From: a virus
IMG/VR virus record: IMGVR_UViG_3300025436_000002
Coordinates: 96,001 to 160,000 of that record
DNA: 64,000 nucleotides
Direction: 5' to 3' (one strand)
In this document: positions 1 to 64,000 of the stretch, piece after piece
How the letters are laid out: each line of letters starts with the position of its first letter
Position numbering within the stretch: the first letter of the stretch is position 1
Program-made: the position numbers and the translations under genes
The notes under the pieces: model-generated
The model's database searches: none
What the model was told of the DNA's origin: nothing
What the model saw: only the letters and a program-made list of their open reading frames with translations

Positions 1-239
1 TGGACGAAGAGGGAATCCTTTTTGGATTATACTGTAGGACTTGTAAAGAGTTATACTATTATCAAGACGTAAATCCTTATGATAATATTGATAGAATACA
101 TTACAGATCTGCGGAAGAACTTAGAGATAGACTATCCTCAGATAGTAGCAGGTTTTGTAATTATAATAGTAGCTTCAAAGTAATAACAGATGAGAAAGAG
201 ATCAATAAGTATCTTATGGTGAGGGAGTTATTAAAATGA
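1..239 (+). CDS. ELLK-tail family small protein (5' partial)
   Basis: Ends EINKYLMVRELLK*, with the TGA overlapping the ATG at 236. Confidence 0.75.
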   Translation, partial: DEEGILFGLYCRTCKELYYYQDVNPYDNIDRIHYRSAEELRDRLSSDSSRFCNYNSSFKVITDEKEINKYLMVRELLK

Positions 240-418
240 GAGAACAGATAAACTTGACTTTGGATGATTTATGTGCTATACTGGATTGGGTAGAAGAAAA
301 CTTATTTGATTGTGACATGAGAGTTGAAGATGAAAATGATAAGGGAGTAGGCAAAGCATATAAAAGAATACGTAAGGAGATAAAAATACATGAACAAAGA
401 AGAATACCAGAGGATTAA
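236..418 (+). CDS. hypothetical protein
   Basis: ATGA-coupled start with a GGAG SD. Confidence 0.65.
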   Translation: MREQINLTLDDLCAILDWVEENLFDCDMRVEDENDKGVGKAYKRIRKEIKIHEQRRIPED

Positions 419-575
419 AAGTGAATCTACTAAATCCATGGATAGTCGTCTAGGAGTAGATAGGGGCAAGTATATTAAAGATGATTCAGAATTTGATGAT
501 TCAGAAATTATAGCATTCATTGTAGCATCTATACTTGTAATTGTCTTTAGCATGTTGTTCAGGGGGATTATCTAG
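390..575 (+). CDS. small membrane protein
   Basis: AAGGAG SD; C-terminal hydrophobic helix. Confidence 0.6.
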   Translation: MNKEEYQRIKSESTKSMDSRLGVDRGKYIKDDSEFDDSEIIAFIVASILVIVFSMLFRGII

Positions 576-746
576 ATGAATGAGAAACAATGTAAGGAAT
601 GTTTAGGTACTGGGAATATAAAGCATACGTATTCAAGAGGATTGTTAATAGGTAACTACTTGGGAACATGTGACTATTGTGGAGGTACTGGAAGCAGACT
701 AGTTAAAAGTAAAACTAAACTGGATAGAAACAATAACAAACAATAA
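576..746 (+). CDS. DnaJ-type zinc-finger small protein (not in ORF track)
   Basis: 56 aa with two CxxCxGxG motifs (CKECLGTG, CDYCGGTG). Confidence 0.7.
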   Translation: MNEKQCKECLGTGNIKHTYSRGLLIGNYLGTCDYCGGTGSRLVKSKTKLDRNNNKQ

Positions 747-791
747 CTAAAATGATACTGTGATTCAAAGGCAGTCTAGGGATTAGCTACA

Positions 792-1085
792 ATGTATTAC
801 TATAAAAAAGTACAGATATCTTGCCTCTCTCTTGATATAGGTATTGGGAAATATGGAGATGATTTGAAAGACTTATTACTAAAGTGGCTACTTAGAGGCT
901 ATATCCTTAAAATATACAGAAAAGGTGAAGAGATCTTCGACGGCACAGAAAGCCTAGGTCATTTAGAGCATGACGTAAAGCATTACCAACTGAGCCAACT
1001 TCGAGGAGATACCATGGAGTTATTAGATTTAGATGGGAATCCTACAGGTCTACATGGATCTATAAGAGAAAGAAGGTATTGGTAG
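792..1085 (+). CDS. hypothetical protein
   Basis: ORF fills the operon gap. Confidence 0.55.
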   Translation: MYYYKKVQISCLSLDIGIGKYGDDLKDLLLKWLLRGYILKIYRKGEEIFDGTESLGHLEHDVKHYQLSQLRGDTMELLDLDGNPTGLHGSIRERRYW

Positions 1086-1086
1086 C

Positions 1087-1413
1087 ATGAAAGAAGGTAC
1101 TGGTAAAATGTTTAACGATGCTAAAGTAATGAAACAAGAGTATATAGCAATATCCATGAGCTCCGAGATGGATAGGCATACTTATACTTACTTTATATCT
1201 TCGGGTGTCCTCTTCTTTCAAGCTATAAAAGAAGAGGGTAGGCTAGGGAAGATCCGTAAACACTACCTAAGTAATAAGTACCCCTCTAGGGAAGACTGTC
1301 TTAAAGAACTAATTAAATTTAGTAAGGATGCATTAAATGGATATGAATTAGTAGCTGTAAGTTCACAACAAGAGATTGATAGATATATGATGACAAGGGA
1401 GCTATTAAAATGA
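1087..1413 (+). CDS. ELLK-tail family small protein
   Basis: MKQEYIAIS...IDRYMMTRELLK*. Confidence 0.8.
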   Translation: MKEGTGKMFNDAKVMKQEYIAISMSSEMDRHTYTYFISSGVLFFQAIKEEGRLGKIRKHYLSNKYPSREDCLKELIKFSKDALNGYELVAVSSQQEIDRYMMTRELLK

Positions 1414-1682
1414 ACGTAGTTAAAAATTTAGTAGCTGTGGCAATTCCTCCGTTACAGAGACTTGATACAAAGTTTTTCCACCTTGATGAGTATGGGATGT
1501 ATGTAGAGGAGTGTGTTTATCTTGGAGAAGATTACCTTGACCGTTCTACCCTACATACTCTTAGGGAAGTAGATCATGATCTTAGAAGGAGATTAGCTAT
1601 CTTTGAATGTACAAGTTTTAGTATCGTACAGGAGGAGAAAGAACTTAGGAAGTATTCTATGATTATGGAGTTGATGAGATGA
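1410..1682 (+). CDS. ELLK-tail family small protein
   Basis: ATGA overlap; LRKYSMIMELMR*. Confidence 0.8.
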   Translation: MNVVKNLVAVAIPPLQRLDTKFFHLDEYGMYVEECVYLGEDYLDRSTLHTLREVDHDLRRRLAIFECTSFSIVQEEKELRKYSMIMELMR

Positions 1683-1696
1683 ATTACAACTTTCTC

Positions 1697-1750
1697 GTCC
1701 CTAGGGCATTCTAATCCATTTGTTACTGGTTTTAGTTAAAAATAAATAGG
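1697..1750 (+). repeat. dispersed ~55-bp intergenic element, copy 1
   Basis: cgtccctagggc...atttgttactggt.ttagttaaaaataaa recurs at 5734-5788. Confidence 0.8.
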
Positions 1751-1761
1751 ATGTTGTTAAA

Positions 1762-2073
1762 ATGAAAGAAGAGCAGTGGAAAGTTTTTCGTCAAGATAAT
1801 GAATACTGTATCTCAAGTCATGGTAGATTTATAAGAAGAGATACTGGAGTCTGTTTAAATATAGTAAAAAACTACACTCGTAAGGGCAATTTAACTAGCT
1901 CCAGTGTAGGCATCAGGACTAATGGCAAACGATATTCCTATACTATTCCCATACTAGTTCTTAGTTATTTTAAAGAACCCTCTCCTTATAAAGGATGTAT
2001 TACTTTCCATATTAATGGAGATCCTATGGATAATACAATAGATAATCTAATATGGAAGGGGGTGTTGAAATGA
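1762..2073 (+). CDS. NUMOD4-HNH homing endonuclease-like protein (short, possibly degenerate)
   Basis: WKVF...YCISSHGR (NUMOD4-like) and HINGDPMDNTIDNLIW (HNH). Confidence 0.7.
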   Translation: MKEEQWKVFRQDNEYCISSHGRFIRRDTGVCLNIVKNYTRKGNLTSSSVGIRTNGKRYSYTIPILVLSYFKEPSPYKGCITFHINGDPMDNTIDNLIWKGVLK

Positions 2074-2387
2074 ATAAAGATTTTACATTGGAGATATTAG
2101 TAATATTAGACACCTTGCCCTCCGTTGCGTTTTATAGTTCGCAAGGTAAGTATTATATAAGTACCTGCCCATGGCAATTCACTGAGGAGATATTATTTAA
2201 AGATAGGTTTAAACATGTATTAGTTAAGACTTCACATAGCCGTGAAGAAGCTATCAAGAGATTTGAAGATTATACAGATAGGGAAGTACTGACTGATAGG
2301 GAAGCTATACGGAGGGCAATGGGGGAATATCATCAAAAAATAAAGGACTTGCACCCTAGGATAGCTACTGGTAAAATGTTAAAGTAA
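2070..2387 (+). CDS. hypothetical protein
   Basis: ATGA overlap start (MNKDF). Confidence 0.65.
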   Translation: MNKDFTLEILVILDTLPSVAFYSSQGKYYISTCPWQFTEEILFKDRFKHVLVKTSHSREEAIKRFEDYTDREVLTDREAIRRAMGEYHQKIKDLHPRIATGKMLK

Positions 2388-2467
2388 TGTAACGAACTTA
2401 GAAAGGTAGGCTTGTAACTGAGTCTACCTTATGCTATACTAACTATGTAAGGTTGATTAAAGGAGAC
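2386..2467 (+). promoter_or_regulatory. stem-loop sigma70-type promoter module
   Basis: GTAAC box; IR aaggtaggctt/gagtctacctt; -35 TTGTAA 2412; 17 bp spacer; TG-TATACT 2435; leader gtaaggttgattaaaggag. Confidence 0.8.
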
Positions 2468-2473
2468 TGTATT

Positions 2474-3004
2474 ATGATTATTAAAGAAGCTAAAACTTTA
2501 GAAGATATAATTAAGGTCTACACCCAAGCTGAAAAGAAATATGGAGTAGTTGATGGTATAAGAAATTATAGGGTAGAAACACATGAAGACAGGGATATAT
2601 CCGTAGCCGTAATATACCTTACTGATTATAAAGGTAACGAGTATGAGGTTATAAGAAATAGATGTCCTAGGGGACAGAACTTTAAAGCTTTCATTGAAGG
2701 AAAATTATATTCTATAGTATTTGCATGGAATATAGGGAATACTGTGGGTGTTAGATTATCAAGTCATGATCTAATATCTAAACCACAGTTACTTTTTAGG
2801 ATTACACACGCAAAGAGCAAAGGTAAAACGGTAGCTCCTAAAGTCTCTTTTACTATAATTAAAGTGCTAAGGGTACAATGCTCTTGTGGTAAAGAATACA
2901 CTGAGCATGAGAACGAAGAAAATAGCTGGTATAACTTAGCGGGAGTTATAAAGGGAGAAGCTTCCCTAGTTTGCGAGAGTTGTGGACTAACCCTTAAAGT
3001 TTAG
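2474..3004 (+). CDS. hypothetical protein with C-terminal Zn ribbon
   Basis: CSCG...CESCG; SD upstream of the ATG at 2474. Confidence 0.7.
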   Translation: MIIKEAKTLEDIIKVYTQAEKKYGVVDGIRNYRVETHEDRDISVAVIYLTDYKGNEYEVIRNRCPRGQNFKAFIEGKLYSIVFAWNIGNTVGVRLSSHDLISKPQLLFRITHAKSKGKTVAPKVSFTIIKVLRVQCSCGKEYTEHENEENSWYNLAGVIKGEASLVCESCGLTLKV

Positions 3005-3030
3005 GTAGGTTAATTAAAGGAGTTAATGAA

Positions 3031-3303
3031 ATGATTAATAAGATCAGGGAGTTAATAACTAAAGCCAGAAATGATAAAAAGAGTTTAGAGAGAGCATACC
3101 TAGAGTATATGAGGGATGCTTACGTTGATATTTATTTGAGTAGTGCCTTGGATAGTATCGATAAAGATAATAACAGAGATTGGGACAGTGGCTTCTCGGA
3201 TGAGGAAGCCCTTCTATGGGCTGAGGATAGGGGGCTTGATTTCGAAGACTACATGGGAAGAGTTGAGGAGAACGACGGTGAACCTGTGGAGTATTTTGGT
3301 TAA
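3031..3303 (+). CDS. acidic protein with MINKIRELI leader
   Basis: N-terminus matches the leader family; SD aaggagttaatgaaATG. Confidence 0.7.
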   Translation: MINKIRELITKARNDKKSLERAYLEYMRDAYVDIYLSSALDSIDKDNNRDWDSGFSDEEALLWAEDRGLDFEDYMGRVEENDGEPVEYFG

Positions 3304-3331
3304 TTAAGGAGTTATTGAAATAATCGGTATA

Positions 3332-3429
3332 CTAAGAAGAAGTACGACTGTAAAGATTATAGGTGGCAGGCATGAGTAAAAAAATATGTAGCGTTAACCC
3401 TAGACAAGGGCAAAATAAAGTACAAATAC
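3332..3429 (+). repeat. duplicated segment (paralogous to 6569-6669)
   Basis: aagaagaagtac.actgtaaagat.ata.gtggcaggcatg...tagacaagggcaaa.taa.gtacaaat is shared. Confidence 0.85.
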
Positions 3430-3606
3430 TTTATGGTAGGCAATGAATTACACATAGAGTTTTATAATGGAACTACTAACTACGCATCTGAGCAGAGTCT
3501 TGAGGAGAATTTTAAGTATGATAAAAGTACTTTAACTGACCCTTTTTTAGTGGAAGGAGTTCAAGAAGCTAATAAGTTCTTAATGGCGGGGGAGTTATTG
3601 AAATGA
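3372..3606 (+). pseudogene. ELLK-tail family gene frameshifted in an A7 run
   Basis: ATG AGT AAAAAAA TAT; an A6 run would give MSKKYVALTLDKG...ANKFLMAGELLK*. Confidence 0.75.
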
Positions 3607-3917
3607 ATAGGAAATATGTAGCATTGTCAACCTTCATAGACAGTAGGGATATAATAGAATATGTTCTGTATAGTACTCATGTCTTTAAAGGAGATGGTAA
3701 GACTTATCTCGAATGTATCACAGAAAGCATGATTGAACATAAAGATTGTCCTTATTATGCTAAAGATGTATGGGATTCCAATCTTCATACAGAAGGTATT
3801 AATATTAGAAAGTCTTTGAGTCAACACCTTAGCTATGACAGATCTCAAGGGTATAAAACAACTAGGGATGTAAAGGTTATAAACAATTTCTTAATGATGA
3901 AGGAGTTATTAAAATAA
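3603..3917 (+). CDS. ELLK-tail family small protein
   Basis: MNRKYVALS...INNFLMMKELLK*. Confidence 0.85.
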   Translation: MNRKYVALSTFIDSRDIIEYVLYSTHVFKGDGKTYLECITESMIEHKDCPYYAKDVWDSNLHTEGINIRKSLSQHLSYDRSQGYKTTRDVKVINNFLMMKELLK

Positions 3918-3933
3918 CATAAGGAGAAGAATA

Positions 3934-4194
3934 ATGACAAACCGAGAAGATGCAAAATTCATATTCGTTAGTATTATAGCAGAAGACTGTGTATATATTA
4001 GTGACGAAGCATTAGAAGACGGGCAAGATGAGGTTAAAAAGAGTCCGTCATTTAGTTGGTTTCCAACGGAGGACGAACGAAAACAACACTTAAATCATAT
4101 AAGCCTATACCATAGGAACATACATGAACTTCCAATACTGGATAGATTTGGAAAGACCCTCGACTTTAAAACAGTTGGAGAATACTTAGCATAA
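3934..4194 (+). CDS. hypothetical protein
   Basis: AAGGAG SD. Confidence 0.7.
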   Translation: MTNREDAKFIFVSIIAEDCVYISDEALEDGQDEVKKSPSFSWFPTEDERKQHLNHISLYHRNIHELPILDRFGKTLDFKTVGEYLA

Positions 4195-4197
4195 CAT

Positions 4198-4279
4198 AAT
4201 GTAACGAACCATGCCCGAAGAGATTGACCTATCTTCGGGCATGTGCTATTATAATATGGTAAGATTGATTGAAAGGAGT
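4198..4279 (+). promoter_or_regulatory. stem-loop sigma70-type promoter module
   Basis: 12-bp IR catgcccgaaga/tcttcgggcatg; TTGACC 4224; TG-TATTAT 4247. Confidence 0.8.
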
Positions 4280-4284
4280 GTTAC

Positions 4285-4430
4285 ATGATTAGACCCAAGT
4301 TAACTTATATAACATCTGTCCTCAATCTTACTACCATGTTTCAACTTTACGTATGGATAAGTGTAGAACAGTATCAACCAAGACTAGTATTATCAGTAAA
4401 TATTTAATGACTTTGGAGTTATTAAAATGA
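4285..4430 (+). pseudogene. ELLK-tail remnant
   Basis: The SD-linked ATG at 4285 is out of frame with the tail ISKYLMTLELLK*. Confidence 0.55.
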
Positions 4431-4711
4431 AACCAAAACTATATCCTACACAAAAGATAGAAAATGATGAAGGTATAGAATACATAGCTCTCTCGTACTC
4501 AGGTTCAAGAATATTATACGGGTACTCCTATAATAAGGATGGAAAGCTTGTAGCTCATGATATTAGTAGTAACGGAGTTCACACCTTTATGCCCAGCGGA
4601 AAACTAGATACCGAGCTACAACGAGATAGAATCTTATTTACAAATGTTAAAACTACTAAGTCTAAGAAGAAGATAAAAAAGTTACTAATGATTCGGGAGC
4701 TACTAAGATGA
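4427..4711 (+). CDS. ELLK-tail family small protein
   Basis: EYIALSY...IKKLLMIRELLR*. Confidence 0.85.
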   Translation: MKPKLYPTQKIENDEGIEYIALSYSGSRILYGYSYNKDGKLVAHDISSNGVHTFMPSGKLDTELQRDRILFTNVKTTKSKKKIKKLLMIRELLR

Positions 4712-4965
4712 TAATAATAAAAGATGAGGAGATAATATTAGCTGTAATAAAGCCCATGGACAAGACAGAAGAGCCTTATATATTCTTATACTTCTGGGAT
4801 GGTGGCAGACTTTGTTATTGGGATAACAAAGGGAGGTGGAATCGAAGTTGCCACTCTGAGCTTGATGAGTTGTATGAAGACCTTTCATCATTGAAGATCT
4901 ATGAAATAACAACGGATGAATCTGTAATAAAGAAATATATCATGGCTATGGAGTTACTAAAATGA
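4708..4965 (+). CDS. ELLK-tail family small protein (paralog of 6790)
   Basis: FLYFW....LCYWD; IKKYIMAMELLK*. Confidence 0.85.
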   Translation: MIIIKDEEIILAVIKPMDKTEEPYIFLYFWDGGRLCYWDNKGRWNRSCHSELDELYEDLSSLKIYEITTDESVIKKYIMAMELLK

Positions 4966-5252
4966 ATCCTAATGATCCTATACTAGATTTTAGTCATATA
5001 GAGCTTACTTTGATCTGCTGGGTAGCTATAAAGAATCAAAGTATGGAGCCTCTATATTTCTATGTGGATAAGGACACGGATTTATACTTCTATAACCCAT
5101 GGTATTACACTAAGTTAAGTTTAAATATTTCCCTAGACTTAGCTTATCCGCATGAGTTAAAAGATTATCTGGATGATGGTAACTATATATGGAAATCCGA
5201 TCAGTTAGGGATTGCCAAAAAGTATAGTGTACTACAGGAGTTAATGAAATGA
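4962..5252 (+). CDS. ELLK-tail family small protein
   Basis: AKKYSVLQELMK*. Confidence 0.8.
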   Translation: MNPNDPILDFSHIELTLICWVAIKNQSMEPLYFYVDKDTDLYFYNPWYYTKLSLNISLDLAYPHELKDYLDDGNYIWKSDQLGIAKKYSVLQELMK

Positions 5253-5483
5253 CTAGAGAATACATAGCTCTATCCACAAGAGAAGAAGACGGAAAGTATT
5301 GGTTATACTGGATGAAAGGATCTAAATTAATGTTCTCGGATAGGTGTGACGGTGGAGCACAGTTCAGCCAACTACTAGATTTAAAACAGAATCTTAATAG
5401 TGATAAGGTTAGTGCTATATACTTCGACTAAAGATCCAAAAAAGATAGCAAAGTTTTTAATGATAAGAGAGTTATTAAAATGA
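5249..5483 (+). pseudogene. ELLK-tail family gene, frameshifted
   Basis: The MTREYIALS frame stops at 5431; the tail TKDPKKIAKFLMIRELLK* is in another frame. Confidence 0.7.
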
Positions 5484-5725
5484 ATAAGGAATACGTAGTC
5501 ATAACTTTGAAAAAGAATGGGGATGTAAAATATAGATATTATTATATATCTGGAGAATTGTATTATGATTCCTATGGTAACTATGGTAACTATAACGTTC
5601 TCGGATCTCTTGCTCCGATAAATGATCTTGCAGCAAATCTCGATGATGATACATGCTGGGGTCATGAGACCTTGGTGGGTAATGAGGCTATAAAGTATCT
5701 AATGGTACAAGAGTTAAAAAAATAA
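5480..5725 (+). CDS. ELLK-tail family small protein
   Basis: MNKEYVVIT...AIKYLMVQELKK*. Confidence 0.85.
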   Translation: MNKEYVVITLKKNGDVKYRYYYISGELYYDSYGNYGNYNVLGSLAPINDLAANLDDDTCWGHETLVGNEAIKYLMVQELKK

Positions 5726-5733
5726 TCATTTCC

Positions 5734-5788
5734 CGTCCCTAGGGCGTTTGGATCTATTTGTTACTGGTATTAGTTAAAAATAAAAGGA
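5734..5788 (+). repeat. dispersed ~55-bp intergenic element, copy 2
   Basis: Matches 1697-1750. Confidence 0.8.
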
Positions 5789-5797
5789 GATTAGAGT

Positions 5798-6346
5798 ATG
5801 ACATGTATCGTGGGAATCAAAACAACTGACAATGTTTACATAGGCGGAGATACATTTGGATCAAATGGACATACTGGAGAAAGCTACCTAAGACCTAAGG
5901 TATTTAAAAAAGGTAACATGATTATAGGAGTCTGTGGTAGTTATAGATTAATGCAAATACTGGAGTTCTGTTTAGAGCTACCTAAGAAATACGAAGGCAT
6001 CAGCACAGAGAAGTATTTATATATAGATTTCATTAATGCTGTAAGAACTACTTTAAAAGCAAACGGACTCCTTGCTGTTGATAAGGGTGTTGAATCCATG
6101 GATGGAGGAATATTCTTGATGGGATATGAAGGAGAGTTATACAAAGTACAGCAAGATTTATCAATACTCATGCCTGCTTCTGGATACGCTTCTGTAGGCT
6201 CTGGATGTGACCATGCTAAGGCTAGTCTATTCTCTACGGAGGGACTACTATTGGATCCTAAAGAGAGGATAGTTAAAGCAATAGAATGTGCCAACAACTT
6301 TGTAGTAAGTGTTAACGGTGAGAATAATATAATAAGTTTAATTTAA
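5798..6346 (+). CDS. HslV/proteasome-beta-like Ntn peptidase
   Basis: N-terminal MTCIVG with Thr nucleophile; GGD, KVF, GVCG, YASVGSG. Confidence 0.8.
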   Translation: MTCIVGIKTTDNVYIGGDTFGSNGHTGESYLRPKVFKKGNMIIGVCGSYRLMQILEFCLELPKKYEGISTEKYLYIDFINAVRTTLKANGLLAVDKGVESMDGGIFLMGYEGELYKVQQDLSILMPASGYASVGSGCDHAKASLFSTEGLLLDPKERIVKAIECANNFVVSVNGENNIISLI

Positions 6347-6349
6347 AGT

Positions 6350-6431
6350 AATGTAACAAAGATATTAAGACAGACTTGAAATATAGTCTGTCTTATGTTA
6401 TTCTAAGTAAGTAAGGTTAATTACTAAGGAG
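6350..6431 (+). promoter_or_regulatory. stem-loop sigma70-type promoter module
   Basis: IR taagacagact/agtctgtctta; TTGAAA 6376; TG-TATTCT 6399; gtaaggttaatt leader. Confidence 0.8.
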
Positions 6432-6438
6432 TTACATC

Positions 6439-6612
6439 ATGAGTTTTGAAATAAGTATTGAACCTAGGTGTGGAGTCTATGGAGTCGCTCATGTATTTGA
6501 TAAGACTCGTAACTTAGAGAGAGCTATCGAAAGTTGTGTCCTTAACAATAGAAATGAACTTACAACTATAAAGAAGAAGTACAACTGTAAAGATCATAAG
6601 TGGCAGGCATGA
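6439..6612 (+). CDS. hypothetical protein (57 aa, not in ORF track)
   Basis: AAGGAG SD; ends KKKYNCKDHKWQA*; its 3' end is duplicated at ~3332. Confidence 0.65.
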   Translation: MSFEISIEPRCGVYGVAHVFDKTRNLERAIESCVLNNRNELTTIKKKYNCKDHKWQA

Positions 6613-6692
6613 ATAAAGAGTATATAGCACTAACCTTAGACAAGGGCAAAGTAAGGTACAAATTCTTAATGTCTCAGGAGTTATTAAAATGA
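6609..6692 (+). CDS. 27-aa internally deleted ELLK-tail mini-gene
   Basis: MNKEYIALTLDKGKVRYKFLMSQELLK*. Confidence 0.7.
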   Translation: MNKEYIALTLDKGKVRYKFLMSQELLK

Positions 6693-6789
6693 TATCATAC
6701 GTTAATCCTTATACACCTATTGATGAAGATACTGAATACAAAGGTATATCCTATTCTGGAACAAAGATACCTAAGAGTAGGTATTCTGT

Positions 6790-7020
6790 ATGATTATAAA
6801 AGGGGAAGAGATAATAGCTGCACTCATCAACCCTGAGAGTACAACATGGGCATTCTTATACTTCTGGTCTCATGATAAGTTGTGTTATTGGGATAGTACT
6901 ATGTCATTTAATACTAGCCGATTCAGGACTCTCGAGGGGTTATCTATGGATAACCCTCACTATACATCAGACATGCAAAAGATTAGTAAGTTTTTAATGA
7001 CAAAGGAGTTATTAAAGTGA
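6790..7020 (+). CDS. ELLK-tail family small protein
   Basis: ISKFLMTKELLK*. Confidence 0.85.
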   Translation: MIIKGEEIIAALINPESTTWAFLYFWSHDKLCYWDSTMSFNTSRFRTLEGLSMDNPHYTSDMQKISKFLMTKELLK

Positions 7021-7319
7021 ATAAAACATATGTAGCCATCTTAGATAAATCATATTATGATTGTATTTATGTATTCTATTTCTATTCTAAGAAAGAAGTA
7101 TTAGTACCTTCAGGCGTTCTTATGTATGATTCATATAATAGACATACTAATAGATGTATTGATGGGAATATTTGGAGAGGGTTAGTATTAAAGTTAACTA
7201 GAGAAGCGTGGCTAAGGCAACTAAAACATGACTACAATGCTGACGACAGTACTCTTACTGATATTGACACACAGAATGATGTAGATAAATTTCTTATGGT
7301 AATAGAGTTACTAAAGTAA
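7017..7319 (+). CDS. ELLK-tail family small protein
   Basis: GTGA overlap; VDKFLMVIELLK*. Confidence 0.85.
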   Translation: MNKTYVAILDKSYYDCIYVFYFYSKKEVLVPSGVLMYDSYNRHTNRCIDGNIWRGLVLKLTREAWLRQLKHDYNADDSTLTDIDTQNDVDKFLMVIELLK

Positions 7320-7398
7320 TGTAACAAACATGCCTGCAAAGGATTGAACTCTCTTCTGACATGTGCTAGTATAATTATATAAGATTGAATGTAAGGAG
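7318..7398 (+). promoter_or_regulatory. degenerate stem-loop promoter module
   Basis: GTAAC box; TTGAAC 7344; TG-TAGTAT 7367; residual acatg/catgt arms. Confidence 0.65.
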
Positions 7399-7438
7399 AT
7401 ATTGAAATGGTAGAGAAGAAATTACTAACAAGTTAGGT

Positions 7439-8050
7439 GTGGAATTAAATTTCATATCTTATTTTTTCGTAGGGGATTGTTCCTTGTGGGGAGTGGCCTA
7501 CATATACTTCGATGGCAAAGACATACGAGCCTATAGCCCGAAAAGGGGTACTGCCATGTATGGATCAGACTGTATACTCAGTGCCTATCCTGAGGAATGG
7601 GATTATAGAGAAATAAAGTACATAACATCTTATGGCGTTTCTAAAAAAGAAGTGGAAGATTTTATATCCAATTCTTCCGAAGACCTCGACGAAACTAAAG
7701 AATTCCTAGTAAAGCATGGGATAGTATGTTCGGATACAATAAGAGCTGATCTAGCTAGTCGAATAGGTATAGGTAGAAAATATGTACCTCTCACCATTGA
7801 TGAACTTGTAGATAAGTTATACAGTATCTTAGAGTCAAAGAATGTAGAATTATCTCGAGAAACTGAACTATCCCAAGTATATAATAAAACTGATAAGAGT
7901 CGTCTGGTAGACAGTACTATTGGGAATATACTGTACGAGGATGATTATAACGGATTTAAGAAACTTAGTAACGACTTAGGATGGTTACTAGATTCAGACT
8001 ATGGAAATACATCAGTATGTCTATATACTGATACAAATCTAAACGTATAG
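7439..8050 (+). CDS. hypothetical protein
   Basis: 203-aa ORF. Confidence 0.7.
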   Translation: MELNFISYFFVGDCSLWGVAYIYFDGKDIRAYSPKRGTAMYGSDCILSAYPEEWDYREIKYITSYGVSKKEVEDFISNSSEDLDETKEFLVKHGIVCSDTIRADLASRIGIGRKYVPLTIDELVDKLYSILESKNVELSRETELSQVYNKTDKSRLVDSTIGNILYEDDYNGFKKLSNDLGWLLDSDYGNTSVCLYTDTNLNV

Positions 8051-8061
8051 GAAGATAAGGG

Positions 8062-8093
8062 TTGACCTATCTTTGGGCGTGTGTTAGTATAAT
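8062..8093 (+). promoter_or_regulatory. promoter, right half of the 4198-type module
   Basis: ttgacctatctttgggcgtgtgttagtataat resembles 4224-4255. Confidence 0.7.
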
Positions 8094-8122
8094 TATAGAT
8101 TAGATATAAGAAAGAGGTTGCA

Positions 8123-8560
8123 ATGTTTAAAAATTTTAAGAAGCTGTTGAACTGTCAGAGGGAGATACCTAAATCCGAAGTAATACCAATAATGAGTTCT
8201 GAGGAAGAAAAAACTCAGGAGATTTGTGAAGAGCTTGTGAAATTAATGTACCGTATTCTAGAAAGTAACTTCCTTACAGATGAAATGAATAGAGAATACT
8301 TAGCCTTGTGGACTCCCATCACCCCAGATTCGAAATTTTCTAATTCTGAAGAGTACTACATCTTCTACCACTACCGTAAAAATTTAGGATACGATAGGTA
8401 TTCCAAAGGAGTTAAAGTGTCTACTGATAATAAATGGAAGACAGTTAAGGGGAATTGTTTAGATTATTTAAGGGATTACCTTGGGGAGGATAATATTACT
8501 CCCATAGAATCTCTTAAGGATGTCGATAAGTACCTAATGACGTGGGAGTTATTAAGGTGA
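8123..8560 (+). CDS. ELLK-tail family protein with a fused N-terminal extension
   Basis: Internal MNREYLAL at 8285; VDKYLMTWELLR*. Confidence 0.8.
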   Translation: MFKNFKKLLNCQREIPKSEVIPIMSSEEEKTQEICEELVKLMYRILESNFLTDEMNREYLALWTPITPDSKFSNSEEYYIFYHYRKNLGYDRYSKGVKVSTDNKWKTVKGNCLDYLRDYLGEDNITPIESLKDVDKYLMTWELLR

Positions 8561-8814
8561 ATGAATGTGTTGCTGTATCCTATAATGAAGATTGTGTTAT
8601 AAAATACTACTACCTACAACTATGTGGTAGAATGGAACTTGTCTATGATGTTATTCAGAGGGATTCATCCTCACCTAAAAGCCATGTTACCTCAAGAAGA
8701 TGTCATACTACTTTAACTGAGGAACTTGATAGAGATAAATTTTGCGAGTATACTATAGTAACGGACAAGAAGGGGATACTCTTGAAACTTATGGAATTGG
8801 AGTTAATGAGATGA
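8557..8814 (+). CDS. ELLK-tail family small protein
   Basis: GTGA overlap start; LLKLMELELMR*. Confidence 0.8.
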   Translation: MNECVAVSYNEDCVIKYYYLQLCGRMELVYDVIQRDSSSPKSHVTSRRCHTTLTEELDRDKFCEYTIVTDKKGILLKLMELELMR

Positions 8815-9080
8815 GTAGATACAAAACTATTGAGGTGTCTGACATAGTAGCCTTATCTTACAAAGCTACTTCAATGTTTATCTATGGATATTCTAAAGAG
8901 AGTAGTAGACTTCTTGTTCAGCATAGATCCTACGAAGATGGTGGAAGATCTTTAGCTATAGTGGAAATCAGTTTATCATTAGCCCACAACTTAACTCTGG
9001 ATATATCACAGGGTTACTCGACTACTAAAGACCCAAAGGAGATCGCTAAGATATTAATGACGTGGGAGTTACTAAAATGA
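8811..9080 (+). CDS. ELLK-tail family small protein
   Basis: ATGA overlap; IAKILMTWELLK*. Confidence 0.85.
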   Translation: MSRYKTIEVSDIVALSYKATSMFIYGYSKESSRLLVQHRSYEDGGRSLAIVEISLSLAHNLTLDISQGYSTTKDPKEIAKILMTWELLK

Positions 9081-9364
9081 ATAGAAAGTACATATGCCTA
9101 TATAAACAATCTCATGGATATTATGTTCTATACCGATATCCAGATTCTGAAACAGTCTATTTTGATTGTTATGATAATGACTTTAAAATTGAAGTTAAGA
9201 AGATACCCAGCAGTGCTAGGATAACTCTAGGTACTCATGGAGAAGAATATGTCCAACTCAATAGATCAAACTTAGAATCTTATGATGATCCAGATTTATT
9301 AATTCCTATTAGAAGTAAATCAGATTTGGATAAGTATTTTATGGTAGAGGAGTTGCTAAGGTAA
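9077..9364 (+). CDS. ELLK-tail family small protein
   Basis: MNRKYICL...LDKYFMVEELLR*. Confidence 0.85.
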   Translation: MNRKYICLYKQSHGYYVLYRYPDSETVYFDCYDNDFKIEVKKIPSSARITLGTHGEEYVQLNRSNLESYDDPDLLIPIRSKSDLDKYFMVEELLR

Positions 9365-9375
9365 CGGAGATTAAA

Positions 9376-9387
9376 TTTATATTATAA
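9376..9387 (+). promoter_or_regulatory. putative late promoter TTTATATTATAA
   Basis: Motif recurs upstream of about 12 genes. Confidence 0.6.
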
Positions 9388-9417
9388 GCACATAGAGGAT
9401 TACGTAGGAAGGTAGCA

Positions 9418-9774
9418 ATGATAAAAAATATAAGACAGCTAGTGGAAGATGCTACAAACAAGCTAGATGCCAAGAGAGTGGCTAAGATGAGTTCATCTGA
9501 GAGAGAAAATTATTTCCATGATGAGGATAGAGTATATGATGACCTACCTCAGATGCTTGATGATGTTTTTGTAAATGATAAATTTGGATTTGTTCGAGTA
9601 TTCGACAATGGAGTTATGCGGGCATGTGGAGTCTTTGATCTTACCACTTCTGCAATCCAAGTAACGCCTAAATTAGTTTTAAATAAACTCCTCATTAAAT
9701 ATCCTAAGGCTACATTTGTGTACACGGATTATCCTTCCAATAATTTTAGGACACTTGATCTGATAGAAGTATAA
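9418..9774 (+). CDS. protein with leader MIKNIRQLVE
   Basis: Leader family; late motif upstream. Confidence 0.75.
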   Translation: MIKNIRQLVEDATNKLDAKRVAKMSSSERENYFHDEDRVYDDLPQMLDDVFVNDKFGFVRVFDNGVMRACGVFDLTTSAIQVTPKLVLNKLLIKYPKATFVYTDYPSNNFRTLDLIEV

Positions 9775-9835
9775 CAATAACTTAATAAATATTAAAAGCA
9801 GACTTGTAATATAGTCTGCTTTGTGCTATACTATA
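9772..9835 (+). promoter_or_regulatory. stem-loop sigma70-type promoter module
   Basis: IR aaagcagact/agtctgcttt; TTGTAA 9804; TG-TATACT 9827. Confidence 0.8.
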
Positions 9836-9864
9836 ATTAATATTATATTTAAAGGGTGAGATAA

Positions 9865-10176
9865 ATGTTACTACTCGAGACAGGTATGATGAAATACAAT
9901 ATGACAGAAGTAGTCGCTATTCTAGCAGTAGAAGGAGATACCTCTTATATTGAATACTTCTGGACAGGATCTATTTTGAGTAGCAGGGTAAATATACCTC
10001 CCAGATATATAGGGATACCTACTAGATCTACCAATACTACATACACATGCGAGGTTAATACTTTAGAAGAGTTAGAGCATCGGGAGATGGTAACATCAAA
10101 GAACAAATATAAAGTATTTATCAAAGGAGTTCACTCAGTCAATAAGTATCTTATGATGAAGGAATTACTCAAATGA
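9865..10176 (+). CDS. ELLK-tail family small protein
   Basis: VNKYLMMKELLK*. Confidence 0.85.
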   Translation: MLLLETGMMKYNMTEVVAILAVEGDTSYIEYFWTGSILSSRVNIPPRYIGIPTRSTNTTYTCEVNTLEELEHREMVTSKNKYKVFIKGVHSVNKYLMMKELLK

Positions 10177-10481
10177 ATAAAAGTGTCTCAAAGATTTATA
10201 CACATTGTTACGGTGATGACAAACTAATAGCCATAGCTGAATTTACAACGAGGTCAATTGGCAGTAATATTCTTTATAGGTATTGGTACATGAGTAGTAA
10301 CTTACTTAGTAATAATACTCTTAACACTTCATACCTTGAGAGAAGCGAGTATGGTCATTTATTGGATATTCAATCAGACTTTGAACAAGTTAGAAGCGAA
10401 GTAGCTAGATACTCAGGGAGGTTGATAACTGATCAGAAAGCTCTAGATAAACATATGATGATGAGAGAGTTATTAAAATGA
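10173..10481 (+). CDS. ELLK-tail family small protein
   Basis: LDKHMMMRELLK*. Confidence 0.85.
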   Translation: MNKSVSKIYTHCYGDDKLIAIAEFTTRSIGSNILYRYWYMSSNLLSNNTLNTSYLERSEYGHLLDIQSDFEQVRSEVARYSGRLITDQKALDKHMMMRELLK

Positions 10482-10819
10482 AAATAAAAGAGTTATTACT
10501 AGATTTTATAATACTACTTAATGTATTAGTACTGCCTACCCTGCTTCCAGAGATGTGTTGGATGAAAGTATGCTTTGAAGAATTCAATTATAGTCATCCC
10601 TTAATATCATGGCTAACCATGATAATTCCAGTTGTCGTATATTTCAAGGTTGCCTCATTCCTACTCCCTAAATTTATACTGTACGTATTTCCGAAAAGAT
10701 TTTTAGACTCTAATTTAGAAGCTAGATATGGAACTCTGACAGATGAACAAGCTACAGTATTTATAGTTTTACTTATAGGTATTGGACTCATATTTGCTTT
10801 AATTAATTTATATATTTAA
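10478..10819 (+). CDS. membrane protein (about 3 TM helices)
   Basis: Hydrophobic segments; ATGA-coupled. Confidence 0.7.
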   Translation: MKIKELLLDFIILLNVLVLPTLLPEMCWMKVCFEEFNYSHPLISWLTMIIPVVVYFKVASFLLPKFILYVFPKRFLDSNLEARYGTLTDEQATVFIVLLIGIGLIFALINLYI

Positions 10820-10831
10820 GGAGTTACTAAT

Positions 10832-11071
10832 ATGAAATGTAAAATTATCGCAATAGTTTTGATTAAGGAAAGTCGTAGAGTTACTAGACTATATTTTATG
10901 GATGAAAATTCCACACTATGCTATGTACATCCATGGCTACCAACTCGATTTATAAGTGCATGTAGGGATTTAAAATCATTATCTAAGATCTTTCATAGTC
11001 CAGACACGGAGTTAATTATAGATAAAAATAAAATTAACAAGTATATTATGGCACAGGGGTTATTGAAATGA
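10832..11071 (+). CDS. ELLK-tail family small protein
   Basis: INKYIMAQGLLK*. Confidence 0.8.
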   Translation: MKCKIIAIVLIKESRRVTRLYFMDENSTLCYVHPWLPTRFISACRDLKSLSKIFHSPDTELIIDKNKINKYIMAQGLLK

Positions 11072-11301
11072 TGGAATATGTAGCCCTAGTTCTTATAAAT
11101 AATGTACTAGAATTAGGGTATTTTTATCAGGAAGATAGGCTTTGTTATAGTTACTTTAATGGTTGCGGTTTCTATTATATCAGTCGTCACATCACATTAG
11201 AGACGTGTCTAAAAAATAGTTCTAAATTTTTAGGGTACTCAGTAGTAACGGATATAAAATGCATGAATAAACATCTTATGGCACAGGAGTTATTGAAATG
11301 A
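11068..11301 (+). CDS. ELLK-tail family small protein
   Basis: MMEYVAL...MNKHLMAQELLK*. Confidence 0.85.
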   Translation: MMEYVALVLINNVLELGYFYQEDRLCYSYFNGCGFYYISRHITLETCLKNSSKFLGYSVVTDIKCMNKHLMAQELLK

Positions 11302-11552
11302 TGGAATATGTAGCTCTTGAGATAACTAAATATGCATGGATTAAAAATTTGATAAGTTACTATGCATTAGACGTGAGTGGAGTATTGCATTTTAAACCTG
11401 ATGACTGGAATCTCTACAGACCGAGTAATCTAACTTTAGAAGAGTTATTAGAACTACATAAACCCGAGGGTATCAGATCAGAGTATTCTTACCTAATAAC
11501 TGATAAAAAAGAGATAGCTAAATACTTAATGACGAGAGAGTTATTGAAATGA
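11298..11552 (+). CDS. ELLK-tail family small protein
   Basis: MMEYVAL...IAKYLMTRELLK*. Confidence 0.85.
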   Translation: MMEYVALEITKYAWIKNLISYYALDVSGVLHFKPDDWNLYRPSNLTLEELLELHKPEGIRSEYSYLITDKKEIAKYLMTRELLK

Positions 11553-11971
11553 TGATTAGTTTTATAATAGGTTCCCTATGGCTTATATTTATATGGAAGA
11601 TTTGGACTCTGTTCCGAGATCAACCTGTTGAAGAGTCCGTTAGATTCCCTAAGGAAATTTGGAATTGGCAAGGGGGCTTTAGATCAGATTGTGGAGATAC
11701 TCCTTTCTGTATTGGATACCTAGATAAAGGTATTCTAGCTAATGGGGAGTGGAGTACTGCTGTGTTCTTTAAACTATGGTTCGAAGAAGGGACTAAAACG
11801 TATTGGGGCTCTTTCTTGCACATGGGACATCACATGATAGTTAGATCATTAACTGATGACTATAACGAAATACTCTTGGATGCTCGGAGTAAAGTGGGTT
11901 CTGATTTAAAGTTTGTTGAAGGTACCCGAGAAGTAGGTAGATTCTTAATGACACAGGAGTTACTTAGATGA
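11549..11971 (+). CDS. ELLK-tail protein with an N-terminal TM helix
   Basis: Hydrophobic N-terminus; VGRFLMTQELLR*. Confidence 0.8.
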   Translation: MMISFIIGSLWLIFIWKIWTLFRDQPVEESVRFPKEIWNWQGGFRSDCGDTPFCIGYLDKGILANGEWSTAVFFKLWFEEGTKTYWGSFLHMGHHMIVRSLTDDYNEILLDARSKVGSDLKFVEGTREVGRFLMTQELLR

Positions 11972-12213
11972 ATAGAGAATATATAGCTCTAAGCTATTCA
12001 GAAGATTCTAATCCATTCTTGATTAAATATTACTGGGATGGGGATACTCTTATGTTTGAATTAGGAAGAGATGACTCTATAAAAGAAATCTGGAAATCTA
12101 GGAGTAATAAACTAGATATTGAATTGTCTAGGGATACTGTGTCAGGTTATAAAACTATATGGAATCCTACAGAAGTGGCTAAGTACTTAATGACTCTGGA
12201 GTTACTAAAATGA
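11968..12213 (+). CDS. ELLK-tail family small protein
   Basis: MNREYIALSY...VAKYLMTLELLK*. Confidence 0.85.
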   Translation: MNREYIALSYSEDSNPFLIKYYWDGDTLMFELGRDDSIKEIWKSRSNKLDIELSRDTVSGYKTIWNPTEVAKYLMTLELLK

Positions 12214-12512
12214 ATAAAAGATATGTAGCCCTTCGGGATACTGGTGCATCTCTTCACGAATATATTCGTGATGGAGTAGTCATTAGGACTTTCTATTACC
12301 AAGTCTCTCAAAAGCATATACTTCTTACTGATATCTACTACGGGGGAATACTTAAAACTGATGGGGAGATATTTACTGAATTGACAAAGGCACCTAAAAG
12401 TTGGTATGTATACCTTACAGATAAATACTATTGGGATGTTGAGACTATTATAAAAGTGTCCAGTAGCTTAGAAATTAATAAGTATCTAATGGTTAAGGAA
12501 TTATTACGATAA
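12210..12512 (+). CDS. ELLK-tail family small protein
   Basis: MNKRYVAL...INKYLMVKELLR*. Confidence 0.85.
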   Translation: MNKRYVALRDTGASLHEYIRDGVVIRTFYYQVSQKHILLTDIYYGGILKTDGEIFTELTKAPKSWYVYLTDKYYWDVETIIKVSSSLEINKYLMVKELLR

Positions 12513-12514
12513 TT

Positions 12515-12580
12515 TAACGCATCTATTGACTTTATATTTATAAGATGCTATTATTAATATGTAAGGTTAATTAAAGGAGA
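12515..12580 (+). promoter_or_regulatory. promoter module
   Basis: TTGACT 12526; TG-TATTAT 12549; gcatct/agatgc arms; gtaaggttaattaaaggag leader. Confidence 0.75.
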
Positions 12581-12587
12581 TACAACT

Positions 12588-13064
12588 ATGTTAAGATTTA
12601 GATTAGACGGGGATATACTTATAACTACTGAATCTTCTGGAGGATTCTTTTATAGTGAACCTCGTAATTTTTATTGTGATATTAAAGAGTGGGTACGTTT
12701 TGAAGTCAACAGTAAAGATGGTAAACGATTTGCTATCCAAAAAGTTCGTGAGGATGATAAACCTAGATACTTAGCCAATGTTGAGAGAGCACATATTCAA
12801 GCTCGTGAGGATGCTGAGAGTGCAAGAATAGCTGAGATACGTACTAAAGAATTTGAAGCTCACGAAAGACTCTATAAGAATGTTAACAGGGAGCTTGAGA
12901 GTTATAAAGACAGTGTAGAACACTTAGACAATTATGGTGATCTAATTAATAAGAAGAACATAGAAGTTAATTGTAAATATGAAGTATACGGTTATAAATA
13001 TGTTGATGGAAGACCTTTTCATAATACCGAAAGAGGCATGAGTAACATAGCTAAATATTTTTAA
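12588..13064 (+). CDS. hypothetical protein (paralog of 26577)
   Basis: Shared RL.G..L.TTE and CKYE.YGY..V.G.PFHNT. Confidence 0.8.
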   Translation: MLRFRLDGDILITTESSGGFFYSEPRNFYCDIKEWVRFEVNSKDGKRFAIQKVREDDKPRYLANVERAHIQAREDAESARIAEIRTKEFEAHERLYKNVNRELESYKDSVEHLDNYGDLINKKNIEVNCKYEVYGYKYVDGRPFHNTERGMSNIAKYF

Positions 13065-13076
13065 GGAGACGAAAAC

Positions 13077-13310
13077 ATGAACGCTTATAGTAAATATTGT
13101 ACTAACTGTTCTTATAAGAAAACTACGCCAGGTTTCGGAGACCCTCATGAATGTGCTACATGTCAAGTGAACATGCAGTACCCTAAAACAATTTTATGTG
13201 ATGAGTGTGGGAAAGCCATAACAAAGAATAATAAGAAGAATCTAACTGAATCCACCTGTGATGCTTGTATACCTGAGAAGTATCTAAAATTTTTAAAAAA
13301 AGTAGATTAA
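13077..13310 (+). CDS. Cys-rich zinc-binding small protein
   Basis: Four CxxC pairs. Confidence 0.7.
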   Translation: MNAYSKYCTNCSYKKTTPGFGDPHECATCQVNMQYPKTILCDECGKAITKNNKKNLTESTCDACIPEKYLKFLKKVD

Positions 13311-13333
13311 TAAAATTATAAGGAGACAAAACA

Positions 13334-13546
13334 ATGGAAAGAATTCCTCAATCAGAAGTTGATAAGTTCCAGAGAGCTGGGAAGAAGTACCAAGTTGTAG
13401 TAAAGACTGAAAATGGTGTAGAGTCCCCAATAGAGAAACCATATCCAGATATGGATGGAGCTAGAGCATGTATAACCTTCATAGAGGATTACGCCAGAGA
13501 AAATAATCCTGATCGTGTATTATCATTTTATATTAAGGAGGTATAA
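13334..13546 (+). CDS. hypothetical protein
   Basis: AAGGAG SD. Confidence 0.7.
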   Translation: MERIPQSEVDKFQRAGKKYQVVVKTENGVESPIEKPYPDMDGARACITFIEDYARENNPDRVLSFYIKEV

Positions 13547-13550
13547 TTAT

Positions 13551-13739
13551 ATGAATACATTAGTACACATATCCCTAATAGCATTAGCTATGATTTCTAT
13601 GACAGGACTTGGGGGTCTCATAAGCTTTCAATTAGGATACAATTATAGAAAACTCGGAATTCCTTTAACTTTCTTACTTTTTGGGGTAGATTTGTTTCTA
13701 CTTCTCACATCTTTACATTACATTGAAAGTTTAATTTAA
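13551..13739 (+). CDS. small membrane protein (2 TM)
   Basis: GGAGG SD before the ATG at 13551; two hydrophobic helices. Confidence 0.65.
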   Translation: MNTLVHISLIALAMISMTGLGGLISFQLGYNYRKLGIPLTFLLFGVDLFLLLTSLHYIESLI

Positions 13740-13750
13740 AGGAGACTTAT

Positions 13751-15094
13751 ATGAGTACAGATATTAAACCCTTAAACAGTGTTACTTATTTTACAAAAGA
13801 GTCTGAGGATAGAGCTTTGAAGACTCATTACGGAGTTTCCCTTATGGGTTACATCCTAAAACTATTAGGAAGAAATGCAAAGTATGTAAAGGCTAGGGCA
13901 TCTGAATTAGAACTTGATACTGGAATAAAATATGAACTAGAAATAGAAGATTATGCTAAGATAAAAAGCGTAAAACCTATGGGAACTTCCCTAGCTCCAT
14001 ACAAAGCATGCTTACCTGAACTTAGAACATCGTTACTATACGACGCTATCTGGAAGGTCCAGAATGACAGTATTCGAGATAAACTTCTTGAAGATATAAG
14101 GGAAGACCTTTACGGAGAATCTAAGTATGTAGGAGAAACTATTCCAGTTAAAGTTAATAAGGAGACAGAAGTGAACTATCAAGAAAAAGAAGACATACTT
14201 AATAAGTACCTAAGGGAAGTTATAAATAATCAAGATTCTGAGGTTTCTACACTAAAAGTTAAGGAGAATATTTACCTAAGTAGTAAGCCGACCCTTGAGC
14301 ATATCCAAGCTAAAATAATCTCTCAACTAAGTCTAGGGGGAGTACTGGCAGGAGTACTTCAAAGAAGTGTATGCGACAGAGCAGGATGCTCTAAAACAAG
14401 ATACTACATGGCGTTAAATGGCTTAGGCTCTCTGATAGTTAAGAAACTGAGCAAGTCTGGGAGTGTTAATGTAGTACTTATGAGAATGCCTTCCGTAGAA
14501 ACTTCGGGTAATGAGGAGAAAACAATGATTAAAGATATGGTAGAGGAACGTATTGAACGAGAGATACTAGAACAACTTAAACAAGGTGAGATGCTTTCTA
14601 GTACTTTAAGAGAGAAGGTAACTAAGAAATTAGATGTATCAGATCCTAGATTTTATGCATCTTTGAAAAATCTAGGCTTACTTGTCAGTGTGAGGCAAGA
14701 GGGGTCTAAAAAGTATAGATGTCTGTCCAGTGGTATTGAAGAGAAGGCTACGGAGCAACCTGTTATCTTTAAAATTGAAGAAGTTGTGAAACCTACGATC
14801 ATTAAGAGTTCTACAGTAAATCCTAACGAATATGGAGTAGAAGTCAGTATCATAGGATCAGACGTAGTCATTCAAAAATCTCCTACTGGGAGGGAACTTA
14901 CATCAGTAGAGGTAGCTCCTTCTCAAGCCCAAGTTACCACATATAAAGTAAAACAAGGAGACTTCCAAGCGTTTGCTCATGATAACTTAGAAGTGGCAAA
15001 AGGGTATGGAATGTGTTTAAGAGACCGAGGTTGGTCAGCAGTTCAGATATTCAAGGAAGTAGTTATCAAGACATCAGAAGTAGTAGAATTTTAG
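13751..15094 (+). CDS. hypothetical protein, possibly with tandem winged-helix-like DNA-binding repeats
   Basis: 447 aa; two similar segments (SKTRYYMALNGLG, SDPRFYASLKNLG). Confidence 0.7.
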   Translation: MSTDIKPLNSVTYFTKESEDRALKTHYGVSLMGYILKLLGRNAKYVKARASELELDTGIKYELEIEDYAKIKSVKPMGTSLAPYKACLPELRTSLLYDAIWKVQNDSIRDKLLEDIREDLYGESKYVGETIPVKVNKETEVNYQEKEDILNKYLREVINNQDSEVSTLKVKENIYLSSKPTLEHIQAKIISQLSLGGVLAGVLQRSVCDRAGCSKTRYYMALNGLGSLIVKKLSKSGSVNVVLMRMPSVETSGNEEKTMIKDMVEERIEREILEQLKQGEMLSSTLREKVTKKLDVSDPRFYASLKNLGLLVSVRQEGSKKYRCLSSGIEEKATEQPVIFKIEEVVKPTIIKSSTVNPNEYGVEVSIIGSDVVIQKSPTGRELTSVEVAPSQAQVTTYKVKQGDFQAFAHDNLEVAKGYGMCLRDRGWSAVQIFKEVVIKTSEVVEF

Positions 15095-15335
15095 AAAGGA
15101 CAGTAAGCATGAACGACAAAATATTAGAAATGATAAAAATATTATCAGGGTATGTAACTCCCCCCATATGACTGTGTTGCAACGTCTTTTATACACCTAG
15201 AAGTAGACGGAGTTAGTGTACTCTTATCCGAAATGGATGTGACGTATTCTAAGGGGATACATATAACATTAAAGGGGCTGACTCCTAAGATTAGTAAGAA
15301 GAGTACAACTGTATTTATTGACAATGATTAAAGAC

Positions 15336-15416
15336 TTGTAACAATGCCTTAACACATGACTTGACTTAGCTTGAGTCATGTGTTACCATATACATGTAAG
15401 GTTAATTTATAAGGAG
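15336..15416 (+). promoter_or_regulatory. stem-loop sigma70-type promoter module
   Basis: IR taacacatgact/agtcatgtgtta; TTGACT 15361; TG-TACCAT 15384. Confidence 0.8.
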
Positions 15417-15740
15417 CTGTTGGCATGTGTAGATACAATTACAAAAGTGAGTTAACCACTGTAAAGTACTCTGGAGCTAAGAGTAGATCATATGGTGGGG
15501 AGAGAATCTTAATAAAAACTGAGTCATCTGAGAAAATAAACACGACTGGTATTAAGCTACCTTCGTTGAGTAAGCCTAAAGGAGTTTTATAATGTTTGAT
15601 ACAGAACTGGCTTGTCATTATTTAATGACTATGGGAATGGCAAGAGAGTGCCTAATGAATCTATCTGACCCAGACAATGTAACATTTATAAATGATAAAT
15701 TCTTTAATATTTATGTAGGGATGTTGGGGAGTGACTGTAT

Positions 15741-16010
15741 TTGAAGGATAAAGAATACTTATTTAAACAATACTTTCCTGCCCCCAAGTATACTACTTAC
15801 TATTTTGTATTAGGGGGTAAGCTTATGGCGGAGAGAAGATATGCTAGTAGACGAAGCCCTGAGACCTACGAGTGTGGTCTTAAGTTAAGCCAGTTATATT
15901 TTTGTGAGGGAGATACTAATTTATATTTTTGTGTGGGAGATATTAATTCCGAGATATTAAATGAATCTTTATTAAATAGATACCTAATGCTAGAGGAGTT
16001 GAGTAAGTGA
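15741..16010 (+). CDS. ELLK-tail family small protein
   Basis: LNRYLMLEELSK*. Confidence 0.8.
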   Translation: MKDKEYLFKQYFPAPKYTTYYFVLGGKLMAERRYASRRSPETYECGLKLSQLYFCEGDTNLYFCVGDINSEILNESLLNRYLMLEELSK

Positions 16011-16291
16011 ATCTTAAGTGTAATAACTTTTTAAAATATTTCGGAACTATCAAAAATTCAAGAATAGGTGACATTACTATACTCGGTTATGCGAGGAATC
16101 TTGGATGTCTCCATGGAAGTTTTTCCGAAATGTATCTGAGGAGATATGGGGATACTCTCCTTGATAGTAAGGAAGCACTTCCTGTATCTTTTAATGATGT
16201 AGAGGTACGTTCTTTCATGGGGGTCAGTTGTAATGATTTCGATATTCAAGAGGTTATGAAGTATTCAATTATGTTGGAGCTATTGAGATGA
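16007..16291 (+). CDS. ELLK-tail family small protein
   Basis: VMKYSIMLELLR*. Confidence 0.8.
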   Translation: MNLKCNNFLKYFGTIKNSRIGDITILGYARNLGCLHGSFSEMYLRRYGDTLLDSKEALPVSFNDVEVRSFMGVSCNDFDIQEVMKYSIMLELLR

Positions 16292-16396
16292 TTAAGAAGC
16301 ACCTATCCATGCAGACTGGGCAAGCTCCTAAGGATTCAAAGTTTACTTGGATAATTTATATAGCTCAACCTTTCATTCATGGAGAATATTTAATGG

Positions 16397-16618
16397 ATGT
16401 TTACGAAGAAAAGGTACTCAGGTATCTTAATTAACAAACTTGATGATTCCGACTTTGTGTACTGTATTTTCCATGGGGAGAGATTGTGCTACTATATAGG
16501 TAGCCATCTCTATAAGTCGGAAAGTACTCTTAAGAAGATGTTGAGTATTGGGGATTATAAGATACTAGAGGGTATGGAATTAGATAAGTACTTAATGACG
16601 GAGGAACTGTTGAAATGA
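16397..16618 (+). CDS. ELLK-tail family small protein (paralog of 16900)
   Basis: YSG.LIN..D..D..YCI; LDKYLMTEELLK*. Confidence 0.85.
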   Translation: MFTKKRYSGILINKLDDSDFVYCIFHGERLCYYIGSHLYKSESTLKKMLSIGDYKILEGMELDKYLMTEELLK

Positions 16619-16851
16619 GTTCTATAAAATATTTAGGCCTAGTGACCCATTTCCCTACAAATACTACTCTACTGTACTACAAACAAGACAGAATTAACTT
16701 AGTTAGAACTACTCAAGGAGAGCCATGGCCATCTGGCTACACTGAAACAGAGTTAGCTAGGGACATGGCGAAATATAATAAAGACTTTCTGTATGTTACG
16801 GACAGATTGGAGATATTAAAAACAATCATGACATGGGAGTTATTGAAATGA
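16615..16851 (+). CDS. ELLK-tail family small protein
   Basis: ILKTIMTWELLK*. Confidence 0.85.
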   Translation: MSSIKYLGLVTHFPTNTTLLYYKQDRINLVRTTQGEPWPSGYTETELARDMAKYNKDFLYVTDRLEILKTIMTWELLK

Positions 16852-16903
16852 AGAAAAGAGGATACTTAATAAATATCTAATGTGCGGAGAGTTATTAAAA
16901 TGA
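16848..16903 (+). pseudogene. near-empty ELLK junction remnant
   Basis: About 52 bp between two junctions; the out-of-frame tail reads LNKYLMCGELLK*. Confidence 0.7.
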
Positions 16904-17121
16904 GTAGACTCACGAAAGGATATTCAGGACTCCTTATTAATAGGTTCGATGAGACTGATTATATCTACTGTATCCATGGCAATAGCCTTTGGTATTACAG
17001 AGATGGAAGTTTAATAAAATCATGTCTTAGTGTAACTGATAAAATGAATAGGGGCGGGTACAAAATATTAAAAGGAAAAGAACTTAATAAGTACCTAATG
17101 ATATCGGAGTTATTAAAATGA
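16900..17121 (+). CDS. ELLK-tail family small protein
   Basis: LNKYLMISELLK*. Confidence 0.85.
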   Translation: MSRLTKGYSGLLINRFDETDYIYCIHGNSLWYYRDGSLIKSCLSVTDKMNRGGYKILKGKELNKYLMISELLK

Positions 17122-17414
17122 CGTATAAAGAATACAGTATCCCTATACACTATTTTAGGGAGGATAGCCCCAAGGATTATTTAAACAAAGTTATTCTAAT
17201 TATAGATAACGGAACGTATACTGTTAGATACTATTATTTGGACCATGTTCTAAAATATTATACTATGTATAAATGCGGTTCTAAATCATGGGGCAGAGTT
17301 GCTATAATACAAAACTTAGATGATATTAGATCTACTAGCCTCTCTCTAGGACATAAGGTACTCGAAGGTTTAGAGCTTGGTAAGTTTCTTATGATGGAGG
17401 AGTTACTAAAATGA
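17118..17414 (+). CDS. ELLK-tail family small protein
   Basis: LGKFLMMEELLK*. Confidence 0.85.
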   Translation: MTYKEYSIPIHYFREDSPKDYLNKVILIIDNGTYTVRYYYLDHVLKYYTMYKCGSKSWGRVAIIQNLDDIRSTSLSLGHKVLEGLELGKFLMMEELLK

Positions 17415-17713
17415 AATTAAGGGTAACTAAGGAAGGAGTGTCTCTGGATTCTCTTACAACTGTACTAGCTATTATTATATCTAACTACAACGGTAATATA
17501 GTATATAACTTCTATTATAAGATAACAAATTTTAATACTATACGTTTAAGTCCTGATCTGGCATTCGATGTCCAGTACGTTCTCAGATCCGATTTTAAGA
17601 GTGTAGAGGATATTGTAGCTAAATTTAAGACCTCTCCTGTAAAGATTGTTACGGGAGCCGACTTAGTCGGAGAGATTAATAAATATTTAATGATACATGA
17701 GTTGATGAAATGA
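17411..17713 (+). CDS. ELLK-tail family small protein
   Basis: INKYLMIHELMK*. Confidence 0.85.
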   Translation: MKLRVTKEGVSLDSLTTVLAIIISNYNGNIVYNFYYKITNFNTIRLSPDLAFDVQYVLRSDFKSVEDIVAKFKTSPVKIVTGADLVGEINKYLMIHELMK

Positions 17714-17958
17714 GTAGAGAATACGTAGCTATATCTATTAAGAATTACTCCGACAGGGATAGGTGCACTATAAAATATTACTGGGAGAGTTATAGCCTCT
17801 GCTACATAATCTCTGATGAATTTGGAACTGTTGAGGAGTATGCCGATACAAGTATATTAATGGAGGAATTAAATAAGGATAAGGAGTCTGGGTTTGAAGT
17901 TATATCTGGTAGGCTTGAGGTTGCAAAATACCTAATGATGCAGGAATTATTGAATTAA
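17710..17958 (+). CDS. ELLK-tail family small protein
   Basis: MSREYVAIS...VAKYLMMQELLN*. Confidence 0.85.
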   Translation: MSREYVAISIKNYSDRDRCTIKYYWESYSLCYIISDEFGTVEEYADTSILMEELNKDKESGFEVISGRLEVAKYLMMQELLN

Positions 17959-17968
17959 CACTGGTTAG

Positions 17969-17980
17969 TTTATATTATAA
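17969..17980 (+). promoter_or_regulatory. putative late promoter TTTATATTATAA
   Basis: About 30 nt upstream of the 18009 start. Confidence 0.6.
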
Positions 17981-18008
17981 GAAGTATTCGTATAAAATTA
18001 TAGGAGGG

Positions 18009-19748
18009 ATGGACATGACATTAAAAATTGAAAATTTAGGGGATATTATTGAAGTTGTATCAGGACTTGGAAACTTTAAGATAGGTGCTCTACTTACGGT
18101 AGATGCTCCTTCAGGATATAGTGAAGATATTATACTCAATGCTATATCAACACATCCAAACTTAGTACTTATCGGAGGCACTATTCTAAATACATACACA
18201 TATGATATTAATAAGAATAACATAGTAGACCTAGTAGATGGTATGGATGGATTATCCGCAACCCTAGATGACTTATCTACAACTGTTGACGGCTTATCTA
18301 CAACTACGGATGGATTATCTACAACTGTTGATGGATTATCTACAACTGTTGACGGCTTATCTACAACTGTTGACGGCTTATCTACAACTGTTGACGGCTT
18401 AGTTAGTTTCAGTATACCTGGAACTGATAGGTATTATATTGATGGTAATCTAGGAGATGACTCCACCCCAGATGGAAGTTTATCAAAGCCTTATAAAACC
18501 ATTCAAGCATGTTTAGACATGATAGGGCAACCCGTTAACCACATTGATGCTATGAGAACTATCCATATATACGTATCAGGTAAAACTTCAGCTGTGGAAT
18601 CAATATCTGGGGGTCAAACTTTTAGTGGATGTTACTCTGAAAATTTAACAGTTCCGTCGAGAAGGATTACCATATTTGGCTATGGTGTTAAACTAGGTGA
18701 TAATGGAGCTGGCTCTGGCGGTGGAAATATATTAAAAGAGTATTCAACAGGTAGGAGATTTGGTGCAACATCCTCAGAGTTGAGACCGTGTCTTACTTTA
18801 GTCGGATTGGCAGAGGTTAGGGATAATCATCAAAGATTACGTAACGGTTTCCACGTCGGTGGAACTTGTAGAACATCGATTTTAACAAGGAGTTTTGACT
18901 CGATACAAGGTGATGGTAGCAATAAAATAACAGTACATGTAGCAGCAGGTCAATATGCATACCCAATAACTGTATCAAATTATCCAACTACCCCCTACAT
19001 AAGAATATCAGTCCAAAATTCATTGTACTATAGTGGTACTTATGATATAACTGAAAAAATAGATGACACAACTTTTGTTGCCACTAAAGTAAGTGGGACA
19101 AACTTACACACCGAAATTGAAACATCTGGTAGATTTTTTGAGTCAGATAGTGCTGGTGCTTCTGGTTTATCTCATGATTCTTGTTTTTTAAATACTTATA
19201 TGCAAGGTGCTTACACCTGTGATGATGGGACTGTTAACGGTGCAGCTCCAACAGCAGGGACGGAAGTTCTTTATAGTGAAGGTAGTAGATTTTATACAGG
19301 GGTTGAAGGTAGGAGTATTTTATTACAAAGATGGATTAACACTACTTTAGCTGGAGCAAGTATCATTAACTCGTCAGAAGGTATGAACAATTGTTCAATT
19401 AGCGGAACTTTAACCTTATCCACATTTACATATGCAACTGATGACATGGGCTTCATAGCAAATAGATTTAATAGTGCAGTTCCGATAACGGTAAGTAGTG
19501 CGGGTCAAACCGTAAGAATGGATGCAATAACTTACAAATCTTTCAGAGATGCTGGCTGTACATGGGTAACAAATACCCCTACAATAGATTTACTTGGTAG
19601 ATCATGGGATTCGGGAGTTTGGGCTTCTAGACCGACTACATGTTTACAAACTGGTCAAATGTATCTGGATACTGGATTGAAAAAACCTTATTGGTATAAC
19701 TCTGGGGATTCCAGTTGGTACGATGCTACGGGAGTAGTCCACATATAA
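18009..19748 (+). CDS. putative virion fibre/adhesin-like protein
   Basis: Heptad repeat LSTTVDG; YYIDGNLGDD...DGSLSKPYKTIQA motif typical of beta-helix N-termini; fibre-like C-terminus GQMYLDT...PYWY...W.DATG; G/S/T-rich. Confidence 0.65.
   Translation: MDMTLKIENLGDIIEVVSGLGNFKIGALLTVDAPSGYSEDIILNAISTHPNLVLIGGTILNTYTYDINKNNIVDLVDGMDGLSATLDDLSTTVDGLSTTTDGLSTTVDGLSTTVDGLSTTVDGLSTTVDGLVSFSIPGTDRYYIDGNLGDDSTPDGSLSKPYKTIQACLDMIGQPVNHIDAMRTIHIYVSGKTSAVESISGGQTFSGCYSENLTVPSRRITIFGYGVKLGDNGAGSGGGNILKEYSTGRRFGATSSELRPCLTLVGLAEVRDNHQRLRNGFHVGGTCRTSILTRSFDSIQGDGSNKITVHVAAGQYAYPITVSNYPTTPYIRISVQNSLYYSGTYDITEKIDDTTFVATKVSGTNLHTEIETSGRFFESDSAGASGLSHDSCFLNTYMQGAYTCDDGTVNGAAPTAGTEVLYSEGSRFYTGVEGRSILLQRWINTTLAGASIINSSEGMNNCSISGTLTLSTFTYATDDMGFIANRFNSAVPITVSSAGQTVRMDAITYKSFRDAGCTWVTNTPTIDLLGRSWDSGVWASRPTTCLQTGQMYLDTGLKKPYWYNSGDSSWYDATGVVHI
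18252..18401 (+). repeat. 21-bp tandem coding repeat (about 7 units)
   Basis: ttatctacaactgttga(c/t)gg(c/a). Confidence 0.9.
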
Positions 19749-19777
19749 CTGTTAACTAGTACACGTTACAAACGTCG

Positions 19778-19789
19778 TTTATATTATAA
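19778..19789 (+). promoter_or_regulatory. putative late promoter TTTATATTATAA
   Basis: Upstream of 19835. Confidence 0.6.
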
Positions 19790-19834
19790 CTAGGTATTCA
19801 GTGTAGAATACCACAATTTAGAAAGAGGTTAACC

Positions 19835-20422
19835 TTGGTATTACAAATCAAAAACACGAGTCTTTCAGAAGTTATTGTATCAGGTCTTAGTATTTCCATT
19901 GATGCAAGTGCTACAGTATCCGCTCCATTCTATGCACCTTATGTTAGAAAAACAGTTCAAGATGCCATAGTCGGCTATCCAACATTGTCTATGGTTGCAC
20001 TAGCAGCAGGTTCTCCGACTCAAATTAAAAACCATGACTTAGTACATGCGGTGACTGTTGTTGAACTTAACAATCTTGTTATAACTGCGGATACTACTGT
20101 TGTTGTTCCTTTGAGTGAGGTTGAACTTACTGAGTCTCAAATTGTAGCTGCTATCAGACCTTTCCCAGAGTTGGAACTATTAGGTAGCACTATGTTGACA
20201 GTTGAAATTCCAACACAAGCTTTTGACATCACTAACCCTGTTATCCTTGGCGACATGTTTGAGGATGTCAATACAATCTTAGAAACTATCGAAGCTAACG
20301 ATGCTGCTGCCACGGTAGCAATAGCAGATTGCCTAGTTAAAAATGGTTTCAATGATACATTCGTTACCGCTGGTGGAAAAACAGTTACAGTTGTTGATGG
20401 TCAAATAATCAGTATAATCTAA
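19835..20422 (+). CDS. putative virion structural protein
   Basis: TTG start after GAGGT; A/V/T-rich; C-terminal GKTVTVVDGQI; segments resemble the N-terminus of 18009. Confidence 0.6.
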   Translation: MVLQIKNTSLSEVIVSGLSISIDASATVSAPFYAPYVRKTVQDAIVGYPTLSMVALAAGSPTQIKNHDLVHAVTVVELNNLVITADTTVVVPLSEVELTESQIVAAIRPFPELELLGSTMLTVEIPTQAFDITNPVILGDMFEDVNTILETIEANDAAATVAIADCLVKNGFNDTFVTAGGKTVTVVDGQIISII

Positions 20423-20424
20423 TC

Positions 20425-20490
20425 CGTAACAATAACTTAATAAACATTATAAAGGGGACTTGTAAAAGAGTCCTCTTTATGTTATACTAA
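20425..20490 (+). promoter_or_regulatory. stem-loop sigma70-type promoter module
   Basis: IR ataaaggggactt/gagtcctctttat; TTGTAA 20460; TG-TATACT 20483. Confidence 0.8.
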
Positions 20491-20523
20491 ATTTGTAAAG
20501 TTATTTAAAAGAAGGGCTAAAAT

Positions 20524-20865
20524 ATGTTAGTAAAAGTAAAAGCACGTTTAAAAAAGAATCCTAAGTATAGAGTTGACGAACCTATATCATACTACGGATA
20601 TCCTCAGTACATCCAGATACTGTCCGATAGTGTTATAGATTCTGAGGAAACTACCAATATATTCAAAGCTGTTGATGACTTTATAAGTAGGGATGTGGCA
20701 CACGACCGAATATTGAACTACCTCAATCAAGAGGGGACTGATAACATATCTCGTTCAGTACTCTTAACTCTTGAAGTGTTTTACGTATATACTTCGGGTA
20801 CTCAGTATTACAAACCTCATGGAAGTATTGACGTAGTTAATATAAAAGATATTAAGTTAATTTAA
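20524..20865 (+). CDS. hypothetical protein
   Basis: ORF directly after the promoter. Confidence 0.7.
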   Translation: MLVKVKARLKKNPKYRVDEPISYYGYPQYIQILSDSVIDSEETTNIFKAVDDFISRDVAHDRILNYLNQEGTDNISRSVLLTLEVFYVYTSGTQYYKPHGSIDVVNIKDIKLI

Positions 20866-21056
20866 GAAAGGTTTCTGAGATGGATTATGATTTAAAGAAA
20901 GCTAACGAACGGATAGTTGAACTCGAGAGTTTTATACGGGATTTAAAAAGGGCTATGTCTAATAGTTATTCAACATCTTATACAACTTGTAGTAAGTGTA
21001 GCAAACCTACCGAGAGGAGATATATTTGCTGTAACTACGGTTATGGGGGAGAATAG

Positions 21057-21305
21057 GTGTACATAATAGGTAAGGCTACAGTACTGAAGATAGCGATATG
21101 TAAAGATACAAAGGTAGCTTACATGATTAGAGGGTGGGGATGTCTATGTCAGTCTAATATAGATTATGATTGTGTAGAAACTACTACTGGGAGTGTAAGG
21201 CGTATTACTGAAAAAACTGCCTTCAATATAGACCTTGACAACTACGATGTTCTTGAAGGGACTGGTATGAATAAATATTTAATGGCATTGGAGTTAAGTA
21301 AGTGA
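21057..21305 (+). CDS. ELLK-tail family small protein
   Basis: MNKYLMALELSK*. Confidence 0.8.
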   Translation: MYIIGKATVLKIAICKDTKVAYMIRGWGCLCQSNIDYDCVETTTGSVRRITEKTAFNIDLDNYDVLEGTGMNKYLMALELSK

Positions 21306-21490
21306 GAATAGAAATTGGAAATAGGGTTAGACTTCTCTATCAATCTGGGTATTATGAAGTCCTAGGATACACAGTTGAAGGTTGTATTAGATGTAAGAAA
21401 ATAGCTAACGACGAGGGTCTTTGGGTAGCTCCAGAAATTGAGATAGTTAATCCTAGTCATCTAGGTAATGTGTTAGACATGTTAGGGTAG
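21302..21490 (+). CDS. small SH3/KOW-like hypothetical protein
   Basis: IEIGNRVRL pattern; GTGA-coupled. Confidence 0.55.
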   Translation: MRIEIGNRVRLLYQSGYYEVLGYTVEGCIRCKKIANDEGLWVAPEIEIVNPSHLGNVLDMLG

Positions 21491-21507
21491 GGGGAGGTGA
21501 AAGTCTC

Positions 21508-21649
21508 ATGAGTTATGTAGAAGATGTCTTAGAGTTAGTAAGATTTACGGAGTTAGTTAACGATAATTCCATGGGGGGGTGGGTTGGATATTGAAATACT
21601 CTTGAAGGAATATAGGAAATATCTTATGATGAAGGAACTATTAAAATGA
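21508..21649 (+). pseudogene. ELLK-tail gene frameshifted at a G7 run
   Basis: Removing one G at 21573-21579 gives ...LKEYRKYLMMKELLK*. Confidence 0.6.
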
Positions 21650-21882
21650 AGATGGTAGCTGTAATGACAGATGTTCAGAATCCTGAGATAATTTGTTATT
21701 ATTTTGAAAAAGAAGGATACAAGTATCTATTACTTGAGGATAATGGGGAAAACTGGGTGCAGTACACGGGGCATACTCTAGAAACATTACTAGACACGGG
21801 AAGGTTGTCTAATAATTTTAATGTCACAACTGATTCCTTAGAAATTAACAAACATTCCATGCTGAGAGAGCTGTCGAAGTAG
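21646..21882 (+). CDS. ELLK-tail family small protein
   Basis: INKHSMLRELSK*. Confidence 0.8.
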   Translation: MKMVAVMTDVQNPEIICYYFEKEGYKYLLLEDNGENWVQYTGHTLETLLDTGRLSNNFNVTTDSLEINKHSMLRELSK

Positions 21883-21908
21883 AATTAAAAGAATACGGGA
21901 GGTAACCT

Positions 21909-22046
21909 TTGAACCAGTCCATGTTGTTTAAAATAAATATTATTTACATATCTCTGTACCTACTGATAGGTCCGTCCATGTTCACTATGCTAATTAGTTT
22001 GTACATTAGCATGTTGTTTATAGTATGCTATAAGGATTCAAAATAG
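21909..22046 (+). CDS. 45-aa hydrophobic peptide (not in ORF track)
   Basis: GGAGGT SD, TTG start, TAG abutting the next ATG. Confidence 0.45.
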   Translation: MNQSMLFKINIIYISLYLLIGPSMFTMLISLYISMLFIVCYKDSK

Positions 22047-22433
22047 ATGAAAAAAATTATAATATCTTTAGCATTGATGCTACTGACATGCATGCCCGTG
22101 TTAGCTCAGGATTGGCAAGAGGCAGGGTTCCAACAGTATACTAAGATAATAAAATATCATTTTCCGATAGTCGAATACTGGATGATGTCCTTCCCATTCG
22201 AACCTGAATTTATAGGGGATGTGCAGGTAGGCTCAAGGCTCATGTACACTAAGACAAATTGTGACGAAAGGAGTTTAGCAGTACTTAGATATATTATATA
22301 TGACTTAGATAGAAATATCATAGCTAACTATGAGGTATCCTCAGAGGAGAAACTAAATCCAAGTTATCAAGATCTTGTTGAAGGTTCTATCGGAGAGCAG
22401 GCATGGAAATCTGTTTGTGATGGAGAAGACTAG
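22047..22433 (+). CDS. secreted protein, surface-adhesin-E-like
   Basis: Signal peptide MKKIIISLALMLLTCMPVLA; NC...YD..; GSIGEQAWKSVC. Confidence 0.55.
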   Translation: MKKIIISLALMLLTCMPVLAQDWQEAGFQQYTKIIKYHFPIVEYWMMSFPFEPEFIGDVQVGSRLMYTKTNCDERSLAVLRYIIYDLDRNIIANYEVSSEEKLNPSYQDLVEGSIGEQAWKSVCDGED

Positions 22434-22526
22434 TTGTAAAGTTTTATTTAGAATACTTGTAGTTAAGGTGTACAATTTTTAGTTAATATGATATGATGTT
22501 TGAGTAGATTATAAGGAGACAAGAAT

Positions 22527-23054
22527 ATGTTAAAGATTACCACAGTAGGTGAAGCACTTAAAGCAGTAGAGCATTGTTGTTTTGCTTTAGAATTTGTAGA
22601 GGACTCGTTGCAAACGTATGAGATGTGTTTATCCGCAGTCGATAGTGATGGATATAATATACAATGAGTAAAGGAAGAATTTAAAACGCATGAAATGTAC
22701 GTAACGGCTTTAAAGTCTCAAGGAGGAGCTATAGAATGTATAGATGATAAATTTATAACTGAGGAATTTTGTATCTTAGCGGTTCAGTATTGTGATCATG
22801 CTCTAAATCTTATAAGTAAGAAGAACCAAACTGAGAAAGTTTATATGGCAGCAGTTACGGAATATGGAGATTCCCTCGAATATGTAAAAAAGCAAACCTT
22901 AGAAATCTGTATTGAGGCAGTAAAACAAGATGAAGATGCTTTTGAGTATGTTGAAGCTAAATTCAAAAAGCCAGTGTCCAAGTTCCTAGAAACTTATGTT
23001 AGAAATAATAAACCTATTACTTATAGGCAATGTAAAGATATTTACATCTACTAG
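22527..23054 (+). pseudogene. DUF4116-like repeat protein with an in-frame TGA
   Basis: SD-linked ATG at 22527; TGA at 22665; repeats T.E.C..AV.....LEYV lie on both sides of the stop. Confidence 0.7.
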
Positions 23055-23087
23055 TAACAGTGTGCAGAATATAAGGAGACAACTAAT

Positions 23088-23357
23088 ATGAATGTTTTTG
23101 ATTTAATAGGCGGAGTCCCCCAAGATCCAAAACCTCCAGTTACCCACTTATCCATGTATACTGAAGAAACTGAGTCTATATTAACTTCAAGTACTGAAAC
23201 GTGGTATAAGCTTAAAGCAGGTAGCATGACGCTGTTCGAATCTCAGGATTTGAAAGAGGCCGAGGAATACGCTGAGTTCAATAAGAACGTACTCTTTATA
23301 GATAACGTAAAGCTGTATAAGAAAGTAACTACTAAGGAACTAATAAAAGAATACTAA
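23088..23357 (+). CDS. hypothetical protein
   Basis: AAGGAG SD. Confidence 0.7.
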   Translation: MNVFDLIGGVPQDPKPPVTHLSMYTEETESILTSSTETWYKLKAGSMTLFESQDLKEAEEYAEFNKNVLFIDNVKLYKKVTTKELIKEY

Positions 23358-23468
23358 ATACTAGGAAGATTCAGTGTATTTTATATTAAGAATATTAGGA
23401 ATAGCTATTATTAATAAAGATGATAATCTTGAGATAGGTACTAAGACTAAGAAAGGTTTTTGGTAAGC

Positions 23469-23822
23469 ATGGCTAAAAAACTAGAAATAAGTATAGGGGA
23501 TATAATTACTATTGCTAGAGCTACTGGATATTTTAGATACGTAGCTAGTTTACCTAGAATAGGTTATCACGATGTAAAAGTATTTGTCAAAGAACTTGGA
23601 TCTGGAGGGAAAATTGACTCTTCTGATTATAAAGTGGAGAGGATCGGCTTTGTGGGGATAGCTAAAGTATCCAAAGAGTCTCTTGATGAGATGTATAATA
23701 AAGAATTAAAGAGTATTGAAGGACGTAAGATTAGACTCGAAGCTAAGAAAAAAATATTATCAAAATTGACTAAACCCTCTGAGATAGCTAAATTCTTAAT
23801 GACAAGGGAACTATTGAAATGA
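23469..23822 (+). CDS. SH3-like plus coiled-coil protein bearing the ELLK tail
   Basis: ISIGDIIT...IAKFLMTRELLK*. Confidence 0.75.
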   Translation: MAKKLEISIGDIITIARATGYFRYVASLPRIGYHDVKVFVKELGSGGKIDSSDYKVERIGFVGIAKVSKESLDEMYNKELKSIEGRKIRLEAKKKILSKLTKPSEIAKFLMTRELLK

Positions 23823-24085
23823 AACACGAAGATTATCTTACGGATGATAAAGGACTTATATACTTAGACTCTCTCAAAGCTGAGGGTCTAACCTTTAAAT
23901 ATGTTCCTAAATGGACATCTAAATATAATAGTTATGTGGTATATGACTATGAACCTTTCTGTGCTGATGGATTCTATGTTTCAGTCGATCTTGAAGGGGA
24001 TGAATCCATGGTTAATTATGTAGTATATCTGTGTGATAAAAGAAAAGAAGGTATCGAGAATATCAAGAGGTGCTTTAATGAGTAA
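23819..24085 (+). CDS. hypothetical protein (family with 37103 and 63201)
   Basis: YVVYLCDKRKEGIENI motif. Confidence 0.7.
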   Translation: MKHEDYLTDDKGLIYLDSLKAEGLTFKYVPKWTSKYNSYVVYDYEPFCADGFYVSVDLEGDESMVNYVVYLCDKRKEGIENIKRCFNE

Positions 24086-24323
24086 AGAGTACGTAATTAT
24101 CGCCAAATTTTTTGATGACGGGCCAACACTGGAGTATTTTAGATATCCAGATAATTCTAATGATATTTACTATATGTTTTCAAATTGTACTAATCTAGAA
24201 AGTAGACATCCTTATAGTGTTGATCGTATAGTATGTGATCTTAGTCAAAGGAATACTGTAATGTTGTTAACAAATAAAAAAGATATAGATAAATACCTAA
24301 TGACCAAAGAATTATTAAAATAG
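24078..24323 (+). CDS. ELLK-tail family small protein
   Basis: MSKEYVII...IDKYLMTKELLK*. Confidence 0.85.
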   Translation: MSKEYVIIAKFFDDGPTLEYFRYPDNSNDIYYMFSNCTNLESRHPYSVDRIVCDLSQRNTVMLLTNKKDIDKYLMTKELLK

Positions 24324-24353
24324 ATTGTAAAGTTTCATTTCAATAACCTTACT

Positions 24354-24413
24354 GAGAGTCTTGACGACTCTCTTTTTTTATGCTATCATGTTCTTGTAAG
24401 GTTAAATAAGGAG
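24354..24413 (+). promoter_or_regulatory. overlapping intrinsic terminator and promoter module
   Basis: gagagtc/gactctc hairpin plus T7; TTGACG 24361; TG-TATCAT 24384. Confidence 0.75.
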
Positions 24414-24419
24414 TTAGTC

Positions 24420-24722
24420 ATGAAAGAATATACGGTAGAATTTATAGTCCTAGTAGGGGAAGGTGCAGGTCATGAACACAAGACTATAAGTATTAAAATA
24501 AATGCTGAGGATACGGAGTCTGCATTAGTGATAGCTAAAAGCATGCTATCCATAGAAATTCAATTCAAAGGGGAGTGTGGGTATTTAGCTCCCAATGCTG
24601 AAAAGCTCCATAAATATGAAATAGATTATGACGATTCAAACCCATGTAATGATTGTGAGTTATCTTCTTGTGTAGGCTGTGCTCATTCTGAAACTAATGA
24701 TGATTGGGAAGACTATGACTAA
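24420..24722 (+). CDS. hypothetical protein, Cys-cluster C-terminus
   Basis: AAGGAG SD; CNDC...CVGC. Confidence 0.7.
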   Translation: MKEYTVEFIVLVGEGAGHEHKTISIKINAEDTESALVIAKSMLSIEIQFKGECGYLAPNAEKLHKYEIDYDDSNPCNDCELSSCVGCAHSETNDDWEDYD

Positions 24723-24756
24723 GAACTTTGATACATGTGTAAAAGGAGTTAACTGA

Positions 24757-25011
24757 GTGAGGGAATACATACTTTTTGAAAGGTATTGGAACTACGAACA
24801 TAAATACTACTACGTCGAAGATGAAGTTACCTATTGGGTATATTCTGGAGGAGGTCCTCCTGCTATTTCAGCATGGCAAGGCGAGGCGGATGTTAAAAGG
24901 TTAGTCCGTATTACTAAACTTGATAGTCTTGAAAAGGTACAACCTTATATATTAACTATTGGACATCGTGAAGTGGCTAAGTTATTAATGGAGATAGAAT
25001 TGCTAAAATGA
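24757..25011 (+). CDS. ELLK-tail family small protein
   Basis: VAKLLMEIELLK*. Confidence 0.85.
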   Translation: MREYILFERYWNYEHKYYYVEDEVTYWVYSGGGPPAISAWQGEADVKRLVRITKLDSLEKVQPYILTIGHREVAKLLMEIELLK

Positions 25012-25241
25012 AAAAAGTCTTAGCTCTTATACTTGATATGGAGTCTAATGAGATAATTTGTAGGATAGCTTGTGATACCTATGGAAATACGTTCACTTCG
25101 TTAGGCGGTGTTAATTGGAGATATGCTCAAAAACCTATGTCCTACTACATAAGTTCTGTTAACTTAGGAGAGGGTTATTACGCTGTAACATCTCCAGAGG
25201 GTGTTGATGAGTTACTTATGGTTGAGGAGCTATTAAAATGA
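25008..25241 (+). CDS. ELLK-tail family small protein
   Basis: VDELLMVEELLK*. Confidence 0.85.
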   Translation: MKKVLALILDMESNEIICRIACDTYGNTFTSLGGVNWRYAQKPMSYYISSVNLGEGYYAVTSPEGVDELLMVEELLK

Positions 25242-25507
25242 AAAGAAGGTTTATTTATTTAGGGCATTCCAATACCTACTACCCAGGTGGATCAGGTAAT
25301 ACATGTTACAATAGATATTATTACTTTAGAGACGAAGAGTATACAGTATATCTCTCGGATATTTGTTATCCTACTAAACATAGTCTATCCCGAATATCAT
25401 CAGATCGTCTGAAATGTAGGCTACACGGGGCAGGAGGACATGTCATGTGTAAACGGAGTAAAAAGAGTATATCTAAATTTTTAATGACTAAGGAGTTATC
25501 TAAATGA
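25238..25507 (+). CDS. ELLK-tail family small protein
   Basis: ISKFLMTKELSK*. Confidence 0.85.
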   Translation: MKRRFIYLGHSNTYYPGGSGNTCYNRYYYFRDEEYTVYLSDICYPTKHSLSRISSDRLKCRLHGAGGHVMCKRSKKSISKFLMTKELSK

Positions 25508-25800
25508 CTAAAAAGTATATAGGACTTATTCTAGGGAGGTACAGTAGGTGCGGAGATTTTAATTTCTATTCACCTTCCATGAAGATATACTATGTTGAAA
25601 ATAGAATTTGTTATCAAAGTGTTGTATTTGACGAGATTCCCGTCATGCCAAACCTTTATAATAAAACATTTACTATGGATACAAGTTATGCTAGAGTAGC
25701 ATTTGACTTAATTATAGCTAAAAGACATAGTTGTCTAACAGTCATTACAAACCATGCTGAGATTATAAAATATTTAATGACGGAGGAACTATTAAAGTGA
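25504..25800 (+). CDS. ELLK-tail family small protein
   Basis: MTKKYIGL...IIKYLMTEELLK*. Confidence 0.85.
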   Translation: MTKKYIGLILGRYSRCGDFNFYSPSMKIYYVENRICYQSVVFDEIPVMPNLYNKTFTMDTSYARVAFDLIIAKRHSCLTVITNHAEIIKYLMTEELLK

Positions 25801-25841
25801 AGATTAATAAATTCTTAATGTTAAAGGAGTTATCTAAATGA
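25797..25841 (+). CDS. 14-aa tail-only mini-ORF
   Basis: GTG start; MKINKFLMLKELSK*; coupled at both ends. Confidence 0.65.
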   Translation: MKINKFLMLKELSK

Positions 25842-26026
25842 GGGATATAAATAGAATACCTAGAATACTTAAAAAATTAGAGGAGGTTTGGACAGCTTCT
25901 CCAGATTTGAGATTATTTCAACTACTGACATGGGTTGTTCGAGACTACAGAGGTGACTTATTCTACCTTGAAGACGACGTTGTAGAGGACAACCTTAATG
26001 AAGAGAAGATACGGAGGCAAGTATGA
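25838..26026 (+). CDS. conserved small phage protein
   Basis: MRD..RI..IL..L...W...PDLR..QL...D.FY.ED pattern. Confidence 0.7.
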   Translation: MRDINRIPRILKKLEEVWTASPDLRLFQLLTWVVRDYRGDLFYLEDDVVEDNLNEEKIRRQV

Positions 26027-26289
26027 GTTTATCTAAAGAATTCTTCATACAACTTAAAATTAACTTCGACGAAGTCTTTGGAGGTACTAGTCTCCTAGAC
26101 ATGGAACATATGATACATAGTGCGGGTACTATGGGTTTTGACAGGGCTCTTCTAAAGACTTGTAAAGAATTCAATGTGATGTCAACTTACCAAGAGTTTG
26201 AAGGTATGGATTGGTATGAGTATGATGTATCATGTTCTCTTCTAGTCGATGAAGTGGCTAATGCTTTGGAGAGAATACATGAAAGCTAA
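26023..26289 (+). CDS. hypothetical protein
   Basis: ATGA overlap; GGAGG SD. Confidence 0.7.
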   Translation: MSLSKEFFIQLKINFDEVFGGTSLLDMEHMIHSAGTMGFDRALLKTCKEFNVMSTYQEFEGMDWYEYDVSCSLLVDEVANALERIHES

Positions 26290-26566
26290 AAGAGGAAATA
26301 GTGTTTATTTTAATGTTCAAGATATTAACTTTATTCTTATGGAGGAGGGACGTATACTATATGAGTATGTATGGAAAAACAATAATCTCTATGTTAGACA
26401 TAGGGATATGGAAGTTCACCTCATAGGTAACAAGTTGGGTTCTTCTTTAAGAGAGGTGGTAGCTTACTTTAAAGGAAAACATGCGGAGATATATCCGAAT
26501 CTCTTATTTTCAGATGATAAGATTCATATAGATAAATTGTTGGTGATAGAAGAGTTATTAAAATAG
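26279..26566 (+). CDS. ELLK-tail family small protein
   Basis: IDKLLVIEELLK*. Confidence 0.8.
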   Translation: MKAKRGNSVYFNVQDINFILMEEGRILYEYVWKNNNLYVRHRDMEVHLIGNKLGSSLREVVAYFKGKHAEIYPNLLFSDDKIHIDKLLVIEELLK

Positions 26567-26576
26567 AGGAGGTCGT

Positions 26577-27065
26577 TTGGGTAAACTAAGTTATAGGTTA
26601 GAAGGAACCGTGTTAGTAACTACAGAAACTTTCGGATTCTCGACCAGAAGTGAATATTGTGATCTGGCTACATGGGAGACGTTTGAGATTGATAAGATGG
26701 GAGCTAGATTTTTGGTAACATCTTTAAAGTTTGAAGACAGGGGAGGTTACTTAGATAAGGTAGTCCAAGCTAGGGATCAGCTTGCCAAAGAACTCATGTA
26801 CGGAGAAGTTGTTTGGAAGAGTGCTAAAGAACAAGAAGCTCACCACTCTAAATGTGATAGAAGAAACAAGGAGCTTGAATACTTTAAAGAGGACTTAGCC
26901 CATGATGCGGGAGTCCCTTCTGAGGAAGAAAAAATTGATGCCGTTAACCGAAAGGCTGTAGAATTAGATTGTAAATATGAAATTTATGGGTATAGGTTTG
27001 TACTCGGAAAACCTTTTCACAACACTAAAAAAGGTAGAGACAACATAAATAGATTATTTAATTAG
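26577..27065 (+). CDS. hypothetical protein (paralog of 12588)
   Basis: Shared N- and C-terminal motifs. Confidence 0.8.
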   Translation: MGKLSYRLEGTVLVTTETFGFSTRSEYCDLATWETFEIDKMGARFLVTSLKFEDRGGYLDKVVQARDQLAKELMYGEVVWKSAKEQEAHHSKCDRRNKELEYFKEDLAHDAGVPSEEEKIDAVNRKAVELDCKYEIYGYRFVLGKPFHNTKKGRDNINRLFN

Positions 27066-27375
27066 GAGGTACGGTATATGGTCACACTACTGCTTATTAT
27101 AGCATTTAGCTCTCTAACTTTTAAAGGTCTAACCTTATCTATTTTATTTACATGGTTAAACCTACATCCATTTGTTACCTTATTTCTTATAGGAGAAATC
27201 ACTAGGGATGTGATTAAACTCGGGAGTAATAAGATTGGATAAGATCAACCTAAGGGTACTATTGGATGAGTGGGCTATGGAGCTTAAAGGAGACAGGGAT
27301 TAATAAAGCTCCAAGAGCTCGAGCAAAGATAGTAAGATACATACGAGTTGAGGAAAGTAACTCGCAATAATAAAG

Positions 27376-27387
27376 TTTATATTATAT
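27376..27387 (+). promoter_or_regulatory. putative late promoter TTTATATTATA
   Basis: Upstream of the discoidin pseudogene. Confidence 0.5.
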
Positions 27388-27433
27388 ACAGATTGCCTCT
27401 CATGGGGGGGTAACATTGTACGGAGAATATATA

Positions 27434-27921
27434 ATGTCAGATTAAAATTTAGTTCCAGTAATGACAAGTAGTACGGCTCCTAGTGGAGTAGCTAGTGCAA
27501 GTAGCGTGTATAGTTCTTCTTTTGCTGCATGGTATTCCTTTGATAACAATGTTAATACTTATTGGAGAAGTCTTTCTACCGTAAATAATAAATGGCTTCA
27601 ATATCAATTGACTAGCCAGAAGACGTTAACGGGTTATGCCATAACTGGGTACAATTCCTCCCACAATCCAGCATCATGGACTTTAAAAGGAAGTAATGAT
27701 GGTATAGGCTGGATAACATTGGATACTCAAACAGGTCAGAATACAGATAGAGGAGAGAGTATAGTATTTCTGGGATTAACAACTATACGTACGTCAAACT
27801 TGATAATTTAGTAGCTACTAATGGAGATATAGTATGGATACGTGAATTTGAAATTCTAGGTACTGACTATATAGCCCCTCCCTCAATAATACCTCGAGTG
27901 GTAAACTATTGGTCAATTTAA
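27434..27921 (+). pseudogene. F5/8 type C (discoidin) domain gene, disrupted
   Basis: MSD*NLVPVMTS..APSG.ASAS, FDNN.NTYW, WLQY, P.SWTL.GSNDG..W..LD; TAA at 27443 and a frameshift near 27750 to ...WIREFEILG. Confidence 0.75.
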
Positions 27922-27941
27922 CATCCTAAGGAACCAAGATT

Positions 27942-27968
27942 AAAAGAGAGTTGTAAGACTCTCTTTTT
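27942..27968 (+). terminator. intrinsic terminator
   Basis: aaaagagagtt-gta-agactctcttttt. Confidence 0.8.
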
Positions 27969-28030
27969 GTATTTAAAATGGAATTACTCATCCTACTGTA
28001 AAGAAAACTTAACATTTTAAAGTCTAAGGC

Positions 28031-28059
28031 TTGACAAATTAAAGAGGATAGTTTATACT
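28031..28059 (+). promoter_or_regulatory. sigma70-type promoter
   Basis: TTGACA-17-TATACT. Confidence 0.8.
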
Positions 28060-28065
28060 AAATAC

Positions 28066-28208
28066 ATAAAGACAAGTATTTTATAACGAATGTAGGTTGT
28101 ATCATGAAAGGAAGGAAACGTATGTAGCTTAGGCTATACTAAATAGCATCTAGTGGACTATATTATATTTAAGAATGGTGCTACTCCTTCGTGGGTGGTG
28201 CCATTTTT
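28066..28208 (+). ncRNA. candidate small RNA or attenuated leader
   Basis: ORF-free segment between the promoter and a GU-rich hairpin plus T tract (28174-28208). Confidence 0.35.
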
Positions 28209-28227
28209 GTTAACTTAGGGGTTGCAC

Positions 28228-28527
28228 ATGGAAAAAGATTATTTAGTTTTAATACTTATAGGGAATAACTATTTTTGTTACTATTATGACAAATCTAACT
28301 TTGAAGATAAGATATATCAAGACAGCAATTTTACTAGAATTTCTAATAGAAGTCAAGATTTCTTCATGAGGACTGATGATAGGATTTTAGCTCTGTCGGT
28401 TATATTCACCCACCATCAATTAGATATGATAGGTAAACGAGACTTCCCTAAAAAAGAAAAAGTTACCATTGTAACAGACCGTAATGAATTCGATAAGTAT
28501 TTAATGATATTTGAGTTACTTAAATAA
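28228..28527 (+). CDS. ELLK-tail family small protein
   Basis: MEKDYLVL...FDKYLMIFELLK*. Confidence 0.85.
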   Translation: MEKDYLVLILIGNNYFCYYYDKSNFEDKIYQDSNFTRISNRSQDFFMRTDDRILALSVIFTHHQLDMIGKRDFPKKEKVTIVTDRNEFDKYLMIFELLK

Positions 28528-28542
28528 AACTTAACATTACTC

Positions 28543-28571
28543 TTGACAAACCACTCAGGTTCTGGTATTCT
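28543..28571 (+). promoter_or_regulatory. sigma70-type promoter
   Basis: TTGACA-17-(TG)TATTCT. Confidence 0.75.
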
Positions 28572-28591
28572 TATTAAATAATGAGGTATCT

Positions 28592-28837
28592 ATGAAAGAA
28601 TATATAGCTGAATATTCAACAAATAGGCATATAAGAAGATACTATGTTCGAGAAGGGGAGTTATTCTACAATTTATATAGTCCTTTCTCAGACGGTAGCG
28701 AAGAGAAAAAAGACGTATACAATAACAGTGTTCATGCTCTATCCATTGGGATGTATTTTGTAAACGCATCTAAACTAGTAATACTAAATCAAGGTCTTGT
28801 TGATAAGTATCTTATGCTGGAGGAACTAATGCGGTGA
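28592..28837 (+). CDS. ELLK-tail family small protein
   Basis: MKEYIA...VDKYLMLEELMR*. Confidence 0.85.
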   Translation: MKEYIAEYSTNRHIRRYYVREGELFYNLYSPFSDGSEEKKDVYNNSVHALSIGMYFVNASKLVILNQGLVDKYLMLEELMR

Positions 28838-29160
28838 GAGAGTACCCTGAAAAGAAAGAGACTGGCTTTGTCGAACAACACGTTTTTATGTGTCTCCATA
28901 ACCCAAATAGACTCCCTGAATATTATCATAAACCAGTAGAGTCCAAGTTTTATATATCTGAAGGACAGAGTTATTACTATTTATTTCAAAATCAATCTTT
29001 GAAGTTTTATACCTCCAATTCAGGCCTCTTAATAAAAGTTCACCACGGCAACCCCCAGAAATCCTTAAACCATTTTAAATATAATAGACTAAACTACGAT
29101 ATAATTACTAATAAAAAAGAAATAAGAAAACACTTAATGATGAAGGAGTTATTGAAATGA
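28834..29160 (+). CDS. ELLK-tail family small protein
   Basis: IRKHLMMKELLK*. Confidence 0.85.
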   Translation: MREYPEKKETGFVEQHVFMCLHNPNRLPEYYHKPVESKFYISEGQSYYYLFQNQSLKFYTSNSGLLIKVHHGNPQKSLNHFKYNRLNYDIITNKKEIRKHLMMKELLK

Positions 29161-29879
29161 AAAGATGGACTAAAGAAGAAACAGGATTGCTTAAACAAAA
29201 CATGGATGCTACACTGTTAAATTTAAAACAACTACTACCTGACAGAACCGAAGACATGATTATTGAGAAAATTAAAGTGCTCTATCGTCAAGTTGCCTTT
29301 GATAGATGGAACGAAGACGAGTTAAACATCATTAGAGCCAATCCTAATAGATCAGTATTTGAACTACTCAAGCTATTGCCTAATAGAACTTTTAGTGCTA
29401 TTGTGTCAAAGAGGGCTGAGATACGTGGAACTATGGGAGTATCCCGAGATAACAGAGTTGCATGGAGTACTGAAGATATATCTCAATTAAAATATCTCAA
29501 ATCAGAAGGTTACACGAATTACGAGATAGCCTTAACTTTAGGTAGACCTTTAAATTCAGTCATTGGAAGATTATCTACTGAGAGTCTGATGACTCGAAAA
29601 TCAAGGGGACATGCTTGGACACCTAAAGAACTTGAACTTGTACGGGAGAAGGTGGCTGGGAAAGTATCTATCGAAGCTATAGGTAGAGAGTTAAATTTAC
29701 CAACTAATAAAGTCTTCCAGAAAGCAATACACCTAGGATTTAGATCAGCTGAGATAGTAACAGCTAGTAGTCATACTCGTAAAGAGGCTTCAGTCCTTAG
29801 AGAACAGATAAAAGAACTAACCCGTAGAATAAAGATACAGGATAAGACTATAATTAAATTATCTAAAAAACAGGTTTAG
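29157..29879 (+). CDS. Myb/SANT-like HTH repeat DNA-binding protein
   Basis: Four W(T/S/N)xE(E/D) repeats with LP.RT or LGR motifs. Confidence 0.7.
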   Translation: MKRWTKEETGLLKQNMDATLLNLKQLLPDRTEDMIIEKIKVLYRQVAFDRWNEDELNIIRANPNRSVFELLKLLPNRTFSAIVSKRAEIRGTMGVSRDNRVAWSTEDISQLKYLKSEGYTNYEIALTLGRPLNSVIGRLSTESLMTRKSRGHAWTPKELELVREKVAGKVSIEAIGRELNLPTNKVFQKAIHLGFRSAEIVTASSHTRKEASVLREQIKELTRRIKIQDKTIIKLSKKQV

Positions 29880-29945
29880 GTATTGACATTTAAGATAACA
29901 TCCTTTATACCGTGAGTATGTAGTAGACGATTAAGGAGATAAACC

Positions 29946-30326
29946 ATGAAATGTGAATTTTGTCATATACCTTTAGCTAACGAACCAACCCTTCAAGAGT
30001 ATTTCTACCAAAAGAAGAGAGAGTTCGTTCCAACTCTTCCGACTCTATTTGATGAGTGCCAAATAGAGATAGAACAAAAGTGTATTTGTCCTAAGTGTTT
30101 TATGGCAGGTAGAATCCAACCTGAAGATATATTTATTCAGACTTTTGGATTTGCCCAAAGTGACGTTACCTATGAGTCTATAAAAGAAAAAGTACTTACA
30201 GAAGTTAAGGATAGAATTAAATCAATGGGAGAAACTCAAAAACTTTTAAAGAGAGAGATTGACATATATAAAAAATATCTAATTCCTAAGAAAGAGAAGA
30301 AGACTAAGAAGGTAAAAGGTGTTTAA
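29946..30326 (+). CDS. zinc-finger hypothetical protein
   Basis: CEFC...CPKC. Confidence 0.7.
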   Translation: MKCEFCHIPLANEPTLQEYFYQKKREFVPTLPTLFDECQIEIEQKCICPKCFMAGRIQPEDIFIQTFGFAQSDVTYESIKEKVLTEVKDRIKSMGETQKLLKREIDIYKKYLIPKKEKKTKKVKGV

Positions 30327-30558
30327 TGTGGAAGATTTCACAGCTAGGCAGGTATACGAAATAGCTTATAAACTACGAAGGCTTCCAGAGTGTACTGAGA
30401 AAATGCTTGATAGAAAAATAAAACCTTCAAAGCTTAACTCATGTAAGTGTGTAGTTTGTGATGTTATATTTATGTATACATCTGATCGAAAAAAGACTTG
30501 CTCAGTTAAACGTGGGGACGTATATACTGAAAGATTAGAGTCTGGGTTTTATGGATAG
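30319..30558 (+). CDS. hypothetical protein
   Basis: CVVC...F...KTCS motif. Confidence 0.55.
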   Translation: MFNVEDFTARQVYEIAYKLRRLPECTEKMLDRKIKPSKLNSCKCVVCDVIFMYTSDRKKTCSVKRGDVYTERLESGFYG

Positions 30559-30784
30559 AGAGTACGTTGCTCTATCCGTAGGAAAGGAATATGGAACTAT
30601 ATCTTTGAAGTTCTTCTTTAAGGATGGAAGGCTTTATCATGAGACTAGGGCAGGCTCTACTCAGATGAGTCATCTTAGAACTTTAAGAGGTTTGCGTAAC
30701 GCATATAAAGGTGCATTGTATGTAGAAATAGTGACTGGCAAAGAAGTTGCTAAGTACTTGATGTTAGAGGAACTTAAGAAATGA
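30551..30784 (+). CDS. ELLK-tail family small protein (tandem paralog of 30781)
   Basis: EYVALSV...FFKDG.LY.ET; VAKYLMLEELKK*. Confidence 0.85.
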   Translation: MDREYVALSVGKEYGTISLKFFFKDGRLYHETRAGSTQMSHLRTLRGLRNAYKGALYVEIVTGKEVAKYLMLEELKK

Positions 30785-31017
30785 TAAAAGAGTATGTAGC
30801 ACTTTCCGTAGACAAAACTTGTAATTTTATCAATCTAAAATATTTTTTTAAGGACGGAGTTCTCTATTGCGAAACATATAAAAAGTACAGCATGATGATT
30901 AGTCAACATAAATCTTTGGAAGAACTTATTGAGGGGTTTACACACTCTAAATCAAATAAACTCATAGTGGGTAGGGAAATGGGTAAGTATCTTATGATAC
31001 TAGAGTTAATGAAATAA
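30781..31017 (+). CDS. ELLK-tail family small protein
   Basis: MGKYLMILELMK*. Confidence 0.85.
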   Translation: MIKEYVALSVDKTCNFINLKYFFKDGVLYCETYKKYSMMISQHKSLEELIEGFTHSKSNKLIVGREMGKYLMILELMK

Positions 31018-31027
31018 GGAGATAAAC

Positions 31028-32200
31028 ATGGGAACTGAAATTAAAAGATCATTGGCAAGTATACAAGAGATACTAGACATTCAACCTATATACGGTGCTG
31101 ACATGATAGAAGTAGCAACAGTACTCGGCTGGAATGTTGTAGTAAAGAAAGGAGAGTTTAAAGTCTCTGACAAAGTTGCATACTTTGAAATAGACTCATG
31201 GATTCCAAATAGGGTTGCTCCCTTCCTTACAAAAGAGGGTAAAGAACCCAGTGTATACGAAAATACTAGAGGAGAGAGACTCAGGACTATTAAACTACGC
31301 AAACAGATAAGTCAAGGCTTGATACTCCCATTAGCAAATGTAGGAATGTTTGAACCTATAATAGGTGAGAAGTTACAAGTAGGTTTAGATATAACAGATA
31401 AACTTGGAATTAAACTCTATGAGAAAGAAGTAAAGACTTTCGTAGGAGGAGTCGCTGTAAGCACGGGTAAGTCGTTCCCTTCATTCATACCTAAGACCGA
31501 TCAAGCTCGTGTACAAAACATTTATAATAAATACTCAGAATCCTATGCTGAAGAGACCTTTGAAGAGAGCTTAAAAATGGATGGAAGTTCATGCACAATC
31601 TACTATAAAAGTGGAGTATTCGGAGTTTGTAGCAGAAATGTAGACTTAGAAGATCCAGATAGAGTTATCCCCGTAAGTAAGTTTAAAATATTTCTTAATA
31701 AAATACTTCCTTTCATCTTTAAAAAACCAGTTCAATTTAAAGTAGCTCCTAATAATTTCTGGAAAATAGCTAAGGAAGAAAGACTTCATGAAATACTTCC
31801 TCAAATTTGTAATATGGCTGGAGAAGACTATGCTATCCAAGGGGAACTTGTCGGAGACGGTATAAATGGGAATAGAGATAAGTTTAAAGGTCACTTCCTG
31901 TATGTCTTTGATATCTTTAATATAACTACTGGAAAGTACATGCTCCCAGCTGAACGAAGATCTCTTATAAATAATCTAAATATCACTTTTGGATGTACTC
32001 TAAAACATGTTCCTATAACAAACGAGTCCATTCAACCCTTTAAATTCTCCCTAAACGGGTTATTAATTGAGGCAGGAGGTTCTGCACTAAATACTAAAAA
32101 TAGGGAGGGAGTTGTTTACAAATCCAATAGATATATCGATGGAAATATCTTCTCTTTTAAAGTTATAAATAATAAGTACTTGCTTGAGGAGGAGGATTAA
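31028..32200 (+). CDS. ATP-dependent RNA ligase (DRB0094-type)
   Basis: KMDGSS, QGELVG, FDI, EGVV, FKVIN nucleotidyltransferase motifs; N-terminal OB-like AD.IE.A.V.GW and SQGL. Confidence 0.9.
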   Translation: MGTEIKRSLASIQEILDIQPIYGADMIEVATVLGWNVVVKKGEFKVSDKVAYFEIDSWIPNRVAPFLTKEGKEPSVYENTRGERLRTIKLRKQISQGLILPLANVGMFEPIIGEKLQVGLDITDKLGIKLYEKEVKTFVGGVAVSTGKSFPSFIPKTDQARVQNIYNKYSESYAEETFEESLKMDGSSCTIYYKSGVFGVCSRNVDLEDPDRVIPVSKFKIFLNKILPFIFKKPVQFKVAPNNFWKIAKEERLHEILPQICNMAGEDYAIQGELVGDGINGNRDKFKGHFLYVFDIFNITTGKYMLPAERRSLINNLNITFGCTLKHVPITNESIQPFKFSLNGLLIEAGGSALNTKNREGVVYKSNRYIDGNIFSFKVINNKYLLEEED

Positions 32201-32201
32201 C

Positions 32202-32444
32202 ATGGGTATCCTTAAAATAATTAAGAATTGGTTATTTCCTATTAAGAAAGTTAAAGTTTATAATAATACGTATACTATGTCTACATCCATGGCTAAAAGA
32301 CTTGACTTTAGAGGCATGCCTATAATGACATGTCATGTGTGCGGTAAAAAAACATATGAACATAACACAAAAACTTGGCTGAGGTACTGTTGGCAATGTG
32401 AAACTCAGCATGTAAAATATGATACCATGTCTAGATGGTGGTAA
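32202..32444 (+). CDS. Zn-ribbon small protein
   Basis: CHVC...CWQC; GGAGG SD. Confidence 0.65.
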   Translation: MGILKIIKNWLFPIKKVKVYNNTYTMSTSMAKRLDFRGMPIMTCHVCGKKTYEHNTKTWLRYCWQCETQHVKYDTMSRWW

Positions 32445-32448
32445 GCAG

Positions 32449-32477
32449 TTGACAAACTTATAGACATGTGTCATAAT
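32449..32477 (+). promoter_or_regulatory. sigma70-type promoter
   Basis: TTGACA-17-(TG)CATAAT. Confidence 0.7.
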
Positions 32478-32498
32478 GTATTCAAAGGAGATAGCTAC

Positions 32499-33098
32499 TT
32501 GAAATTTAATATAATAACGGCAGATTGTCCATGGACATACTCTAATAAAAAGAATAACAATCCTAAAATGGGAGGCATTACTTATGATGTTATGAGTAAT
32601 GAAGATATTTGTAAAATTCCCGTAGGAGATCTAGCTGACAAAGATTGTCTTTTATTCATGTGGGCTACCATGCCTAAACTTCCAGAAGCTCTTGAAGTCA
32701 TGAAGGCTTGGGGTTTCAAGTATACAACTTGTCCAATCGTGTGGGTTAAGCTAAACCCTAAAGGTTCTATAACTAAGGACGGCAAAGATATAACTCTAGT
32801 TCGGGGGGTGTATAGTGGGATGGGACACTACACTAATGGAAATGCAGAAATACTGCTCATGGGTAAAAAAGGAACTCCTAAAAGATTCGAGAAGAATGTT
32901 AAACAGATTCAACTCCATGCTCGGGGGAAACATTCTGAAAAACCAAATGAAGTGTATGATGAAATTGTAAGATTTGCAGGGGACTTACCTCGAGTAGAAC
33001 TCTTTGCTAGGAAAGGTAGGGTAGGTTGGACGGCTCTTGGGGGAGACATTTCTGGAAACGACATAACTGAGGATATAAAGAGGATTATAAAAATATGA
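32499..33098 (+). CDS. MT-A70 family N6-adenine methyltransferase
   Basis: ADCPW (DPPW-like), LFMWAT, AWGF.Y, WVK, HSEKP, ELFAR; TTG start after AAGGAG. Confidence 0.85.
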   Translation: MKFNIITADCPWTYSNKKNNNPKMGGITYDVMSNEDICKIPVGDLADKDCLLFMWATMPKLPEALEVMKAWGFKYTTCPIVWVKLNPKGSITKDGKDITLVRGVYSGMGHYTNGNAEILLMGKKGTPKRFEKNVKQIQLHARGKHSEKPNEVYDEIVRFAGDLPRVELFARKGRVGWTALGGDISGNDITEDIKRIIKI

Positions 33099-33448
33099 CA
33101 ATGATACAAAGAATGAGCATTGAACAACTTAGAAAAGAGCTAGATCTTATAGACCAGTCTATTCGGGATAAGGAACTGCAACGTAAGGAAGTAGATAAGG
33201 AACTCTACATGAAAGTGTACGGCTTTGAGGTTGGGGATATCGTAGTATATGAAGGTATTGAAGGCGTTATAGGTTTCGTATCTGAAGGTACTCGGGTATC
33301 CCCCGTACTCTATAAAAGGAATAAAAACGGAGAGTTCTCTAAAAAATACACTATCGTCTGTATATGTAATTGGGGTAATCGTAGGGATGATTCATTTAAA
33401 GTTATAGGCAAACAATTATCTCTCATAGGAGTAGATTATGGAAATTGA
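33095..33448 (+). CDS. hypothetical protein
   Basis: Coiled coil plus FEVGDIV; ATGA overlap. Confidence 0.7.
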   Translation: MTMIQRMSIEQLRKELDLIDQSIRDKELQRKEVDKELYMKVYGFEVGDIVVYEGIEGVIGFVSEGTRVSPVLYKRNKNGEFSKKYTIVCICNWGNRRDDSFKVIGKQLSLIGVDYGN

Positions 33449-34394
33449 AACCTCCTCAAATTGTGGAATATATAAGATAACAAACCTACTGCCTGATGCT
33501 GAAACAGGCATTCTTAAAGTACATATTGGAAGTTCAATAGATTTACGTGGTAGGCGAAAATATCACTTTAGTAAATTGGACACCTGTAAACATAAGAATG
33601 CCTATCTACAAAATGCCTATAATAAGATTAAGGATAGCTACGGAGATGACAGAGTCAAAGAATATTTTAAATGGGAAATACTTGAGGAGATAGAAAGTAA
33701 CCCTTGTAAGTTAGAATTAAGGGAAACCATACTCTCCCTAGAACAATCTTACCTTGATAAATATATCTTGGAGGGCAGTCTAAATCTAGATCGAGATAGA
33801 TGTTATAACATGTGTCCTAACGCAAGTAATAGGCTAGGTCATATTGTCTCGGAAGAGACGAGATTAAAAATAGGTCTAAGTAGTCTTGGTAGAAAGTATC
33901 CTTTAAGACATAGAACTTACACCCCAGAGCATAGAAAGGCTATGAGTGATCTATTTAAGGGTAGAACGGTCAGTCCTGAGTGGAGGACTAAGATATCTAA
34001 AAGTCTCCTAGGTAGAAAACATTCTGAGGAGACTAAATTAAAAATGAGTTTAAATAACAGAAGTAAAGACACTGAAGTTCGAAATAAGATGAGTATGTCC
34101 GCTAAAAGAAATATGACGGAAGCTAAGAAGCAGTATTTAAGAGATATAAATGTGGGTAAAAAAGCTTCCGAAGAGGCTATTCTAAACATGAGACTATCTC
34201 ATAAAAATAAGAGGGGAGTTCTGAATCTAACAACTGGAGAATATTTCGAGAGTTTAGCTGATGCAGCTCGACATTACAATCTTAAACGACCCCACACTAT
34301 CTGTGAAGTATGTAAGAATAAGATTGGAAGGAAGACTTATGGGGGATTCAGATGGGCATACGCAGATATTTTAAAGGAGATTAACTATGGGTAA
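33438..34394 (+). CDS. GIY-YIG homing endonuclease with NUMOD3/NUMOD1 repeats
   Basis: GIYKITN...HIGSS, H.N..LQ.A, EQ.Y, YN; repeats HSEETKLKMS; F.SLADAAR. Confidence 0.85.
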   Translation: MEIETSSNCGIYKITNLLPDAETGILKVHIGSSIDLRGRRKYHFSKLDTCKHKNAYLQNAYNKIKDSYGDDRVKEYFKWEILEEIESNPCKLELRETILSLEQSYLDKYILEGSLNLDRDRCYNMCPNASNRLGHIVSEETRLKIGLSSLGRKYPLRHRTYTPEHRKAMSDLFKGRTVSPEWRTKISKSLLGRKHSEETKLKMSLNNRSKDTEVRNKMSMSAKRNMTEAKKQYLRDINVGKKASEEAILNMRLSHKNKRGVLNLTTGEYFESLADAARHYNLKRPHTICEVCKNKIGRKTYGGFRWAYADILKEINYG

Positions 34395-34812
34395 GTGTGC
34401 AATTTTTGACATCGACATGACTATTATAGATTCGGCATGGGTGTGGAAATACTTAGCCGAATGTGGAACTTTTTCAAATGCGTATGACAAGTATGGAGAT
34501 CAAGATGTACCTATTCAGGGTACAATCGATTTAATTAAGAACTTAGACTTTTCGTGTGTAGAAATAATATTCCTTTCTGCAAGACCTGAAGAAGATAGAG
34601 CTAGGACTGAAAACTCCCTCAAAAAGCTATTCCCAAATATGATTTTTAATTTAATACTTGTGGGATATTCTGATGGGATAGCTGAAAGAAAAGAAACTGT
34701 ACTAAAAGACATCCAAGCTAACAAAGATATCATGTTCTTTATAGATGATGATAGAGAGAATTGTATTAGGGCAAATAGACTTGGAATAACTACATTTAAT
34801 ATATTAACATAA
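34387..34812 (+). CDS. HAD phosphatase (PNK 3'-phosphatase-like)
   Basis: DIDMT, LSAR, K, IDD motifs. Confidence 0.8.
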   Translation: MGKCAIFDIDMTIIDSAWVWKYLAECGTFSNAYDKYGDQDVPIQGTIDLIKNLDFSCVEIIFLSARPEEDRARTENSLKKLFPNMIFNLILVGYSDGIAERKETVLKDIQANKDIMFFIDDDRENCIRANRLGITTFNILT

Positions 34813-34814
34813 AA

Positions 34815-34880
34815 CGTAACATTAACTTAATAAACTATAGAAACAGACTTGTAATTGAGTCTGTTTTGTGTTATATTGAT
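34815..34880 (+). promoter_or_regulatory. stem-loop sigma70-type promoter module
   Basis: IR aaacagactt/gagtctgttt; TTGTAA 34849; TG-TATATT 34872. Confidence 0.8.
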
Positions 34881-34905
34881 AACGTAGGTTATATGAGGAC
34901 ACGTT

Positions 34906-35181
34906 TTGGGTATTCGTGATAGAGAAAATTTAATAGCTATTTGGGTTTGCTTAGAGGGTGAAGAAAAATATTTGGGAAGGTATATTAAATTTTTTCAGAC
35001 TGGAAATATAATCTACATGGGTGAGAGTAACCTACGCTCTGAGAGTACTAAGCTCCAGAGAACATCTTGGAAAAATAAAGAGACTTTACAAGACTGCTTA
35101 GGTGCCATGGAAGACTTTAAACTTATAGTAGATCACGGAACTTTAAATAGGTATTTGATGGTGGAGGAACTGGGAAGGTGA
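34906..35181 (+). CDS. ELLK-tail family small protein
   Basis: LNRYLMVEELGR*. Confidence 0.8.
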   Translation: MGIRDRENLIAIWVCLEGEEKYLGRYIKFFQTGNIIYMGESNLRSESTKLQRTSWKNKETLQDCLGAMEDFKLIVDHGTLNRYLMVEELGR

Positions 35182-35325
35182 ATGTAGATGTTAGAAGAGT
35201 CCTAGACGTTGTTCGATGTGAATTTGACGTAACTACCCATGAGTTTAGTTCCGAGTTCATGGATATATATAACTCATTAGTTAATCTTTCGGATGAGGAA
35301 TTGGATAGACTTTACGAGCTGTCAA

Positions 35326-35571
35326 ATGACTAGAGACTATATAGCTATGATAATATTCTCAAAAAGTAATGAACCTGCTATAGGATATTTCTGGGGAATG
35401 GGCTGTCTACATCATGAGTACTTTATATATCGAGACAATGAACCTATGGTAGGAGTAGTTAACTTTAAGTTGGAGAACATACGTGAAGCATGTACGGATA
35501 GTCTTACTCTATATATGTTAGAAGGAAAAGAATTAGTTAAATACTCAATGACTAGAGAATTATTGAAATAA
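35326..35571 (+). CDS. ELLK-tail family small protein
   Basis: MTRDYIAM...LVKYSMTRELLK*. Confidence 0.8.
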   Translation: MTRDYIAMIIFSKSNEPAIGYFWGMGCLHHEYFIYRDNEPMVGVVNFKLENIREACTDSLTLYMLEGKELVKYSMTRELLK

Positions 35572-35581
35572 GGAGAAAAAC

Positions 35582-35776
35582 ATGAAAGAACCTAAAGGGC
35601 TTGCACACTTGAGTGATAACTTAGAGAAGTTAAGGAATAGAATTATAGACCTTGCTAATCTTGAACAGAAGGCTATCAATGCACAGGATGTTAGACTCTT
35701 AAATGAAGTTGTTGAGAAACAAAATAGAATATATCTTGAGCTTGCTAAGACAAAACCTTTCCATATTGAGGAGTAG
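35582..35776 (+). CDS. small coiled-coil protein
   Basis: AAGGAG SD. Confidence 0.7.
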   Translation: MKEPKGLAHLSDNLEKLRNRIIDLANLEQKAINAQDVRLLNEVVEKQNRIYLELAKTKPFHIEE

Positions 35777-35778
35777 CC

Positions 35779-36057
35779 ATGGATGAGACTAAGTATATCT
35801 TATTGGCTCTTTATGAAGATTATCTGGGAGAGACTTTCTATGAGAAGTATTACAAAACTTCTGGAGGAAGTATTGTCTTTTACAGCGTTGGGAAGAATAA
35901 CAGTTTTAGAGGTATTACTAAACTGCGTTCTTTAAAGTGGCTTATAAGACGTTTATCTAAAAGACAGTCTGTGAAAAATCATTGTACTCTTGTAAGATAT
36001 ACTATCGACCCTGGAGAGATAAGTAAGTTTTTAATGGTGGAGGAGCTGTTGAAATGA
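35779..36057 (+). CDS. ELLK-tail family small protein (paralog of 36054)
   Basis: SLKWLI.R; ISKFLMVEELLK*. Confidence 0.85.
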   Translation: MDETKYILLALYEDYLGETFYEKYYKTSGGSIVFYSVGKNNSFRGITKLRSLKWLIRRLSKRQSVKNHCTLVRYTIDPGEISKFLMVEELLK

Positions 36058-36329
36058 TAAATAATAGAATAATACTTATAGTTATTTATGAGTCTGACTC
36101 TGATGTGATGAACTGTACTCAAATGTACTTTAGAGGAGATCGTGGCAAGGTATGTGGACGGGAGTATTATCATGGATCTCGGGATTATTTTGAATTTAAC
36201 ACGGGGCTATCCTCCCTCAAATGGTTGATAAAACGTATTAAAAAACAGTCTCTGTTGTTCAGTGAAACTATAATACAAGAACCACATAAGATAAATAAAT
36301 TTTTAATGACACAGGAGTTACTTAGATGA
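36054..36329 (+). CDS. ELLK-tail family small protein
   Basis: INKFLMTQELLR*. Confidence 0.85.
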   Translation: MINNRIILIVIYESDSDVMNCTQMYFRGDRGKVCGREYYHGSRDYFEFNTGLSSLKWLIKRIKKQSLLFSETIIQEPHKINKFLMTQELLR

Positions 36330-36595
36330 ATAGAGAATATATATCAGTCAGTTACTACCGTAGACGAAATGATTTAAAATATATAATTAAGATATATTTC
36401 TATTACGAAGGAATTATCTCCTACACGTATAATGATAATGTATACTCCACAGGTCGTAAGTATTTTAAAGCTTTTATCAATAGCGAACAAAAAAGTATCT
36501 TGCAAAATAAATATACAATGGGGTTTGATAGAGGCTTCGTACATGGAGTACAAGAAGTTAATAAATGTTTAATGATGTTGGAGTTATTGAAATGA
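36326..36595 (+). CDS. ELLK-tail family small protein
   Basis: MNREYISVS...VNKCLMMLELLK*. Confidence 0.85.
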   Translation: MNREYISVSYYRRRNDLKYIIKIYFYYEGIISYTYNDNVYSTGRKYFKAFINSEQKSILQNKYTMGFDRGFVHGVQEVNKCLMMLELLK

Positions 36596-36819
36596 GAAGA
36601 TTTAATAGAAAAGAAGATGCTCCTTTTGGCTCGTCATGGATAAGAGTTGCTGGGAAGTTTAAATCTGAGACAACTAAAGCTCTTGGATTTGAGTATAAAG
36701 ATTATGGAACAGTTTGGCTTCCTAAATCTAAAATGTACTGTATTGACAATGGCGTTACTGAGATAAACTACTATGTCCAAAAATGGTGTCTTGCTAATAG
36801 TAAAATTAAAATTGTATAA
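36592..36819 (+). CDS. small phage protein (WLPKS motif)
   Basis: ET.KA...VWLPKS; ATGA-coupled. Confidence 0.7.
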   Translation: MRRFNRKEDAPFGSSWIRVAGKFKSETTKALGFEYKDYGTVWLPKSKMYCIDNGVTEINYYVQKWCLANSKIKIV

Positions 36820-36827
36820 GGGAATCG

Positions 36828-37043
36828 ATGAAAAATATTGACATAGCAAAAACAATTGATGGTGAAGGTACTTACTATTTAGATAGATATAGAGGAGGCA
36901 CTGTTTGGTTAAGCTATAAAGACTTATCTGGTCTGGTGTCCGACTCTTTGGAACTTTTTTTAAAATACCATAACGCAATAACTCTCCTAATCTCCGAGAA
37001 AGAATTAAACAATTTACTCATGGCAGAGGAACTTGGTAAGTAA
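36828..37043 (+). CDS. ELLK-tail family small protein
   Basis: LNNLLMAEELGK*. Confidence 0.75.
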   Translation: MKNIDIAKTIDGEGTYYLDRYRGGTVWLSYKDLSGLVSDSLELFLKYHNAITLLISEKELNNLLMAEELGK

Positions 37044-37048
37044 AGTAA

Positions 37049-37100
37049 AGTAACAAACATTCATACATGACTTGAATTATTTCTAATCATGTAGTATACT
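37049..37100 (+). promoter_or_regulatory. stem-loop promoter module; downstream gene appears leaderless
   Basis: tacatga/tcatgta; TTGAAT 37072; TATACT 37095; ATG at 37103. Confidence 0.65.
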
Positions 37101-37102
37101 CA

Positions 37103-37396
37103 ATGAGTAGGGTTTTATTTAAGGATATTGTTATGAAAAAAAGCGACACTTTTAAAACAGATGACATGGAATTGATGTTCTTAGCAGATTTAAAGTCTAG
37201 TATCTCATTTAATACATGTTTAAGTTATCGATCAAAGATTAATCCTCTATTTATTTATGATAACGCTCCAGCTAATATGGAGAAATTTGATACGCTTATA
37301 CAATTTGAAGCCGAAGAATATGTTTTAAACTATATACTATATCTATGCGAGAAGAGACTAGAGGATATTGAAAAATTATCCCTATCCCTACTTTAA
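37103..37396 (+). CDS. hypothetical protein (family with 23819 and 63201)
   Basis: YILYLCEKRLEDIEKL; start codon uncertain. Confidence 0.7.
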   Translation: MSRVLFKDIVMKKSDTFKTDDMELMFLADLKSSISFNTCLSYRSKINPLFIYDNAPANMEKFDTLIQFEAEEYVLNYILYLCEKRLEDIEKLSLSLL

Positions 37397-37411
37397 GTTT
37401 AAAATAGATAA

Positions 37412-37423
37412 TTTATATTCTAT
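37412..37423 (+). promoter_or_regulatory. putative late promoter TTTATATTCTA
   Basis: Upstream of 37448. Confidence 0.55.
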
Positions 37424-37447
37424 GTAGGTAAGATTTGGGAAAAGATT

Positions 37448-38929
37448 ATGATTAACAGAATTAAAAATTTGATAAACGAGTTGGTTGGGGAAGTTACTCA
37501 ACCTATAGTAAACTCGGAAAACTTTAAAAAATGGTTTGACGATAGTAAAATTGTAGATGAGCATGGAGAACCTTTAGTCGTCTACCATGGTACTAATAAA
37601 AACTTTGTAGAGTTCTCTCATGAAGAGATAGGGAGTGGTTCTGGAAACAGGGGTCATTATGGGGAAGGCTTTTATTTCTCGTATGATATACGAGAAGCTA
37701 AGGGCTACGGTAAGAACTTACTAGAAGCTTATCTTAAAATAACTAACCCTTTTGATGCGGGTAATCCTAAAAACTTTGAAAAGTATGCTGAAGATTACGG
37801 ATTTAAAAAAGAAGATTTAGCTATTAACTTTGGATGGCTTATAAGTAGTATTAGGAAGACTGATAAGGTAGCTCATGAGTTAGCTCTGTTAGTAGATGGA
37901 TACGGATTTGAAAAAGGCTGGGAAGTATTCATAGAAAATCATGATGGAAAAGTTCCAGAATCTAAATTAGACTTAAATGAAGTATCTAACTGGATATCTG
38001 AATATTGTAACTCTGATTCTAAGTGGGCTGTTCCCGACTACATAAAAGAAGAATTAAAAGTACTTGGGGAAACTCCAGTATATGAACAAGGTTACGAAGC
38101 TGGTTCTGAACCAAATCTATTATATATGACTGACTATGGACAATCTGGAAGTATAACTAAAACCCTTAAAGAAGACGGATACGATGGAGTTCTTGCAGGA
38201 AGTGAAGTAGTTGCTTTCTATCCGAATCAAATTAAATCAGTTGATAACAAGGGTACTTTTAATCCTAACTCTAATAGTGTGTATGAAAGTGATGATAAGA
38301 CTGAAACAGATAGTTTCAAGACATGGTTCGACGGAAGTAGGGTTGTAGATGAACAAGGTAATCCTCTAGTTGTTTATCATGGAACTAGTGCATCTTTTGA
38401 TACTTTCTCATTAAAACACTTAGGTATCTCGACTAAGGCATCTTCTGCAAAGCAAGGATTCTTCTTCGCTTCTGATGAAGAAACTGCAAGAGGGTATGCT
38501 AATTTTGCTGGAGAACTAGCAGTCCAAGATCTTATAGATAAAGCGGGAAGGATGGAACGATTAAAGAAATGGGACATGGCTGTCTTATACACTAAAAAGG
38601 CTGAGGACTTAGAAGAGAGTGGCGAACATTTGAAGAACTCTACGGTAATGAAAGCTTATTTAAAACTAGAAAACCCTATCATAATTGATGCTGACGGAGA
38701 GTCTTTTGTGGATTTTGAAGATGAAATTCACAAAGCTATTGAAGACTCTAAACGAAGAGGTAGGGATGGAGTTATCATTAAGAACCTCGTAGACAATGCA
38801 GACTATAGTAGCTCTAGGATAGCTACTCACTATCTAGTATTTTCCCCTAATCAAATTAAATCTGTCAATAATAAAGGTACCTTTAGTTTAGATTCTGATA
38901 ATATATATGAACAAGAGGAGGGGATGTAA
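37448..38929 (+). CDS. tandem ART-PolyVal-like (ADP-ribosyltransferase fold) domain protein with leader
   Basis: Two copies of FK.WF..S..VD..G.PLVVYHGT...GF(Y/F)F...A.GY...AYLK..NP...DGV...F.PNQIKSV.NKGTF. Confidence 0.75.
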   Translation: MINRIKNLINELVGEVTQPIVNSENFKKWFDDSKIVDEHGEPLVVYHGTNKNFVEFSHEEIGSGSGNRGHYGEGFYFSYDIREAKGYGKNLLEAYLKITNPFDAGNPKNFEKYAEDYGFKKEDLAINFGWLISSIRKTDKVAHELALLVDGYGFEKGWEVFIENHDGKVPESKLDLNEVSNWISEYCNSDSKWAVPDYIKEELKVLGETPVYEQGYEAGSEPNLLYMTDYGQSGSITKTLKEDGYDGVLAGSEVVAFYPNQIKSVDNKGTFNPNSNSVYESDDKTETDSFKTWFDGSRVVDEQGNPLVVYHGTSASFDTFSLKHLGISTKASSAKQGFFFASDEETARGYANFAGELAVQDLIDKAGRMERLKKWDMAVLYTKKAEDLEESGEHLKNSTVMKAYLKLENPIIIDADGESFVDFEDEIHKAIEDSKRRGRDGVIIKNLVDNADYSSSRIATHYLVFSPNQIKSVNNKGTFSLDSDNIYEQEEGM

Positions 38930-39676
38930 TTGAGTATGAATACAAAATCAAGGTCTTCTACAATAAATTGTGAGGATTTAACGGGTAGGGTATTCCATAT
39001 GTTAAAGGTTGCAGGAATTTATAGTGTGGGTAGTGGCGGAGGAGTAGTTTGGGCTTGTGATTGTACTTGTGGTAATAGAAAAAATATAAGAACTCCTTAC
39101 CTTATTAGTGGGAGTTCTAAGTCTTGTGGCTGTCATAAGAGAAAGACCAATCTAATAGAGGCTTTCGAGGGTCATGCTGAGATAGTAATTAATAGTATTA
39201 AATTTGGAGAAATTCGAGCAATAATAGATCTAGAGGATGTAGCTAAGTGTAAAAATCATACTTGGTGCACTAGTAGCTGTACGGAAGACAAATATGGATT
39301 TTACATAAGAAGTCGGAATACTGAAATGAAGTCGCCCTACCTACACAGATTGGTAATGGGGTCTTCGTCTTCTCATGTGGATCATATTAACCATAATAAG
39401 CTAGATAACCGTAAGTGTAATCTACGTCTAGTAACTGCTGGGGAGAATGCTCAAAATAAGGTGGGTTGTCAATCCAACAATAAAACTAGTGGTATTAAAA
39501 ATATACATTATGATAAAAGTAGACAAAAATGGGGTGTTAGTATATCATTAGAAGGAAATAAAGTATTCTTCAAGAGGTATGATACTCTTGAAGAGGCTAA
39601 ACTAGCTTCTATAGAAGCTAGAAAGAAATTTCATCCTTTTTTTAGTCAGGAGTTTTTAAATGAACCTGAAAATTGA
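38930..39676 (+). CDS. HNH homing endonuclease with AP2 domain
   Basis: LHRLVM, VDHINHNKLDNRKCNLR, N; TSG.K.I...KW (AP2); N-terminal C.C.CG...SCGC. Confidence 0.85.
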   Translation: MSMNTKSRSSTINCEDLTGRVFHMLKVAGIYSVGSGGGVVWACDCTCGNRKNIRTPYLISGSSKSCGCHKRKTNLIEAFEGHAEIVINSIKFGEIRAIIDLEDVAKCKNHTWCTSSCTEDKYGFYIRSRNTEMKSPYLHRLVMGSSSSHVDHINHNKLDNRKCNLRLVTAGENAQNKVGCQSNNKTSGIKNIHYDKSRQKWGVSISLEGNKVFFKRYDTLEEAKLASIEARKKFHPFFSQEFLNEPEN

Positions 39677-40445
39677 AAGTGATCTTCACATAGAATTCAA
39701 GAATCATGAGCCTGACTTATCCGACGTGCAAGTATACGTTATTGCAGGAGATTTAGGTCTATTTAAGAATGAAAAAAAATGGCTTATTGATCTAACTAAC
39801 AAGTATCCAAACGTGGAGATGGTTGTGGTTTCAGGCAACCACTCATTCTATGACACTAATATCGAAAAAGTAGATAGAGAATCGAGAGAGCTTTCTAAGC
39901 AATATGAAAGAATACATTATCTTCAAAATGATTCTATAGTTCTTAACGGGTTTAGGTTTATAACTAGCACTTTATGGACCGACTTCAATAAAGGCAATCC
40001 TACTGCGATGTACCTAGCCCAAGCTAGAATGAATGATTATAAACAGATAAGATATCATGGAGGAGCTTCTAGACTTACTCCATATAGAGTCGCTATATTA
40101 CATAAACAATCTAAGGATTATATATTTAAGACCCTCAATACTAGTGAAGAACCTTGCTTTGTCATATCCCACCATCGTCCTTATATAGAAAGAAATCACA
40201 TGACCGATGAGTTATCCCCAGCTTATGAAGTTGATTTACTTAAAGAGCTTGATAAATGTAAAAAACTGCCTATAGCTTGGTTCCACGGACATGATCACGT
40301 CTCAAGCACTAAGATAATAGAGTATGGGCATGGCTCTGTAGAATTTATATCAAATCAAAAAGGGTATCCTAATGAAGAATCTGGTTTTGATCCGAACTTT
40401 ATTTATATTTTAAATGAGGATGTTTTGGGATTAAGTAATGATTAA
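39660..40445 (+). CDS. calcineurin-like metallophosphoesterase
   Basis: SDLH, AGD, GNH, HH, HGH.H. Confidence 0.9.
   Translation: MNLKIESDLHIEFKNHEPDLSDVQVYVIAGDLGLFKNEKKWLIDLTNKYPNVEMVVVSGNHSFYDTNIEKVDRESRELSKQYERIHYLQNDSIVLNGFRFITSTLWTDFNKGNPTAMYLAQARMNDYKQIRYHGGASRLTPYRVAILHKQSKDYIFKTLNTSEEPCFVISHHRPYIERNHMTDELSPAYEVDLLKELDKCKKLPIAWFHGHDHVSSTKIIEYGHGSVEFISNQKGYPNEESGFDPNFIYILNEDVLGLSND
40402..40413 (+). promoter_or_regulatory. putative late promoter TTTATATTTTAA
   Basis: Inside the 3' end of the upstream gene, before 40438. Confidence 0.55.
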
Positions 40446-42375
40446 TAGAATAAATGAACTAATACATAAGTTATGGACTAATGAGAAAGTTACTAGAGCT
40501 CAACTACACGAGATGAGTTTTGGGATAGAACTTGAGATGAAACATGAAGACATGGATATGTCTGATTTTGGAGTAATGAGGAGAGATGATAAGAAATTCT
40601 TCAATTTAACTAAAAATTGGGATATACACCATGATGGTTCTCTAAGTGGAAATGGTACTGAATTTGTATCCCCTCCTATGCCTTTTGAAGAATTTATAGA
40701 AAAAATCCCCCAAGTCATAACTTATCTTAGAGATGAAGGTTTTTATGGTGATGATGAGTGTGGATATCATATAGGAGTTTCGTCCTCTTCTTTAAATCTT
40801 TCTAAAAATATGAGAGACATGTATGAAAAACTTGAAGATGAATATTCTGAGCTAGTTGCTACTATTTTAGCGTATAATTTAAACTCTAAGGGTTTATTCG
40901 CCCTTGGAGACATTGATAGACAGTCTGGGGAGTATACACAAGACTTGGTAGATACTATTCATATAGACAAAGATGAAGTCGGAGATTTTCTAAAAGATGT
41001 TGAAAGGAATGAGCTGACTCTTGGAGATATTATATCTAACTCTGATAGATTTGTACATGGGGTTGCTCATTTTAGACAAAAAGTAGACCAGAATATACAT
41101 CATGTCTCTATGACAAGAAGGGAGGACTATGTAGAATTTAGAGGCTTAGGGGGTAAAAAAGCTTTTGACAGTCTTAGACTTCCAGACTTTGTTAGAAAAC
41201 TCTGTGTTATCTCAGCTTCTCAGGCTTTGGGCAATATTAAAACTGATTATACTGAACGGGAGCTGTATAAAATATTAAAACCTTACATGAAAGGCATACC
41301 CGAAGTAGCCCATATCTTCCAAACACAATCCAAAGAGACTGAAGGAGCTTCTGGACTTTTAGGGATAATTAATTACTTAAAAGATAAACCTAACTTGAGA
41401 AAAACTGCTTCTAGGATGTCCGACATGACTTTTTCTAAGATGTTTAGAGAATACTTAGGAACAGTTAGACCTAATTCTTTAGAGTTCAAAAAGTTGATGG
41501 TGAGATTTCCGATAGATACTATATACATGTTGCTTAGTTATACTAGAGATTTTAAAGATCTGCTAGGTACTATCTCTGGAGATAAATTTCCTTTAGATAA
41601 AATGCTAGAAGTCTTAGATAGAGAAGGATCTTCCGATTCTAGATTATTTGGAAATATCATGGAAGCTCTTACTAAACTAAAAATAGTAACCCTAACGGAT
41701 AAACAACAACTTGATGTGGTTGATAGATTAAAAGGCGTGTCTGGCATACTTAAATACTTACCTAATGTGGGTCTAAATACATTAGTTTATCTCTTTGGTT
41801 CGGATAATGCAAACGATAGGTTTAATGCGTATCAATATCTTGAATTAAATAATAAGTTAAATCTAATTCCTAAGGAAGAGTTGTTAAAATTCTGGGATAC
41901 TCTATACGAAAAGGGACAGTGGCTGTCATTTAGAGATGGGGCTAAGAAAATATTAACTCCTGAGGAATACCTTACCAGATATCCTAAAGCTCTTCAAGAT
42001 AGGCTACTTCTCAGTGAGCCTGATGTTCTTACCTACGTTTTAGACAACTATGACAAATATAAAAACATGGGTCTCCCTTTCACAGGTGTTATAGTTTGGC
42101 TTGCTAATGATGCTTTAAAGGACGAAGTAGCTGAGAAAAATTTTATAAGGCTAACTGTCTTGAAACCAGAGTTATTATCTCAAATAGATTATATAAGTAG
42201 AGAAGTACAACTAGAAATAGTTAAACAAAGACCTGATGCTATATTATCCATAAAATCTCCCTACAAGGCAACTCTGAATAAAGTAAGAGAGCTTGGTGGA
42301 AAAGATGCAGATAAGTGGATTGAGACTGCTGCGACAGACTTTGGGTATAGAGATGTTATGGATGGTTTATTGTAA
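40438..42375 (+). CDS. amidoligase-2-like (COOH-NH2 ligase) protein, paralog 1
   Basis: FGIELE, DGSL, EFVSP, CGYHIGVS, VEFR. Confidence 0.75.
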   Translation: MINRINELIHKLWTNEKVTRAQLHEMSFGIELEMKHEDMDMSDFGVMRRDDKKFFNLTKNWDIHHDGSLSGNGTEFVSPPMPFEEFIEKIPQVITYLRDEGFYGDDECGYHIGVSSSSLNLSKNMRDMYEKLEDEYSELVATILAYNLNSKGLFALGDIDRQSGEYTQDLVDTIHIDKDEVGDFLKDVERNELTLGDIISNSDRFVHGVAHFRQKVDQNIHHVSMTRREDYVEFRGLGGKKAFDSLRLPDFVRKLCVISASQALGNIKTDYTERELYKILKPYMKGIPEVAHIFQTQSKETEGASGLLGIINYLKDKPNLRKTASRMSDMTFSKMFREYLGTVRPNSLEFKKLMVRFPIDTIYMLLSYTRDFKDLLGTISGDKFPLDKMLEVLDREGSSDSRLFGNIMEALTKLKIVTLTDKQQLDVVDRLKGVSGILKYLPNVGLNTLVYLFGSDNANDRFNAYQYLELNNKLNLIPKEELLKFWDTLYEKGQWLSFRDGAKKILTPEEYLTRYPKALQDRLLLSEPDVLTYVLDNYDKYKNMGLPFTGVIVWLANDALKDEVAEKNFIRLTVLKPELLSQIDYISREVQLEIVKQRPDAILSIKSPYKATLNKVRELGGKDADKWIETAATDFGYRDVMDGLL

Positions 42376-43124
42376 TGCTAAAAAGAATAAAAGAACTTTT
42401 AAAATTGAATGAAGCTACCCTAGAACAAGTGTTAAGTGTTACAGATAGGGACAGGCTTATTAAAACATGTATAGCAAATCTTGAAGTGAGTGGTGAGAGT
42501 CTTAGTCATTTCTATATGTATATTGATTCGGATACTGCTGAGGAGATAGCTGATGAATTAGGAGATTCCGAAGATGTCCATTCACTAGATGACCTGCTTA
42601 ACAAGTATAGTGATGACGAAGTAGTAAACACGAATGCCTTTAAACAGTTCGTATATACCAATACCGAAGCTAAACTTGATAGTGTAGTAGATGAGTTGGA
42701 GGATACTTTAGATTGGCGTAGAGATCATAGTTTCGTAAATCTGTATAGAGCTATTGGATTTTCTAGCTCTGGTAAATTTAATCGACTTACGGGTGAGCAT
42801 GGGGCTACTAACTTATCTTCTTGGTTAGAACATCTTTACGTCAAAGGTAAGCATGTAGGCATCTTCTGGGCTGATTCTTTTGATAAGGCTAAGGAGTTTG
42901 GAAACTTGAATGTTAGCGGAGATTTCTATATTCTAAAAACCAATGTTGAAAATAGATATATTGATTGGTATGAAACTATAAAACTTAGGATGGATTTAAC
43001 TCTTGGGGAGGAAAACGAGATAAGATTATTCAAAGGAACTCCTTTAACAATAGAAACTATATATGACGAAACTGGGGACGAAATAGATATATCCATATTA
43101 GAAGGGAAGAAACTGTATGCTTAG
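42375..43124 (+). CDS. leader-bearing protein, ART-like fold (paralog of 43493)
   Basis: LYRAI, GKH.GI.W, E.EI.L.KG.P. Confidence 0.6.
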   Translation: MLKRIKELLKLNEATLEQVLSVTDRDRLIKTCIANLEVSGESLSHFYMYIDSDTAEEIADELGDSEDVHSLDDLLNKYSDDEVVNTNAFKQFVYTNTEAKLDSVVDELEDTLDWRRDHSFVNLYRAIGFSSSGKFNRLTGEHGATNLSSWLEHLYVKGKHVGIFWADSFDKAKEFGNLNVSGDFYILKTNVENRYIDWYETIKLRMDLTLGEENEIRLFKGTPLTIETIYDETGDEIDISILEGKKLYA

Positions 43125-43491
43125 AAGAATTAAAGAAATACTAGATTACATTAAAGGGGACGTACATAAACAAGATTTAGAAGATATATTTCCCATGGTT
43201 AATAACGTATACTACCTAGATTATAACGGGGACTCTGAGTTTATATATGTACGTAAAGATGATGATACTTTTCATGTGGCTAAACATTTGGGAGGCATGC
43301 AAATGAGGGGAAGACACGGAGAGCTTGTTCCTCATGAAGTAAATGCTGACGAATTACTCTTGACAATACAACAATCTGATGCAAGTTTAGACCCTAGAAA
43401 TGGTGATAGGGAAGTCAGGATACAAGATACTCCCAAAGGTTATGACGTTACTCTTATAGAAATAGATAATGATATCTGGGAGCCTTTGTAG
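43117..43491 (+). CDS. leader-bearing acidic protein
   Basis: MLRRIKEIL. Confidence 0.75.
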   Translation: MLRRIKEILDYIKGDVHKQDLEDIFPMVNNVYYLDYNGDSEFIYVRKDDDTFHVAKHLGGMQMRGRHGELVPHEVNADELLLTIQQSDASLDPRNGDREVRIQDTPKGYDVTLIEIDNDIWEPL

Positions 43492-43492
43492 T

Positions 43493-44167
43493 ATGCTTAG
43501 AAGAATAAAAGAACTTTTAAAATTAAACGAAAAACAACAGACTCTCGACGGTTTTTGGGAAAATATAGATTGGTATAAGTTTGCTGAATGGACTAAAAGC
43601 AATATACCCGACTATATGTATGAAAACGAGAATCCCTTAGACTCTTTTGCGGAAGCGTATGTGGAAGACCACGATATCGACTTAAACGACTTAGATGATA
43701 ATGAGGATTATCAAAGTTGGTTAACGGGTGAATTAGCTTACGCATTAGAAGAAACTTATAGACTTGTAGATCATGCTGTGGGGAGTTCAAATCCTATATC
43801 TATTTACAGAGCTCTTAGAATATCAGGAGACTACTTAGAACATCTTAAAAACCAAGGTAAACATTTAGGTATCTACTGGACATGGGAAGAAAGTCTTGCT
43901 ACTGACTATGAAGGCTCCGAGTCAAGTAGGAATAGCTCTGGTGACTTCTACTTAATTGAGACGGAAGTCCCTCAGACCAATATAAATTGGAGAAATACCC
44001 TACTACAGAATTTTGTATCCCAAGGGGAGAGTGAAATTCAGTTATATAAAGGAGTCCCAATCAAAATTAAACGGATGTGGAAAGCTCCTAATAACTTAAC
44101 TGCTGTACCCAATAGGAAGGAATTAGAAGTTCCTGAAGAGATTAAGAATAAAGTATTTTTTGCCTAA
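43493..44167 (+). CDS. leader-bearing protein, ART-like fold
   Basis: MLRRIKELLKLNE; IYRAL, GIYWT, ESEI. Confidence 0.6.
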   Translation: MLRRIKELLKLNEKQQTLDGFWENIDWYKFAEWTKSNIPDYMYENENPLDSFAEAYVEDHDIDLNDLDDNEDYQSWLTGELAYALEETYRLVDHAVGSSNPISIYRALRISGDYLEHLKNQGKHLGIYWTWEESLATDYEGSESSRNSSGDFYLIETEVPQTNINWRNTLLQNFVSQGESEIQLYKGVPIKIKRMWKAPNNLTAVPNRKELEVPEEIKNKVFFA

Positions 44168-44170
44168 CAC

Positions 44171-44199
44171 TTGACATACTAGTAAAAGTATGCTATCAT
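44171..44199 (+). promoter_or_regulatory. sigma70-type promoter
   Basis: TTGACA-17-(TG)TATCAT. Confidence 0.8.
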
Positions 44200-44205
44200 G
44201 TAATT

Positions 44206-44410
44206 ATTGGAGACGTTTTCTTAAGTTCTCGGTAGGAGGTAGCTACCATTAAGAGAGCAGAAGCGTTTCGGGATAAAATTAAGAAGAACGGTCACTATTC
44301 GCACCACTACCGACTGTATCTTGTATAAATACCTGATGTACCTTGTAGGGGCTGGCTGTCCTACTACATCCGCCTAGGGGCTAAAGAGAGGTTGTGCGAC
44401 CTCTCTTTTT
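44206..44410 (+). ncRNA. candidate structured non-coding RNA (~200 nt)
   Basis: Own promoter and terminator, raised GC, nested hairpins, no ORF. Confidence 0.6.
44383..44410 (+). terminator. intrinsic terminator
   Basis: aaagagaggttg-tg-cgacctctcttttt. Confidence 0.85.
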
Positions 44411-44437
44411 ATTTGTAACAAATTATTAACGTACCCC

Positions 44438-44466
44438 TTGACTTGTACTAAACTACATGGTATACT
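44438..44466 (+). promoter_or_regulatory. sigma70-type promoter
   Basis: TTGACT-17-(TG)TATACT with an upstream GTAAC box. Confidence 0.75.
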
Positions 44467-44491
44467 TCTAATTATAAAGGAGTTTTAGAAC

Positions 44492-44815
44492 ATGATTATA
44501 TTTCCTAAGTTAGATACTTTTTTAGTTGAAAATTCCACAAGAAAACATTTAACCTTATTCTCAAACATTAGAACTCACTCTAGGAAATATTGGGCTCTGG
44601 AGATGTACGATAGATTTATAGTATATGACTTTGAAGATTTTGAGGAATACCACTTCATTGCCTTAGACGATGGAAGATGTACAGCATCCGTATCCGTAAA
44701 GAATATATACTCCTCAATGAAGCAGTCCTTCAATAGCTCAGATAATTTAAAATGTATAGAGATAACTGAAAAATAATTAAAAAAGATGTTAATGTGTAGA
44801 GAAATGATGAAATAG
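44492..44815 (+). pseudogene. ELLK-tail gene with a premature TAA just before the tail
   Basis: ...ITEK*LKKMLMCREMMK* in frame. Confidence 0.6.
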
Positions 44816-44982
44816 GAGATTAATTATGCCAGATATCGAAGATTGTGCTAATAGAGCATTCCTGTATAGTAAGAGGGTAAACCTCACTTCTAGTGAAAAA
44901 CGTATATGTAGATTAGAAGATGAAGTCAAGGTACTCAAGGAGTGTATCGAAGCCTTACTAACTGACAGAATAGGGGATTAAT

Positions 44983-45234
44983 ATGGGTAATGAGAGTCTT
45001 ATTGAAGAAGTACAGAATATTGTTTGGGGACTAAAAGAATCTTTCGGTAAAGGATGTTCGGATTATTTTGAAAGTATTGAAGAATCTCTTATTGGAAAGT
45101 TAGACTCCTTAGATTTTCTTATAGCTAACGATCCTTGGATGGATTCAGATAGACGAGAAACTGGGAGGACTCTCTTTAAAAATCTCAGGACTTTCCTCGT
45201 GGAAATTAGGGAACGTCTCGACTCCAGACAGTAA
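44983..45234 (+). CDS. hypothetical protein
   Basis: SD plus ORF. Confidence 0.65.
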   Translation: MGNESLIEEVQNIVWGLKESFGKGCSDYFESIEESLIGKLDSLDFLIANDPWMDSDRRETGRTLFKNLRTFLVEIRERLDSRQ

Positions 45235-45288
45235 TCTCGTTCTCCATAAAGATAAGAATAACCAATTGATTCTAAATACATGCCCTAG

Positions 45289-45300
45289 TTTATATTTTAA
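45289..45300 (+). promoter_or_regulatory. putative late promoter TTTATATTTTAA
   Basis: Upstream of 45329. Confidence 0.6.
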
Positions 45301-45328
45301 ATAGGAAAAGATATGTAAGGATTAAATT

Positions 45329-45952
45329 ATGGATAGGGCACTAGGTAGGATTAAAAAGCTATGCGAGGATCTATCCTCTGATTTGGCTAACCATTATTTA
45401 TGGTATCGAAGTGTAGATCGAATCCCTAAGGACATTTACAGCTACATTATAGGTGCTGCTAGGAGTTTAACTTATGATATGATAGACGAACCCGAAGTAG
45501 CTGAAATATTAAAAAATGATGAGAGTCTTAGGGCTGTAAAGCTCATGGATTATCCTTTTAAGATAAAAAAAGAAAATACAGGTATGCAGAATTTTGGATA
45601 CGGTATCTACTTTGCCAGTAATTACAAGTGGGCTAGTCGGTATGGAAGTTTTACTTTCGTATCTCGAGTTATGCCTAAAGAGATAGCCGTAATAAAAGAC
45701 TTTCAATCCGAATGGGTTAAACTTTCTGGAGGATTAGGTACAGACATTGCTAACTACTTTCAAGAGATGGGAATTGACCTCCATAGTGAACAAGCTCCTT
45801 TATTTCCTAAACTTATTAAGAAGTTCGCAGGTAAGGATAAAAAAGCGTTACTAGTTAATAACTCATCTGACAGTATTGATGCACAACTTTGTGTATACAA
45901 TACGAGTGCGATATATACTAAATATCTTATATATAAAAACGGAGACTTATAA
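45329..45952 (+). CDS. leader-bearing protein, possible ART-like fold
   Basis: LGRIKKLCE leader; WYRS, GYGIYFA...A..YG. Confidence 0.55.
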   Translation: MDRALGRIKKLCEDLSSDLANHYLWYRSVDRIPKDIYSYIIGAARSLTYDMIDEPEVAEILKNDESLRAVKLMDYPFKIKKENTGMQNFGYGIYFASNYKWASRYGSFTFVSRVMPKEIAVIKDFQSEWVKLSGGLGTDIANYFQEMGIDLHSEQAPLFPKLIKKFAGKDKKALLVNNSSDSIDAQLCVYNTSAIYTKYLIYKNGDL

Positions 45953-46464
45953 TGGAGGATAATTTCGTGGGACTTAATGACTTAAAAAGATTATTAAACA
46001 AAAGTAAAATAAATGAAGCTTCAACACTCAAAGTCTCTTTCAATTTAACAGACTTAGAAAATGTGGTATTAAAATTTGAAACAGGGGTTCTTCCAGTCGA
46101 ACGTCTTATAGAATTTCTAAGAAAAGAAATGGACGAAGCTCTCGAGAAAAGACAAGTCAAGGATAACCATAAGACAAGAGAAGATCAAAAGTTGGCTGAG
46201 GGCATGAAAACACATGCTCGTATTCTTTTTGCAGATGCTTTTGAAACTTTAGGATATGATGCAAATGACTCTTCCATAGTTAGTATGGTTGAGAATTTAA
46301 CCATACACTTTATAAAATTAAAAGTTAAATATAAAGATGCCGATGATACTACTACTGCAACTTCTGCTATTGAGGCAACATGGCATGCATCCTCAAATGA
46401 GTGGAGAGAAGTCTTAGATAGACTTAAAGCTACATTCGAGGGTGAGGTTACTAATGTTGAATAG
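45952..46464 (+). CDS. leader-bearing hypothetical protein
   Basis: LNDLKRLLNKSKINE. Confidence 0.7.
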   Translation: MEDNFVGLNDLKRLLNKSKINEASTLKVSFNLTDLENVVLKFETGVLPVERLIEFLRKEMDEALEKRQVKDNHKTREDQKLAEGMKTHARILFADAFETLGYDANDSSIVSMVENLTIHFIKLKVKYKDADDTTTATSAIEATWHASSNEWREVLDRLKATFEGEVTNVE

Positions 46465-46479
46465 GCTTAACCAGTGCCA

Positions 46480-46508
46480 TTGACTTATTACTAATAATAT
46501 GATATACT
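46480..46508 (+). promoter_or_regulatory. sigma70-type promoter
   Basis: TTGACT-17-(TG)TATACT. Confidence 0.75.
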
Positions 46509-46525
46509 CATGTTAAGTATTAATT

Positions 46526-46774
46526 ATGGAGGGAAATACTTTGGGTACCAAGAATTGTAAAATTAAAACTGAAATTGATTCTGAATTTGTAAAGCATATC
46601 ATTACTGCAATTGCTTGTAGTCATGATTGTGATGAATTAAAAGTCCTCACTCAAGTGTTACAAGATTTATTAGACGACGGTAGAATATCACAAGTCATCT
46701 GGTTTGAGGCTACTAATGCATGGGCATGGGCTAGAAAAATAATAGAAGAATCTGAAGATGAGGACGAGGATTAA
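46526..46774 (+). CDS. hypothetical protein
   Basis: ORF after the promoter; start may be the downstream TTG. Confidence 0.65.
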   Translation: MEGNTLGTKNCKIKTEIDSEFVKHIITAIACSHDCDELKVLTQVLQDLLDDGRISQVIWFEATNAWAWARKIIEESEDEDED

Positions 46775-47049
46775 TGGATTTACAATATTTAGGCATAGCT
46801 TTTTATTTATATCTTATAGTTGGAATGCTCTTATACTGGAGCATTATAAATATTTTTAAAATATCAAGTAATACCAATGAACTTAGGGAAGTACTATCTG
46901 AGCATAATAAGAATAATGGATTCCATATGACCGAAGATACTATATGGACACTTATAAAATCTCCTAGAGTAATGACTTTATTTATAATTGGATATCCTCT
47001 ACTTGCATTACACTTAATAATTAAATTATTTTTTAAAAAAGTAATATGA
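46774..47049 (+). CDS. membrane protein (2 TM)
   Basis: Hydrophobic helices. Confidence 0.7.
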   Translation: MDLQYLGIAFYLYLIVGMLLYWSIINIFKISSNTNELREVLSEHNKNNGFHMTEDTIWTLIKSPRVMTLFIIGYPLLALHLIIKLFFKKVI

Positions 47050-47372
47050 GGGTATATTTTGATCCTACTATAAACTTAACATACTTAACGGGTGTAGATT
47101 CCTACGGACTCTTAAAAGCTGGAGTTGACTTAGAACTTAAAGAATATACTAATAAACTTCGTAACTACGTTAACACAGGTAGTTGGAAACTTGTAGATCA
47201 TACTTTTATCTCCGAGCGTGAAAGATCCAGATTTATTATTGTGAATAAGCACAATGTATTGTCGCATGCAGGTAGCCTTCCGGAAGTTGTATTTGGGGTA
47301 CTCTCTCACTATGAAGCTATAGATAAGAATCTATATTTTAAATTATCCATGATGACTGAGCTGTTAAAATAG
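47046..47372 (+). CDS. ELLK-tail protein
   Basis: YFKLSMMTELLK*. Confidence 0.75.
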   Translation: MRVYFDPTINLTYLTGVDSYGLLKAGVDLELKEYTNKLRNYVNTGSWKLVDHTFISERERSRFIIVNKHNVLSHAGSLPEVVFGVLSHYEAIDKNLYFKLSMMTELLK

Positions 47373-47378
47373 AATAAT

Positions 47379-47390
47379 TTTATATTTTAA
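47379..47390 (+). promoter_or_regulatory. putative late promoter TTTATATTTTAA
   Basis: Upstream of 47418. Confidence 0.6.
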
Positions 47391-47417
47391 TTAGAGATTA
47401 TTATATAGGAGTTTTCT

Positions 47418-49943
47418 ATGCCTTTAGGTAATATAAAAAGATTTTTAAATAAAATTGGTAATATAAACGAAGTTCTTCCAAAAAAAGAAATGGCTCCGAT
47501 ACTTAAAAGTATCAAACTTGGTACTGAACTTGAAGTAATCCATGAAGGTGAAGAGCTTACTATAGAAGATTGGGTTGGTACTTTTCAGAATATGGAAGCT
47601 GGTGAGTCTGAATCTGTCGATAAGTATTCTGACATGAAAGATTATATGGAGCAAACCTATAATATATATAATTCCAGTAGGGTGGCTTCTAGGGCTAATG
47701 ATGAATGGGTTGTTCTAAAAGATTTTGGAAGTGAGCATGTTCATAGGAATGATGTAGTGTCATCATGGTACATTAGCCTTAATATAGAAGAGGGTAGGGG
47801 GAATCAATCTACAAGTAGTAGTATGAAACTGTATAACGATAAAACTAACTCTCTATATAAACTTAGAGATGGCTGGGCTAAAGTATTTGAAGACCCTAAA
47901 AATGAACACACTCTTTTAAGTCTTAACGATGTCATACACATGGAACATGGGGACCTTGATAAGATACTTGACTGGATAGAAGAGAATGTTACTAGCAAGT
48001 TCGATGAATTAGAGTATGATACTGTATTTGAAGAAGTGACTCTAGACGATGTACAAGATTACGAAAGTGAAGATGACGACGAATATCCAGAAGCTGACGA
48101 AGATATTGAAGATTTTCTCAGATATCTCGAAAATAATGGAGGAGTTAATGTCTCAGGTAGCTATCATGGTGCGGTATCTTCAAGTGGTTGGAGAATTGAA
48201 CCTGACAGTTCGTTGGGACATTATGGTATTGAAGTTATATCCCCACCCATGGAATATAAAAAGTTTATTCAGTTAGTTCCTAAGGTAATAGAAAGACTTA
48301 AAGATTTAGGATACGGAGCAACCTCTCTCTGCGGTTATCATATAGGTGTATCTTCTGACGAATTTAACATTTCTGAAGTTATAAGAGATAACTTCTATCA
48401 TTTCAGACATGAGGGTTGGAGTTCCTTAGTATCCGCTGTACTTGCAATGGGTCAAGAGTCTAAAGGTCTATTCTCTAAGGGAGATCCTAATAGATCAACT
48501 GGAAACTGGTCTGAAGATATCATGTCTCACTTACGAGGTGTTCACAAAGAGAGTACAACTGTTGACGATATTCTATATACAGATAAAATTAACATGAAGG
48601 ATTACATTAATAGTGTATTCTCTAAGAGTAGCCCTACTCATGCTAAAAACGTATCTTTAAGAAAAGATTATGTAGAGCTACGCTCTCTCGGAGGAACTAG
48701 TGGTTTTGAGTCCTTAAGCTCTTTATCCTCTCTTAAAGATATTGTCAACATAGCTATATCCCAGTTATTCCAAAAACCTAAAGATTATTCTAAGAGAGAG
48801 GTTTTAAAAATAATGAGACCTTACCTAGATAAACTTCTAGGTGAAGACGAGGAGGATGCTAAAGTAGAAAGTATGCTAGAGCTACTCAAACAACCTGATC
48901 CTTGGGAAAATAGAAAGATAATAAAACTTTGTAAGAAATACCCTAAAAAATATCTACAACCCGTCTTCAATTACATAAGAAAGAACTTTCAAGCTTCTAA
49001 TGTCATGAGCTTCCTATACTGGGTAACAAATAGATGGGATAATATAGATGACTACGAAGATGAGAGAGTTATAAAAAACTTCTTACAAGACAAGCTGGAA
49101 TTTATCATGAGTAATGTATCCTCAGATACTCCTAAAGCTAACTTATCCATTTTTAACTTCCTAACGTCAAATCTAGTAGTTAGTGGTAAAATTGAATCTC
49201 AGATATTGGAAAATCTAGTATCTTACATAGAAACTGCCAGAAATTCATGGGATGTGGCAGACGCCTGTGTGGTATTAAGAAACCTACCTATTATGTACAA
49301 ACCTGAAGGAGATAAAATATTTTCAGACCTAGTGGGTGATTATAGTTTCCCAATAAAAGCTAAGTTATACCTCATATCTTCTGATGAACATGGAAGACTT
49401 GAGAAATTAGGAGAAGGTCGAGCGAGTGTATTACTTGCAGAGATGCGACGTAACCTAGAACAAATTCATGCTACCTCCGTGTTTGATTACCCTAGAGATA
49501 CTAAAGCCATCTTACAAAGACTGCTATCCAATTTTGATAGTTGGAATACTGATATCTTATCAGATATATTGGTACTATCTGAAGAGTTTAATTTACAAGA
49601 TAGTATAGTTTCCCTAGTAGATAGCTTACCTAACTTAGAAAATGCCTTATCCAAACTAATGGACATTGACCAATCTAACAAGGAGAGAATTTTTGCTGTA
49701 TTTTTCAAACACTACTATGGAGGAGCTAATCAAGATATCATAGAAAAATATAAAGATATATTCCATACTGATCTTTATAAAGATGCAATCAAGAATCCGA
49801 GGGAAGTTGCTAGTATGGGACCTTTGCAGGTAGGGGATATGACTAACTACGGAAAGATTAAAGATATGTATGGGACTGGGAATTCAGTATCTTATTTAAT
49901 AGACGGTCAAATATATCATCATTCTAAAGTCCAAAGAATATGA
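47418..49943 (+). CDS. amidoligase-2-like protein, paralog 2
   Basis: LGTELE, WRIEPDSSL, EVISP, CGYHIGVS, VELR. Confidence 0.75.
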   Translation: MPLGNIKRFLNKIGNINEVLPKKEMAPILKSIKLGTELEVIHEGEELTIEDWVGTFQNMEAGESESVDKYSDMKDYMEQTYNIYNSSRVASRANDEWVVLKDFGSEHVHRNDVVSSWYISLNIEEGRGNQSTSSSMKLYNDKTNSLYKLRDGWAKVFEDPKNEHTLLSLNDVIHMEHGDLDKILDWIEENVTSKFDELEYDTVFEEVTLDDVQDYESEDDDEYPEADEDIEDFLRYLENNGGVNVSGSYHGAVSSSGWRIEPDSSLGHYGIEVISPPMEYKKFIQLVPKVIERLKDLGYGATSLCGYHIGVSSDEFNISEVIRDNFYHFRHEGWSSLVSAVLAMGQESKGLFSKGDPNRSTGNWSEDIMSHLRGVHKESTTVDDILYTDKINMKDYINSVFSKSSPTHAKNVSLRKDYVELRSLGGTSGFESLSSLSSLKDIVNIAISQLFQKPKDYSKREVLKIMRPYLDKLLGEDEEDAKVESMLELLKQPDPWENRKIIKLCKKYPKKYLQPVFNYIRKNFQASNVMSFLYWVTNRWDNIDDYEDERVIKNFLQDKLEFIMSNVSSDTPKANLSIFNFLTSNLVVSGKIESQILENLVSYIETARNSWDVADACVVLRNLPIMYKPEGDKIFSDLVGDYSFPIKAKLYLISSDEHGRLEKLGEGRASVLLAEMRRNLEQIHATSVFDYPRDTKAILQRLLSNFDSWNTDILSDILVLSEEFNLQDSIVSLVDSLPNLENALSKLMDIDQSNKERIFAVFFKHYYGGANQDIIEKYKDIFHTDLYKDAIKNPREVASMGPLQVGDMTNYGKIKDMYGTGNSVSYLIDGQIYHHSKVQRI

Positions 49944-49952
49944 TACTAGCTA

Positions 49953-49999
49953 TTGACAAATAATAAAACTCATGCTAAACTAAGGGCATGAGTTTTATT
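49953..49999 (+). promoter_or_regulatory. promoter with -10 in a hairpin loop (possible terminator)
   Basis: TTGACA-17-TAAACT; 14-bp IR aataaaactcatgc/gcatgagttttatt. Confidence 0.65.
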
Positions 50000-50162
50000 T
50001 ATAGAAAAGGGTATTCATGATTATACTTAACAAACCTAACATTTGGGGATTCATCTGGGATTTAAGCGAGACACTTCATATAGGACTGGGAAAACATGCC
50101 CCTTACGTTTTTCATAAGATGATGGGGATTGAAGAGAGCCAAATTAAGAAAGTAGATGAGTA

Positions 50163-50486
50163 ATGGACGATAGACTGAAAGATGGAGTTATCCTCGTGTA
50201 TAAGTCCGAGTACGCTAGGAGCTATGTACCTAAGGAAGTATTTGATAAATATAAAGGCATGCCTTTTGTTGTAAAAGAAATAGATAACATATTCTATCTT
50301 TATTGGAAAGATCACAAAGTAAAAACTAAATTAGATTTTAATGATCCTATTACAAAGTCTACTTATTCTAAGGATAGGTACAAGGTTATCGGAAATATAG
50401 GAATGCCTCGTAAGAAATATAGAGAACTCTCAGGGTATAATTTGGTTAACAGTTTGGAAGATTTCAATAATCATACTGGAGTTTAG
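50163..50486 (+). CDS. hypothetical protein
   Basis: ORF in operon orientation. Confidence 0.65.
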   Translation: MDDRLKDGVILVYKSEYARSYVPKEVFDKYKGMPFVVKEIDNIFYLYWKDHKVKTKLDFNDPITKSTYSKDRYKVIGNIGMPRKKYRELSGYNLVNSLEDFNNHTGV

Positions 50487-50495
50487 TTAAAATAG

Positions 50496-50525
50496 CCCTT
50501 TTATATTATAAATAATGTAGGAGGG
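50496..50525 (+). promoter_or_regulatory. late motif embedded in an SD-occluding hairpin
   Basis: cccttttatatta pairs with taatgtaggaggg. Confidence 0.6.
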
Positions 50526-50531
50526 ATTTTT

Positions 50532-51455
50532 ATGGAAACTAAAAAAAATATTAGAATTTTAAGTTTAGACGGAGGAGGATGCAGAGGTTTGTTATCAGCT
50601 GTTCTTCTCAAAGAGATAGAGACTAGGACAGGCAAACCTATCTCTGAACTATTCGATTTTTTCATTGGAAGCTCTACTGGAGCTATTATGTCCCTACTTA
50701 TAAATAAACATGATAATAATATACCTACTTATACTATGACAGATATTGTGGAGTTCTATACAGGATGCAGTTGTAAAACAATATTCAAAAAGAAATTCTT
50801 CAAGATGCCCTTAAATGCTGTTAGGTATCCTAGTTCTCAGATAGAGGGAGTTCTTAAAGGGTCCCTAGGTGATTCTAAAATGAAAGACTCTTTGAATCCA
50901 GTAGTGGTTACAACCTATGATACTGTGTCAAGAAACTCATTATTCCTAAATTCAGAGGATACAAAATATAATAATTTGGGTATGTGGGAATGTGCTAGAG
51001 CTTCCTCAGCAGCCCCCACTTTCTTTGAACCTTTTTCTATGGGAGATATCTGTGCTGTAGATGGGGGAGTTGTTGCAAATAATCCCGCACTTTTCGGGTA
51101 CATTGAAGCTAAGAAACTATTTCCAGACTCGGATGTTACGGTCGTGTCTTTAGGTACTGGATCCAGTGTCTCTTCTCTAAGTAAGAAAGATATGGATAAG
51201 TTTAATCTACTAACATGGGCATCTAATATTTTTGATTTTACATCGGATGCTCAATCCGATACAGTTTCATATGCTATGGGTAAACTACATGATGTATCAG
51301 ATTATTATAGATTTCAAGTTAAGTTAAATACCAAGGATGCTTCAATAGATGATACTTCGAATGCAAACTTAAATAACTTAATTAGGATAGCTAGGACTGC
51401 TATTATAACAGAATGGGCTACTGAACTTGATAGACTCATTGTATCTTTAACTTAA
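50532..51455 (+). CDS. patatin-like phospholipase
   Basis: DGGGCRG, GSSTG, SSAAPTFF, DGG..ANNP, SLGTG. Confidence 0.92.
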   Translation: METKKNIRILSLDGGGCRGLLSAVLLKEIETRTGKPISELFDFFIGSSTGAIMSLLINKHDNNIPTYTMTDIVEFYTGCSCKTIFKKKFFKMPLNAVRYPSSQIEGVLKGSLGDSKMKDSLNPVVVTTYDTVSRNSLFLNSEDTKYNNLGMWECARASSAAPTFFEPFSMGDICAVDGGVVANNPALFGYIEAKKLFPDSDVTVVSLGTGSSVSSLSKKDMDKFNLLTWASNIFDFTSDAQSDTVSYAMGKLHDVSDYYRFQVKLNTKDASIDDTSNANLNNLIRIARTAIITEWATELDRLIVSLT

Positions 51456-51530
51456 CAATACTAAACTAAACACTAGACTTAATAATCTCTATGTGTTATA
51501 TTAATAGAATAATACGTAAAGGAGATAAAC

Positions 51531-51908
51531 ATGGGAACTTTTAAAAAGAATAGAAGAATAACTGATCCTACAAGCATGGAAGATTTCTTAACCGAATGTG
51601 CCTTAAAAGGTCTTACTAATACAGAGATTGAGAACGAACTACAAATAATACTGGATAGTGATAGGCAAGGTCATGCTAATAGGTATACTCCAGAGAATAT
51701 GTCAGATCTTGTAAAACATCTTCCTAAAAAGTTAGAAGGAGTTTTAGATAAATTTAAGAGCATAAGTTCTTCTGGAAATGCAAGAGGCATGGAACATGAA
51801 GTCGATAGATACAGGTCTGGATTCTTTTCTGCATTCATGAACTTGAATTCATTCTTAGATAGCCTGTTAAAAAGTGTTGAAGAGGAGGGGTTGGGTTTAA
51901 ACGGATAA
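51531..51908 (+). CDS. hypothetical protein
   Basis: AAGGAG SD. Confidence 0.7.
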   Translation: MGTFKKNRRITDPTSMEDFLTECALKGLTNTEIENELQIILDSDRQGHANRYTPENMSDLVKHLPKKLEGVLDKFKSISSSGNARGMEHEVDRYRSGFFSAFMNLNSFLDSLLKSVEEEGLGLNG

Positions 51909-52219
51909 TGGCTAATAAAGAATTACTTGAATATTTATTTAGTACCGAAGACGGGGCTGCTCTGATAGCTAAATCTCTTGAAGATTACGAAGAGGAAACT
52001 ATTAATCTTGTAGATGCATCTAAAAATATGATATCATCAATAGCTTACGATTCATTTACGAATAGCTACAAGGGATTACTAGATGCAGATACTGGAATGT
52101 CTAGTCAAGATCTTTGTAAGTTGGCGATTGAGTCTGCTTGTACTACATTTATGATATACGGTTTCATAGTAAAAGAACAACTTACTAGATTAGAGTTAGA
52201 GAAATTAATGAATGCGTAA
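51908..52219 (+). CDS. hypothetical protein
   Basis: TAATG coupling. Confidence 0.7.
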   Translation: MANKELLEYLFSTEDGAALIAKSLEDYEEETINLVDASKNMISSIAYDSFTNSYKGLLDADTGMSSQDLCKLAIESACTTFMIYGFIVKEQLTRLELEKLMNA

Positions 52220-52228
52220 GGAGATATT

Positions 52229-52639
52229 ATGGGCATGTTTATACCAGAAGTTGAGGGTAAATTAAAAGTATTCAAATATCTACAAGATATTGTTAAATTT
52301 AATGAGGACGTGAAATTTTCTCAGATAGCCACTTCGGATGAGATGGATTTTTACGGTATGAGTAAGATTAAAAGTTCTGCCACTCTTATGATGTTTGTAA
52401 GAAGTCCTGATGTTAAATACAACCATGAAATATCGGTTTCTTTAGAAACTAATATGGAGAGTGAGATAAATAAGTTCCTTCATGAAGTCTTTAAAAAGGT
52501 AGGTAATATTGAAAGTATAGATTTTGAACTCATGCAATCCTTGTATAAGAAAGCTAAACTAGATTATAAGAAGTTCGAGAAAGGGAAGTTTAATAAAGAT
52601 TACAAGAAGGCTTTAATGGCTAAAGAATTATCTAAATAG
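52229..52639 (+). CDS. ELLK-tail protein (divergent body)
   Basis: YKKALMAKELSK*. Confidence 0.7.
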   Translation: MGMFIPEVEGKLKVFKYLQDIVKFNEDVKFSQIATSDEMDFYGMSKIKSSATLMMFVRSPDVKYNHEISVSLETNMESEINKFLHEVFKKVGNIESIDFELMQSLYKKAKLDYKKFEKGKFNKDYKKALMAKELSK

Positions 52640-52647
52640 GAGAAGAC

Positions 52648-53208
52648 ATGCTTAATTTTTTTAAGAGAATGGCTAGTGCTAGACTGACAAGGAGGCTTGA
52701 GATAGCTTTAGGAGAACTAAAGGAGTTTAATATGATACATGACACTTTTATTTGGGACGTTATTTGTTTCTTTAGGAAGCAGGGTAGGTTTATAGTTAGA
52801 ATGTTCCAGTGGATTCCTATACTTTATAATGATGAAGATTGGGACTTCAATTACTTTCTTTATATAGTTAGATTCAAATTAACTAAGATTAAAAAATGTC
52901 TTTCTGAAGACGACATGCATGTAAATGCCAATAGGAGAGCTAGGGAAGTTGGGGTAGTTATAGCACATCTGGATAGGTATTTTGATATTGGAAAATACAC
53001 TATTGACGTAGACACAGATGAGTACTTAAATAATAGTTCTTGGTTAAGTACTGAGAGATTAGACGGTAGTGTTCGACACTCCTACAAAGATAGTCAGATG
53101 GCTAAGAGACATCGAAGGATTCATGATAGACAAAACTACTTAACAGAGTTCCATTTCTCAGAAGCTATGAGAAAGTTAAAATTATACGGACGGGCATGGT
53201 GGGTATGA
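52648..53208 (+). CDS. conserved phage hypothetical protein
   Basis: W.PIL..D.DWD..Y.L.I...KL motif. Confidence 0.7.
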   Translation: MLNFFKRMASARLTRRLEIALGELKEFNMIHDTFIWDVICFFRKQGRFIVRMFQWIPILYNDEDWDFNYFLYIVRFKLTKIKKCLSEDDMHVNANRRAREVGVVIAHLDRYFDIGKYTIDVDTDEYLNNSSWLSTERLDGSVRHSYKDSQMAKRHRRIHDRQNYLTEFHFSEAMRKLKLYGRAWWV

Positions 53209-53247
53209 CGACTTAATATATAATAATCCTATTTAGAAGTTAACTAG

Positions 53248-53259
53248 TTTATATTTTAA
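53248..53259 (+). promoter_or_regulatory. putative late promoter TTTATATTTTAA
   Basis: Upstream of 53290; flanked by a cctattta/taaatagg IR. Confidence 0.6.
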
Positions 53260-53289
53260 ATAGGATTTAACATTTATTGGGAAAAATAT

Positions 53290-55833
53290 ATGATTAATAA
53301 AATTAAAAATATACTAAATGAGTTAGCTCATCGTAACTCTATAAACGAGATACTTCCTAAAAAACAACTTGATAAAATACTTCCTAATCTTATACTAGGT
53401 ATTGAGATAGAAGTAATACATGAGAGTGGGGAGAATGTTTGGGAAGCTGAGGACTCGAACACAGTATCTAGAAGGATTCAGAGATATCAAAATGACATTG
53501 GAGAGTACAAATCAGATATCAAGGATCTAGAACGTACTGCAACTCCCATTGGAGCTGAACTCTATGAGGAGGACAGTGAAGTTTGGATGGATGCTATCTT
53601 AACTAAGCAGGATACACTCATAGATGAAATTGCATACAACGAGAGGAAGATAGACGAGACCCGAGCTGACACTTCAAAACTTCAAAGAGAGATTGCTATG
53701 CAAGGAACTCCTATCACCCCAGATGAAATAAAAACTAGAAAATGGTATATGTCTCGTATAGAGTATCTCGATAAATTTATTGATGGTTTAGAGAATGAAA
53801 TATATGTTAAGAAACAAGATTATAAACGCCTAGATGCTGACTACACTGTTGTTCAGAATATTAAACGTCTGGAGAAAAAAATAGCTGAATATACTCAAAA
53901 GATTAAAGATATTGAAACTGAGGAAGAGTCTGATAATTCTATTGAAAGTCTAGTAAAGAACTCTAGCATTGCCTCTATACTTGATGAGTCCAGTCCTATC
54001 GGATGGGAAATATTTCATGGGTACCATCATGGTAGAGACTTTAGAGGTTGGAGGATTGAACCTGACGGTTCTCTAGGTAATTCGGGTGTTGAATTTATCT
54101 CTCCTAAGATGCCTTATGGAGATTTCATAGAGTATATTCCAAAAGTAGCTACTGCCTTAAACGATAACGGATTTCTTGCTGAGGATGGGAGAACTGGACT
54201 ACACATAGGAGTCTCATCTAAGAAACTACATATAGTTCGTAAGATAGAAGATGATTTTGCTTTTTATAGGGGAAAAGGTCTTTCTCAACTTATGGCTTTA
54301 CTCTTAACGACTCAGAAAGAGCAGAGAGGACTCTTTGTAAAAGGAGAGCCTAGTAGAGAGTCTTCTGGATATTCTAAATCCATTACAGATATTATTGGTA
54401 AAGCATTAGGTCATTTGACTCCAGAAGATGATTATACCCTAGAAGACTTAATATATACAGATAAGTTTGAATCCAATAAATCTTTGAGTAGTCTTAAAGA
54501 GAGTGTCTCAGGTTTCGTTCGTGAAATGTTCAATAAGTCTCACTATACTAATGTGTCTATTCGAGATGAGTATGTTGAAGTTAGATCACTTGGAGGCGTT
54601 AATGGGTATCTAGCAATTCAAAGTGAGTCTTCCCTCAGAGAGATAATAGCCATGATTACTACTCAACTATTTTCTGAGGCTGAGATGCCGTCAACTAAAG
54701 AACTTGTAAGTATAGTTCGTTCTTTTCTACCTAAGAGCAGTCGAGGTAATAAAGATAGTCTTTCTCAGGAGTTTAATTTCTTAAAAGCAAACTCAGACAG
54801 TGACGGATCCAACACTGTCTCTGAAATACTTAAAATATTTAAAAACAAGAGTCCTAATCTATTAGTAAAACTCCTCAATAAGATAAAATTAGGGGATGGG
54901 ATCGTTACAGCTCTCTTTGAGTATAATAAATTTGGTACTCTGCTAGAATCTCCAGAATTTGTAGATCATCTTTTAGAGTATCCAAAAAACTATAATCGTA
55001 CTCAAGCATTCCCTTGGAGCAAACTCGATATGGATAATTTTGTCGCTTTAATGAAGAATAATAAGATATTCGGAGAAATCTATCCTAAAGATCAAGAGTA
55101 TTTAATAACTAGGTTACTAGGTAGTACTTATTTTTTGGGAGAACTGGGAGATAATCCTAACCTTACTCAATACATTTCTAATACCAAGAATGGAGATAGA
55201 CTTAATAATATAATTGTCAAGCTGGGAGGATTTGGAAATAGTAAGCTATATGAAGTAAAAGATATATATGACGTACTACCTAAAAGTAGTAAAATTAATG
55301 TACTAGGCGATTTATTCTTTAGTCGTCAATATAATTCTGAGATTAAAAATGACAGTGAGGCTATGGACATTATTTTAGACCCATCCAACGAGAGGTCTAT
55401 CCTTATGAAAATAAATAGATCCGCAACCTTTGAAGTTGTGGAAGCTGCTAAAGATGTTGATATTTTATTCAAATTTTCTGACGAGGTAAAAGATAGAATA
55501 CTTCTTAAAGTGTGGGAAGGTCTAGCAGTCGAGTCAGTGCCTCCCGTATTTATAGAAAATTTAGATAGTAAAATAAAAGATTATCTTTTAAGAAATAAAA
55601 GTGACTTCTTTGAAGGAAAACCTGTATATCTATCTAGGCTAGTAAGTTATGGAGAACTTACAGACTATCAACTTAAAAAGGTTCTAGATACTATAGATAG
55701 GTATGAAACCTCTGAGAATATATACTTAGTTCCAAGCTTAAAGAGGGCTTTGAAAAAAGTACTCAATGAAGTTGGAGATTTAAGTGGAAGTAACATTCGT
55801 AAAATAAAAGCTTTGTTAGATATGGAGGTATAG
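53290..55833 (+). CDS. amidoligase-2-like protein, paralog 3 (coiled-coil insert)
   Basis: LGIEIE, WRIEPDGSL, EFISP, TGLHIGVS, VEVR. Confidence 0.75.
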   Translation: MINKIKNILNELAHRNSINEILPKKQLDKILPNLILGIEIEVIHESGENVWEAEDSNTVSRRIQRYQNDIGEYKSDIKDLERTATPIGAELYEEDSEVWMDAILTKQDTLIDEIAYNERKIDETRADTSKLQREIAMQGTPITPDEIKTRKWYMSRIEYLDKFIDGLENEIYVKKQDYKRLDADYTVVQNIKRLEKKIAEYTQKIKDIETEEESDNSIESLVKNSSIASILDESSPIGWEIFHGYHHGRDFRGWRIEPDGSLGNSGVEFISPKMPYGDFIEYIPKVATALNDNGFLAEDGRTGLHIGVSSKKLHIVRKIEDDFAFYRGKGLSQLMALLLTTQKEQRGLFVKGEPSRESSGYSKSITDIIGKALGHLTPEDDYTLEDLIYTDKFESNKSLSSLKESVSGFVREMFNKSHYTNVSIRDEYVEVRSLGGVNGYLAIQSESSLREIIAMITTQLFSEAEMPSTKELVSIVRSFLPKSSRGNKDSLSQEFNFLKANSDSDGSNTVSEILKIFKNKSPNLLVKLLNKIKLGDGIVTALFEYNKFGTLLESPEFVDHLLEYPKNYNRTQAFPWSKLDMDNFVALMKNNKIFGEIYPKDQEYLITRLLGSTYFLGELGDNPNLTQYISNTKNGDRLNNIIVKLGGFGNSKLYEVKDIYDVLPKSSKINVLGDLFFSRQYNSEIKNDSEAMDIILDPSNERSILMKINRSATFEVVEAAKDVDILFKFSDEVKDRILLKVWEGLAVESVPPVFIENLDSKIKDYLLRNKSDFFEGKPVYLSRLVSYGELTDYQLKKVLDTIDRYETSENIYLVPSLKRALKKVLNEVGDLSGSNIRKIKALLDMEV

Positions 55834-55836
55834 AGA

Positions 55837-57585
55837 ATGAGTTTAGAAAATATTAGACAACTTAGTAAAGGACTTTTAAATGAAGGTCTTAATAGAAATG
55901 TATATCAAAAGATTATTAAAGATATCGAACTAGGTATTGAGCTTGAGGTTATTTATAATGGGGATAACATTTATAGACATGGCGGAGACTCTGATGAGCA
56001 AGATGCTGTGATAGATTTCAGTTCTGACCTGTCTTACTTCAAAGGTCAACTTAAAGCTTTTGAGGAGATAGCTGATTTCTTCTATGACATGTTAAAGCCA
56101 GATACTTTTAAATATCTGAGATCTAAGGGCGAGAAGTATGTCCCACATATTACAGAGTTTAGTTCAAATTTTGAAGGTTCTTTATATCGTCTTAAGAATG
56201 ACGTTGAATCTGAGCTTGACGAACGTATACAAGAGTGTGAAGACATCTATGATACATATGAAAGATATATACCAGAGATTGAAGATATGCCCAACAAATA
56301 TTTTCTTGAATATACTGAAGTGCCTTATGGTGAAGGACATGGAAACTTTACCTATCCAGAGGATGCGGAAGTTACTTATGAAAAAGAGATAACTGAGGCT
56401 AAGGGTAAGTTGTTAGATGTACTGGGAGATCGTCTTATTGAATTATATAATCAAAAATATGAACTAGACCCTGCTAAAAAGAATACTCTTCATGCTGTCG
56501 AATTAACTATAGATGACTATTCTGGAGGAGGTAGTGAGGTAGGTAGTGAGGTAGGTAGTGAAGGAGGTGTTGATCCTGATGACGTAAGACGTTATCTTGA
56601 AGATACTACTGCTGGAGAACTCATGACTGAATTTGAGGTTGAAGGTTTAGGTCAATGGAGTTATGAAACAGATAGTTCCCTTAATGAGGGAGGGGTTGAA
56701 TTGGTATCCCCTGTTGTAGGTTTTGATGATTTCGTAAATTTAATACCTCAACTCTGTAATGCTCTGAATGCAGAATCTTTTGAATCTGATGAATCTTGTG
56801 GTTATCATATAGGCTTGTCTAGTTACAACTTTAATATCCAAGATATGATTAAACAGATTATGGATTACTATAAAGCTAAAGGTTATAACTTATTAACTTC
56901 TTACATAATAGCTACTCAACAAGGGTATAAAGCTACTTATAGACATAATGATAAGTATAGTAGGGACGAAACTACTTCCTATGCAGAATCATTGATGAGT
57001 TGGGTAGGTGGCCATCGTCTAAGAAGTAAGAGTTTTGATGAGATACTACACTCTAATGAATTTGATACAGAAGTGCTTAAATTTATGAACAGTAAGTATT
57101 CAAATACAAACTTATTGCATAAAAACTATGTAGAACTTAGGGTTCTGGGGGGCGGAAAAGGTTTTAGAGTTCTTAGAAATGAAAGTATGCTAAGAAAATA
57201 CCTATATGATGCTATCTCACAAGTTTATGGAGGTATTGATTTTGATTCCGAAGGTAAAGTTATTGTCAAAGAAGTGTCTGCTAAAGAAATAGTTAAGCTA
57301 GTTGACTTTTATGTTAGGGGTATTAATTATAAAGGAGCTCCTTCTAGTAATCCTACTTCTCAAAGTCACTTGGATAAGTCTAAAGAATATAAAGAGAAGA
57401 GAAAGACTGCTCAATGGAATAAGGGAGTTGAAAAAGCTAAAGAATCTACCCCTATAAAAGTTGGAGATATAACTAATCTAGGAAAAGTCACGGAGATTCT
57501 TAAAGGTGGAGAACAGTACGTAATCAATGGTGTAATACATAGTGCACGTAATGTACGTAGTTTAGAAGACGAGGTTCCATTTTAG
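55837..57585 (+). CDS. amidoligase-2-like protein, paralog 4
   Basis: LGIELE, DSSL, ELVSP, CGYHIGLS, VELR. Confidence 0.75.
   Translation: MSLENIRQLSKGLLNEGLNRNVYQKIIKDIELGIELEVIYNGDNIYRHGGDSDEQDAVIDFSSDLSYFKGQLKAFEEIADFFYDMLKPDTFKYLRSKGEKYVPHITEFSSNFEGSLYRLKNDVESELDERIQECEDIYDTYERYIPEIEDMPNKYFLEYTEVPYGEGHGNFTYPEDAEVTYEKEITEAKGKLLDVLGDRLIELYNQKYELDPAKKNTLHAVELTIDDYSGGGSEVGSEVGSEGGVDPDDVRRYLEDTTAGELMTEFEVEGLGQWSYETDSSLNEGGVELVSPVVGFDDFVNLIPQLCNALNAESFESDESCGYHIGLSSYNFNIQDMIKQIMDYYKAKGYNLLTSYIIATQQGYKATYRHNDKYSRDETTSYAESLMSWVGGHRLRSKSFDEILHSNEFDTEVLKFMNSKYSNTNLLHKNYVELRVLGGGKGFRVLRNESMLRKYLYDAISQVYGGIDFDSEGKVIVKEVSAKEIVKLVDFYVRGINYKGAPSSNPTSQSHLDKSKEYKEKRKTAQWNKGVEKAKESTPIKVGDITNLGKVTEILKGGEQYVINGVIHSARNVRSLEDEVPF
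56530..56565 (+). repeat. 12-bp tandem coding repeat (GSEV x3)
   Basis: ggtagtgaggta x2 plus ggtagtgaagga. Confidence 0.8.
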
Positions 57586-57586
57586 A

Positions 57587-59155
57587 ATGAGTTTAGAGAA
57601 TATAAGACAACTTGGAAAAGGACTTTTAAACGAAGGTCTTAATAGAAATGTTTATCAAAGAATCATTAAAGATATAGAACTCGTTATTGAACTTGAAGTT
57701 ATTTATGAGAACGATTTGATGGGTGGGGATGATTTATCCTCTGGGCAGGATTCTTATTTGGACGACATCTATATTGGGGATGATGCAGACTCTTTCAATG
57801 CTAAAATAGTAGAGTTTAACGATTATATAGATACTATTTACCATATTCTAGGAAACCAATGTTTTGACTACTTACACGAGAAAACTAACATATACCTTCC
57901 TAATGATGTAGAGGAACTAGATACTAATATTAGTGGAGATAGTCATAGCCTTCTAAATGAACAAAAATCTGAAATAGATAAGAGACTTAATGAATGTGAA
58001 ACCATAATAGAAGACTATAATAAATACTTAAAAATATTTAAAGATATACCTGACGAAGCTTGGATTGACGACACTGGATTAGAAGGCGAAGAGCTCCTAG
58101 AGGCTAAACAAAAAGACTTTGAAGATTTCCTACTATATGTGCATAATTTAAGTAATATTTTAGATACCCTCAAATCCCTAAAGGCAGAGTTATTAATGGG
58201 TATTGAAATGATAATTGAGCAACCAGTTTCTGATAACATCGGGAATGGGAGTGGGCGTGACTCTGACGAATCTCAAGCTGATCTTGTAATGAATGATATA
58301 GAACATACTGGACCTGTAAGACTTATGAGGGAAATGGATGAATTTGATATTAGTGGTAAGAGATCATGGGAATTCGTAGATGACGGTTCTTTGAGTTCTG
58401 GAGGGGTCGAGATGGTATCCCCAGTAGTATCCTATAAAAATTTTATTGATTATATTCCTAGAATATGTACGTCTTTAGCTGAGAATGGATTCCATGCTGA
58501 TAAATCTTGCGGTTATCATATAGGATTGTCCAGTAGTTCCTTTAGTCTCCCAAGCCTTATAAGCGATACAATAGAACATTATGGAAAGCTCGGATACAAC
58601 AAATTAACATCTACTATCATAGCTACTCAACAAGGTTATAAAACTGTCTTTAGACACAACAATCCAGAACGAGATGAAAGTTATAGGTACACTATATCTC
58701 TTTTAGACCATGTTATCTTTGCTACTTCATATCAGGATAGTATGACGGGAGATACTCTTGATGCTATTAAGAATTCCAGTCTTGATGATCTACTCCACTC
58801 TAATAAATTCGATGCCTCTGTTGCTAAGTTCCGTATCGAAAAATTTACAAACGTAAATAGACTCCACAATAATAAATATATTGAGCTCAGAGTACTTGGA
58901 GGTGTTGAGGGATTCGAGATTCTCAAAGATGAGAATAAACTAAAGAGATATTTATATGATGCTATCTCTCAAGTCTATGGAGCGGTTGATTTTGATAAGG
59001 CTACTGGAGAAGCTAAAATTAAAGAGATGTCTGCTAACGAGATAGTTAAGCTTATGGATTTCTATTTAAGAAAAGTGAGACAGGAGAGAGAGCCTGATAA
59101 TGTTTATAAACAAAATAGGGAAGCTATTAAACTTAGAAATAATGGAGGATTGTGA
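57587..59155 (+). CDS. amidoligase-2-like protein, paralog 5 (tandem duplicate of paralog 4)
   Basis: Near-identical first 40 aa; DGSL, EMVSP, CGYHIGLS, IELR. Confidence 0.75.
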   Translation: MSLENIRQLGKGLLNEGLNRNVYQRIIKDIELVIELEVIYENDLMGGDDLSSGQDSYLDDIYIGDDADSFNAKIVEFNDYIDTIYHILGNQCFDYLHEKTNIYLPNDVEELDTNISGDSHSLLNEQKSEIDKRLNECETIIEDYNKYLKIFKDIPDEAWIDDTGLEGEELLEAKQKDFEDFLLYVHNLSNILDTLKSLKAELLMGIEMIIEQPVSDNIGNGSGRDSDESQADLVMNDIEHTGPVRLMREMDEFDISGKRSWEFVDDGSLSSGGVEMVSPVVSYKNFIDYIPRICTSLAENGFHADKSCGYHIGLSSSSFSLPSLISDTIEHYGKLGYNKLTSTIIATQQGYKTVFRHNNPERDESYRYTISLLDHVIFATSYQDSMTGDTLDAIKNSSLDDLLHSNKFDASVAKFRIEKFTNVNRLHNNKYIELRVLGGVEGFEILKDENKLKRYLYDAISQVYGAVDFDKATGEAKIKEMSANEIVKLMDFYLRKVRQEREPDNVYKQNREAIKLRNNGGL

Positions 59156-59694
59156 TCATGACAGGAAGACGTATAATAAATCATTGGTCTGTTTCAGGGT
59201 ATACCCCTAACGCTACTGACTTTGAACATTACCATTTTATAATAGCTGGAAACGGGGATGTGTATCATGGAGATCATAAAATAGAAGCTAATGATAATAC
59301 ATCGGATGATGACTATGCTCAACATACTGGTGGAGGCAATACCAAGAGTATTGGAGTGGCTGTATCGGCTATGCTGGGGTATGAGTCTCCTAAGAAAGTA
59401 GGTAAATATCCTATAACTAAAGTTCAAATAGAAAAACTATTTGAATTAAATGCTAAGTTATTATTTAACGAGGGTTTTACTAAAGTAACTATCGAAAATT
59501 TAAAAACACATTATCAGTTTGGAAAAGAAAACCCTAAAACTTCAAGTGTTGGAAAGATCGATATCTGCTTCATCCCATACTATCCTAAGATAAAACCAGA
59601 CGACTGTGCTGACTTCATAAGGGAAAAAACCCAATGGTACTTAAATAAGATAGTTACTGGGGAATTAAATCCCAGGGTAACTCTAAAAAATTAA
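59152..59694 (+). CDS. N-acetylmuramoyl-L-alanine amidase (Amidase_2-like)
   Basis: HWS, YHF.I, AQHT.G.N..SIGV, TH, GKIDI. Confidence 0.8.
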   Translation: MIMTGRRIINHWSVSGYTPNATDFEHYHFIIAGNGDVYHGDHKIEANDNTSDDDYAQHTGGGNTKSIGVAVSAMLGYESPKKVGKYPITKVQIEKLFELNAKLLFNEGFTKVTIENLKTHYQFGKENPKTSSVGKIDICFIPYYPKIKPDDCADFIREKTQWYLNKIVTGELNPRVTLKN

Positions 59695-59702
59695 ATACTA
59701 AT

Positions 59703-59731
59703 AAAAGGATGAGGTTACTTATCCTTTTTTT
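59703..59731 (+). terminator. intrinsic terminator
   Basis: aaaaggatgag-gtta-cttatccttttttt. Confidence 0.8.
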
Positions 59732-59764
59732 GTTTAACATATCTTAATAATTAGCCTCACCTAC

Positions 59765-59793
59765 TTGAATTATCCTTAACACTATGTTATACT
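59765..59793 (+). promoter_or_regulatory. sigma70-type promoter
   Basis: TTGAAT-17-(TG)TATACT. Confidence 0.7.
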
Positions 59794-59848
59794 ATTTGTA
59801 AGTAGTCAATCAAGGGATTAGTGGAAAGGAAACATTATTAATTAACTT

Positions 59849-60166
59849 ATGGAATTAATAAATTGGAGAAATCTAAGTACAGTTATTCGAGACGGTTGTA
59901 AAAAGCGTACTGTCTCCGAGGTTAGAAACATGGTAAGTTATTTAGGATACCATGAAAATAAAATAATAGGGGCATATTTAAGTATGGAATTCGAAGAAGG
60001 ATACCTTAATGACTTAGCTAAAGATATTGGTAACTTAGAAAGTTATCTAGCTAAGGGAAAATACTCCGAAGACGACACTTTTATAATAGAATTAAAAAGA
60101 CAACGAGATGAATTAAAGAAAATACTTGAGATAGGAATGAGGGGGTATAAGACCAATGAAATGTAA
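59849..60166 (+). CDS. hypothetical protein
   Basis: ORF after the promoter. Confidence 0.65.
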   Translation: MELINWRNLSTVIRDGCKKRTVSEVRNMVSYLGYHENKIIGAYLSMEFEEGYLNDLAKDIGNLESYLAKGKYSEDDTFIIELKRQRDELKKILEIGMRGYKTNEM

Positions 60167-60443
60167 AGAATGTGGGAAAGAGATTATTCCCAATTACCTA
60201 GGTACATGTTCTAGTTGTATTCTAGTTGAAACTATGGATATATCCGTAAAAGAAGATTGTAAGTGTGAAGATAGATACCATAAAAAGTATGTAGGTTTCT
60301 TTAAAAATAGAATTGAATGTATTAAATGCGGTAAAGTTATCCAAGGAGATATTCCTAAATCTGAAGAAGAGTTGGAAGCCTCTAAAGGATGTTCTCCTAA
60401 CTTTATAATTCCAGTAGTGGTAGATATGGATAGAGATTGGTAG
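60156..60443 (+). CDS. Cys-rich zinc-finger protein
   Basis: CKEC, CSSC, CIKC. Confidence 0.7.
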   Translation: MKCKECGKEIIPNYLGTCSSCILVETMDISVKEDCKCEDRYHKKYVGFFKNRIECIKCGKVIQGDIPKSEEELEASKGCSPNFIIPVVVDMDRDW

Positions 60444-60450
60444 GTAAATC

Positions 60451-61122
60451 ATGGGGAACTATAAGAAGAAACCCGTAAAAAAGTCTGCAAAATCCATAAA
60501 GAAACAGTTGAAAGAGTATGCTATCAAAGCTAGGGTAGCCTGTGCGTACTGTGGAAATCATTATTCTGAGAAAAGAAAGATGAGTGTAGATCACGTAGTT
60601 CCTAAATCTTCTGAGGGGATAGCTTCTCTTGATAATCTTATCATCGCCTGTACTTTTTGTAACAGTGGGAAGAAGTGTAGTCTTCCTATGGGAGAATTTT
60701 TAGAGTTAAATCCTAAAGCTAAGGTTTTCTTAGGCAGGTACCTTGAGAAGATGAAGAAATGTGTTATAAACGGTAAAAATTATTTTAAAGAAATATCATG
60801 GGTACTTGACCCTCTTTATATTCTAAATGAGGATATAAAAAGAGAGGTGGATTCCATGAGTCTAGGTAAACTTAAAAAGATAATAAAAGAAAATAAAGAA
60901 CCTAGTGATGAAATTCAGGAGTATTTGGATAAGCTAGGATTTAGACACTATTCTGAGGATGAAGTAAAACCTGATCCAGAACAATTAGCCATGGGTATTA
61001 AAGTTGAAATGGAGCATACTACAAATAAAGAAGTGGCTAAACTTATAGCACTAGCTCATCTTTCGGAGATTCCCCTTTATTATACTTATCTTAAAAAAAT
61101 GGAATCTGAACATGGTGGTTAG
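60451..61122 (+). CDS. HNH endonuclease in frame with a DUF5661-like domain
   Basis: CAYCG...VDHVVPKS...NLIIAC..CN..K; then QLAMGIKVEMEHT...IAL.HL.E.P.YY..L..ME. Confidence 0.75.
   Translation: MGNYKKKPVKKSAKSIKKQLKEYAIKARVACAYCGNHYSEKRKMSVDHVVPKSSEGIASLDNLIIACTFCNSGKKCSLPMGEFLELNPKAKVFLGRYLEKMKKCVINGKNYFKEISWVLDPLYILNEDIKREVDSMSLGKLKKIIKENKEPSDEIQEYLDKLGFRHYSEDEVKPDPEQLAMGIKVEMEHTTNKEVAKLIALAHLSEIPLYYTYLKKMESEHGG
60856..61122 (+). CDS. nested in-frame leader-bearing DUF5661-like protein
   Basis: GAGGTG SD, late motif at 60815, MSLGKLKKIIKE leader. Confidence 0.6.
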   Translation: MSLGKLKKIIKENKEPSDEIQEYLDKLGFRHYSEDEVKPDPEQLAMGIKVEMEHTTNKEVAKLIALAHLSEIPLYYTYLKKMESEHGG

Positions 61123-61124
61123 AT

Positions 61125-61190
61125 TGTAACATTAAGTTTACATGTCTAGTAGATGACATTGACTTTGTATTCAATGTCATCTATAATTAT
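61125..61190 (+). promoter_or_regulatory. stem-loop sigma70-type promoter module
   Basis: 13-bp IR tagatgacattga/tcaatgtcatcta; TTGACT 61159; TATAAT 61182. Confidence 0.8.
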
Positions 61191-61223
61191 AAAGTGATTA
61201 AATTTATGAAGGAGCTGGAAGAT

Positions 61224-61661
61224 ATGAATAAACAGAGAGGTAGGCTGCCTGAGTATAAAAATCCTGCGTTAGTGTTTGTATATGGAAGTCTTAAAAAAGG
61301 ATTTAGAAATAACAAAGTTTTAGGAGACTCTAAGTATGTTGGAACATTTAAAACTACTACTAAATTTAAGATGTTGGACTTAGGATACTACCCTGCACTT
61401 ATGTTGGATGATGTGGGTGGTAACGTAGTCCTTGGCGAACTTTATGAAGTCTCTGGGGATACCTTTGAAAGATTAGACCAGCTTGAGGGGTACCCTCATA
61501 TGTATGATAGAGATATCATAACATTGAGTAATGGAAGTAAGGCATGGGTATACTTCATGAAGAAAGATAACTATAATGCAACGGCAGACTTGGTAGAGCC
61601 AAATAAGGGAGGTCTATTAATTTGGACTGAGAAGCCTCTTCAGAATAGGAGGACTATCTGA
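61224..61661 (+). CDS. gamma-glutamylcyclotransferase (AIG2-like)
   Basis: VFVYGSLKKG, YPAL, GELYEV, LD.LEG.P..Y.R, AWVY. Confidence 0.9.
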   Translation: MNKQRGRLPEYKNPALVFVYGSLKKGFRNNKVLGDSKYVGTFKTTTKFKMLDLGYYPALMLDDVGGNVVLGELYEVSGDTFERLDQLEGYPHMYDRDIITLSNGSKAWVYFMKKDNYNATADLVEPNKGGLLIWTEKPLQNRRTI

Positions 61662-61956
61662 ATCTTCATCTAGGACTAATATTCAAAGCAGACACTTCTG
61701 GAGTGTACACTTTAGTAAGTCATAGGAGTCTACTTAAAATAATAATAAATCCAATACTACGTCAATTTGGTTTTTATATAAACTCAACTACCAATGAATC
61801 CAGAAATGATATCATTGGACTGAAGTTATGTAAACTCCCTAAAGGACTACGTATAAATATAATAGATGGGTATAAGGATTCCCTATATTACTTAATAACA
61901 AGTAGGCACATGGTAGTTAAAAAAAGAATATTTTTTTAATATACTGTTACATAGAC

Positions 61957-62010
61957 TTGCAATTATATCAAAGATAGTGTATACTAGTTAAGTAAGGTTA
62001 ATTAAGAGGA
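61957..62010 (+). promoter_or_regulatory. promoter module
   Basis: TTGCAA-17-TATACT plus gtaaggttaattaagagg leader. Confidence 0.7.
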
Positions 62011-62017
62011 CTATTTT

Positions 62018-62287
62018 ATGAAAGTATCAGAAGTTAACGGAACTCTAAAAGTACATCGTATTGCAAGTAGAAATAAAACTATTCAAAAGTACTTAGTAAC
62101 TTTGTTCAGAGGTTCTGAAGAAAAACTTCTAGCTAAACTCGATGGAGATATTTCAAACTTAGTTACATTCTGTGATAATAATTATTCGTTCGAAAATCTA
62201 GACCGTATTTGTCATTACGGTGGATGTGTTACCACAGCTACTTTTGAGGGTCTTACTACTTTCACGGTGGAGGTGTTTGTTGACTAG
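62018..62287 (+). CDS. hypothetical protein
   Basis: SD plus promoter. Confidence 0.7.
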   Translation: MKVSEVNGTLKVHRIASRNKTIQKYLVTLFRGSEEKLLAKLDGDISNLVTFCDNNYSFENLDRICHYGGCVTTATFEGLTTFTVEVFVD

Positions 62288-62416
62288 TTGGAAATTATTT
62301 GATAAAAGGATTAACTCCCTATGTGCTAGATTAAGGATAACTAAGCAAGAGTTAATGACATGGAAATTTATAGACGTACAAAAAGCATTAGAATTAATGA
62401 ATTAAGGAGACAAGGC

Positions 62417-63130
62417 ATGGAAAAGTACATACAATCATTTAAAGATCAATTAAAAATACTTCCTGAGAGTGGCTATAAAAAGCAATTGGCTAAATACGGT
62501 GAAAGAGTTGCTAGAAATATTTACAATAGTAGTATTGTTAGTTTAGTTTCTCAAATATCTTTAACCGATAAGGATATAGAATTTAGCGTAGACGAGCTGA
62601 GTGGAAATATACCCGTAGAGAAGATTAAGCCAGTCTATATTCAATATGGGCATGATCTTGGAGTTGTTCGAGAACTTATATATGATGAGCCTTCTGATAT
62701 GAATACTATAGATAAGGCTGTCATGAAGTCATCTTCTGATATAAATAATCATTTCATGAACTACGTTTTAACGGATAGTCTCAAGAGTGTTCATATTGAG
62801 TTAGGTTCTTTAAAATATCTCTTAGAGAAACAAGTTGACAAACGTATTCTTATTGTAGGAAACGGGACTTTAGATAACTTGTTAAAATTAAAATATGCTA
62901 TAGACTCTACGGATTTAAAATACGCAGGTAATACTCCAGCTGGAGATTTGGTATACCACTCTAAGCATATCCCAACACAAACTATATTTATAATAGAACT
63001 TAAAAATGGAGTTAAATTATTAGAATATGTGGTTAAGAATCCATTAACTATCGTAGGATCTAATTACATGCATAAGGCTGGTATCATTCTAAAAAATCAC
63101 AATATTATAACTAAATATTCATTAATCTAA
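62417..63130 (+). CDS. hypothetical protein
   Basis: AAGGAG SD before the ATG at 62417. Confidence 0.7.
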   Translation: MEKYIQSFKDQLKILPESGYKKQLAKYGERVARNIYNSSIVSLVSQISLTDKDIEFSVDELSGNIPVEKIKPVYIQYGHDLGVVRELIYDEPSDMNTIDKAVMKSSSDINNHFMNYVLTDSLKSVHIELGSLKYLLEKQVDKRILIVGNGTLDNLLKLKYAIDSTDLKYAGNTPAGDLVYHSKHIPTQTIFIIELKNGVKLLEYVVKNPLTIVGSNYMHKAGIILKNHNIITKYSLI

Positions 63131-63160
63131 TGACCGAATAACATATTCTAGAGTTGATAA

Positions 63161-63191
63161 CTCCCTTTTATATTATAAGTATGAAGGGGAG
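63161..63191 (+). promoter_or_regulatory. late motif embedded in an SD-occluding hairpin
   Basis: ctcccttttatatt pairs with agtatgaaggggag. Confidence 0.55.
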
Positions 63192-63200
63192 GTTCTTCGT

Positions 63201-63491
63201 TTGGAAAGGTTTGAGGCATATATCTCTAATTTAAGTCCGTTAGAATTTGATATTCTTGAAGAACTTTGTCAAGAGTTTGATATTATCTTGACAAACCCCA
63301 CTACTTGCTTTAAAGATAGCAGTAGTCCTATTAGGTTTAATAAACACGATAAGAGAGAAACCGTTACTAGAGTATTACTTGTAAGTAATGATTTGAATAG
63401 CATAAAATTTATAAAGTATCTTATTAAGCATAGGAGAGATTCAATAGAGTGCTTAGAAAGTAATTTAGGTTATGAAATACCTACTATATAA
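63201..63491 (+). CDS. hypothetical protein (family with 23819 and 37103)
   Basis: FIKYLIKHRRDSIECL. Confidence 0.65.
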   Translation: MERFEAYISNLSPLEFDILEELCQEFDIILTNPTTCFKDSSSPIRFNKHDKRETVTRVLLVSNDLNSIKFIKYLIKHRRDSIECLESNLGYEIPTI

Positions 63492-64000
63492 TTAGCAACC
63501 CTTCTTCCGCCACCAAATCTCATCTTGCTTTCGTATTTAAGAGTGCTTGAGCTTCCACCATCCATGTTTATTGATCTAATACATCCTAGTTTCTTCATGA
63601 TACTTGAAGCCTTAGTTAGATTTGCATTTGATATAGTAACTAATAGCACATTTCCCTCTTTATCCATACCAAAGCATGTCCTAGGAACTCTTGCATTTTT
63701 AAATTGTTTGCTAAATTTATCTTGTGTTGAATATTGTACGCTGTCCTTAACGAGCCATGACCCTGCTGAAACTGGAGAGTCTCCTTCTAGCACGTCTTTC
63801 TTATCGTCTGTTATTAATATAGTTTTATCTTTCTTAAAAACTATGAAAGGTCTGCGGTAGTCTCCATATTTTATAGTTTTCCGAGTATTAACATTGAAGT
63901 ATGAAGCATTTATTCCAGACGTATAACCTTTTAAAGTATTGGATTCTTTAATGTTCGAGGGTTTAGTGGTTATAACTTTAACAATTACACCCCCTACTGT
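63470..64000 (-). CDS. phosphodiester glycosidase (NAGPA/DUF2233) family protein, 5' end outside the window
   Basis: Frame is open to the window end; GINASYFN, PRTCFG, INMDGGSS. Confidence 0.8.
   Translation of the reverse strand, partial: TVGGVIVKVITTKPSNIKESNTLKGYTSGINASYFNVNTRKTIKYGDYRRPFIVFKKDKTILITDDKKDVLEGDSPVSAGSWLVKDSVQYSTQDKFSKQFKNARVPRTCFGMDKEGNVLLVTISNANLTKASSIMKKLGCIRSINMDGGSSSTLKYESKMRFGGGRRVANYIVGIS

Follow-up and report, generated by a model that had tools for sequence, protein, structure and literature searches.

A phage genome recovered from a metagenome carries about 70 diverged copies of one small-protein gene, which probably constitute a tandemly expanded early gene family whose turnover proceeds by homologous recombination at junctions lying within coding sequence. 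According to the explanation proposed here, one lineage-specific family of small proteins would have risen to ~70 copies by tandem duplication and divergence within an early accessory region, and the copies would be arranged in short operons with promoter/stem-loop (PeSL)-like elements at their heads, each stop codon overlapping the next start (ATGA/GTGA). The codons of the conserved C-terminal tail would serve both the last helix of the protein and the GGAG, spacer and start of the following gene. Homologous recombination of the phage at these shared joints would delete, duplicate, reorder and exchange whole units, leaving strain-specific repertoires and decayed relics in a birth-and-death pattern.

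As far as is known, it is unusual for a phage to devote ~10% of its genome to a single undescribed small protein in ~70 diverged versions, and the copy number together with the strain-specific repertoires suggests that the host exerts strong diversifying pressure. Additionally, a single short stretch appears to play three roles, as protein helix, translation-initiation signal and recombination substrate.

Extent of the gene family

The source record is a single contig of 170,200 bp (IMG/VR) from an uncultured, T4-superfamily-like metagenomic myovirus, and the window, the 64,000-nucleotide stretch analysed here, corresponds to its bases 96,001-160,000. The motif K-[YF]-L-M-x-x-E-L-L-[KR]-stop terminates ~70 small plus-strand ORFs, 56 of which lie inside the window, in agreement with the 55-60 tail-bearing ORFs of the original prediction. 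In stop-to-stop frames, a strict tail pattern ([LIMFS]-M-x-x-E-L-[LM]-[KR]-stop) yields 52 matches on the plus strand and none in 11,342 frames on the minus strand; a looser pattern yields 67 versus 0, the 67 including one HNH endonuclease (1762-2073) and one marginal ORF (52229-52639, 6.6 bits). Patterns describing the junction DNA match the genome 15-38 times compared with 0.0 in shuffles, and the family HMM contributes four more full-length members with variant tails and two relics. The features located in the window are listed in Table 1.

The members, ~70 in total, span 89.4-133.0 kb of the genome and tile one strand across 44 kb, a single weak outlier lying at 47046-47372 of the window. 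They had been placed mostly within 1-37 kb, where they are indeed found, although the array already starts ~6.6 kb upstream of the window. Similarly, the conserved beginning attributed to many members is a real motif, M-x-(R/K)-(E/K)-Y-(I/V)-A-L, but it forms the exact N-terminus in just 13 of 58 aligned members and is more internal in others.

Table 1. Family members and PeSL-like elements in the window (window coordinates).
Feature	Position	Strand	Remark
Family member, 3' part	1..239	+	start 75 nt before window; tail and ATGA overlap
PeSL-like element	2385..2470	+	stem-loop over -35 TTG, extended -10 (TGnTAnnnT), then leader GTAAGGTTgATTAAAGGAG
Two coupled members	1087..1682 (1087-1413, 1410-1682)	+	
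Frameshifted member (A7 run)	3372-3433 / 3433-3606	+	
Member	3603-3917	+	uncoupled, TAA
PeSL-like promoter/stem-loop	4197..4282	+	
Tail-only mini-ORF	4353-4430	+	
Three coupled members	4427-4711, 4708-4965, 4962-5252	+	
Frameshifted member	5249-5431 / 5400-5483	+	frameshift also in independent assemblies
Member	5480-5725	+	uncoupled
PeSL-like promoter/stem-loop	6349..6434	+	-16.7 kcal/mol, z -5.8
27-aa relic	6609-6692	+	N-terminal motif joined straight to tail
Members	6790-7020, 7017-7319	+	
Four members	8123-8560, 8557-8814, 8811-9080, 9077-9364	+	
PeSL-like promoter/stem-loop	9777..9862	+	
Two members	9865..10481	+	10481 junction is a strain breakpoint
Six contiguous members	10832..12512	+	unit 11071-11301 absent from L010
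PeSL-like promoter/stem-loop	15334..15419	+	
Eight members, three runs	15741-16291, 16397-16851, 16900-17958	+	
Truncated member	16288-16434	+	full-length in strain contig L023
Member	21057-21305	+	
Tail-only mini-ORF	21584-21649	+	
Member	21646-21882	+	
Atypical member	23469-23822	+	body unrecognised
Member	24078-24323	+	uncoupled, TAG
PeSL-like promoter/stem-loop	24334..24419	+	near-identical to copy at genome 89,686
Four coupled members	24757-25800	+	
Tail-only relic	ends 25841	+	
Lone member	26279..26566	+	uncoupled, TAG
Members	28228-28527, 28592-28837, 28834-29160	+	
Two adjacent paralogues	30551..31017	+	41% identical without tail
PeSL-like promoter/stem-loop	34822..34907	+	
Last six members	34906-35181, 35326-35571, 35779-36057, 36054-36329, 36326-36595, 36828-37043	+	
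Possible distant member	47046..47372	+	11.4 bits, HMM positions 25-79

Common origin of most bodies

The central parts of these proteins had been described as dissimilar, but a reading of them as unrelated domains is not supported, since for most of them homology persists once the tail is removed. When leave-one-out HMMs are applied to tail-less sequences, 48 of the 58 bodies outscore all 30 shuffles, 40 of them at >=10 bits, leaving ~10 tail-bearing ORFs whose bodies are not recognised by the family model. An iterative search with tail-less ORFs retrieves family ORFs only, together with two members that the tail pattern had missed, one a frameshifted copy and the other a copy with a variant tail. 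The closest paralogues adjoin one another, at a median of 1.8 kb compared with 13 kb for all pairs, and none of 20,000 resamplings placed them as close. Tail-less homology and the proximity of the nearest paralogues thus suggest, at the level of sequence comparison, that a single gene was duplicated and its copies diverged, rather than that differing cassettes were recruited. Some transfer of the tail onto other bodies may also have occurred, given the ~10 unrecognised bodies and one member that is poorly modelled outside its C-terminal helices. The most similar pair of paralogues is 47% identical and near-identical recent copies are absent among the members, so that the set appears to be old and diversified rather than freshly amplified.

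The description of the family as new is borne out by searches of Pfam, PHROGs and NCBIfam, none of which returned a match. Other metagenomic phages hold 46 further clusters of the family at 50% identity, in which the same C-terminal ends are kept. The family is under purifying selection, with dN/dS values of 0.26 and 0.42 in two orthologue pairs.

Predicted fold

The AlphaFold2 model of the ~75-145-aa proteins is a compact fold (pLDDT 93, pTM 0.82) in which four strands, a helix and a further strand are followed by a final helix, residues 67-80, formed by the tail. The model accordingly places the tail inside a compact domain, whose last helix it forms, rather than as the appended tag proposed earlier. 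Structure prediction, which had been suggested as a check, gives this compact model for the family, whereas the one atypical member with an unrecognised body is modelled with low quality outside its C-terminal helices, as a hairpin of helices with the tail at its end.

The best match in the PDB is to residues 1-78 of 2ra8_A, with 70 residues aligned over positions 5-79 of the model and a Z of 6.5, a range (Z <8) in which a match may reflect just a common arrangement; this N-terminal domain is one that we take to be a WGR domain. The WGR domains of PARP1 and PARP3 follow with Z of 3.7-4.5. In the ESM Atlas, TM values of 0.61-0.65 are reached with clusters that bear PF05406, of which some are viral, and BFVD gives as its top match a 'WGR domain-containing protein' (99 aa, E 0.014) from Agrobacterium phage Atu_ph07. 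The matches extend to the C-terminus of the model (residues 79-81), tail helix included. Four structure libraries thus concur, weakly but consistently, on a WGR-like predicted fold. Phage standalone WGR proteins and the WGR domains of PARPs (PF05406) resemble the family in predicted topology and in a size of ~80-100 aa, and provide the best matches in all four libraries; the family differs from them in lacking a sequence match to PF05406 (none among 58 members at E up to 5, and a sole match of 14.6 bits, at an unrelated place, in a six-frame search of the genome) and in leaving the W-G-R motif unconserved.

Dual coding in the tail

A stop-start overlap (ATGA or GTGA) joins 47 of 66 members to the next gene and 19 are uncoupled; among gene pairs, the overlap is found in 36 of 62 within the family versus 18 of 211 (~9%) elsewhere. 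Within the tail, GGAG sits in the x-E codons of K-Y-L-M-x-x-E-L-L-K, 8 nt upstream of the next start and separated from it by an A/T-rich spacer. From this arrangement, the genes of an operon are probably translationally coupled.

The claims of dual coding and of constraint at the amino-acid level both hold. The residues M, E and L are near-invariant across paralogues and homologues from other phages, and uncoupled genes retain E and L in 19 of 19 cases and M in 18 of 19, while K, Y and L are encoded by mixed synonymous codons. In each of the two orthologue pairs the tail has a low dN/dS, calculated from few sites. Members that end their arrays (at 3917, 5725, 7319, 12512 and 24323) also keep the tail, as had been noted, with TAA or TAG as the stop. 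The bases of GGAG are enriched only in coupled tails: the third base of codon -5, which completes the motif as G, is G in 42 of 47 coupled versus 7 of 19 uncoupled tails (p=3.3e-5), and GAG accounts for 37 of 46 E codons in coupled tails compared with 39% genome-wide. Two constraints therefore act on the tail, since an integral helix of the protein (M, E, L) also holds the mRNA signal of the next gene (GGAG, unstructured spacer, start codon). The near-invariance of M and E exceeds the usual need of simple core packing.

Operon heads and leader motif

Ten intergenic copies of a PeSL-like element align, with invariant TTG and TGnTAnnnT; their stems differ in sequence and are stable, with z of -4.3 to -5.9. 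These are predicted to be composite stem-loop/sigma70-type putative promoters heading the operons, and the arrays are probably expressed early. The SD strings near 3018 and 3306, formerly noted as non-coding occurrences of the junction's SD string, are not copies of the junction and belong instead to a phage-wide 5'-leader/RBS motif, GGTTAATTAAAGGAG, that also occurs after the putative early promoters of the phage.

Strain differences and probable recombination

Cassette-level differences between strains, with breakpoints inside junctions, were found as anticipated in contigs L010, L015, L023, L026 and L041, a comparison based on short metagenomic contigs from few samples. In L010, precisely one unit of 230 nt, reaching from junction to junction (11071-11301), is missing, the crossover lying inside 26 nt of identity, and L015 has the order A-D-C'-E in place of A-B-C'-C-D-E, with overlaps of 22 and 47 nt at two of its joints. 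In L023, L026 and L041, flanks that are 92-98% identical adjoin cassettes without DNA similarity; the junction at 10481 is followed by other cassettes in L026 and preceded by another cassette in L041. All breakpoints mapped in these five contigs fall at coding joints and none within the stem-loop elements. Independent assemblies agree at 99.8-100% identity. Since an indel that disrupts a gene is purged, selection by itself would already place some of the breakpoints at gene borders.

Exact sharing of >=15 nt is observed for 76 junction pairs versus 0 core pairs, the ~70 joints having common identities of 15-44 nt, and a RecA/UvsX-like gene is encoded in the genome. Deletion, duplication, reordering and exchange of whole units would follow from these shared identities and the phage's own homologous recombination. 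The absence of an integrase, as claimed, is upheld in the 170-kb record (estimated ~90% complete), where no tyrosine recombinase (PF00589), a domain found in 14 of 14 control genomes, and no serine recombinase (PF00239) was detected.

Alternative explanations and possible function

Among possible functions, the one considered most likely is that the members are a diversified set of binders on a common scaffold, directed at host interaction or counter-defence, and if so, the family would represent a ready-made scaffold library. A different reading, which we consider unlikely, is that of a dedicated integrase-free cassette system in which selection would have made the junction a site of exchange, the tail acting as a transferable tag for docking or targeting that carries a library of differing domains to a shared partner. 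The junction breakpoints and the clean deletion of one unit fit such a system, as do relics comprising either just the tail or the N-terminal motif fused to it, the near-invariant tail residues, and the ~10 unrecognised bodies with their hairpin-like representative. Moreover, an ADP-ribosyltransferase and other large enzymes are encoded just downstream, and WGR domains pair with ADP-ribosyltransferase domains in PARPs, viral ones included. Most bodies are nevertheless homologous in a pattern of tandem duplication, the tail is modelled as belonging to the domain and is covered by the structural matches, and ordinary homologous recombination suffices for the observed events. Quite doubtful, too, is a bolder version in which the last helix, beyond its part in the fold, is a docking helix common to ~70 WGR-like modules and binds one partner, such as the phage's own ADP-ribosyltransferase or amidoligase enzymes from the adjoining downstream genes or a hub protein of the host, making the array a library for combinatorial targeting; selection would then have turned its coding joint into a site of recombination, giving PeSL its first 'coding' counterpart, with excised circles.

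It is very improbable that the tail is kept solely as the RBS, spacer and start of the next gene, with the amino-acid motif as a by-product. GGAG, the 8-nt spacer and ATG do all fall within the five final codons, coupled genes are enriched for GAG and for the G before it, and non-family genes use the same GGAG-plus-spacer string; yet the 19 uncoupled genes, which retain the motif with varying codons, already contradict this reading, K-Y-L-M lies upstream of the SD in mixed synonymous codons, E is encoded by GAA in 16 tails, the residues are kept in homologues from other phages, and the tail dN/dS is low. Scarcely credible is the notion that the ORFs are not genes but a non-coding repeat array or assembly artefact staying open by chance, to which the absence of database annotation could lend itself, against the tiling of one strand for 44 kb, dN/dS <1, a confident model based on co-variation, near-identical independent assemblies and homologues in other phages.

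Relation to known systems

In T4-type phages, short regulatory repeats flank small non-essential early ORFs in PeSL cassettes or hyperplastic regions, and recombination between them, in which no integrase is involved, yields the insertions, deletions and replacements that separate close relatives (Arbiol et al. 2010, PMC2839356; Comeau et al. 2014, PMC4122927). The present locus is likewise integrase-free, and PeSL-like intergenic elements also occur in this phage; however, the main joint here is coding (last helix, SD, next start), without promoter or stem-loop, and the units are paralogues of one family, whereas those of T4-type phages are unrelated ORFans. The locus is best read as a version of T4-type PeSL shuffling that takes place in coding sequence, to which it extends the idea of regulatory repeats that drive modular shuffling. 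Integrons resemble it in their arrays of small promoterless genes gained and lost as units, but here the PF00589 search found no IntI, attI is absent, the cassettes are paralogous, and no attC-like hairpin was seen when six 71-nt junctions were folded as DNA (z -1.0 to +1.7 versus shuffles, none stable); the lack of PF00589 in the record and of a stable hairpin at these junctions speaks against an integron cassette array.

Translational coupling through ATGA stop-start overlaps is known from bacterial and phage operons. The four-base overlap and an SD embedded in the last codons of the preceding gene are the same here, but ~47 successive joints belong to one family and the SD codons double as a conserved structural motif. 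Viral tandem multigene families are known in the MGF families of African swine fever virus and the gene 'accordions' of poxviruses. Immunity proteins of the SUKH type form polyimmunity arrays (Zhang et al. 2011, PMC3113570). A role in host-parasite conflict is presumed for these systems. They differ from the present one in organism and fold, and from a fresh amplification the present set is distinguished by its best pair being 47% identical; shared features are tandem diverged paralogues, strain-variable content and a presumed birth-and-death evolution.

Genome Setting and Extent of the Gene Family

The source record is a single IMG/VR contig of 170,200 bp, classed as linear and about 90% complete, in which the + strand carries nearly all genes and the GC content is about 34%. 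Terminase, portal, prohead protease, tail sheath, and tail fibres are encoded within the first 60 kb of the record, and DNA polymerase at about 65−69 kb. The nearest relatives are Rhizobium and Vibrio myoviruses of the T4 superfamily, with a best tail-sheath identity of only 43%. Several metagenome assemblies from ENA, JGI, and SRA hold contigs 99.8−100% identical to the phage. A megablast comparison of 10 kb of the window with 50,697 phage records gave zero DNA matches, and a tblastn search of the same records with one family member returned nothing.

The original prediction described numerous small ORFs with dissimilar central sequences that share an N-terminal motif and the C-terminal tail K-Y/F-L-M-x-x-E-L-L-K/R. 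Its coordinates, its count, its motif, and its examples of last-in-array genes were all correct. The strict tail pattern occurs in 52 frames on the + strand and in 0 on the − strand, a looser pattern in 67 and 0, respectively, and the DNA forms of the junction occur 15−38 times compared with 0.0 in shuffles. With an HNH endonuclease gene and a marginal ORF (52229−52639) dropped from the loose-pattern set, and variant-tail members recovered by a family HMM added, the family comprises about 70 members and relics located at 89.4−133.0 kb of the genome, which together take up some 17 kb (10% of the genome). The members lie where they had been placed, but the array starts 6.6 kb upstream of the window. 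Additionally, the Shine−Dalgarno (SD) strings at 3018 and 3306, which had been taken as noncoding copies of the same SD string with a DNA/RNA role, belong instead to the general leader/RBS motif of the phage, which is also found downstream of its predicted early promoters; GGAG with an A/T-rich spacer is thus the preferred initiation context of this phage.

A Single Diverged Family

The central sequences had been described as dissimilar; most of the bodies, that is, the proteins without their tails, nevertheless form one family. BLASTP of tail-less sequences links few pairs, but profiles link most: in leave-one-out tests run without the last 12 alignment columns, 48 of 58 bodies outscored all 30 of their own shuffles, 40 of them at ≥10 bits. 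An iterative search of tail-less ORFs across the whole genome retrieved family ORFs only, together with two members missed by the tail pattern, one of which has a frameshift and the other a variant tail. The alignment follows a common plan: first an N-terminal strand (E-Y-V-A-L), next an aromatic hairpin (Y-x-Y-Y ... G-x-L-x-Y), and then a stretch of variable sequence ahead of the tail region (I-T-D-x-K-E-I-x-K-Y-L-M-x-x-E-L-L-K). Nearest paralogues adjoin, at a median distance of 1.8 kb compared with 13 kb over all pairs, which is a mark of tandem duplication, and the best pair is no more than 47% identical, which points to an ancient expansion whose copies have diversified. Once the tail is removed, the family profile does not recognise the bodies of about ten of the ORFs that carry it.

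As the original prediction had anticipated, no described family was matched: searches of Pfam, PHROGs, and NCBIfam with the members gave zero models or matches, and a profile search of PDB sequences gave chance Rab matches only. A word-indexed protein search retrieved the proteins of the phage itself and one JGI relative, nothing more. When 1.84 billion cluster representatives were searched exhaustively with the HMM, 84 proteins were obtained at E up to 0.001, comprising 38 of the phage's own and 46 from other metagenomic sequences, all with the same two ends. One 37-kb contig, as read from its gene table, carries more than 50 consecutive genes of 75−120 aa with four-base overlaps; gene tables likewise describe the distant arrays from ERZ1426851 and ERZ1426853. 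These relatives and the array contig indicate that such arrays characterise a clade of uncultured phages. The junction pattern had one match in IMG/VR, a chance one in an unrelated sequence of 28% GC.

Dual Coding of the Tail

The claim that the tail is selected both as protein and as an initiation signal held up. The start codon overlaps the stop codon (ATGA or GTGA) in 47 of 66 tails, the other 19 ending in TAA or TAG. The K at position −10 is encoded by AAG 30 times and by AAA 27 times, and several synonymous codons are also used for Y, F, and the three L positions, so the residues are kept with mixed codons. They are kept even in uncoupled genes, where M is retained in 18/19 and E and L(−3) in 19/19, and K-Y-L-M precedes the SD. 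In the two available orthologue pairs, the overall dN/dS values are 0.26 and 0.42; the tail gives lower values, based on few sites.

At the RNA level, GGAG is placed 8 nt ahead of the start codon. Its first G falls on the third base of codon −5, a position occupied by G in 42/47 coupled tails compared with 7/19 uncoupled ones (Fisher p = 3.3e-5). Likewise, GAG encodes the E in 37/46 coupled tails, compared with a genome-wide share of 39% (p = 1.5e-8); among uncoupled tails the figure is 12/19. Overlapping starts are found at 36 of 62 family joints and at 18 of 211 other joints in a rough gene set. Folding of six 71-nt junctions revealed no structure. A role for the TAA/TGA pair created in another frame by TTAATGA was rejected, because the next gene is read in a different frame from that pair.

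Putative Operon Heads

The gaps between runs of family genes contain conserved composite elements. Each consists of a stable stem-loop (z −4.3 to −5.9), whose stem differs in sequence between copies, a −35 TTG within the loop or next to it, an extended −10 (TGnTAnnnT), and a conserved leader ending in AGGAG. The copies at genome position 89,686 and window position 24361 are identical across at least 44 nt. These elements resemble the promoter-early stem-loop (PeSL) cassettes of T4-type phages (PMC2839356, PMC4122927), and by this analogy the arrays, headed by predicted promoters, would be early operons.

Coordinates of PeSL-like elements, genes with the second leader motif, and other features (L002, L005, and L006 denote segments of the phage record)
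Feature	Window	Other coordinates
PeSL-like element		L005:9659-9744
PeSL-like element		L005:10609-10694
PeSL-like element		L005:13286-13371
PeSL-like element	2385-2470	
PeSL-like element	4197-4282	
PeSL-like element	6349-6434	
PeSL-like element	9777-9862	
PeSL-like element	15334-15419	
PeSL-like element	24334-24419	
PeSL-like element	27929-28001	
PeSL-like element	34822-34907	
Leader gene start	3031	
Leader gene start	9418	
Leader gene start (ART-PolyVal ADP-ribosyltransferase, 37448-38929)	37448	
Leader gene start	40438	
Leader gene start	42375	
Leader gene start	43117	
Leader gene start	45329	
Leader gene start	47418	
Leader gene start	53290	
Leader gene start	55837	
Leader gene start	57587	
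Nine-tRNA cluster		L005:7159-8094 (genome 87,159-88,094)
HNH gene	1762-2073	
Enzyme island	31028-34812	
NUMOD3-motif protein	33438-34394	
Homing-endonuclease-type gene		L002:1800-3419
Homing-endonuclease-type gene		L006:2267-4186
158-162-aa ORF	12588-13064	
158-162-aa ORF	26577-27065	

Turnover between Strains

Comparison with related metagenomic contigs revealed loss, reordering, and replacement of whole units. Relative to this genome, contig L010 of another assembly is short of exactly one 230-nt unit, running from junction to junction (window 11071−11301), and the switch between the parental flanks falls inside a 26-nt stretch identical at both joints. In a more diverged strain (L015−L017, 74−93% identity), the gene order is A-D-C'-E compared with A-B-C'-C-D-E here, with overlaps of 22 and 47 nt at two joints of the rearrangement. 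Contigs L023, L026, and L041 carry flanks 92−98% identical to this genome beside family cassettes without DNA similarity to it, the similarity stopping at the joint or within about 15 nt (exactly at window 10481 in L026), while L022 and L035 hold only cassettes without such similarity. The breakpoints mapped in these contigs lie at or near the junctions, in line with the original prediction. Since selection also passes indels at gene borders, breakpoint position alone is no proof of a junction-specific mechanism, and more weight rests on the identities that the joints share where the crossovers occurred. Genome-wide, 76 junction pairs share at least 15 nt of exact identity (up to 44 nt), compared with 0 gene-core pairs.

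Decay is also evident. Relics are common: two members carry frameshifts, four mini-ORFs consist of the tail only, and in one ORF of 27 aa the N-terminal motif runs straight into the tail; the frameshift at 5249−5483 recurs in independent assemblies, and a gene truncated here (16288−16434) is full-length in L023. Member 4708−4965 has a 24-nt in-frame deletion in other assemblies (L007, L008, L029), which removes eight residues of the aromatic hairpin region. In a related strain, a 447-aa ORF (13751−15094) is exchanged for an unrelated 806-aa ORF (L023:602−3022), the sequence on either side being conserved. Pfam matches neither ORF, and the 447-aa anchor protein has no relative among the JGI contigs.

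Predicted Fold

An AlphaFold2 model based on the 58-member alignment is a confident, compact domain (pLDDT 93, pTM 0.82) in which four strands are followed by a helix, a short strand, and the tail, which forms the closing helix (67−80). In the PDB, Foldseek listed WGR-containing entries, but no match had an E value below 0.3. The top match of an exhaustive aligner was 2ra8_A residues 1−78 (Z 6.5, rmsd 3.2, 70 aligned, model residues 5−79), followed by the WGR domains of PARP3 and PARP1 (Z 3.7−4.5). The ESM Atlas gave TM 0.61−0.65 to clusters carrying PF05406, viral ones included, and the best BFVD match was a 99-aa 'WGR domain-containing protein' of Agrobacterium phage Atu_ph07. A feature search of the ESM Atlas yielded no usable match, and the Atlas's own model of the protein is poor. 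The four structure searches agree in direction, but their scores are middling and the Pfam WGR model, run against the members and the genome, matches no family protein; the predicted fold is therefore called WGR-like and the family is not filed under WGR. The structural alignments take in the last helix, so the model treats the tail as belonging to the domain. In the model of an atypical member (23469−23819), one of the ORFs whose bodies the family profile does not recognise, the body is of low confidence, with the exception of two C-terminal helices.

Proposed Mechanism and Role

While the observation underlying the original prediction is confirmed, its interpretation is partly supported. In the simplest account, the arrays would have arisen by tandem expansion of one early gene family under birth-and-death evolution, driven by homologous recombination at the family's own conserved ends, and the C-terminal helix would have been co-opted as the carrier of the initiation signals of the next gene. 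The integrase-free character that had been claimed is consistent with the phage record, which encodes no tyrosine or serine recombinase and does encode a RecA/UvsX-like protein. An integron-like system is ruled out by its defining features. PeSL-mediated shuffling is alike in its mode of action, but here the joint lies in coding sequence and separates paralogous units. The family is undescribed and new, and its arrays are a variation on known mechanisms of phage genome plasticity rather than a novel type of mobile system.

A host-interaction or counter-defence repertoire is the most likely role, with about an even chance of being correct, and is favoured by the probable early position of the genes, their dispensability among strains, purifying selection acting on every copy, and the diversified surfaces carried on one scaffold. 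The near-invariant M and E of the tail leave room for a shared binding role, as proposed in the suggestion of a docking or targeting tag.

Other Features of the Region

A cluster of nine tRNAs lies immediately upstream of the family region, one of which, with anticodon TTA, would read the UAA stop; recoding is not evident, the large ORFs staying intact with the standard code. An enzyme island encoding an RNA ligase (PHA02142 OB-fold and RNA_ligase), an MT-A70 methyltransferase, and a HAD-type phosphatase splits the arrays. Genes of homing-endonuclease type occur within the array region (the HNH gene and the NUMOD3-motif protein) and elsewhere in the genome; such nucleases are capable of promoting local recombination or amplification.

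A second common motif, an N-terminal leader of the type M-I-N-R-I-K-E-L-I, is found on large enzymes, including the ADP-ribosyltransferase and four Amidoligase_2 proteins. By analogy with the internal proteins of T4, which are packaged and injected, this leader may be a capsid-targeting signal. Additionally, two ORFs of 158−162 aa, each after an uncoupled family gene, have similar C-terminal ends and no family match, and may represent a second small paralogous set.

Follow-up and report, generated by a model that had tools for sequence, protein, structure and literature searches.

Two duplicated loci with a full-length and a body-deleted cassette gene in the small-gene array of an uncultured freshwater phage

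In the hyperplastic regions of T4-type phages, modular shuffling has been described for promoter-early stem-loop (PeSL) cassettes (Arbiol et al., 2010, PMC2839356; Comeau et al., 2014, PMC4122927). In these systems short repeated regulatory motifs flank small ORFans in a plastic early region, and indels and replacements end at the motifs (PMC2839356, PMC4122927). The DNA stretch of 64,000 nt analyzed here (the window) is part of the 170.2 kb genome of an uncultured phage from freshwater (lake), and carries a tandem array of about 60 related small paralogous genes. As in PeSL systems, composite promoter-terminator modules, recognized on sequence evidence only, are present at 2412, 4224, 6376 and ~7350, and one gene (gene 3031) is bordered by leader repeats of ~27 nt. 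Unlike in PeSL systems, the main seam is coding, being formed by the last helix of one protein together with the SD and ATG of the next gene, and the genes are paralogues of one family rather than unrelated ORFans. Moreover, the array is known from one phage, with neither a pair of close genomes nor an excised circle displaying the shuffling, and this phage, unlike the hosts of PeSL cassettes, is not T4-like by any test run.

The cassette family is recognizable by a head strand (M-N-x-E-Y-I-A-L), a Tyr-rich hairpin, and a tail (K-Y-L-M-x-x-E-L-L-K) whose codons also hold the SD of the following gene and its overlapping start. The junction motif occurs about 60 times, with the general core GGAGTTATTGAAAT. 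The array itself is unusual and undescribed, and the decay of the pair of cassettes on which we focus here, gene A and the mini-gene A', is ordinary gene decay within it. Between 3300 and 7400, six of about 16 cassettes are truncated or frameshifted: A, 4285-4430, 5249-5483, A', a homologue of a downstream cassette that we call D', and the remnant of a gene of 57 aa. This is reminiscent of birth-and-death evolution, a general concept for tandem multigene families, in that duplication is followed by divergent decay through truncation, frameshift and internal deletion. It differs from that concept in that the stubs retain translational-coupling signals, so that the deletions look biased towards head-plus-tail remnants. 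Searches of Pfam and PHROGs gave no match for A, the 57-aa gene, gene 3031 or the adjoining cassettes, and Rfam gave none in positions 1-12000.

Within this array, self-BLAST of the 170.2-kb genome aligns 3334-3435 with 6571-6671 at 85.3% identity over 102 nt, with a single 1-nt gap (E 2.6e-24), and this pair ranks sixth by strength among the internal repeats of the genome. The two segments that the original prediction had called homologous (3332-3429 and 6569-6669) end within a few bases of this repeat, and their homology is thus borne out. The repeat begins in the 57-aa gene, of which it contains the last 14 codons, passes through a stop/start overlap (ATGA), and extends ~20 codons into a cassette gene. 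Its opening 42 nt correspond to the 3' end of the 57-aa gene (6439-6612), which is itself without any other paralogue, and the repeat is therefore more than generic family similarity. The two loci are confirmed as true duplicates, and we refer to them as copy 1 (upstream) and copy 2 (downstream). All features of both loci described below lie on the + strand.

In copy 2, and only there, the 57-aa gene is intact (6439-6612) and has its own promoter and SD. No homologue of it was found outside its own phage in the viral-contig and protein searches. Its stop overlaps the start of A' (6609-6692) in an ATGA. A' encodes 27 aa and has the head strand and tail of a cassette with the body absent: it runs from ...GKVRYK into FLMSQELLK, giving the tail KFLMSQELLK, and its stop overlaps the next start in the ATGA at 6689-6692. 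All four stop/start overlaps of the locus (ATGA/GTGA), which lead from the 57-aa gene to A', D', E' and the next gene in turn, are intact.

In copy 1, the 57-aa gene has been cut to its last 14 codons plus stop (3334-3375), as the original prediction had it; this remnant is mismatched at 3 of 42 nt with respect to 6571-6612, no ORF is called for it, and its frame (3319-3375) is start-less and preceded by an in-frame TGA stop (3316-3318). An orphan junction had been proposed at 3306, and direct reading of the sequence does reveal an SD-spacer element (3297-3323) that ends in ATA-A instead of ATG-A and at which no gene starts; however, this element is closer to the leader of gene 3031 than to a cassette tail, and it is also similar to the general junction core GGAGTTATTGAAAT. 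The SD leader and start of gene 3031 (3031-3303) lie at 3008-3035 and form the left copy of the ~27-nt direct repeat that flanks the gene, 25 of 27 positions being alike between 3008-3035 and 3297-3324, with one gap.

Gene A (3372-3606) follows as a member of the cassette family. It has the full-length body that had been predicted for it, but it is frameshifted because of one extra A, with respect to copy 2 in the alignment, in a run of seven at 3378-3384. The body, a frame of 74 codons (3382-3606) that ends in NKFLMAGELLK, is not in frame with the ATG at 3372. The full frame of 77 aa is recovered by dropping one A or by a +1 slip on AAA-A, and in this frame A aligns over its whole length with two paralogues, 5480 (35% identity, E 1e-7) and 30781 (E 1e-6). 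The tail of A (KFLMAGELLK plus stop, 3574-3606) bears the SD and the ATG of the next gene (3603), and ends with an ATGA at 3603-3606.

Since A is colinear with these full-length paralogues across the point where A' departs from it, the 27-aa gene represents the internally deleted form of an A-like cassette, in agreement with the original prediction. The left breakpoint of the deletion corresponds to an internal pseudo-tail of A, the KYFM codons at 3424-3436. The 13-mers at 3424 (KYFM) and 3574 (KFLM) agree in frame at 10 of 13 positions, which is the unique best match among 189 positions in A, with a chance of 3e-4 per position and a probability of 0.06 that any such match occurs in A. In a three-way comparison of the 13-mers, the join in A' (6660-6672) is hybrid, with the first informative site resembling the head and the two that follow resembling the tail. 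The join does coincide with the KYFM/KFLM homeology, as the original prediction required, and for each boundary it is clear which of the two copies is the native one. The microhomology proposed at the breakpoint stands insofar as the join falls on the unique best internal match to the tail, but it is an imperfect homeology; with copy 1 as the reference, the crossover can be placed only within one shared base, the copies being 15% diverged, so that copy 1 only stands in for the ancestral sequence.

Microhomology-mediated deletion between short direct repeats, through slipped-strand or illegitimate recombination, is a classic process in phage and bacterial genomes. A' resembles its products in that short look-alike sequences mark both ends of the deletion and the join retains one hybrid copy of them; it differs in that the repeat is imperfect and is deduced from a diverged paralogue rather than from a parental allele. 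An internal match to the tail of at least 10/13 is present in only 4 of 58 intact cassettes, which equals the shuffled expectation, and we therefore reject the pseudo-tail as a general feature of the family that would predispose to head-tail deletion. Concerning the origin of the joined tail, that of A' matches the tail of A at 27/33 positions, and five other tails score 27/33 or better; with ten tails at 27-28/33, assignment to a single donor is uninformative. As the tail of A' is not specifically nearest to that of A, the deletion may span more than one cassette.

The 102-nt repeat lies within a larger, mosaic and colinear duplication that includes three terminator/promoter modules and the gene pairs D/D' and E/E'. 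The operon of copy 1 is headed by TP-a (2379-2465), a terminator-hairpin/promoter module with an SD leader, and that of copy 2 by its homologue TP-a' (6343-6431), with 76-78% identity between them. TP-a carries a putative promoter (TTGTAA-17-TATACT with a TG), and the hairpin arms of TP-a and TP-a' differ by compensatory changes. Candidate hairpins that have a TTGnnn box within their loop and precede a TGnTATnCT motif were read from the sequence at 2412, 4224 and 6376, and a related module lies at ~7312-7408. The markers that occur in the same order in both loci are 1691-1751 versus 5729-5788 (87%), TP-a/a' (78%), the 102-nt patch (85%), and TP-b/b' (78%), these two module pairs at 78% exceeding the cross pairs (67-74%) by a modest margin. 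D' (6689-6793) is a truncated homologue of 34 aa of cassette D (4427-4711), without body and tail, that keeps its ATGA overlap with E'; D is its only paralogue match (E 0.005), is syntenic, and shares 60% nt identity with it. E' (6790-7020) is the reciprocal best paralogue of E (4708-4965), with 42% aa identity (E 6e-16) and 63% nt identity.

Separate assemblies provided ten metagenome contigs with an identity of 99.3% or more to the window, and each contig that covers a copy keeps the structure of that copy. Logan contigs of four public runs also agree with both loci, including the seven-A run in X1, X5 and X6, and the run at 3378-3384 is identical in the contigs of these three and in L001 and L006. 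A' is identical across the ten contigs save for one K>R SNP at 6649. The public runs listed as carrying the phage include no RNA run. No undeleted allele of A' was found in the ten contigs, the four runs or the databases searched, and both forms are fixed in every sample. Being unchanged in the ten contigs and four runs, they are neither an assembly artefact nor a live polymorphism, and the original prediction of a snapshot of recombination is not borne out. Such deletions do happen in the population, as a 24-nt in-frame deletion in cassette E (4795-4818) segregates: one X5 contig, L002 and L006 carry the deletion allele, and the remaining assemblies the undeleted one. This is a textbook case of microhomology, lying between two perfect 6-nt repeats (TGGGAT), with one copy kept and both alleles seen.

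We consider it likely that the two stretches are the remains of one duplicated ancestral unit whose copies have decayed differently. Such a unit would have comprised a promoter module, an SD leader, the 57-aa gene and cassette gene A, and would have been duplicated inside the array. In the downstream copy, the body of A would have been lost in frame between the K-Y-F-M codons of the beta-hairpin and the look-alike K-F-L-M codons of a tail, either A's own or one further downstream, by slipped-strand or illegitimate recombination at the imperfect (10/13 nt) homeology. The 27-aa product would have retained a start and a tail, leaving the chain of stop-start overlaps unbroken. In the upstream copy, all that would have survived of the 57-aa gene is a leader lacking a start and the last 14 codons, and A would have gained one A in the seven-A run, with a shift of its frame. 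We infer that events followed this order, that in-frame survivors were favoured through preserved translational coupling, and that SD-spacer-ATG motifs served as preferred seams.

A role of the junction motif as a recombination hotspot, as put forward originally, is plausible given that breakpoints lie at or beside SD-spacer-ATG motifs, but selection for coupling signals predicts the same picture. According to a wider proposal, high-frequency recombination seams would be formed by the SD-spacer-ATG junctions and leaders as well as by the terminator/promoter modules, and cassettes would be deleted, duplicated and swapped there as units, possibly triggered by breaks made by an HNH endonuclease, whose gene (1762-2073; PHROG 59, E 5e-14) lies 1.3 kb upstream; we regard this as rather unlikely. 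We are similarly doubtful that the patch is a recent non-reciprocal transfer (gene conversion or template switch) from locus 2 to locus 1 between much older paralogous units, with the right edge of the tract set where donor and recipient cease to be alike (KYFM versus KFLM). Because identity is uneven along the duplication, with 85% in the patch and 76-87% in the modules versus only 60% and 63% nt in the syntenic neighbours D/D' and E/E', the patch could indeed be a later gene-conversion tract. Such a transfer would also fit the 57-aa remnant, which shows just 3 differences in 42 nt although it is non-functional in locus 1, and the HNH endonuclease could supply breaks repaired from the paralogue. 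However, the non-coding markers on both flanks of the patch are comparably close (76-87%), and cassette bodies diverge fast everywhere in the family, so that the contrast in identity need not mean unequal ages. Moreover, the left-hand homology able to resolve the tract amounts to a few bases at most, and A' or its ancestor must still have undergone the same body deletion.

Selection may also have kept A' as a functional micro-protein of 27 aa (head strand plus C-terminal helix) or as a translational relay, and the seven-A run of gene A may be a slippery site at which a +1 slip of the ribosome or of transcription regulates expression. The deletion in A' preserved the frame as well as the two overlapping start/stop signals, and every sample has A' in fixed form with a sole, conservative polymorphism (K>R); the seven-A run is likewise the same in independent samples, and either the loss of one A or a +1 slip restores the 77-aa frame. 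We nevertheless judge this improbable, as the six truncated or frameshifted cassettes among the ~16 of the region point to relaxed selection, and a run of seven A is short for efficient transcriptional slippage. Finally, the duplication or the deletion might represent an assembly artefact, collapse or chimera at the repeated junction motifs, which recur about 60 times, and contig joints do occur at 3606>4942 and 4432>6667. The short side of these joints is only 24-26 nt, that is, the length of the shared motif, and we therefore reject them as recombinant molecules; the loose ends correspond to junctions elsewhere in this genome. Independent ENA, JGI and Logan contigs span both loci with no gap or difference, which excludes the artefact that the original prediction had named as a possible refutation and leaves this explanation with a negligible probability.

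Relatives of the array were sought widely. Neither megablast nor tblastn found a match among phage records, and viral contigs queried with the 57-aa gene, A and E yielded no relative. A word-indexed search of 5.8 billion proteins returned the phage's own proteins only, a full HMMER search of A against 1.84 billion representatives returned A itself plus spurious long repetitive proteins, and JGI metagenome contigs, scanned for the patch as an exact pattern, returned nothing. In phages with a related HslV-like peptidase (L011-L015, 32-43% identity), no junction motif was found near that gene, and the motif is absent throughout three whole records of such phages. No intermediate state was found in any relative or minority allele among the contigs and databases examined.

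The two copies provide a dated, internally controlled example of turnover in a very large phage gene array, in which the surviving deletions are those that retain the ribosome hand-over signals between genes. The 24-nt polymorphism, the seven-A run and the two joins are markers with which turnover of the array may be followed in lake time series. The value of the A/A' pair lies in supporting evidence on the evolution of an undescribed cassette array. Should junctions and modules truly act as recombination seams, the array would represent, at the level of coding sequence, an analogue of PeSL or integron-like cassette shuffling, with the pair at 3306-6692 as one footprint of it and head-plus-tail stubs as its characteristic scar.

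The window (96001-160000) belongs to a single contig of 170.2 kb with a G+C content of 34%, found in public runs that are freshwater metagenomes, and we could not find any close match to it among deposited phages. On the + strand, an array of small paralogous genes (cassettes) begins ~3.7 kb ahead of the window and reaches ~36600. It comprises about 60-64 small ORFs with a tail of the K-Y-L-M-x-x-E-L-L-K type, whose codons hold the GGAG, 8-nt spacer and ATG of the next gene, mostly as an ATGA overlap; the strict form of this junction motif occurs 38 times in the window, where 0.03 matches are expected. Among short repeats of the array, the strongest (113 nt, 94.7% identity) pairs 6378-6266 before the window start with 24297-24409, 30 kb apart, and begins at a cassette tail to extend into the non-coding stretch that follows. 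A 48-nt junction-plus-head patch is shared at 95.8% identity by 11938-11985 and 36296-36343, in cassettes 24 kb apart with otherwise dissimilar bodies, and could reflect junction-centred exchange or strong constraint. An RNA ligase is encoded at 31028, and the stretch 37448-59155 codes for a polyvalent-type ADP-ribosyltransferase at 37448 (PF18760, E 5e-47) together with four or more Amidoligase_2 paralogues (40438, 47418, 55837 and 57587).

Self-BLAST of the genome aligns 3334-3435 (locus 1) with 6571-6671 (locus 2) at 85.3% identity over 102 nt, with one 1-nt gap (E 2.6e-24). This patch opens with the last 42 nt of a 57-aa gene, whose stop overlaps the start of a cassette (ATGA), and runs about 20 codons into that cassette. 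The locus 2 cassette, A' (6609-6692), is 27 codons long and passes from its head to FLMSQELLK and a stop; its locus 1 counterpart, gene A, shares this head, but its body goes on as a 74-codon frame (3382-3606) that closes with NKFLMAGELLK. The 57-aa gene (6439-6612) has no second paralogue in the phage and no homologue in any database searched. Its remnant in locus 1 is a frame without a start codon that opens after the TGA at 3316-3318, preceded by an orphan SD-spacer element (3297-3323) ending in ATA-A. All elements of the original prediction (two homologous copies, 27-aa gene, remnant, orphan element) are therefore present. Copy 1, which had been described as a full-length cassette, does retain body and tail, but is frameshifted: relative to A', one extra A in a 7-A run (3378-3384) puts the ATG at 3372 out of frame with the body. 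This ATG reads an out-of-frame ORF of 24 codons, and the gene callers' product at A (3372-3606) is only 57 aa long, starting at the M of KYFM. Decay is dense around both loci, with six cases: A, A', the neighbouring gene D', the 57-aa remnant in locus 1, a short and frameshifted cassette at 4285-4430, and a frameshifted one at 5249-5483. The last two each have a prematurely terminated head frame and carry the K-x-L-M...ELLK tail in another frame, and their sequence is the same in every contig covering them.

Once its frame is restored, A can be aligned over its full length with two paralogues, 5480 (35% identity, E 1e-7) and 30781 (E 1e-6), and the alignment passes uninterrupted through K-Y-K-Y-F-M-V-G-N-E-L, the family's Tyr-rich hairpin. 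Because A is colinear with its paralogues across the right boundary of the patch, it is native there and A' is the internally deleted form, as had been proposed. The 57-aa gene is intact, with a promoter module and SD, in locus 2 only, so that at the left boundary the native copy is locus 2 and the truncated one locus 1, in line with the predicted reduction of its upstream gene. From both boundaries, the simplest ancestor is a promoter module, leader, 57-aa gene and A, in that order, which agrees with the unit originally put forward.

Comparing the tail 13-mer of A (3574-3586) with each of 189 positions in the gene's interior gives one top match (10/13; runner-up 9/13), at 3424, the exact point where likeness to A' stops and where the KYFM/KFLM likeness had been noticed. 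In shuffled interiors, a match of at least 10/13 has a chance of 3e-4 per position and 0.06 for any such site. Only 4/58 intact cassettes have an internal 10/13 match to their own tail, which equals the shuffled expectation; the pseudo-tail is thus peculiar to A and is ruled out as a general family feature. The A' join is head-like, tail-like and tail-like at three informative sites, and the crossover interval, judged from copy 1, is one shared base. The microhomology claimed at the breakpoint therefore holds as a 10/13 match, but an imperfect one: the loss of the A' body would be a deletion at homeology, as judged from a paralogue diverged by 15%. The A' tail matches that of A at 27/33 positions and several other tails are equally close, so that the deletion may have extended to the tail of a later cassette and taken out more than one.

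A marker pair (1691-1751 and 5729-5788; 87%) and two pairs of terminator-hairpin/promoter modules, TP-a (2379-2465 and 6343-6431; 76-78%) and TP-b (4192-4284 and 7312-7408; 78%), occur together with the 85% patch in identical order in both loci. Downstream of A', D' (6689-6793) is a 34-aa truncated gene that no longer has a body or tail, yet still overlaps the start of E' (ATGA); it matches only one paralogue, D (4427-4711). E' (6790-7020) is the reciprocal best match of E (4708-4965; 42% aa, E 6e-16; 63% nt). Between markers the two loci hold different genes (an HNH endonuclease plus an unknown gene versus an HslV-like peptidase) and locus 1 has two extra genes (2474-3004 and 3031-3303), which makes the duplication mosaic. 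Since the TP pairs (78%) are only modestly above cross pairs (67-74%), a large-scale duplication is likely, but not proven.

Each of the four related modules has a hairpin with a TTGnnn (-35-like) box in its loop, followed by TGnTATnCT and a GTAAGGTTRATT...GGAG leader, and the hairpin arms show compensatory changes between copies. The HNH endonuclease (1762-2073; PHROG 59/959, E 5e-14 and 5e-13; Pfam HNH_3 below cutoff) is small and free-standing, with one such module on each side, and copy 1 begins 1.3 kb further downstream; the corresponding position in locus 2 is taken by the HslV-like peptidase (5798-6346). The orphan element (3297-3323/3324), which had been read as a junction, agrees at 25/27 positions (one gap) with 3008-3035, where gene 3031 has its leader and start; it is nearer the promoter-proximal leader class also seen at 2451 and 12565 than a cassette tail. 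Gene 3031 (3031-3303) is thus flanked by ~27-nt direct leader repeats, which resemble what a cassette insertion or a duplicated leader would leave behind.

The 57-aa protein was found on 15 contigs. We retrieved ten of these, originating from different samples and from assemblies at ENA, JGI and Logan, and each matches the window at 99.3-100% identity. Locus 2 is covered by 10/10 and locus 1 by 2/10, with unaltered structure in each; the sole difference within the copies is an A>G SNP at 6649 (K>R in the 27-aa A') in two contigs (L004, L006). Logan contigs from four runs cover both loci gap-free, and those of lake-sample runs X1, X5 and X6 contain the whole 7-A run without any change. Adaptor remnants in loose ends resemble what we take to be short-read tagmentation (Nextera-type) adaptors, making a homopolymer error in this run unlikely. 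With both loci unchanged across separate assemblies, an assembly artefact is excluded. Contig joints 3606>4942 and 4432>6667 were rejected as recombinant molecules, 24-26 nt on one side being the shared junction motif. As the structure is the same in every contig that covers it and in four runs, both copies are real and fixed, a relic rather than the predicted snapshot of ongoing recombination. Cassette E carries a segregating in-frame deletion of 24 nt (8 codons; 4795-4818) between perfect TGGGAT repeats, one of which is kept, in an X5 contig, L002 and L006 but not elsewhere; its segregation directly shows that the array undergoes deletions between short repeats.

We consider it quite probable that one ancestral unit was duplicated and that its copies then decayed in differing ways, A' losing its body by slipped-strand or illegitimate deletion at the K-Y-F-M / K-F-L-M homeology. 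The main alternative makes the patch a later gene-conversion tract, since it is 85% identical while D/D' and E/E' reach only 60-63%, and since an HNH endonuclease (PHROG 59, E 5e-14) lies nearby; this would still need the deletion in A', and we regard it as rather unlikely. In locus 2, the 57-aa gene, A', D', E' and the gene at 7017 remain linked by four intact stop/start overlaps, which suggests that head-plus-tail deletions survive by preserving translational coupling of downstream genes. Breakpoints do lie at or adjoining SD-spacer-ATG motifs (right ends of the A' deletion and of D', repeats flanking 3031), as expected if the junction motif were a recombination hotspot, but selection for keeping these signals predicts the same pattern, and relatives able to separate the two were not found in the databases searched.

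Among described systems, PeSL-mediated shuffling in T4-type phages (PMC2839356, PMC4122927) comes closest; its defining evidence is motif-bounded indels between close genomes plus excised circles; the terminator/promoter modules of this phage, known here from sequence, are alike in make-up. The A' event is a standard case of microhomology deletion. The original observation is confirmed, the interpretation first given to it is partly supported, and the two loci represent an ordinary evolutionary process within an unusual array.

Follow-up and report, generated by a model that had tools for sequence, protein, structure and literature searches.

A shared N-terminal leader behind late-type promoter motifs suggests a T4-like capsid-targeting system with amidoligase and ADP-ribosyltransferase cargo in an uncultured phage

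About 21 otherwise unrelated proteins of this phage begin with the same kind of short amphipathic leader, and the best reading of this arrangement appears to be the known internal-protein system of T4, here far larger in scale and carrying new cargo. The DNA analysed here, a 64-kb stretch referred to as the window, is part of the 170,200-bp genome of an uncultured, distant myovirus of the T4 superfamily. We consider it fairly probable that the leader is a T4-like capsid-targeting propeptide and that the genes carrying it are expressed from a late, −10-only promoter, so that their products would be made late, packaged, cleaved, and injected. This interpretation was put forward in an initial annotation of the window, and it is supported to the extent that all of the in silico checks that could be run came out as predicted. 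Features of the window are collected in Table 1.

Table 1. Late-type motifs and leader-bearing genes in the 64-kb window (window coordinates).
Position	Strand	Feature	Context or description
3031..3303	+	Leader-like N-terminus	Early small-gene region, no late motif nearby; doubtful member
9376..9386	+	Late-type motif	5′ of leader gene 9418
9418..9774	+	Leader protein, 118 aa	Body without known family
17969..17979	+	Late-type motif	Before 18009-19748 (virion/tail-like protein without leader)
19778..19788	+	Late-type motif	Before 19835-20422 (no leader, no family given)
27376..27386	+	Late-type motif	Followed by 5′-UTR hairpin; before tail-like gene 27461-27811
37412..37422	+	Late-type motif	Before ART gene
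37448..38929	+	Leader (residues 1-11, ends I-N-E)	ART-PolyVal ADP-ribosyltransferase, domain from F26
40402..40412	+	Late-type motif	Head of operon 40438-44167
40438..42375	+	Leader	Amidoligase_2 protein, 645 aa
42375..43124	+	Leader (L-N-E at residue 13)	Body without known family; paralogue of 43493
43117..43491	+	Leader	124-aa body without known family; leader kept in orthologues of both relatives
43493..44167	+	Leader (L-N-E at residue 13)	Body without known family
45289..45299	+	Late-type motif	Head of 45329-46464
45329..45952	+	Leader	207-aa body, candidate ART/PARP-like fold (lead only)
45952..46464	+	Leader, offset ~7 residues (I-N-E at residue 22)	Body without known family
47379..47389	+	Late-type motif	5′ of 47418
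47418..49943	+	Leader (I-N-E at residue 18)	Amidoligase_2 protein, 841 aa
50500..50510	+	Late-type motif	5′ of leaderless patatin-like phospholipase 50532-51455
53248..53258	+	Late-type motif	Head of operon 53290-59155
53290..55833	+	Leader helix (2-15; L-N-E at 11, I-N-E at 20)	Amidoligase paralogue, 847 aa; C-terminal half a helical repeat
55837..57585	+	Leader (L-N-E at residue 16)	Amidoligase_2 protein, 582 aa
57587..59155	+	Leader (L-N-E at residue 16)	Amidoligase_2 protein, 522 aa
60815..60825	+	Late-type motif	Inside HNH reading frame 60451-61122
60856..61122	+	Leader	DUF5661 protein, 88 aa; internal start within HNH frame 60451-61122
63167..63177	+	Late-type motif	Before 63201-63491 (no leader, no family given)

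In the scheme proposed here, host RNA polymerase together with a small phage sigma factor would read the late promoter, driving both the structural genes and a mosaic of transcription units in the window. Proteins of these units start with the leader helix and then a hydrophobic-x-Glu site, in most cases (L/I/V)-N-E. [quoted passage not shown] The S77 prohead protease would next cut behind the Glu and so take the helix off, and the mature enzymes would remain in the head until they exit together with the DNA when the next cell is infected. As cargo we would count one ART-PolyVal protein, a second ART-like protein, five GS-fold amidoligases, the DUF5661 protein, and several proteins of no known family. 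Docking, cleavage, retention, injection, timing, and host targets are the parts of this scheme that we infer.

The motif TTTATATTHTA occurs 12 times in the window, in every case where the initial annotation had placed it and always on the + strand, while shuffled windows contain 1.69 on average and never more than 5 (0 of 100 reach 12). The whole 170,200-bp genome has 34 copies on the + strand versus 1 on the − strand, with 34 of the 35 on the coding strand. Its consensus is longer on the downstream side (TTTATATTaTAa.TAG), and the reported lack of a matching −35 was borne out: no such element was found, the information content 5′ of the motif being approximately 0. Start codons follow the motif at 17 to 65 nt across the sites in the genome; the spacing of about 30 to 60 nt originally described for the window holds for 11 sites (32 to 57 nt from motif start to start codon) but not for the one at 27376 (85 nt). 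One of the checks suggested at the outset was whether the motif precedes structural genes elsewhere, and it does, lying 5′ of the portal (genome coordinate 14563), capsid (19413), sheath operon (37146), baseplate (50375), and tail-like genes, with only 2 sites in the replication and early regions at 53 to 105 kb of the genome. Leader genes are enriched behind it, both within 100 nt (41% of leader genes versus 11.6% of all + strand genes) and within 3.5 kb (91% versus 45%). Two related phages (capsid protein 74% identical) keep the motif, with 30 and 31 copies on the coding strand versus 2 and 4 on the opposite one.

The best explanation for TTTATATTHTA and its extended form appears to be a late, −10-only promoter. 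Like the late promoter of T4, which works with gp55, gp33, and the gp45 clamp, it is AT rich, consists of a −10 element without a −35, and stands before structural genes, but it departs from the T4 consensus, TATAAATA, in its 11-mer and the downstream TAG. The motif does contain TATTAT/TATATT, which is near the host −10, and it is also found 5′ of a homing endonuclease, a patatin gene, and a tRNA cluster, as would suit a −10-like element of the middle or constitutive class that the host primary sigma factor recognises, or a post-transcriptional or processing signal. Timing would then not define the gene set. We judge this improbable, given the strong association with structural genes and the near absence from 53 to 105 kb, and an invariant 11-mer with a downstream TAG and neither a −35 nor a TGn is atypical of host promoters. 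Moreover, early genes are covered by a distinct sigma-70-type class with an extended −10 (17 on the + strand versus 2 on the −), which heads replication and small genes, including the interleaved non-leader genes at window positions 44171, 44438, 46480, and 49953; no member of this class was found directly heading a leader gene.

A phage-encoded sigma-like protein also argues for the late-promoter reading. T4 uses gp55 as its late sigma factor, whereas here a BLAST-level sequence search returned no match to T4 gp55, and what was found by sequence is only a family of sigma-70 region-2 proteins of about 200 residues, some members of which match PF04542. The member in this phage, at 9019-9732 of the genome, is a candidate small sigma factor with only a region-2-like part; its Foldseek matches are mostly sigma factors, including gp55 (7d7c_F), although weak (E ≥ 0.17). 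The late promoter is probably read by a factor of this kind, for which this gene is the candidate.

The leader itself is an amphipathic helix of 10 to 22 residues that comes in two types, M-I-N-R-I-K-x-L-I and M-S-L-x-x-I-K-x-L. It is present on 21 to 22 proteins whose bodies belong to no fewer than 16 unrelated groups (BLASTP 1e-3), confirming the original observation of a shared leader on diverse bodies. All 14 N-termini first listed for the window read as claimed. Three of them call for caution: 60856 starts inside a longer HNH frame, the leader of 45952 is offset by about 7 residues, and 3031 has no late motif. The last of these lies outside any late unit, with no late motif within 11.8 kb upstream. 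Concentration of the leader at N-termini is seen by several measures. When residues 2 to 11 of the ART protein were used as a single seed in a BLOSUM scan, 6 of the 7 top-scoring windows across the proteome were N-terminal (N-terminal windows are 8.5% of all), the core pattern is 15 times denser in residues 1 to 20 than elsewhere, and an unbiased pairwise test gave 63 high-scoring pairs at residues 2 to 10 versus 5 to 17 at internal offsets. The helical hydrophobic moment is 1.97 for leaders versus 0.91 ± 0.47 for other proteins, and in an AF2 model of the 53290 protein the leader forms a separate helix joined by a flexible linker to a confidently predicted core.

Codons for Lys, Asn, and Ile abound in the leaders, and starts of this composition also favour translation in an AT-rich genome, which counts against reading leaders as a sorting tag. 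They might then be no more than A/U-rich, unstructured translation starts on strong late genes, or a shared 5′ segment spread by recombination. Either origin seems very improbable. No leader is present on the capsid, portal, or sheath genes, which are likely to be expressed more strongly than any other late genes; DNA identity between leaders is low, and their codons vary synonymously while the periodicity of hydrophobic residues and the Glu at the end are kept, so it is the peptide rather than the DNA that is conserved; and across distant homologues the leader varies in length whereas the x-Glu joint is fixed.

This joint carries the second half of the pattern. The claim that leaders typically end in (L/I)xE holds up well: 11 of the 21 leader proteins carry [LIVM]NE within residues 1 to 22, with 12 such sites in all where about 0.6 would be expected; about 10 leader proteins lack this stricter x-N-E form. 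Hydrophobic-x-Glu as such is frequent by chance in Glu/Leu/Ile-rich sequence. The same type of site recurs at the predicted maturation sites of head proteins: a V-N-E ends at residue 65 of the capsid protein, where T4 gp23 has L-T-E-65, and the protease has L-N-E-28 as well as V-N-E-228 at its junction with the coiled-coil scaffold. These sites are kept in the relatives as V-S-E, L-N-E, and L-N-E.

A T4-type setting is present in the head module, where the genes for portal, two acidic core proteins, protease, scaffold, and capsid are colinear with those of T4. The prohead protease encoded there belongs to the S77 (gp21) family, with matches to PF03420 (37 bits, cut-off 27) and phrog_207 (1.7e-26), and it aligns pairwise with T4 gp21 (5e-7), including the catalytic His and Ser motifs. 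Unlike in T4, protease and scaffold are fused into a single protein of 464 residues. Seven or 8 leader proteins are encoded in this module, adjoining the protease. One of their genes (genome position 17235) lies between portal and protease, the position of gp67/gp68 in T4, and further leaders occur on 27916, 28968, 35186, and others in the structural region. The leader at genome position 21830 sits on a homing-endonuclease-like body, which counts against the capsid-targeting reading.

Since amphipathic helices are generic docking elements, the leader could instead serve another late process, being recognised by a shared chaperone or a modifying enzyme (RiPP-like), or directing incorporation into tail or baseplate, or association with membranes. 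We think this quite unlikely: the site after the leader matches the predicted maturation sites of capsid protein and protease, a leader gene lies between portal and protease, leader hydrophobicity is too low for membrane insertion, and a radical-SAM domain was not found in the genome, while control genomes all scored.

Both enzyme types predicted among the cargo, ligases and ART-like proteins, were confirmed by profile matches. The 37448 protein matches ART-PolyVal (PF18760) with 160.7 bits (cut-off 31.2), and its catalytic H47/Y76/D246 are conserved in 23 to 28 of 28 aligned sequences. Four proteins exceed the cut-off of 22 bits for Amidoligase_2 (PF12224), namely 40438 (28.5), 47418 (28.1), 55837 (31.3), and 57587 (25.3), and 53290 was assigned to the amidoligases by paralogy (BLASTP 6e-46), with glutamine synthetases among its weak fold matches. 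At 520 to 850 residues, these five enzymes are large for head cargo, which counts against packaging, although T4 Alt is 76 kDa. Orthologues of leader proteins in the relatives retain their leaders, and the leader proteins there include ART-PolyVal as well as weak matches to Tox-ART-HYD1 and Pol-beta nucleotidyltransferase.

The GS-fold amidoligase family has 57 representatives among 1.84 billion proteins, nearly all with a lineage-specific leader and a conserved x-Glu joint. In 30 homologues leader length varies and the hydrophobic-x-Glu site directly precedes the conserved body, its Glu at least 90% conserved; leaders of distant members resemble the T4 sequence. We suggest, tentatively and with less than even confidence, that these enzymes may form a family dedicated to capsid cargo across the wider T4 superfamily. 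They would be injected together with ADP-ribosyltransferases and place covalent modifications on proteins or metabolites of the host within the first seconds of infection. If true, the injection of ATP-dependent amidoligases, here five paralogues, would represent a kind of effector chemistry for which no virion-delivered protein is yet known.

Leaders on the core-position gene and other head-module genes raise an alternative, that the leader is a propeptide for prohead-core association and cleavage whose bearers act only in assembly or in the head and are degraded, expelled, or left inert rather than injected as effectors. The T4 core proteins gp22, gp67, and gp68 undergo the same processing and are cut to fragments that leave the head (PMC5694885), and a few internal [LIVM]NE sites do occur in the cargo proteins. 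These sites are rare, at 7 in about 6,900 residues beyond the first 22, so that cargo bodies would survive processing. Conflict-type enzymes such as amidoligases and an ART-PolyVal protein with an intact H-Y-D have no plausible role in assembly, and T4 Alt is a direct precedent for an injected ADP-ribosyltransferase (PMC5512222). An assembly-only role is therefore unlikely in our estimation, and delivery into the host is the reading followed here.

Capsid targeting and processing of this kind have their precedent in T4 (PMC3012670, PMC5694885), whose internal proteins are diverse cargo behind a conserved tag (PMC3012670). As in IPI, IPII, IPIII, and Alt, a short N-terminal peptide ending in (L/I)-x-Glu is found on unrelated proteins, and as in T4 this occurs alongside a gp21-family protease, colinear head genes, and cargo genes behind the promoter of structural genes. 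The T4 tag, M-K-T-Y-Q-E-F-I-A-E (read from NC_000866), shares with the leader only its pattern of Met, an amphipathic stretch of about 10 residues, and h-x-Glu, with no residue-level similarity, and the leader usually has Asn at P2, unlike the tag. Tagged proteins number about 21 here versus 4 in T4, and the amidoligase paralogues have no counterpart among the T4 cargo. Both phages have ADP-ribosyltransferase cargo, but the enzyme here belongs to the HYD2/PolyVal clade and not to that of Alt. In phiKZ and SPN3US, many head-internal proteins likewise have N-terminal propeptides, sometimes identical between paralogues, which are removed after x-x-Glu by a gp21-related S80 prohead protease (PMC5694885). 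Those phages differ in their (S/A/G)-x-Glu sites, long propeptides, and virion RNA polymerase, compared with the S77-type protease and short T4-style leaders seen here. The ART-PolyVal vocabulary is also shared with the polyvalent proteins (Iyer et al. 2017, PMC5512222), for which a similar logic of conflict enzymes delivered with the invading DNA has been proposed. Polyvalent proteins carry 2 to 15 disparate domains per polypeptide, whereas in this phage each protein has a single recognisable enzymatic domain, encoded by its own gene with its own leader.

The virus record of 170,200 bp, whose bases 96,001-160,000 form the window, is about 90% complete, carries almost all of its genes on the + strand, and encodes a tail sheath with 43% identity to the sheaths of T4-like Rhizobium phages, a capsid protein matching the gp23 family (PF07068, 69 bits), and a gp21-family prohead protease (PF03420, 37 bits against a cut-off of 27; phrog_207, 1.7e-26). 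No nucleotide-level match to any cultured phage was found, the closest cultured capsid protein, from the Rhizobium phage RHph_TM30 group, is only 37% identical, and nucleotide and protein searches of the region encoding the putative cargo against 50,697 cultured-phage records returned no match. The T4-like sheath and the gp23- and gp21-family matches, combined with the lack of a cultured nucleotide match, place this phage, as judged from its genes, on a deep T4-superfamily branch without a cultured close relative.

About 21 proteins of this phage share a short amphipathic leader at the N-terminus. The N-termini listed in the initial annotation read as it described them, although the protein at 3031 is a doubtful member, and the leader also extends beyond the window to structural-region genes at genome positions 27916, 28968, 35186, 3865, and 5983. 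When a single leader was used to seed a scan, N-termini supplied 6 of the 7 top windows; the core pattern is 15 times as dense in the first 20 residues as elsewhere, and an unbiased all-against-all comparison of residues 2 to 10 yielded 63 high-scoring pairs versus 5 to 17 at internal offsets. Once the first 25 residues are trimmed off, the set of 21 resolves into a group of five amidoligases, a pair formed by 42375 and 43493, and 14 singletons, and because these bodies are mostly unrelated, paralogy does not account for the leader. The leaders differ from one another by synonymous codons, so that the peptide itself is the conserved entity; codon-level selection or recombination fits poorly as an account of the shared N-terminus. 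The helical hydrophobic moment of the leader is twice the proteome mean, and the AF2 prediction for the 53290 protein shows the leader as a helix of its own, with a flexible linker containing an I-N-E site between it and the confident core. A radical-SAM tag system as the role of the leader was ruled out by the lack of a radical-SAM domain in the genome. One leader-like N-terminus, with a D-I-E end at residue 16, belongs to a protein that is homing-endonuclease-like over residues 115 to 526 (phrog_3339, 6e-61; Table); either its similarity to the leader is fortuitous or the nuclease is packaged.

The DNA motif TTTATATTHTA, a putative −10-only promoter element that we refer to as the late motif, is present at all 12 of the window sites reported for it, every one on the + strand and at about 7 times expectation (12 versus 1.7). 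The whole genome holds 35 sites, 34 on the + strand and 1 on the − strand. Its logo comprises the invariant 11-mer followed by a conserved a.TAG and holds zero information upstream; there is thus no −35 element, as had been claimed. The distance from the end of the motif to the start codon is 17 to 65 nt at nearly all sites. We looked for the motif before capsid and tail genes elsewhere in the genome, and it lies directly upstream of the portal (14563), capsid (19413), baseplate-wedge (50375), and tail-like genes, as well as of a small gene at 37146 that is the first of the sheath operon (sheath at 37327; all genome coordinates). Within the window, it precedes the virion/tail-like gene 18009 and the tail-like gene 27461, and the replication/early region at 53 to 105 kb of the genome has just 2 sites. 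Two related phage genomes of 158 and 190 kb, whose capsid protein is 74% identical, contain the same extended motif in 30 and 31 coding-strand copies versus 2 and 4 on the opposite strand. A literature search on the motif found nothing relevant.

A second, early-type promoter class, TTGAC(A/T) followed after 13 to 16 nt by the extended −10 ATGnTATAMT, occurs 17 times on the + strand versus 2 on the − strand and heads replication genes and small genes. In the cargo region, it is interleaved with late units and stands before leaderless small genes (Table; 13 more lie elsewhere in the genome). Since this separate class never directly precedes a leader gene, the two-regulon picture drawn from the initial reading holds. 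A candidate factor for the late motif is a protein from a family of about 200 residues, some members of which show Sigma70_r2; its AF2 model (pLDDT 63) retrieves mostly sigma factors, including T4 gp55, with weak PDB matches, and a BLAST-level search of the genome with T4 gp55 gave no match. A clean terminator also lies in this part of the window.

Table. Coordinates of features (window positions unless marked; L001, L002, L005, and L006 are pieces of the same genome)
Feature	Position	Remark
TTGAC(A/T)-class promoter	44171-44199	before leaderless small gene
TTGAC(A/T)-class promoter	44438-44466	before leaderless small gene
TTGAC(A/T)-class promoter	46480-46508	before leaderless small gene
TTGAC(A/T)-class promoter	49953-49981	before leaderless small gene
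Terminator	44383-44408	
Candidate late sigma factor	genome 9019-9732	
Fused protease-scaffold	L001:17937-19331	464 residues
Terminase-like frame	L001:10545-14525	1326 residues
Leader-like homing-endonuclease-like protein	L002:1830-3419	genome 21830-23419
HNH frame and DUF5661 gene	60451-61122	late motif 60815, leader start 60856
Leaderless genes in late cargo units	38930-40445 and 59152-59694	
Late motif and patatin-like phospholipase	50496-51455	PF01734, 9e-25
Late motif ahead of tRNA gene cluster	L005:7251-7352	genome 87251-87352
5' hairpin	27387-27420	fold z-score −0.4
5' hairpin	L001:2928-2960	fold z-score −2.0
5' hairpin	L006:9269-9300	fold z-score −2.3

In the head module, the leader gene at genome position 17235 lies between portal and protease and follows an acidic gene, mirroring the T4 order 20, 67, 68, 21, 22, 23. 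The protease aligns with T4 gp21 across the catalytic His and Ser motifs, and its C-terminal half is a coiled-coil, scaffold-like fusion with V-N-E at the junction, an arrangement kept in both relatives. The earlier remark that leaders typically end in (L/I)xE was borne out: (L/I/V)-N-E occurs within 22 residues in 11 of the 21 leader proteins (12 sites versus about 0.6 expected), and most of the others have L/I-x-Glu. In the capsid protein, V-N-E ends at residue 65, the position of the L-T-E-65 site of T4 gp23, and the protease has L-N-E-28 just ahead of the residue that aligns with where mature-like T4 gp21 begins, together with V-N-E-228 at the protease/scaffold junction. The relatives keep the capsid site and both protease sites, as V-S-E, L-N-E, and L-N-E. 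This pattern is what cleavage by the S77 enzyme after hydrophobic-N/x-Glu, with the leaders as substrates, would predict. Elsewhere in the genome, a frame with weak terminase-large-subunit matches includes an HNH endonuclease segment (residues 967 to 1056), possibly an intein or a homing endonuclease that has entered the terminase gene.

Profiles agree with the earlier assignment of ligases and ART-like enzymes to the cargo. The 37448 protein belongs to the ART-PolyVal enzymes (E 4.7e-47), and its H-Y-D triad is conserved. The proteins at 40438, 47418, 55837, and 57587 score above the cut-off for Amidoligase_2, and the one at 53290 is paralogous to them. A protein atlas offers an ART/PARP-like predicted fold for 45329 as a lead and nothing for 42375; 60856 carries DUF5661, and Pfam and PHROG contain no family for most of the small cargo proteins or the head-module leader proteins. 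An AF2 model of the 847-residue amidoligase (pLDDT 71) had no PDB match at E <= 0.001, with glutamine synthetases and helical-repeat proteins among the weak rows. The DUF5661 gene, which stands alone in a relative, is entered stop-free by an HNH endonuclease frame that contains its late motif and leader start, and two products are likely from this stretch. Some genes inside late cargo units lack the leader; their products are a protein of HNH_3/AP2 type, a calcineurin-like phosphoesterase, and an endolysin-like protein with Amidase_2.

In the two relatives, orthologues keep leader-like N-termini, and among the proteins that the relatives themselves tag with a leader are a fragment of ART-PolyVal and weak matches to Tox-ART-HYD1 and a Pol-beta nucleotidyltransferase. 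Among ART-PolyVal homologues on other metagenomic contigs, the conserved domain begins at the same Phe behind varied short leaders, several ending in L-N-E; a search of viral contigs with one leader-bearing ART homologue (P0043) found nothing. The amidoligase family has 57 matches among 1.84 billion representatives, and in a 30-member alignment neither the length nor the sequence of the N-terminal peptide is constant, while hydrophobic-x-Glu always abuts the conserved body, its Glu at least 90% conserved, on par with catalytic-looking residues. Closer members have the leader type of this phage and distant members have leaders resembling the T4 tag, and thus the same cargo bears different, lineage-matched address peptides. 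For one distant leader-bearing amidoligase (P0183), all matches were to jumbo-phage proteins annotated as hypothetical.

Tag-directed loading of proteins into the head is textbook T4 biology. In T4, a capsid-targeting sequence takes all internal head proteins to the core, and gp23, gp24, Alt, and the internal proteins lose their propeptides to gp21 (PMC5694885); the internal proteins of T-even phages are a diverse defence set with the tag as their only common part (PMC3012670). The mechanism here would be the same, with leader proteins that would be made late, packaged into the head, cleaved, and injected. The phage differs from T4 in its leader sequence, Asn-rich site, promoter sequence, about 21 tagged proteins, amidoligase cargo, and fused protease-scaffold. 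Injection of PolyVal-type domains was predicted by Iyer et al. (PMC5512222), but because these domains occur here in separate, individually tagged genes, the proteins are not polyvalent in that sense. The initial observation is confirmed, and sequence analysis, within its reach, supports the interpretation. Virion contents have been studied in only a handful of phages, and head-borne proteins are mostly unlisted; a leader acting as an address label, together with a promoter class, could allow the payload of uncultured phages to be listed directly from their genomes. The list here has about 21 entries, in which amidoligases and PolyVal-type ADP-ribosyltransferases are probable first-strike enzymes and candidates for counter-defence or host takeover. 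The leader, a second one unrelated in sequence to that of T4, could be tested as a means of bringing foreign proteins into phage capsids.

Late-motif sites also occur in other settings. A patatin-like phospholipase gene has the motif in front, within a 13-bp hairpin, and no leader. Another site lies 26 nt ahead of seven or eight clustered tRNA genes, the first of which ARAGORN calls a suppressor with anticodon UUA, which would read the TAA stop, in an anticodon loop that looks atypical. Of 269 stop codons, 119 are TAA, the most frequent type, and in-frame neighbouring gene pairs showed no excess of stop-codon read-through over expectation. The 5' ends of three tail-fibre-like late transcripts share a 9-bp hairpin in which a CCUC-rich arm pairs with a run of G. 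In one of the three, the Shine-Dalgarno sequence is an alternative partner for the CCUCC arm, and the hairpin may serve as a translational switch or as a stability element.
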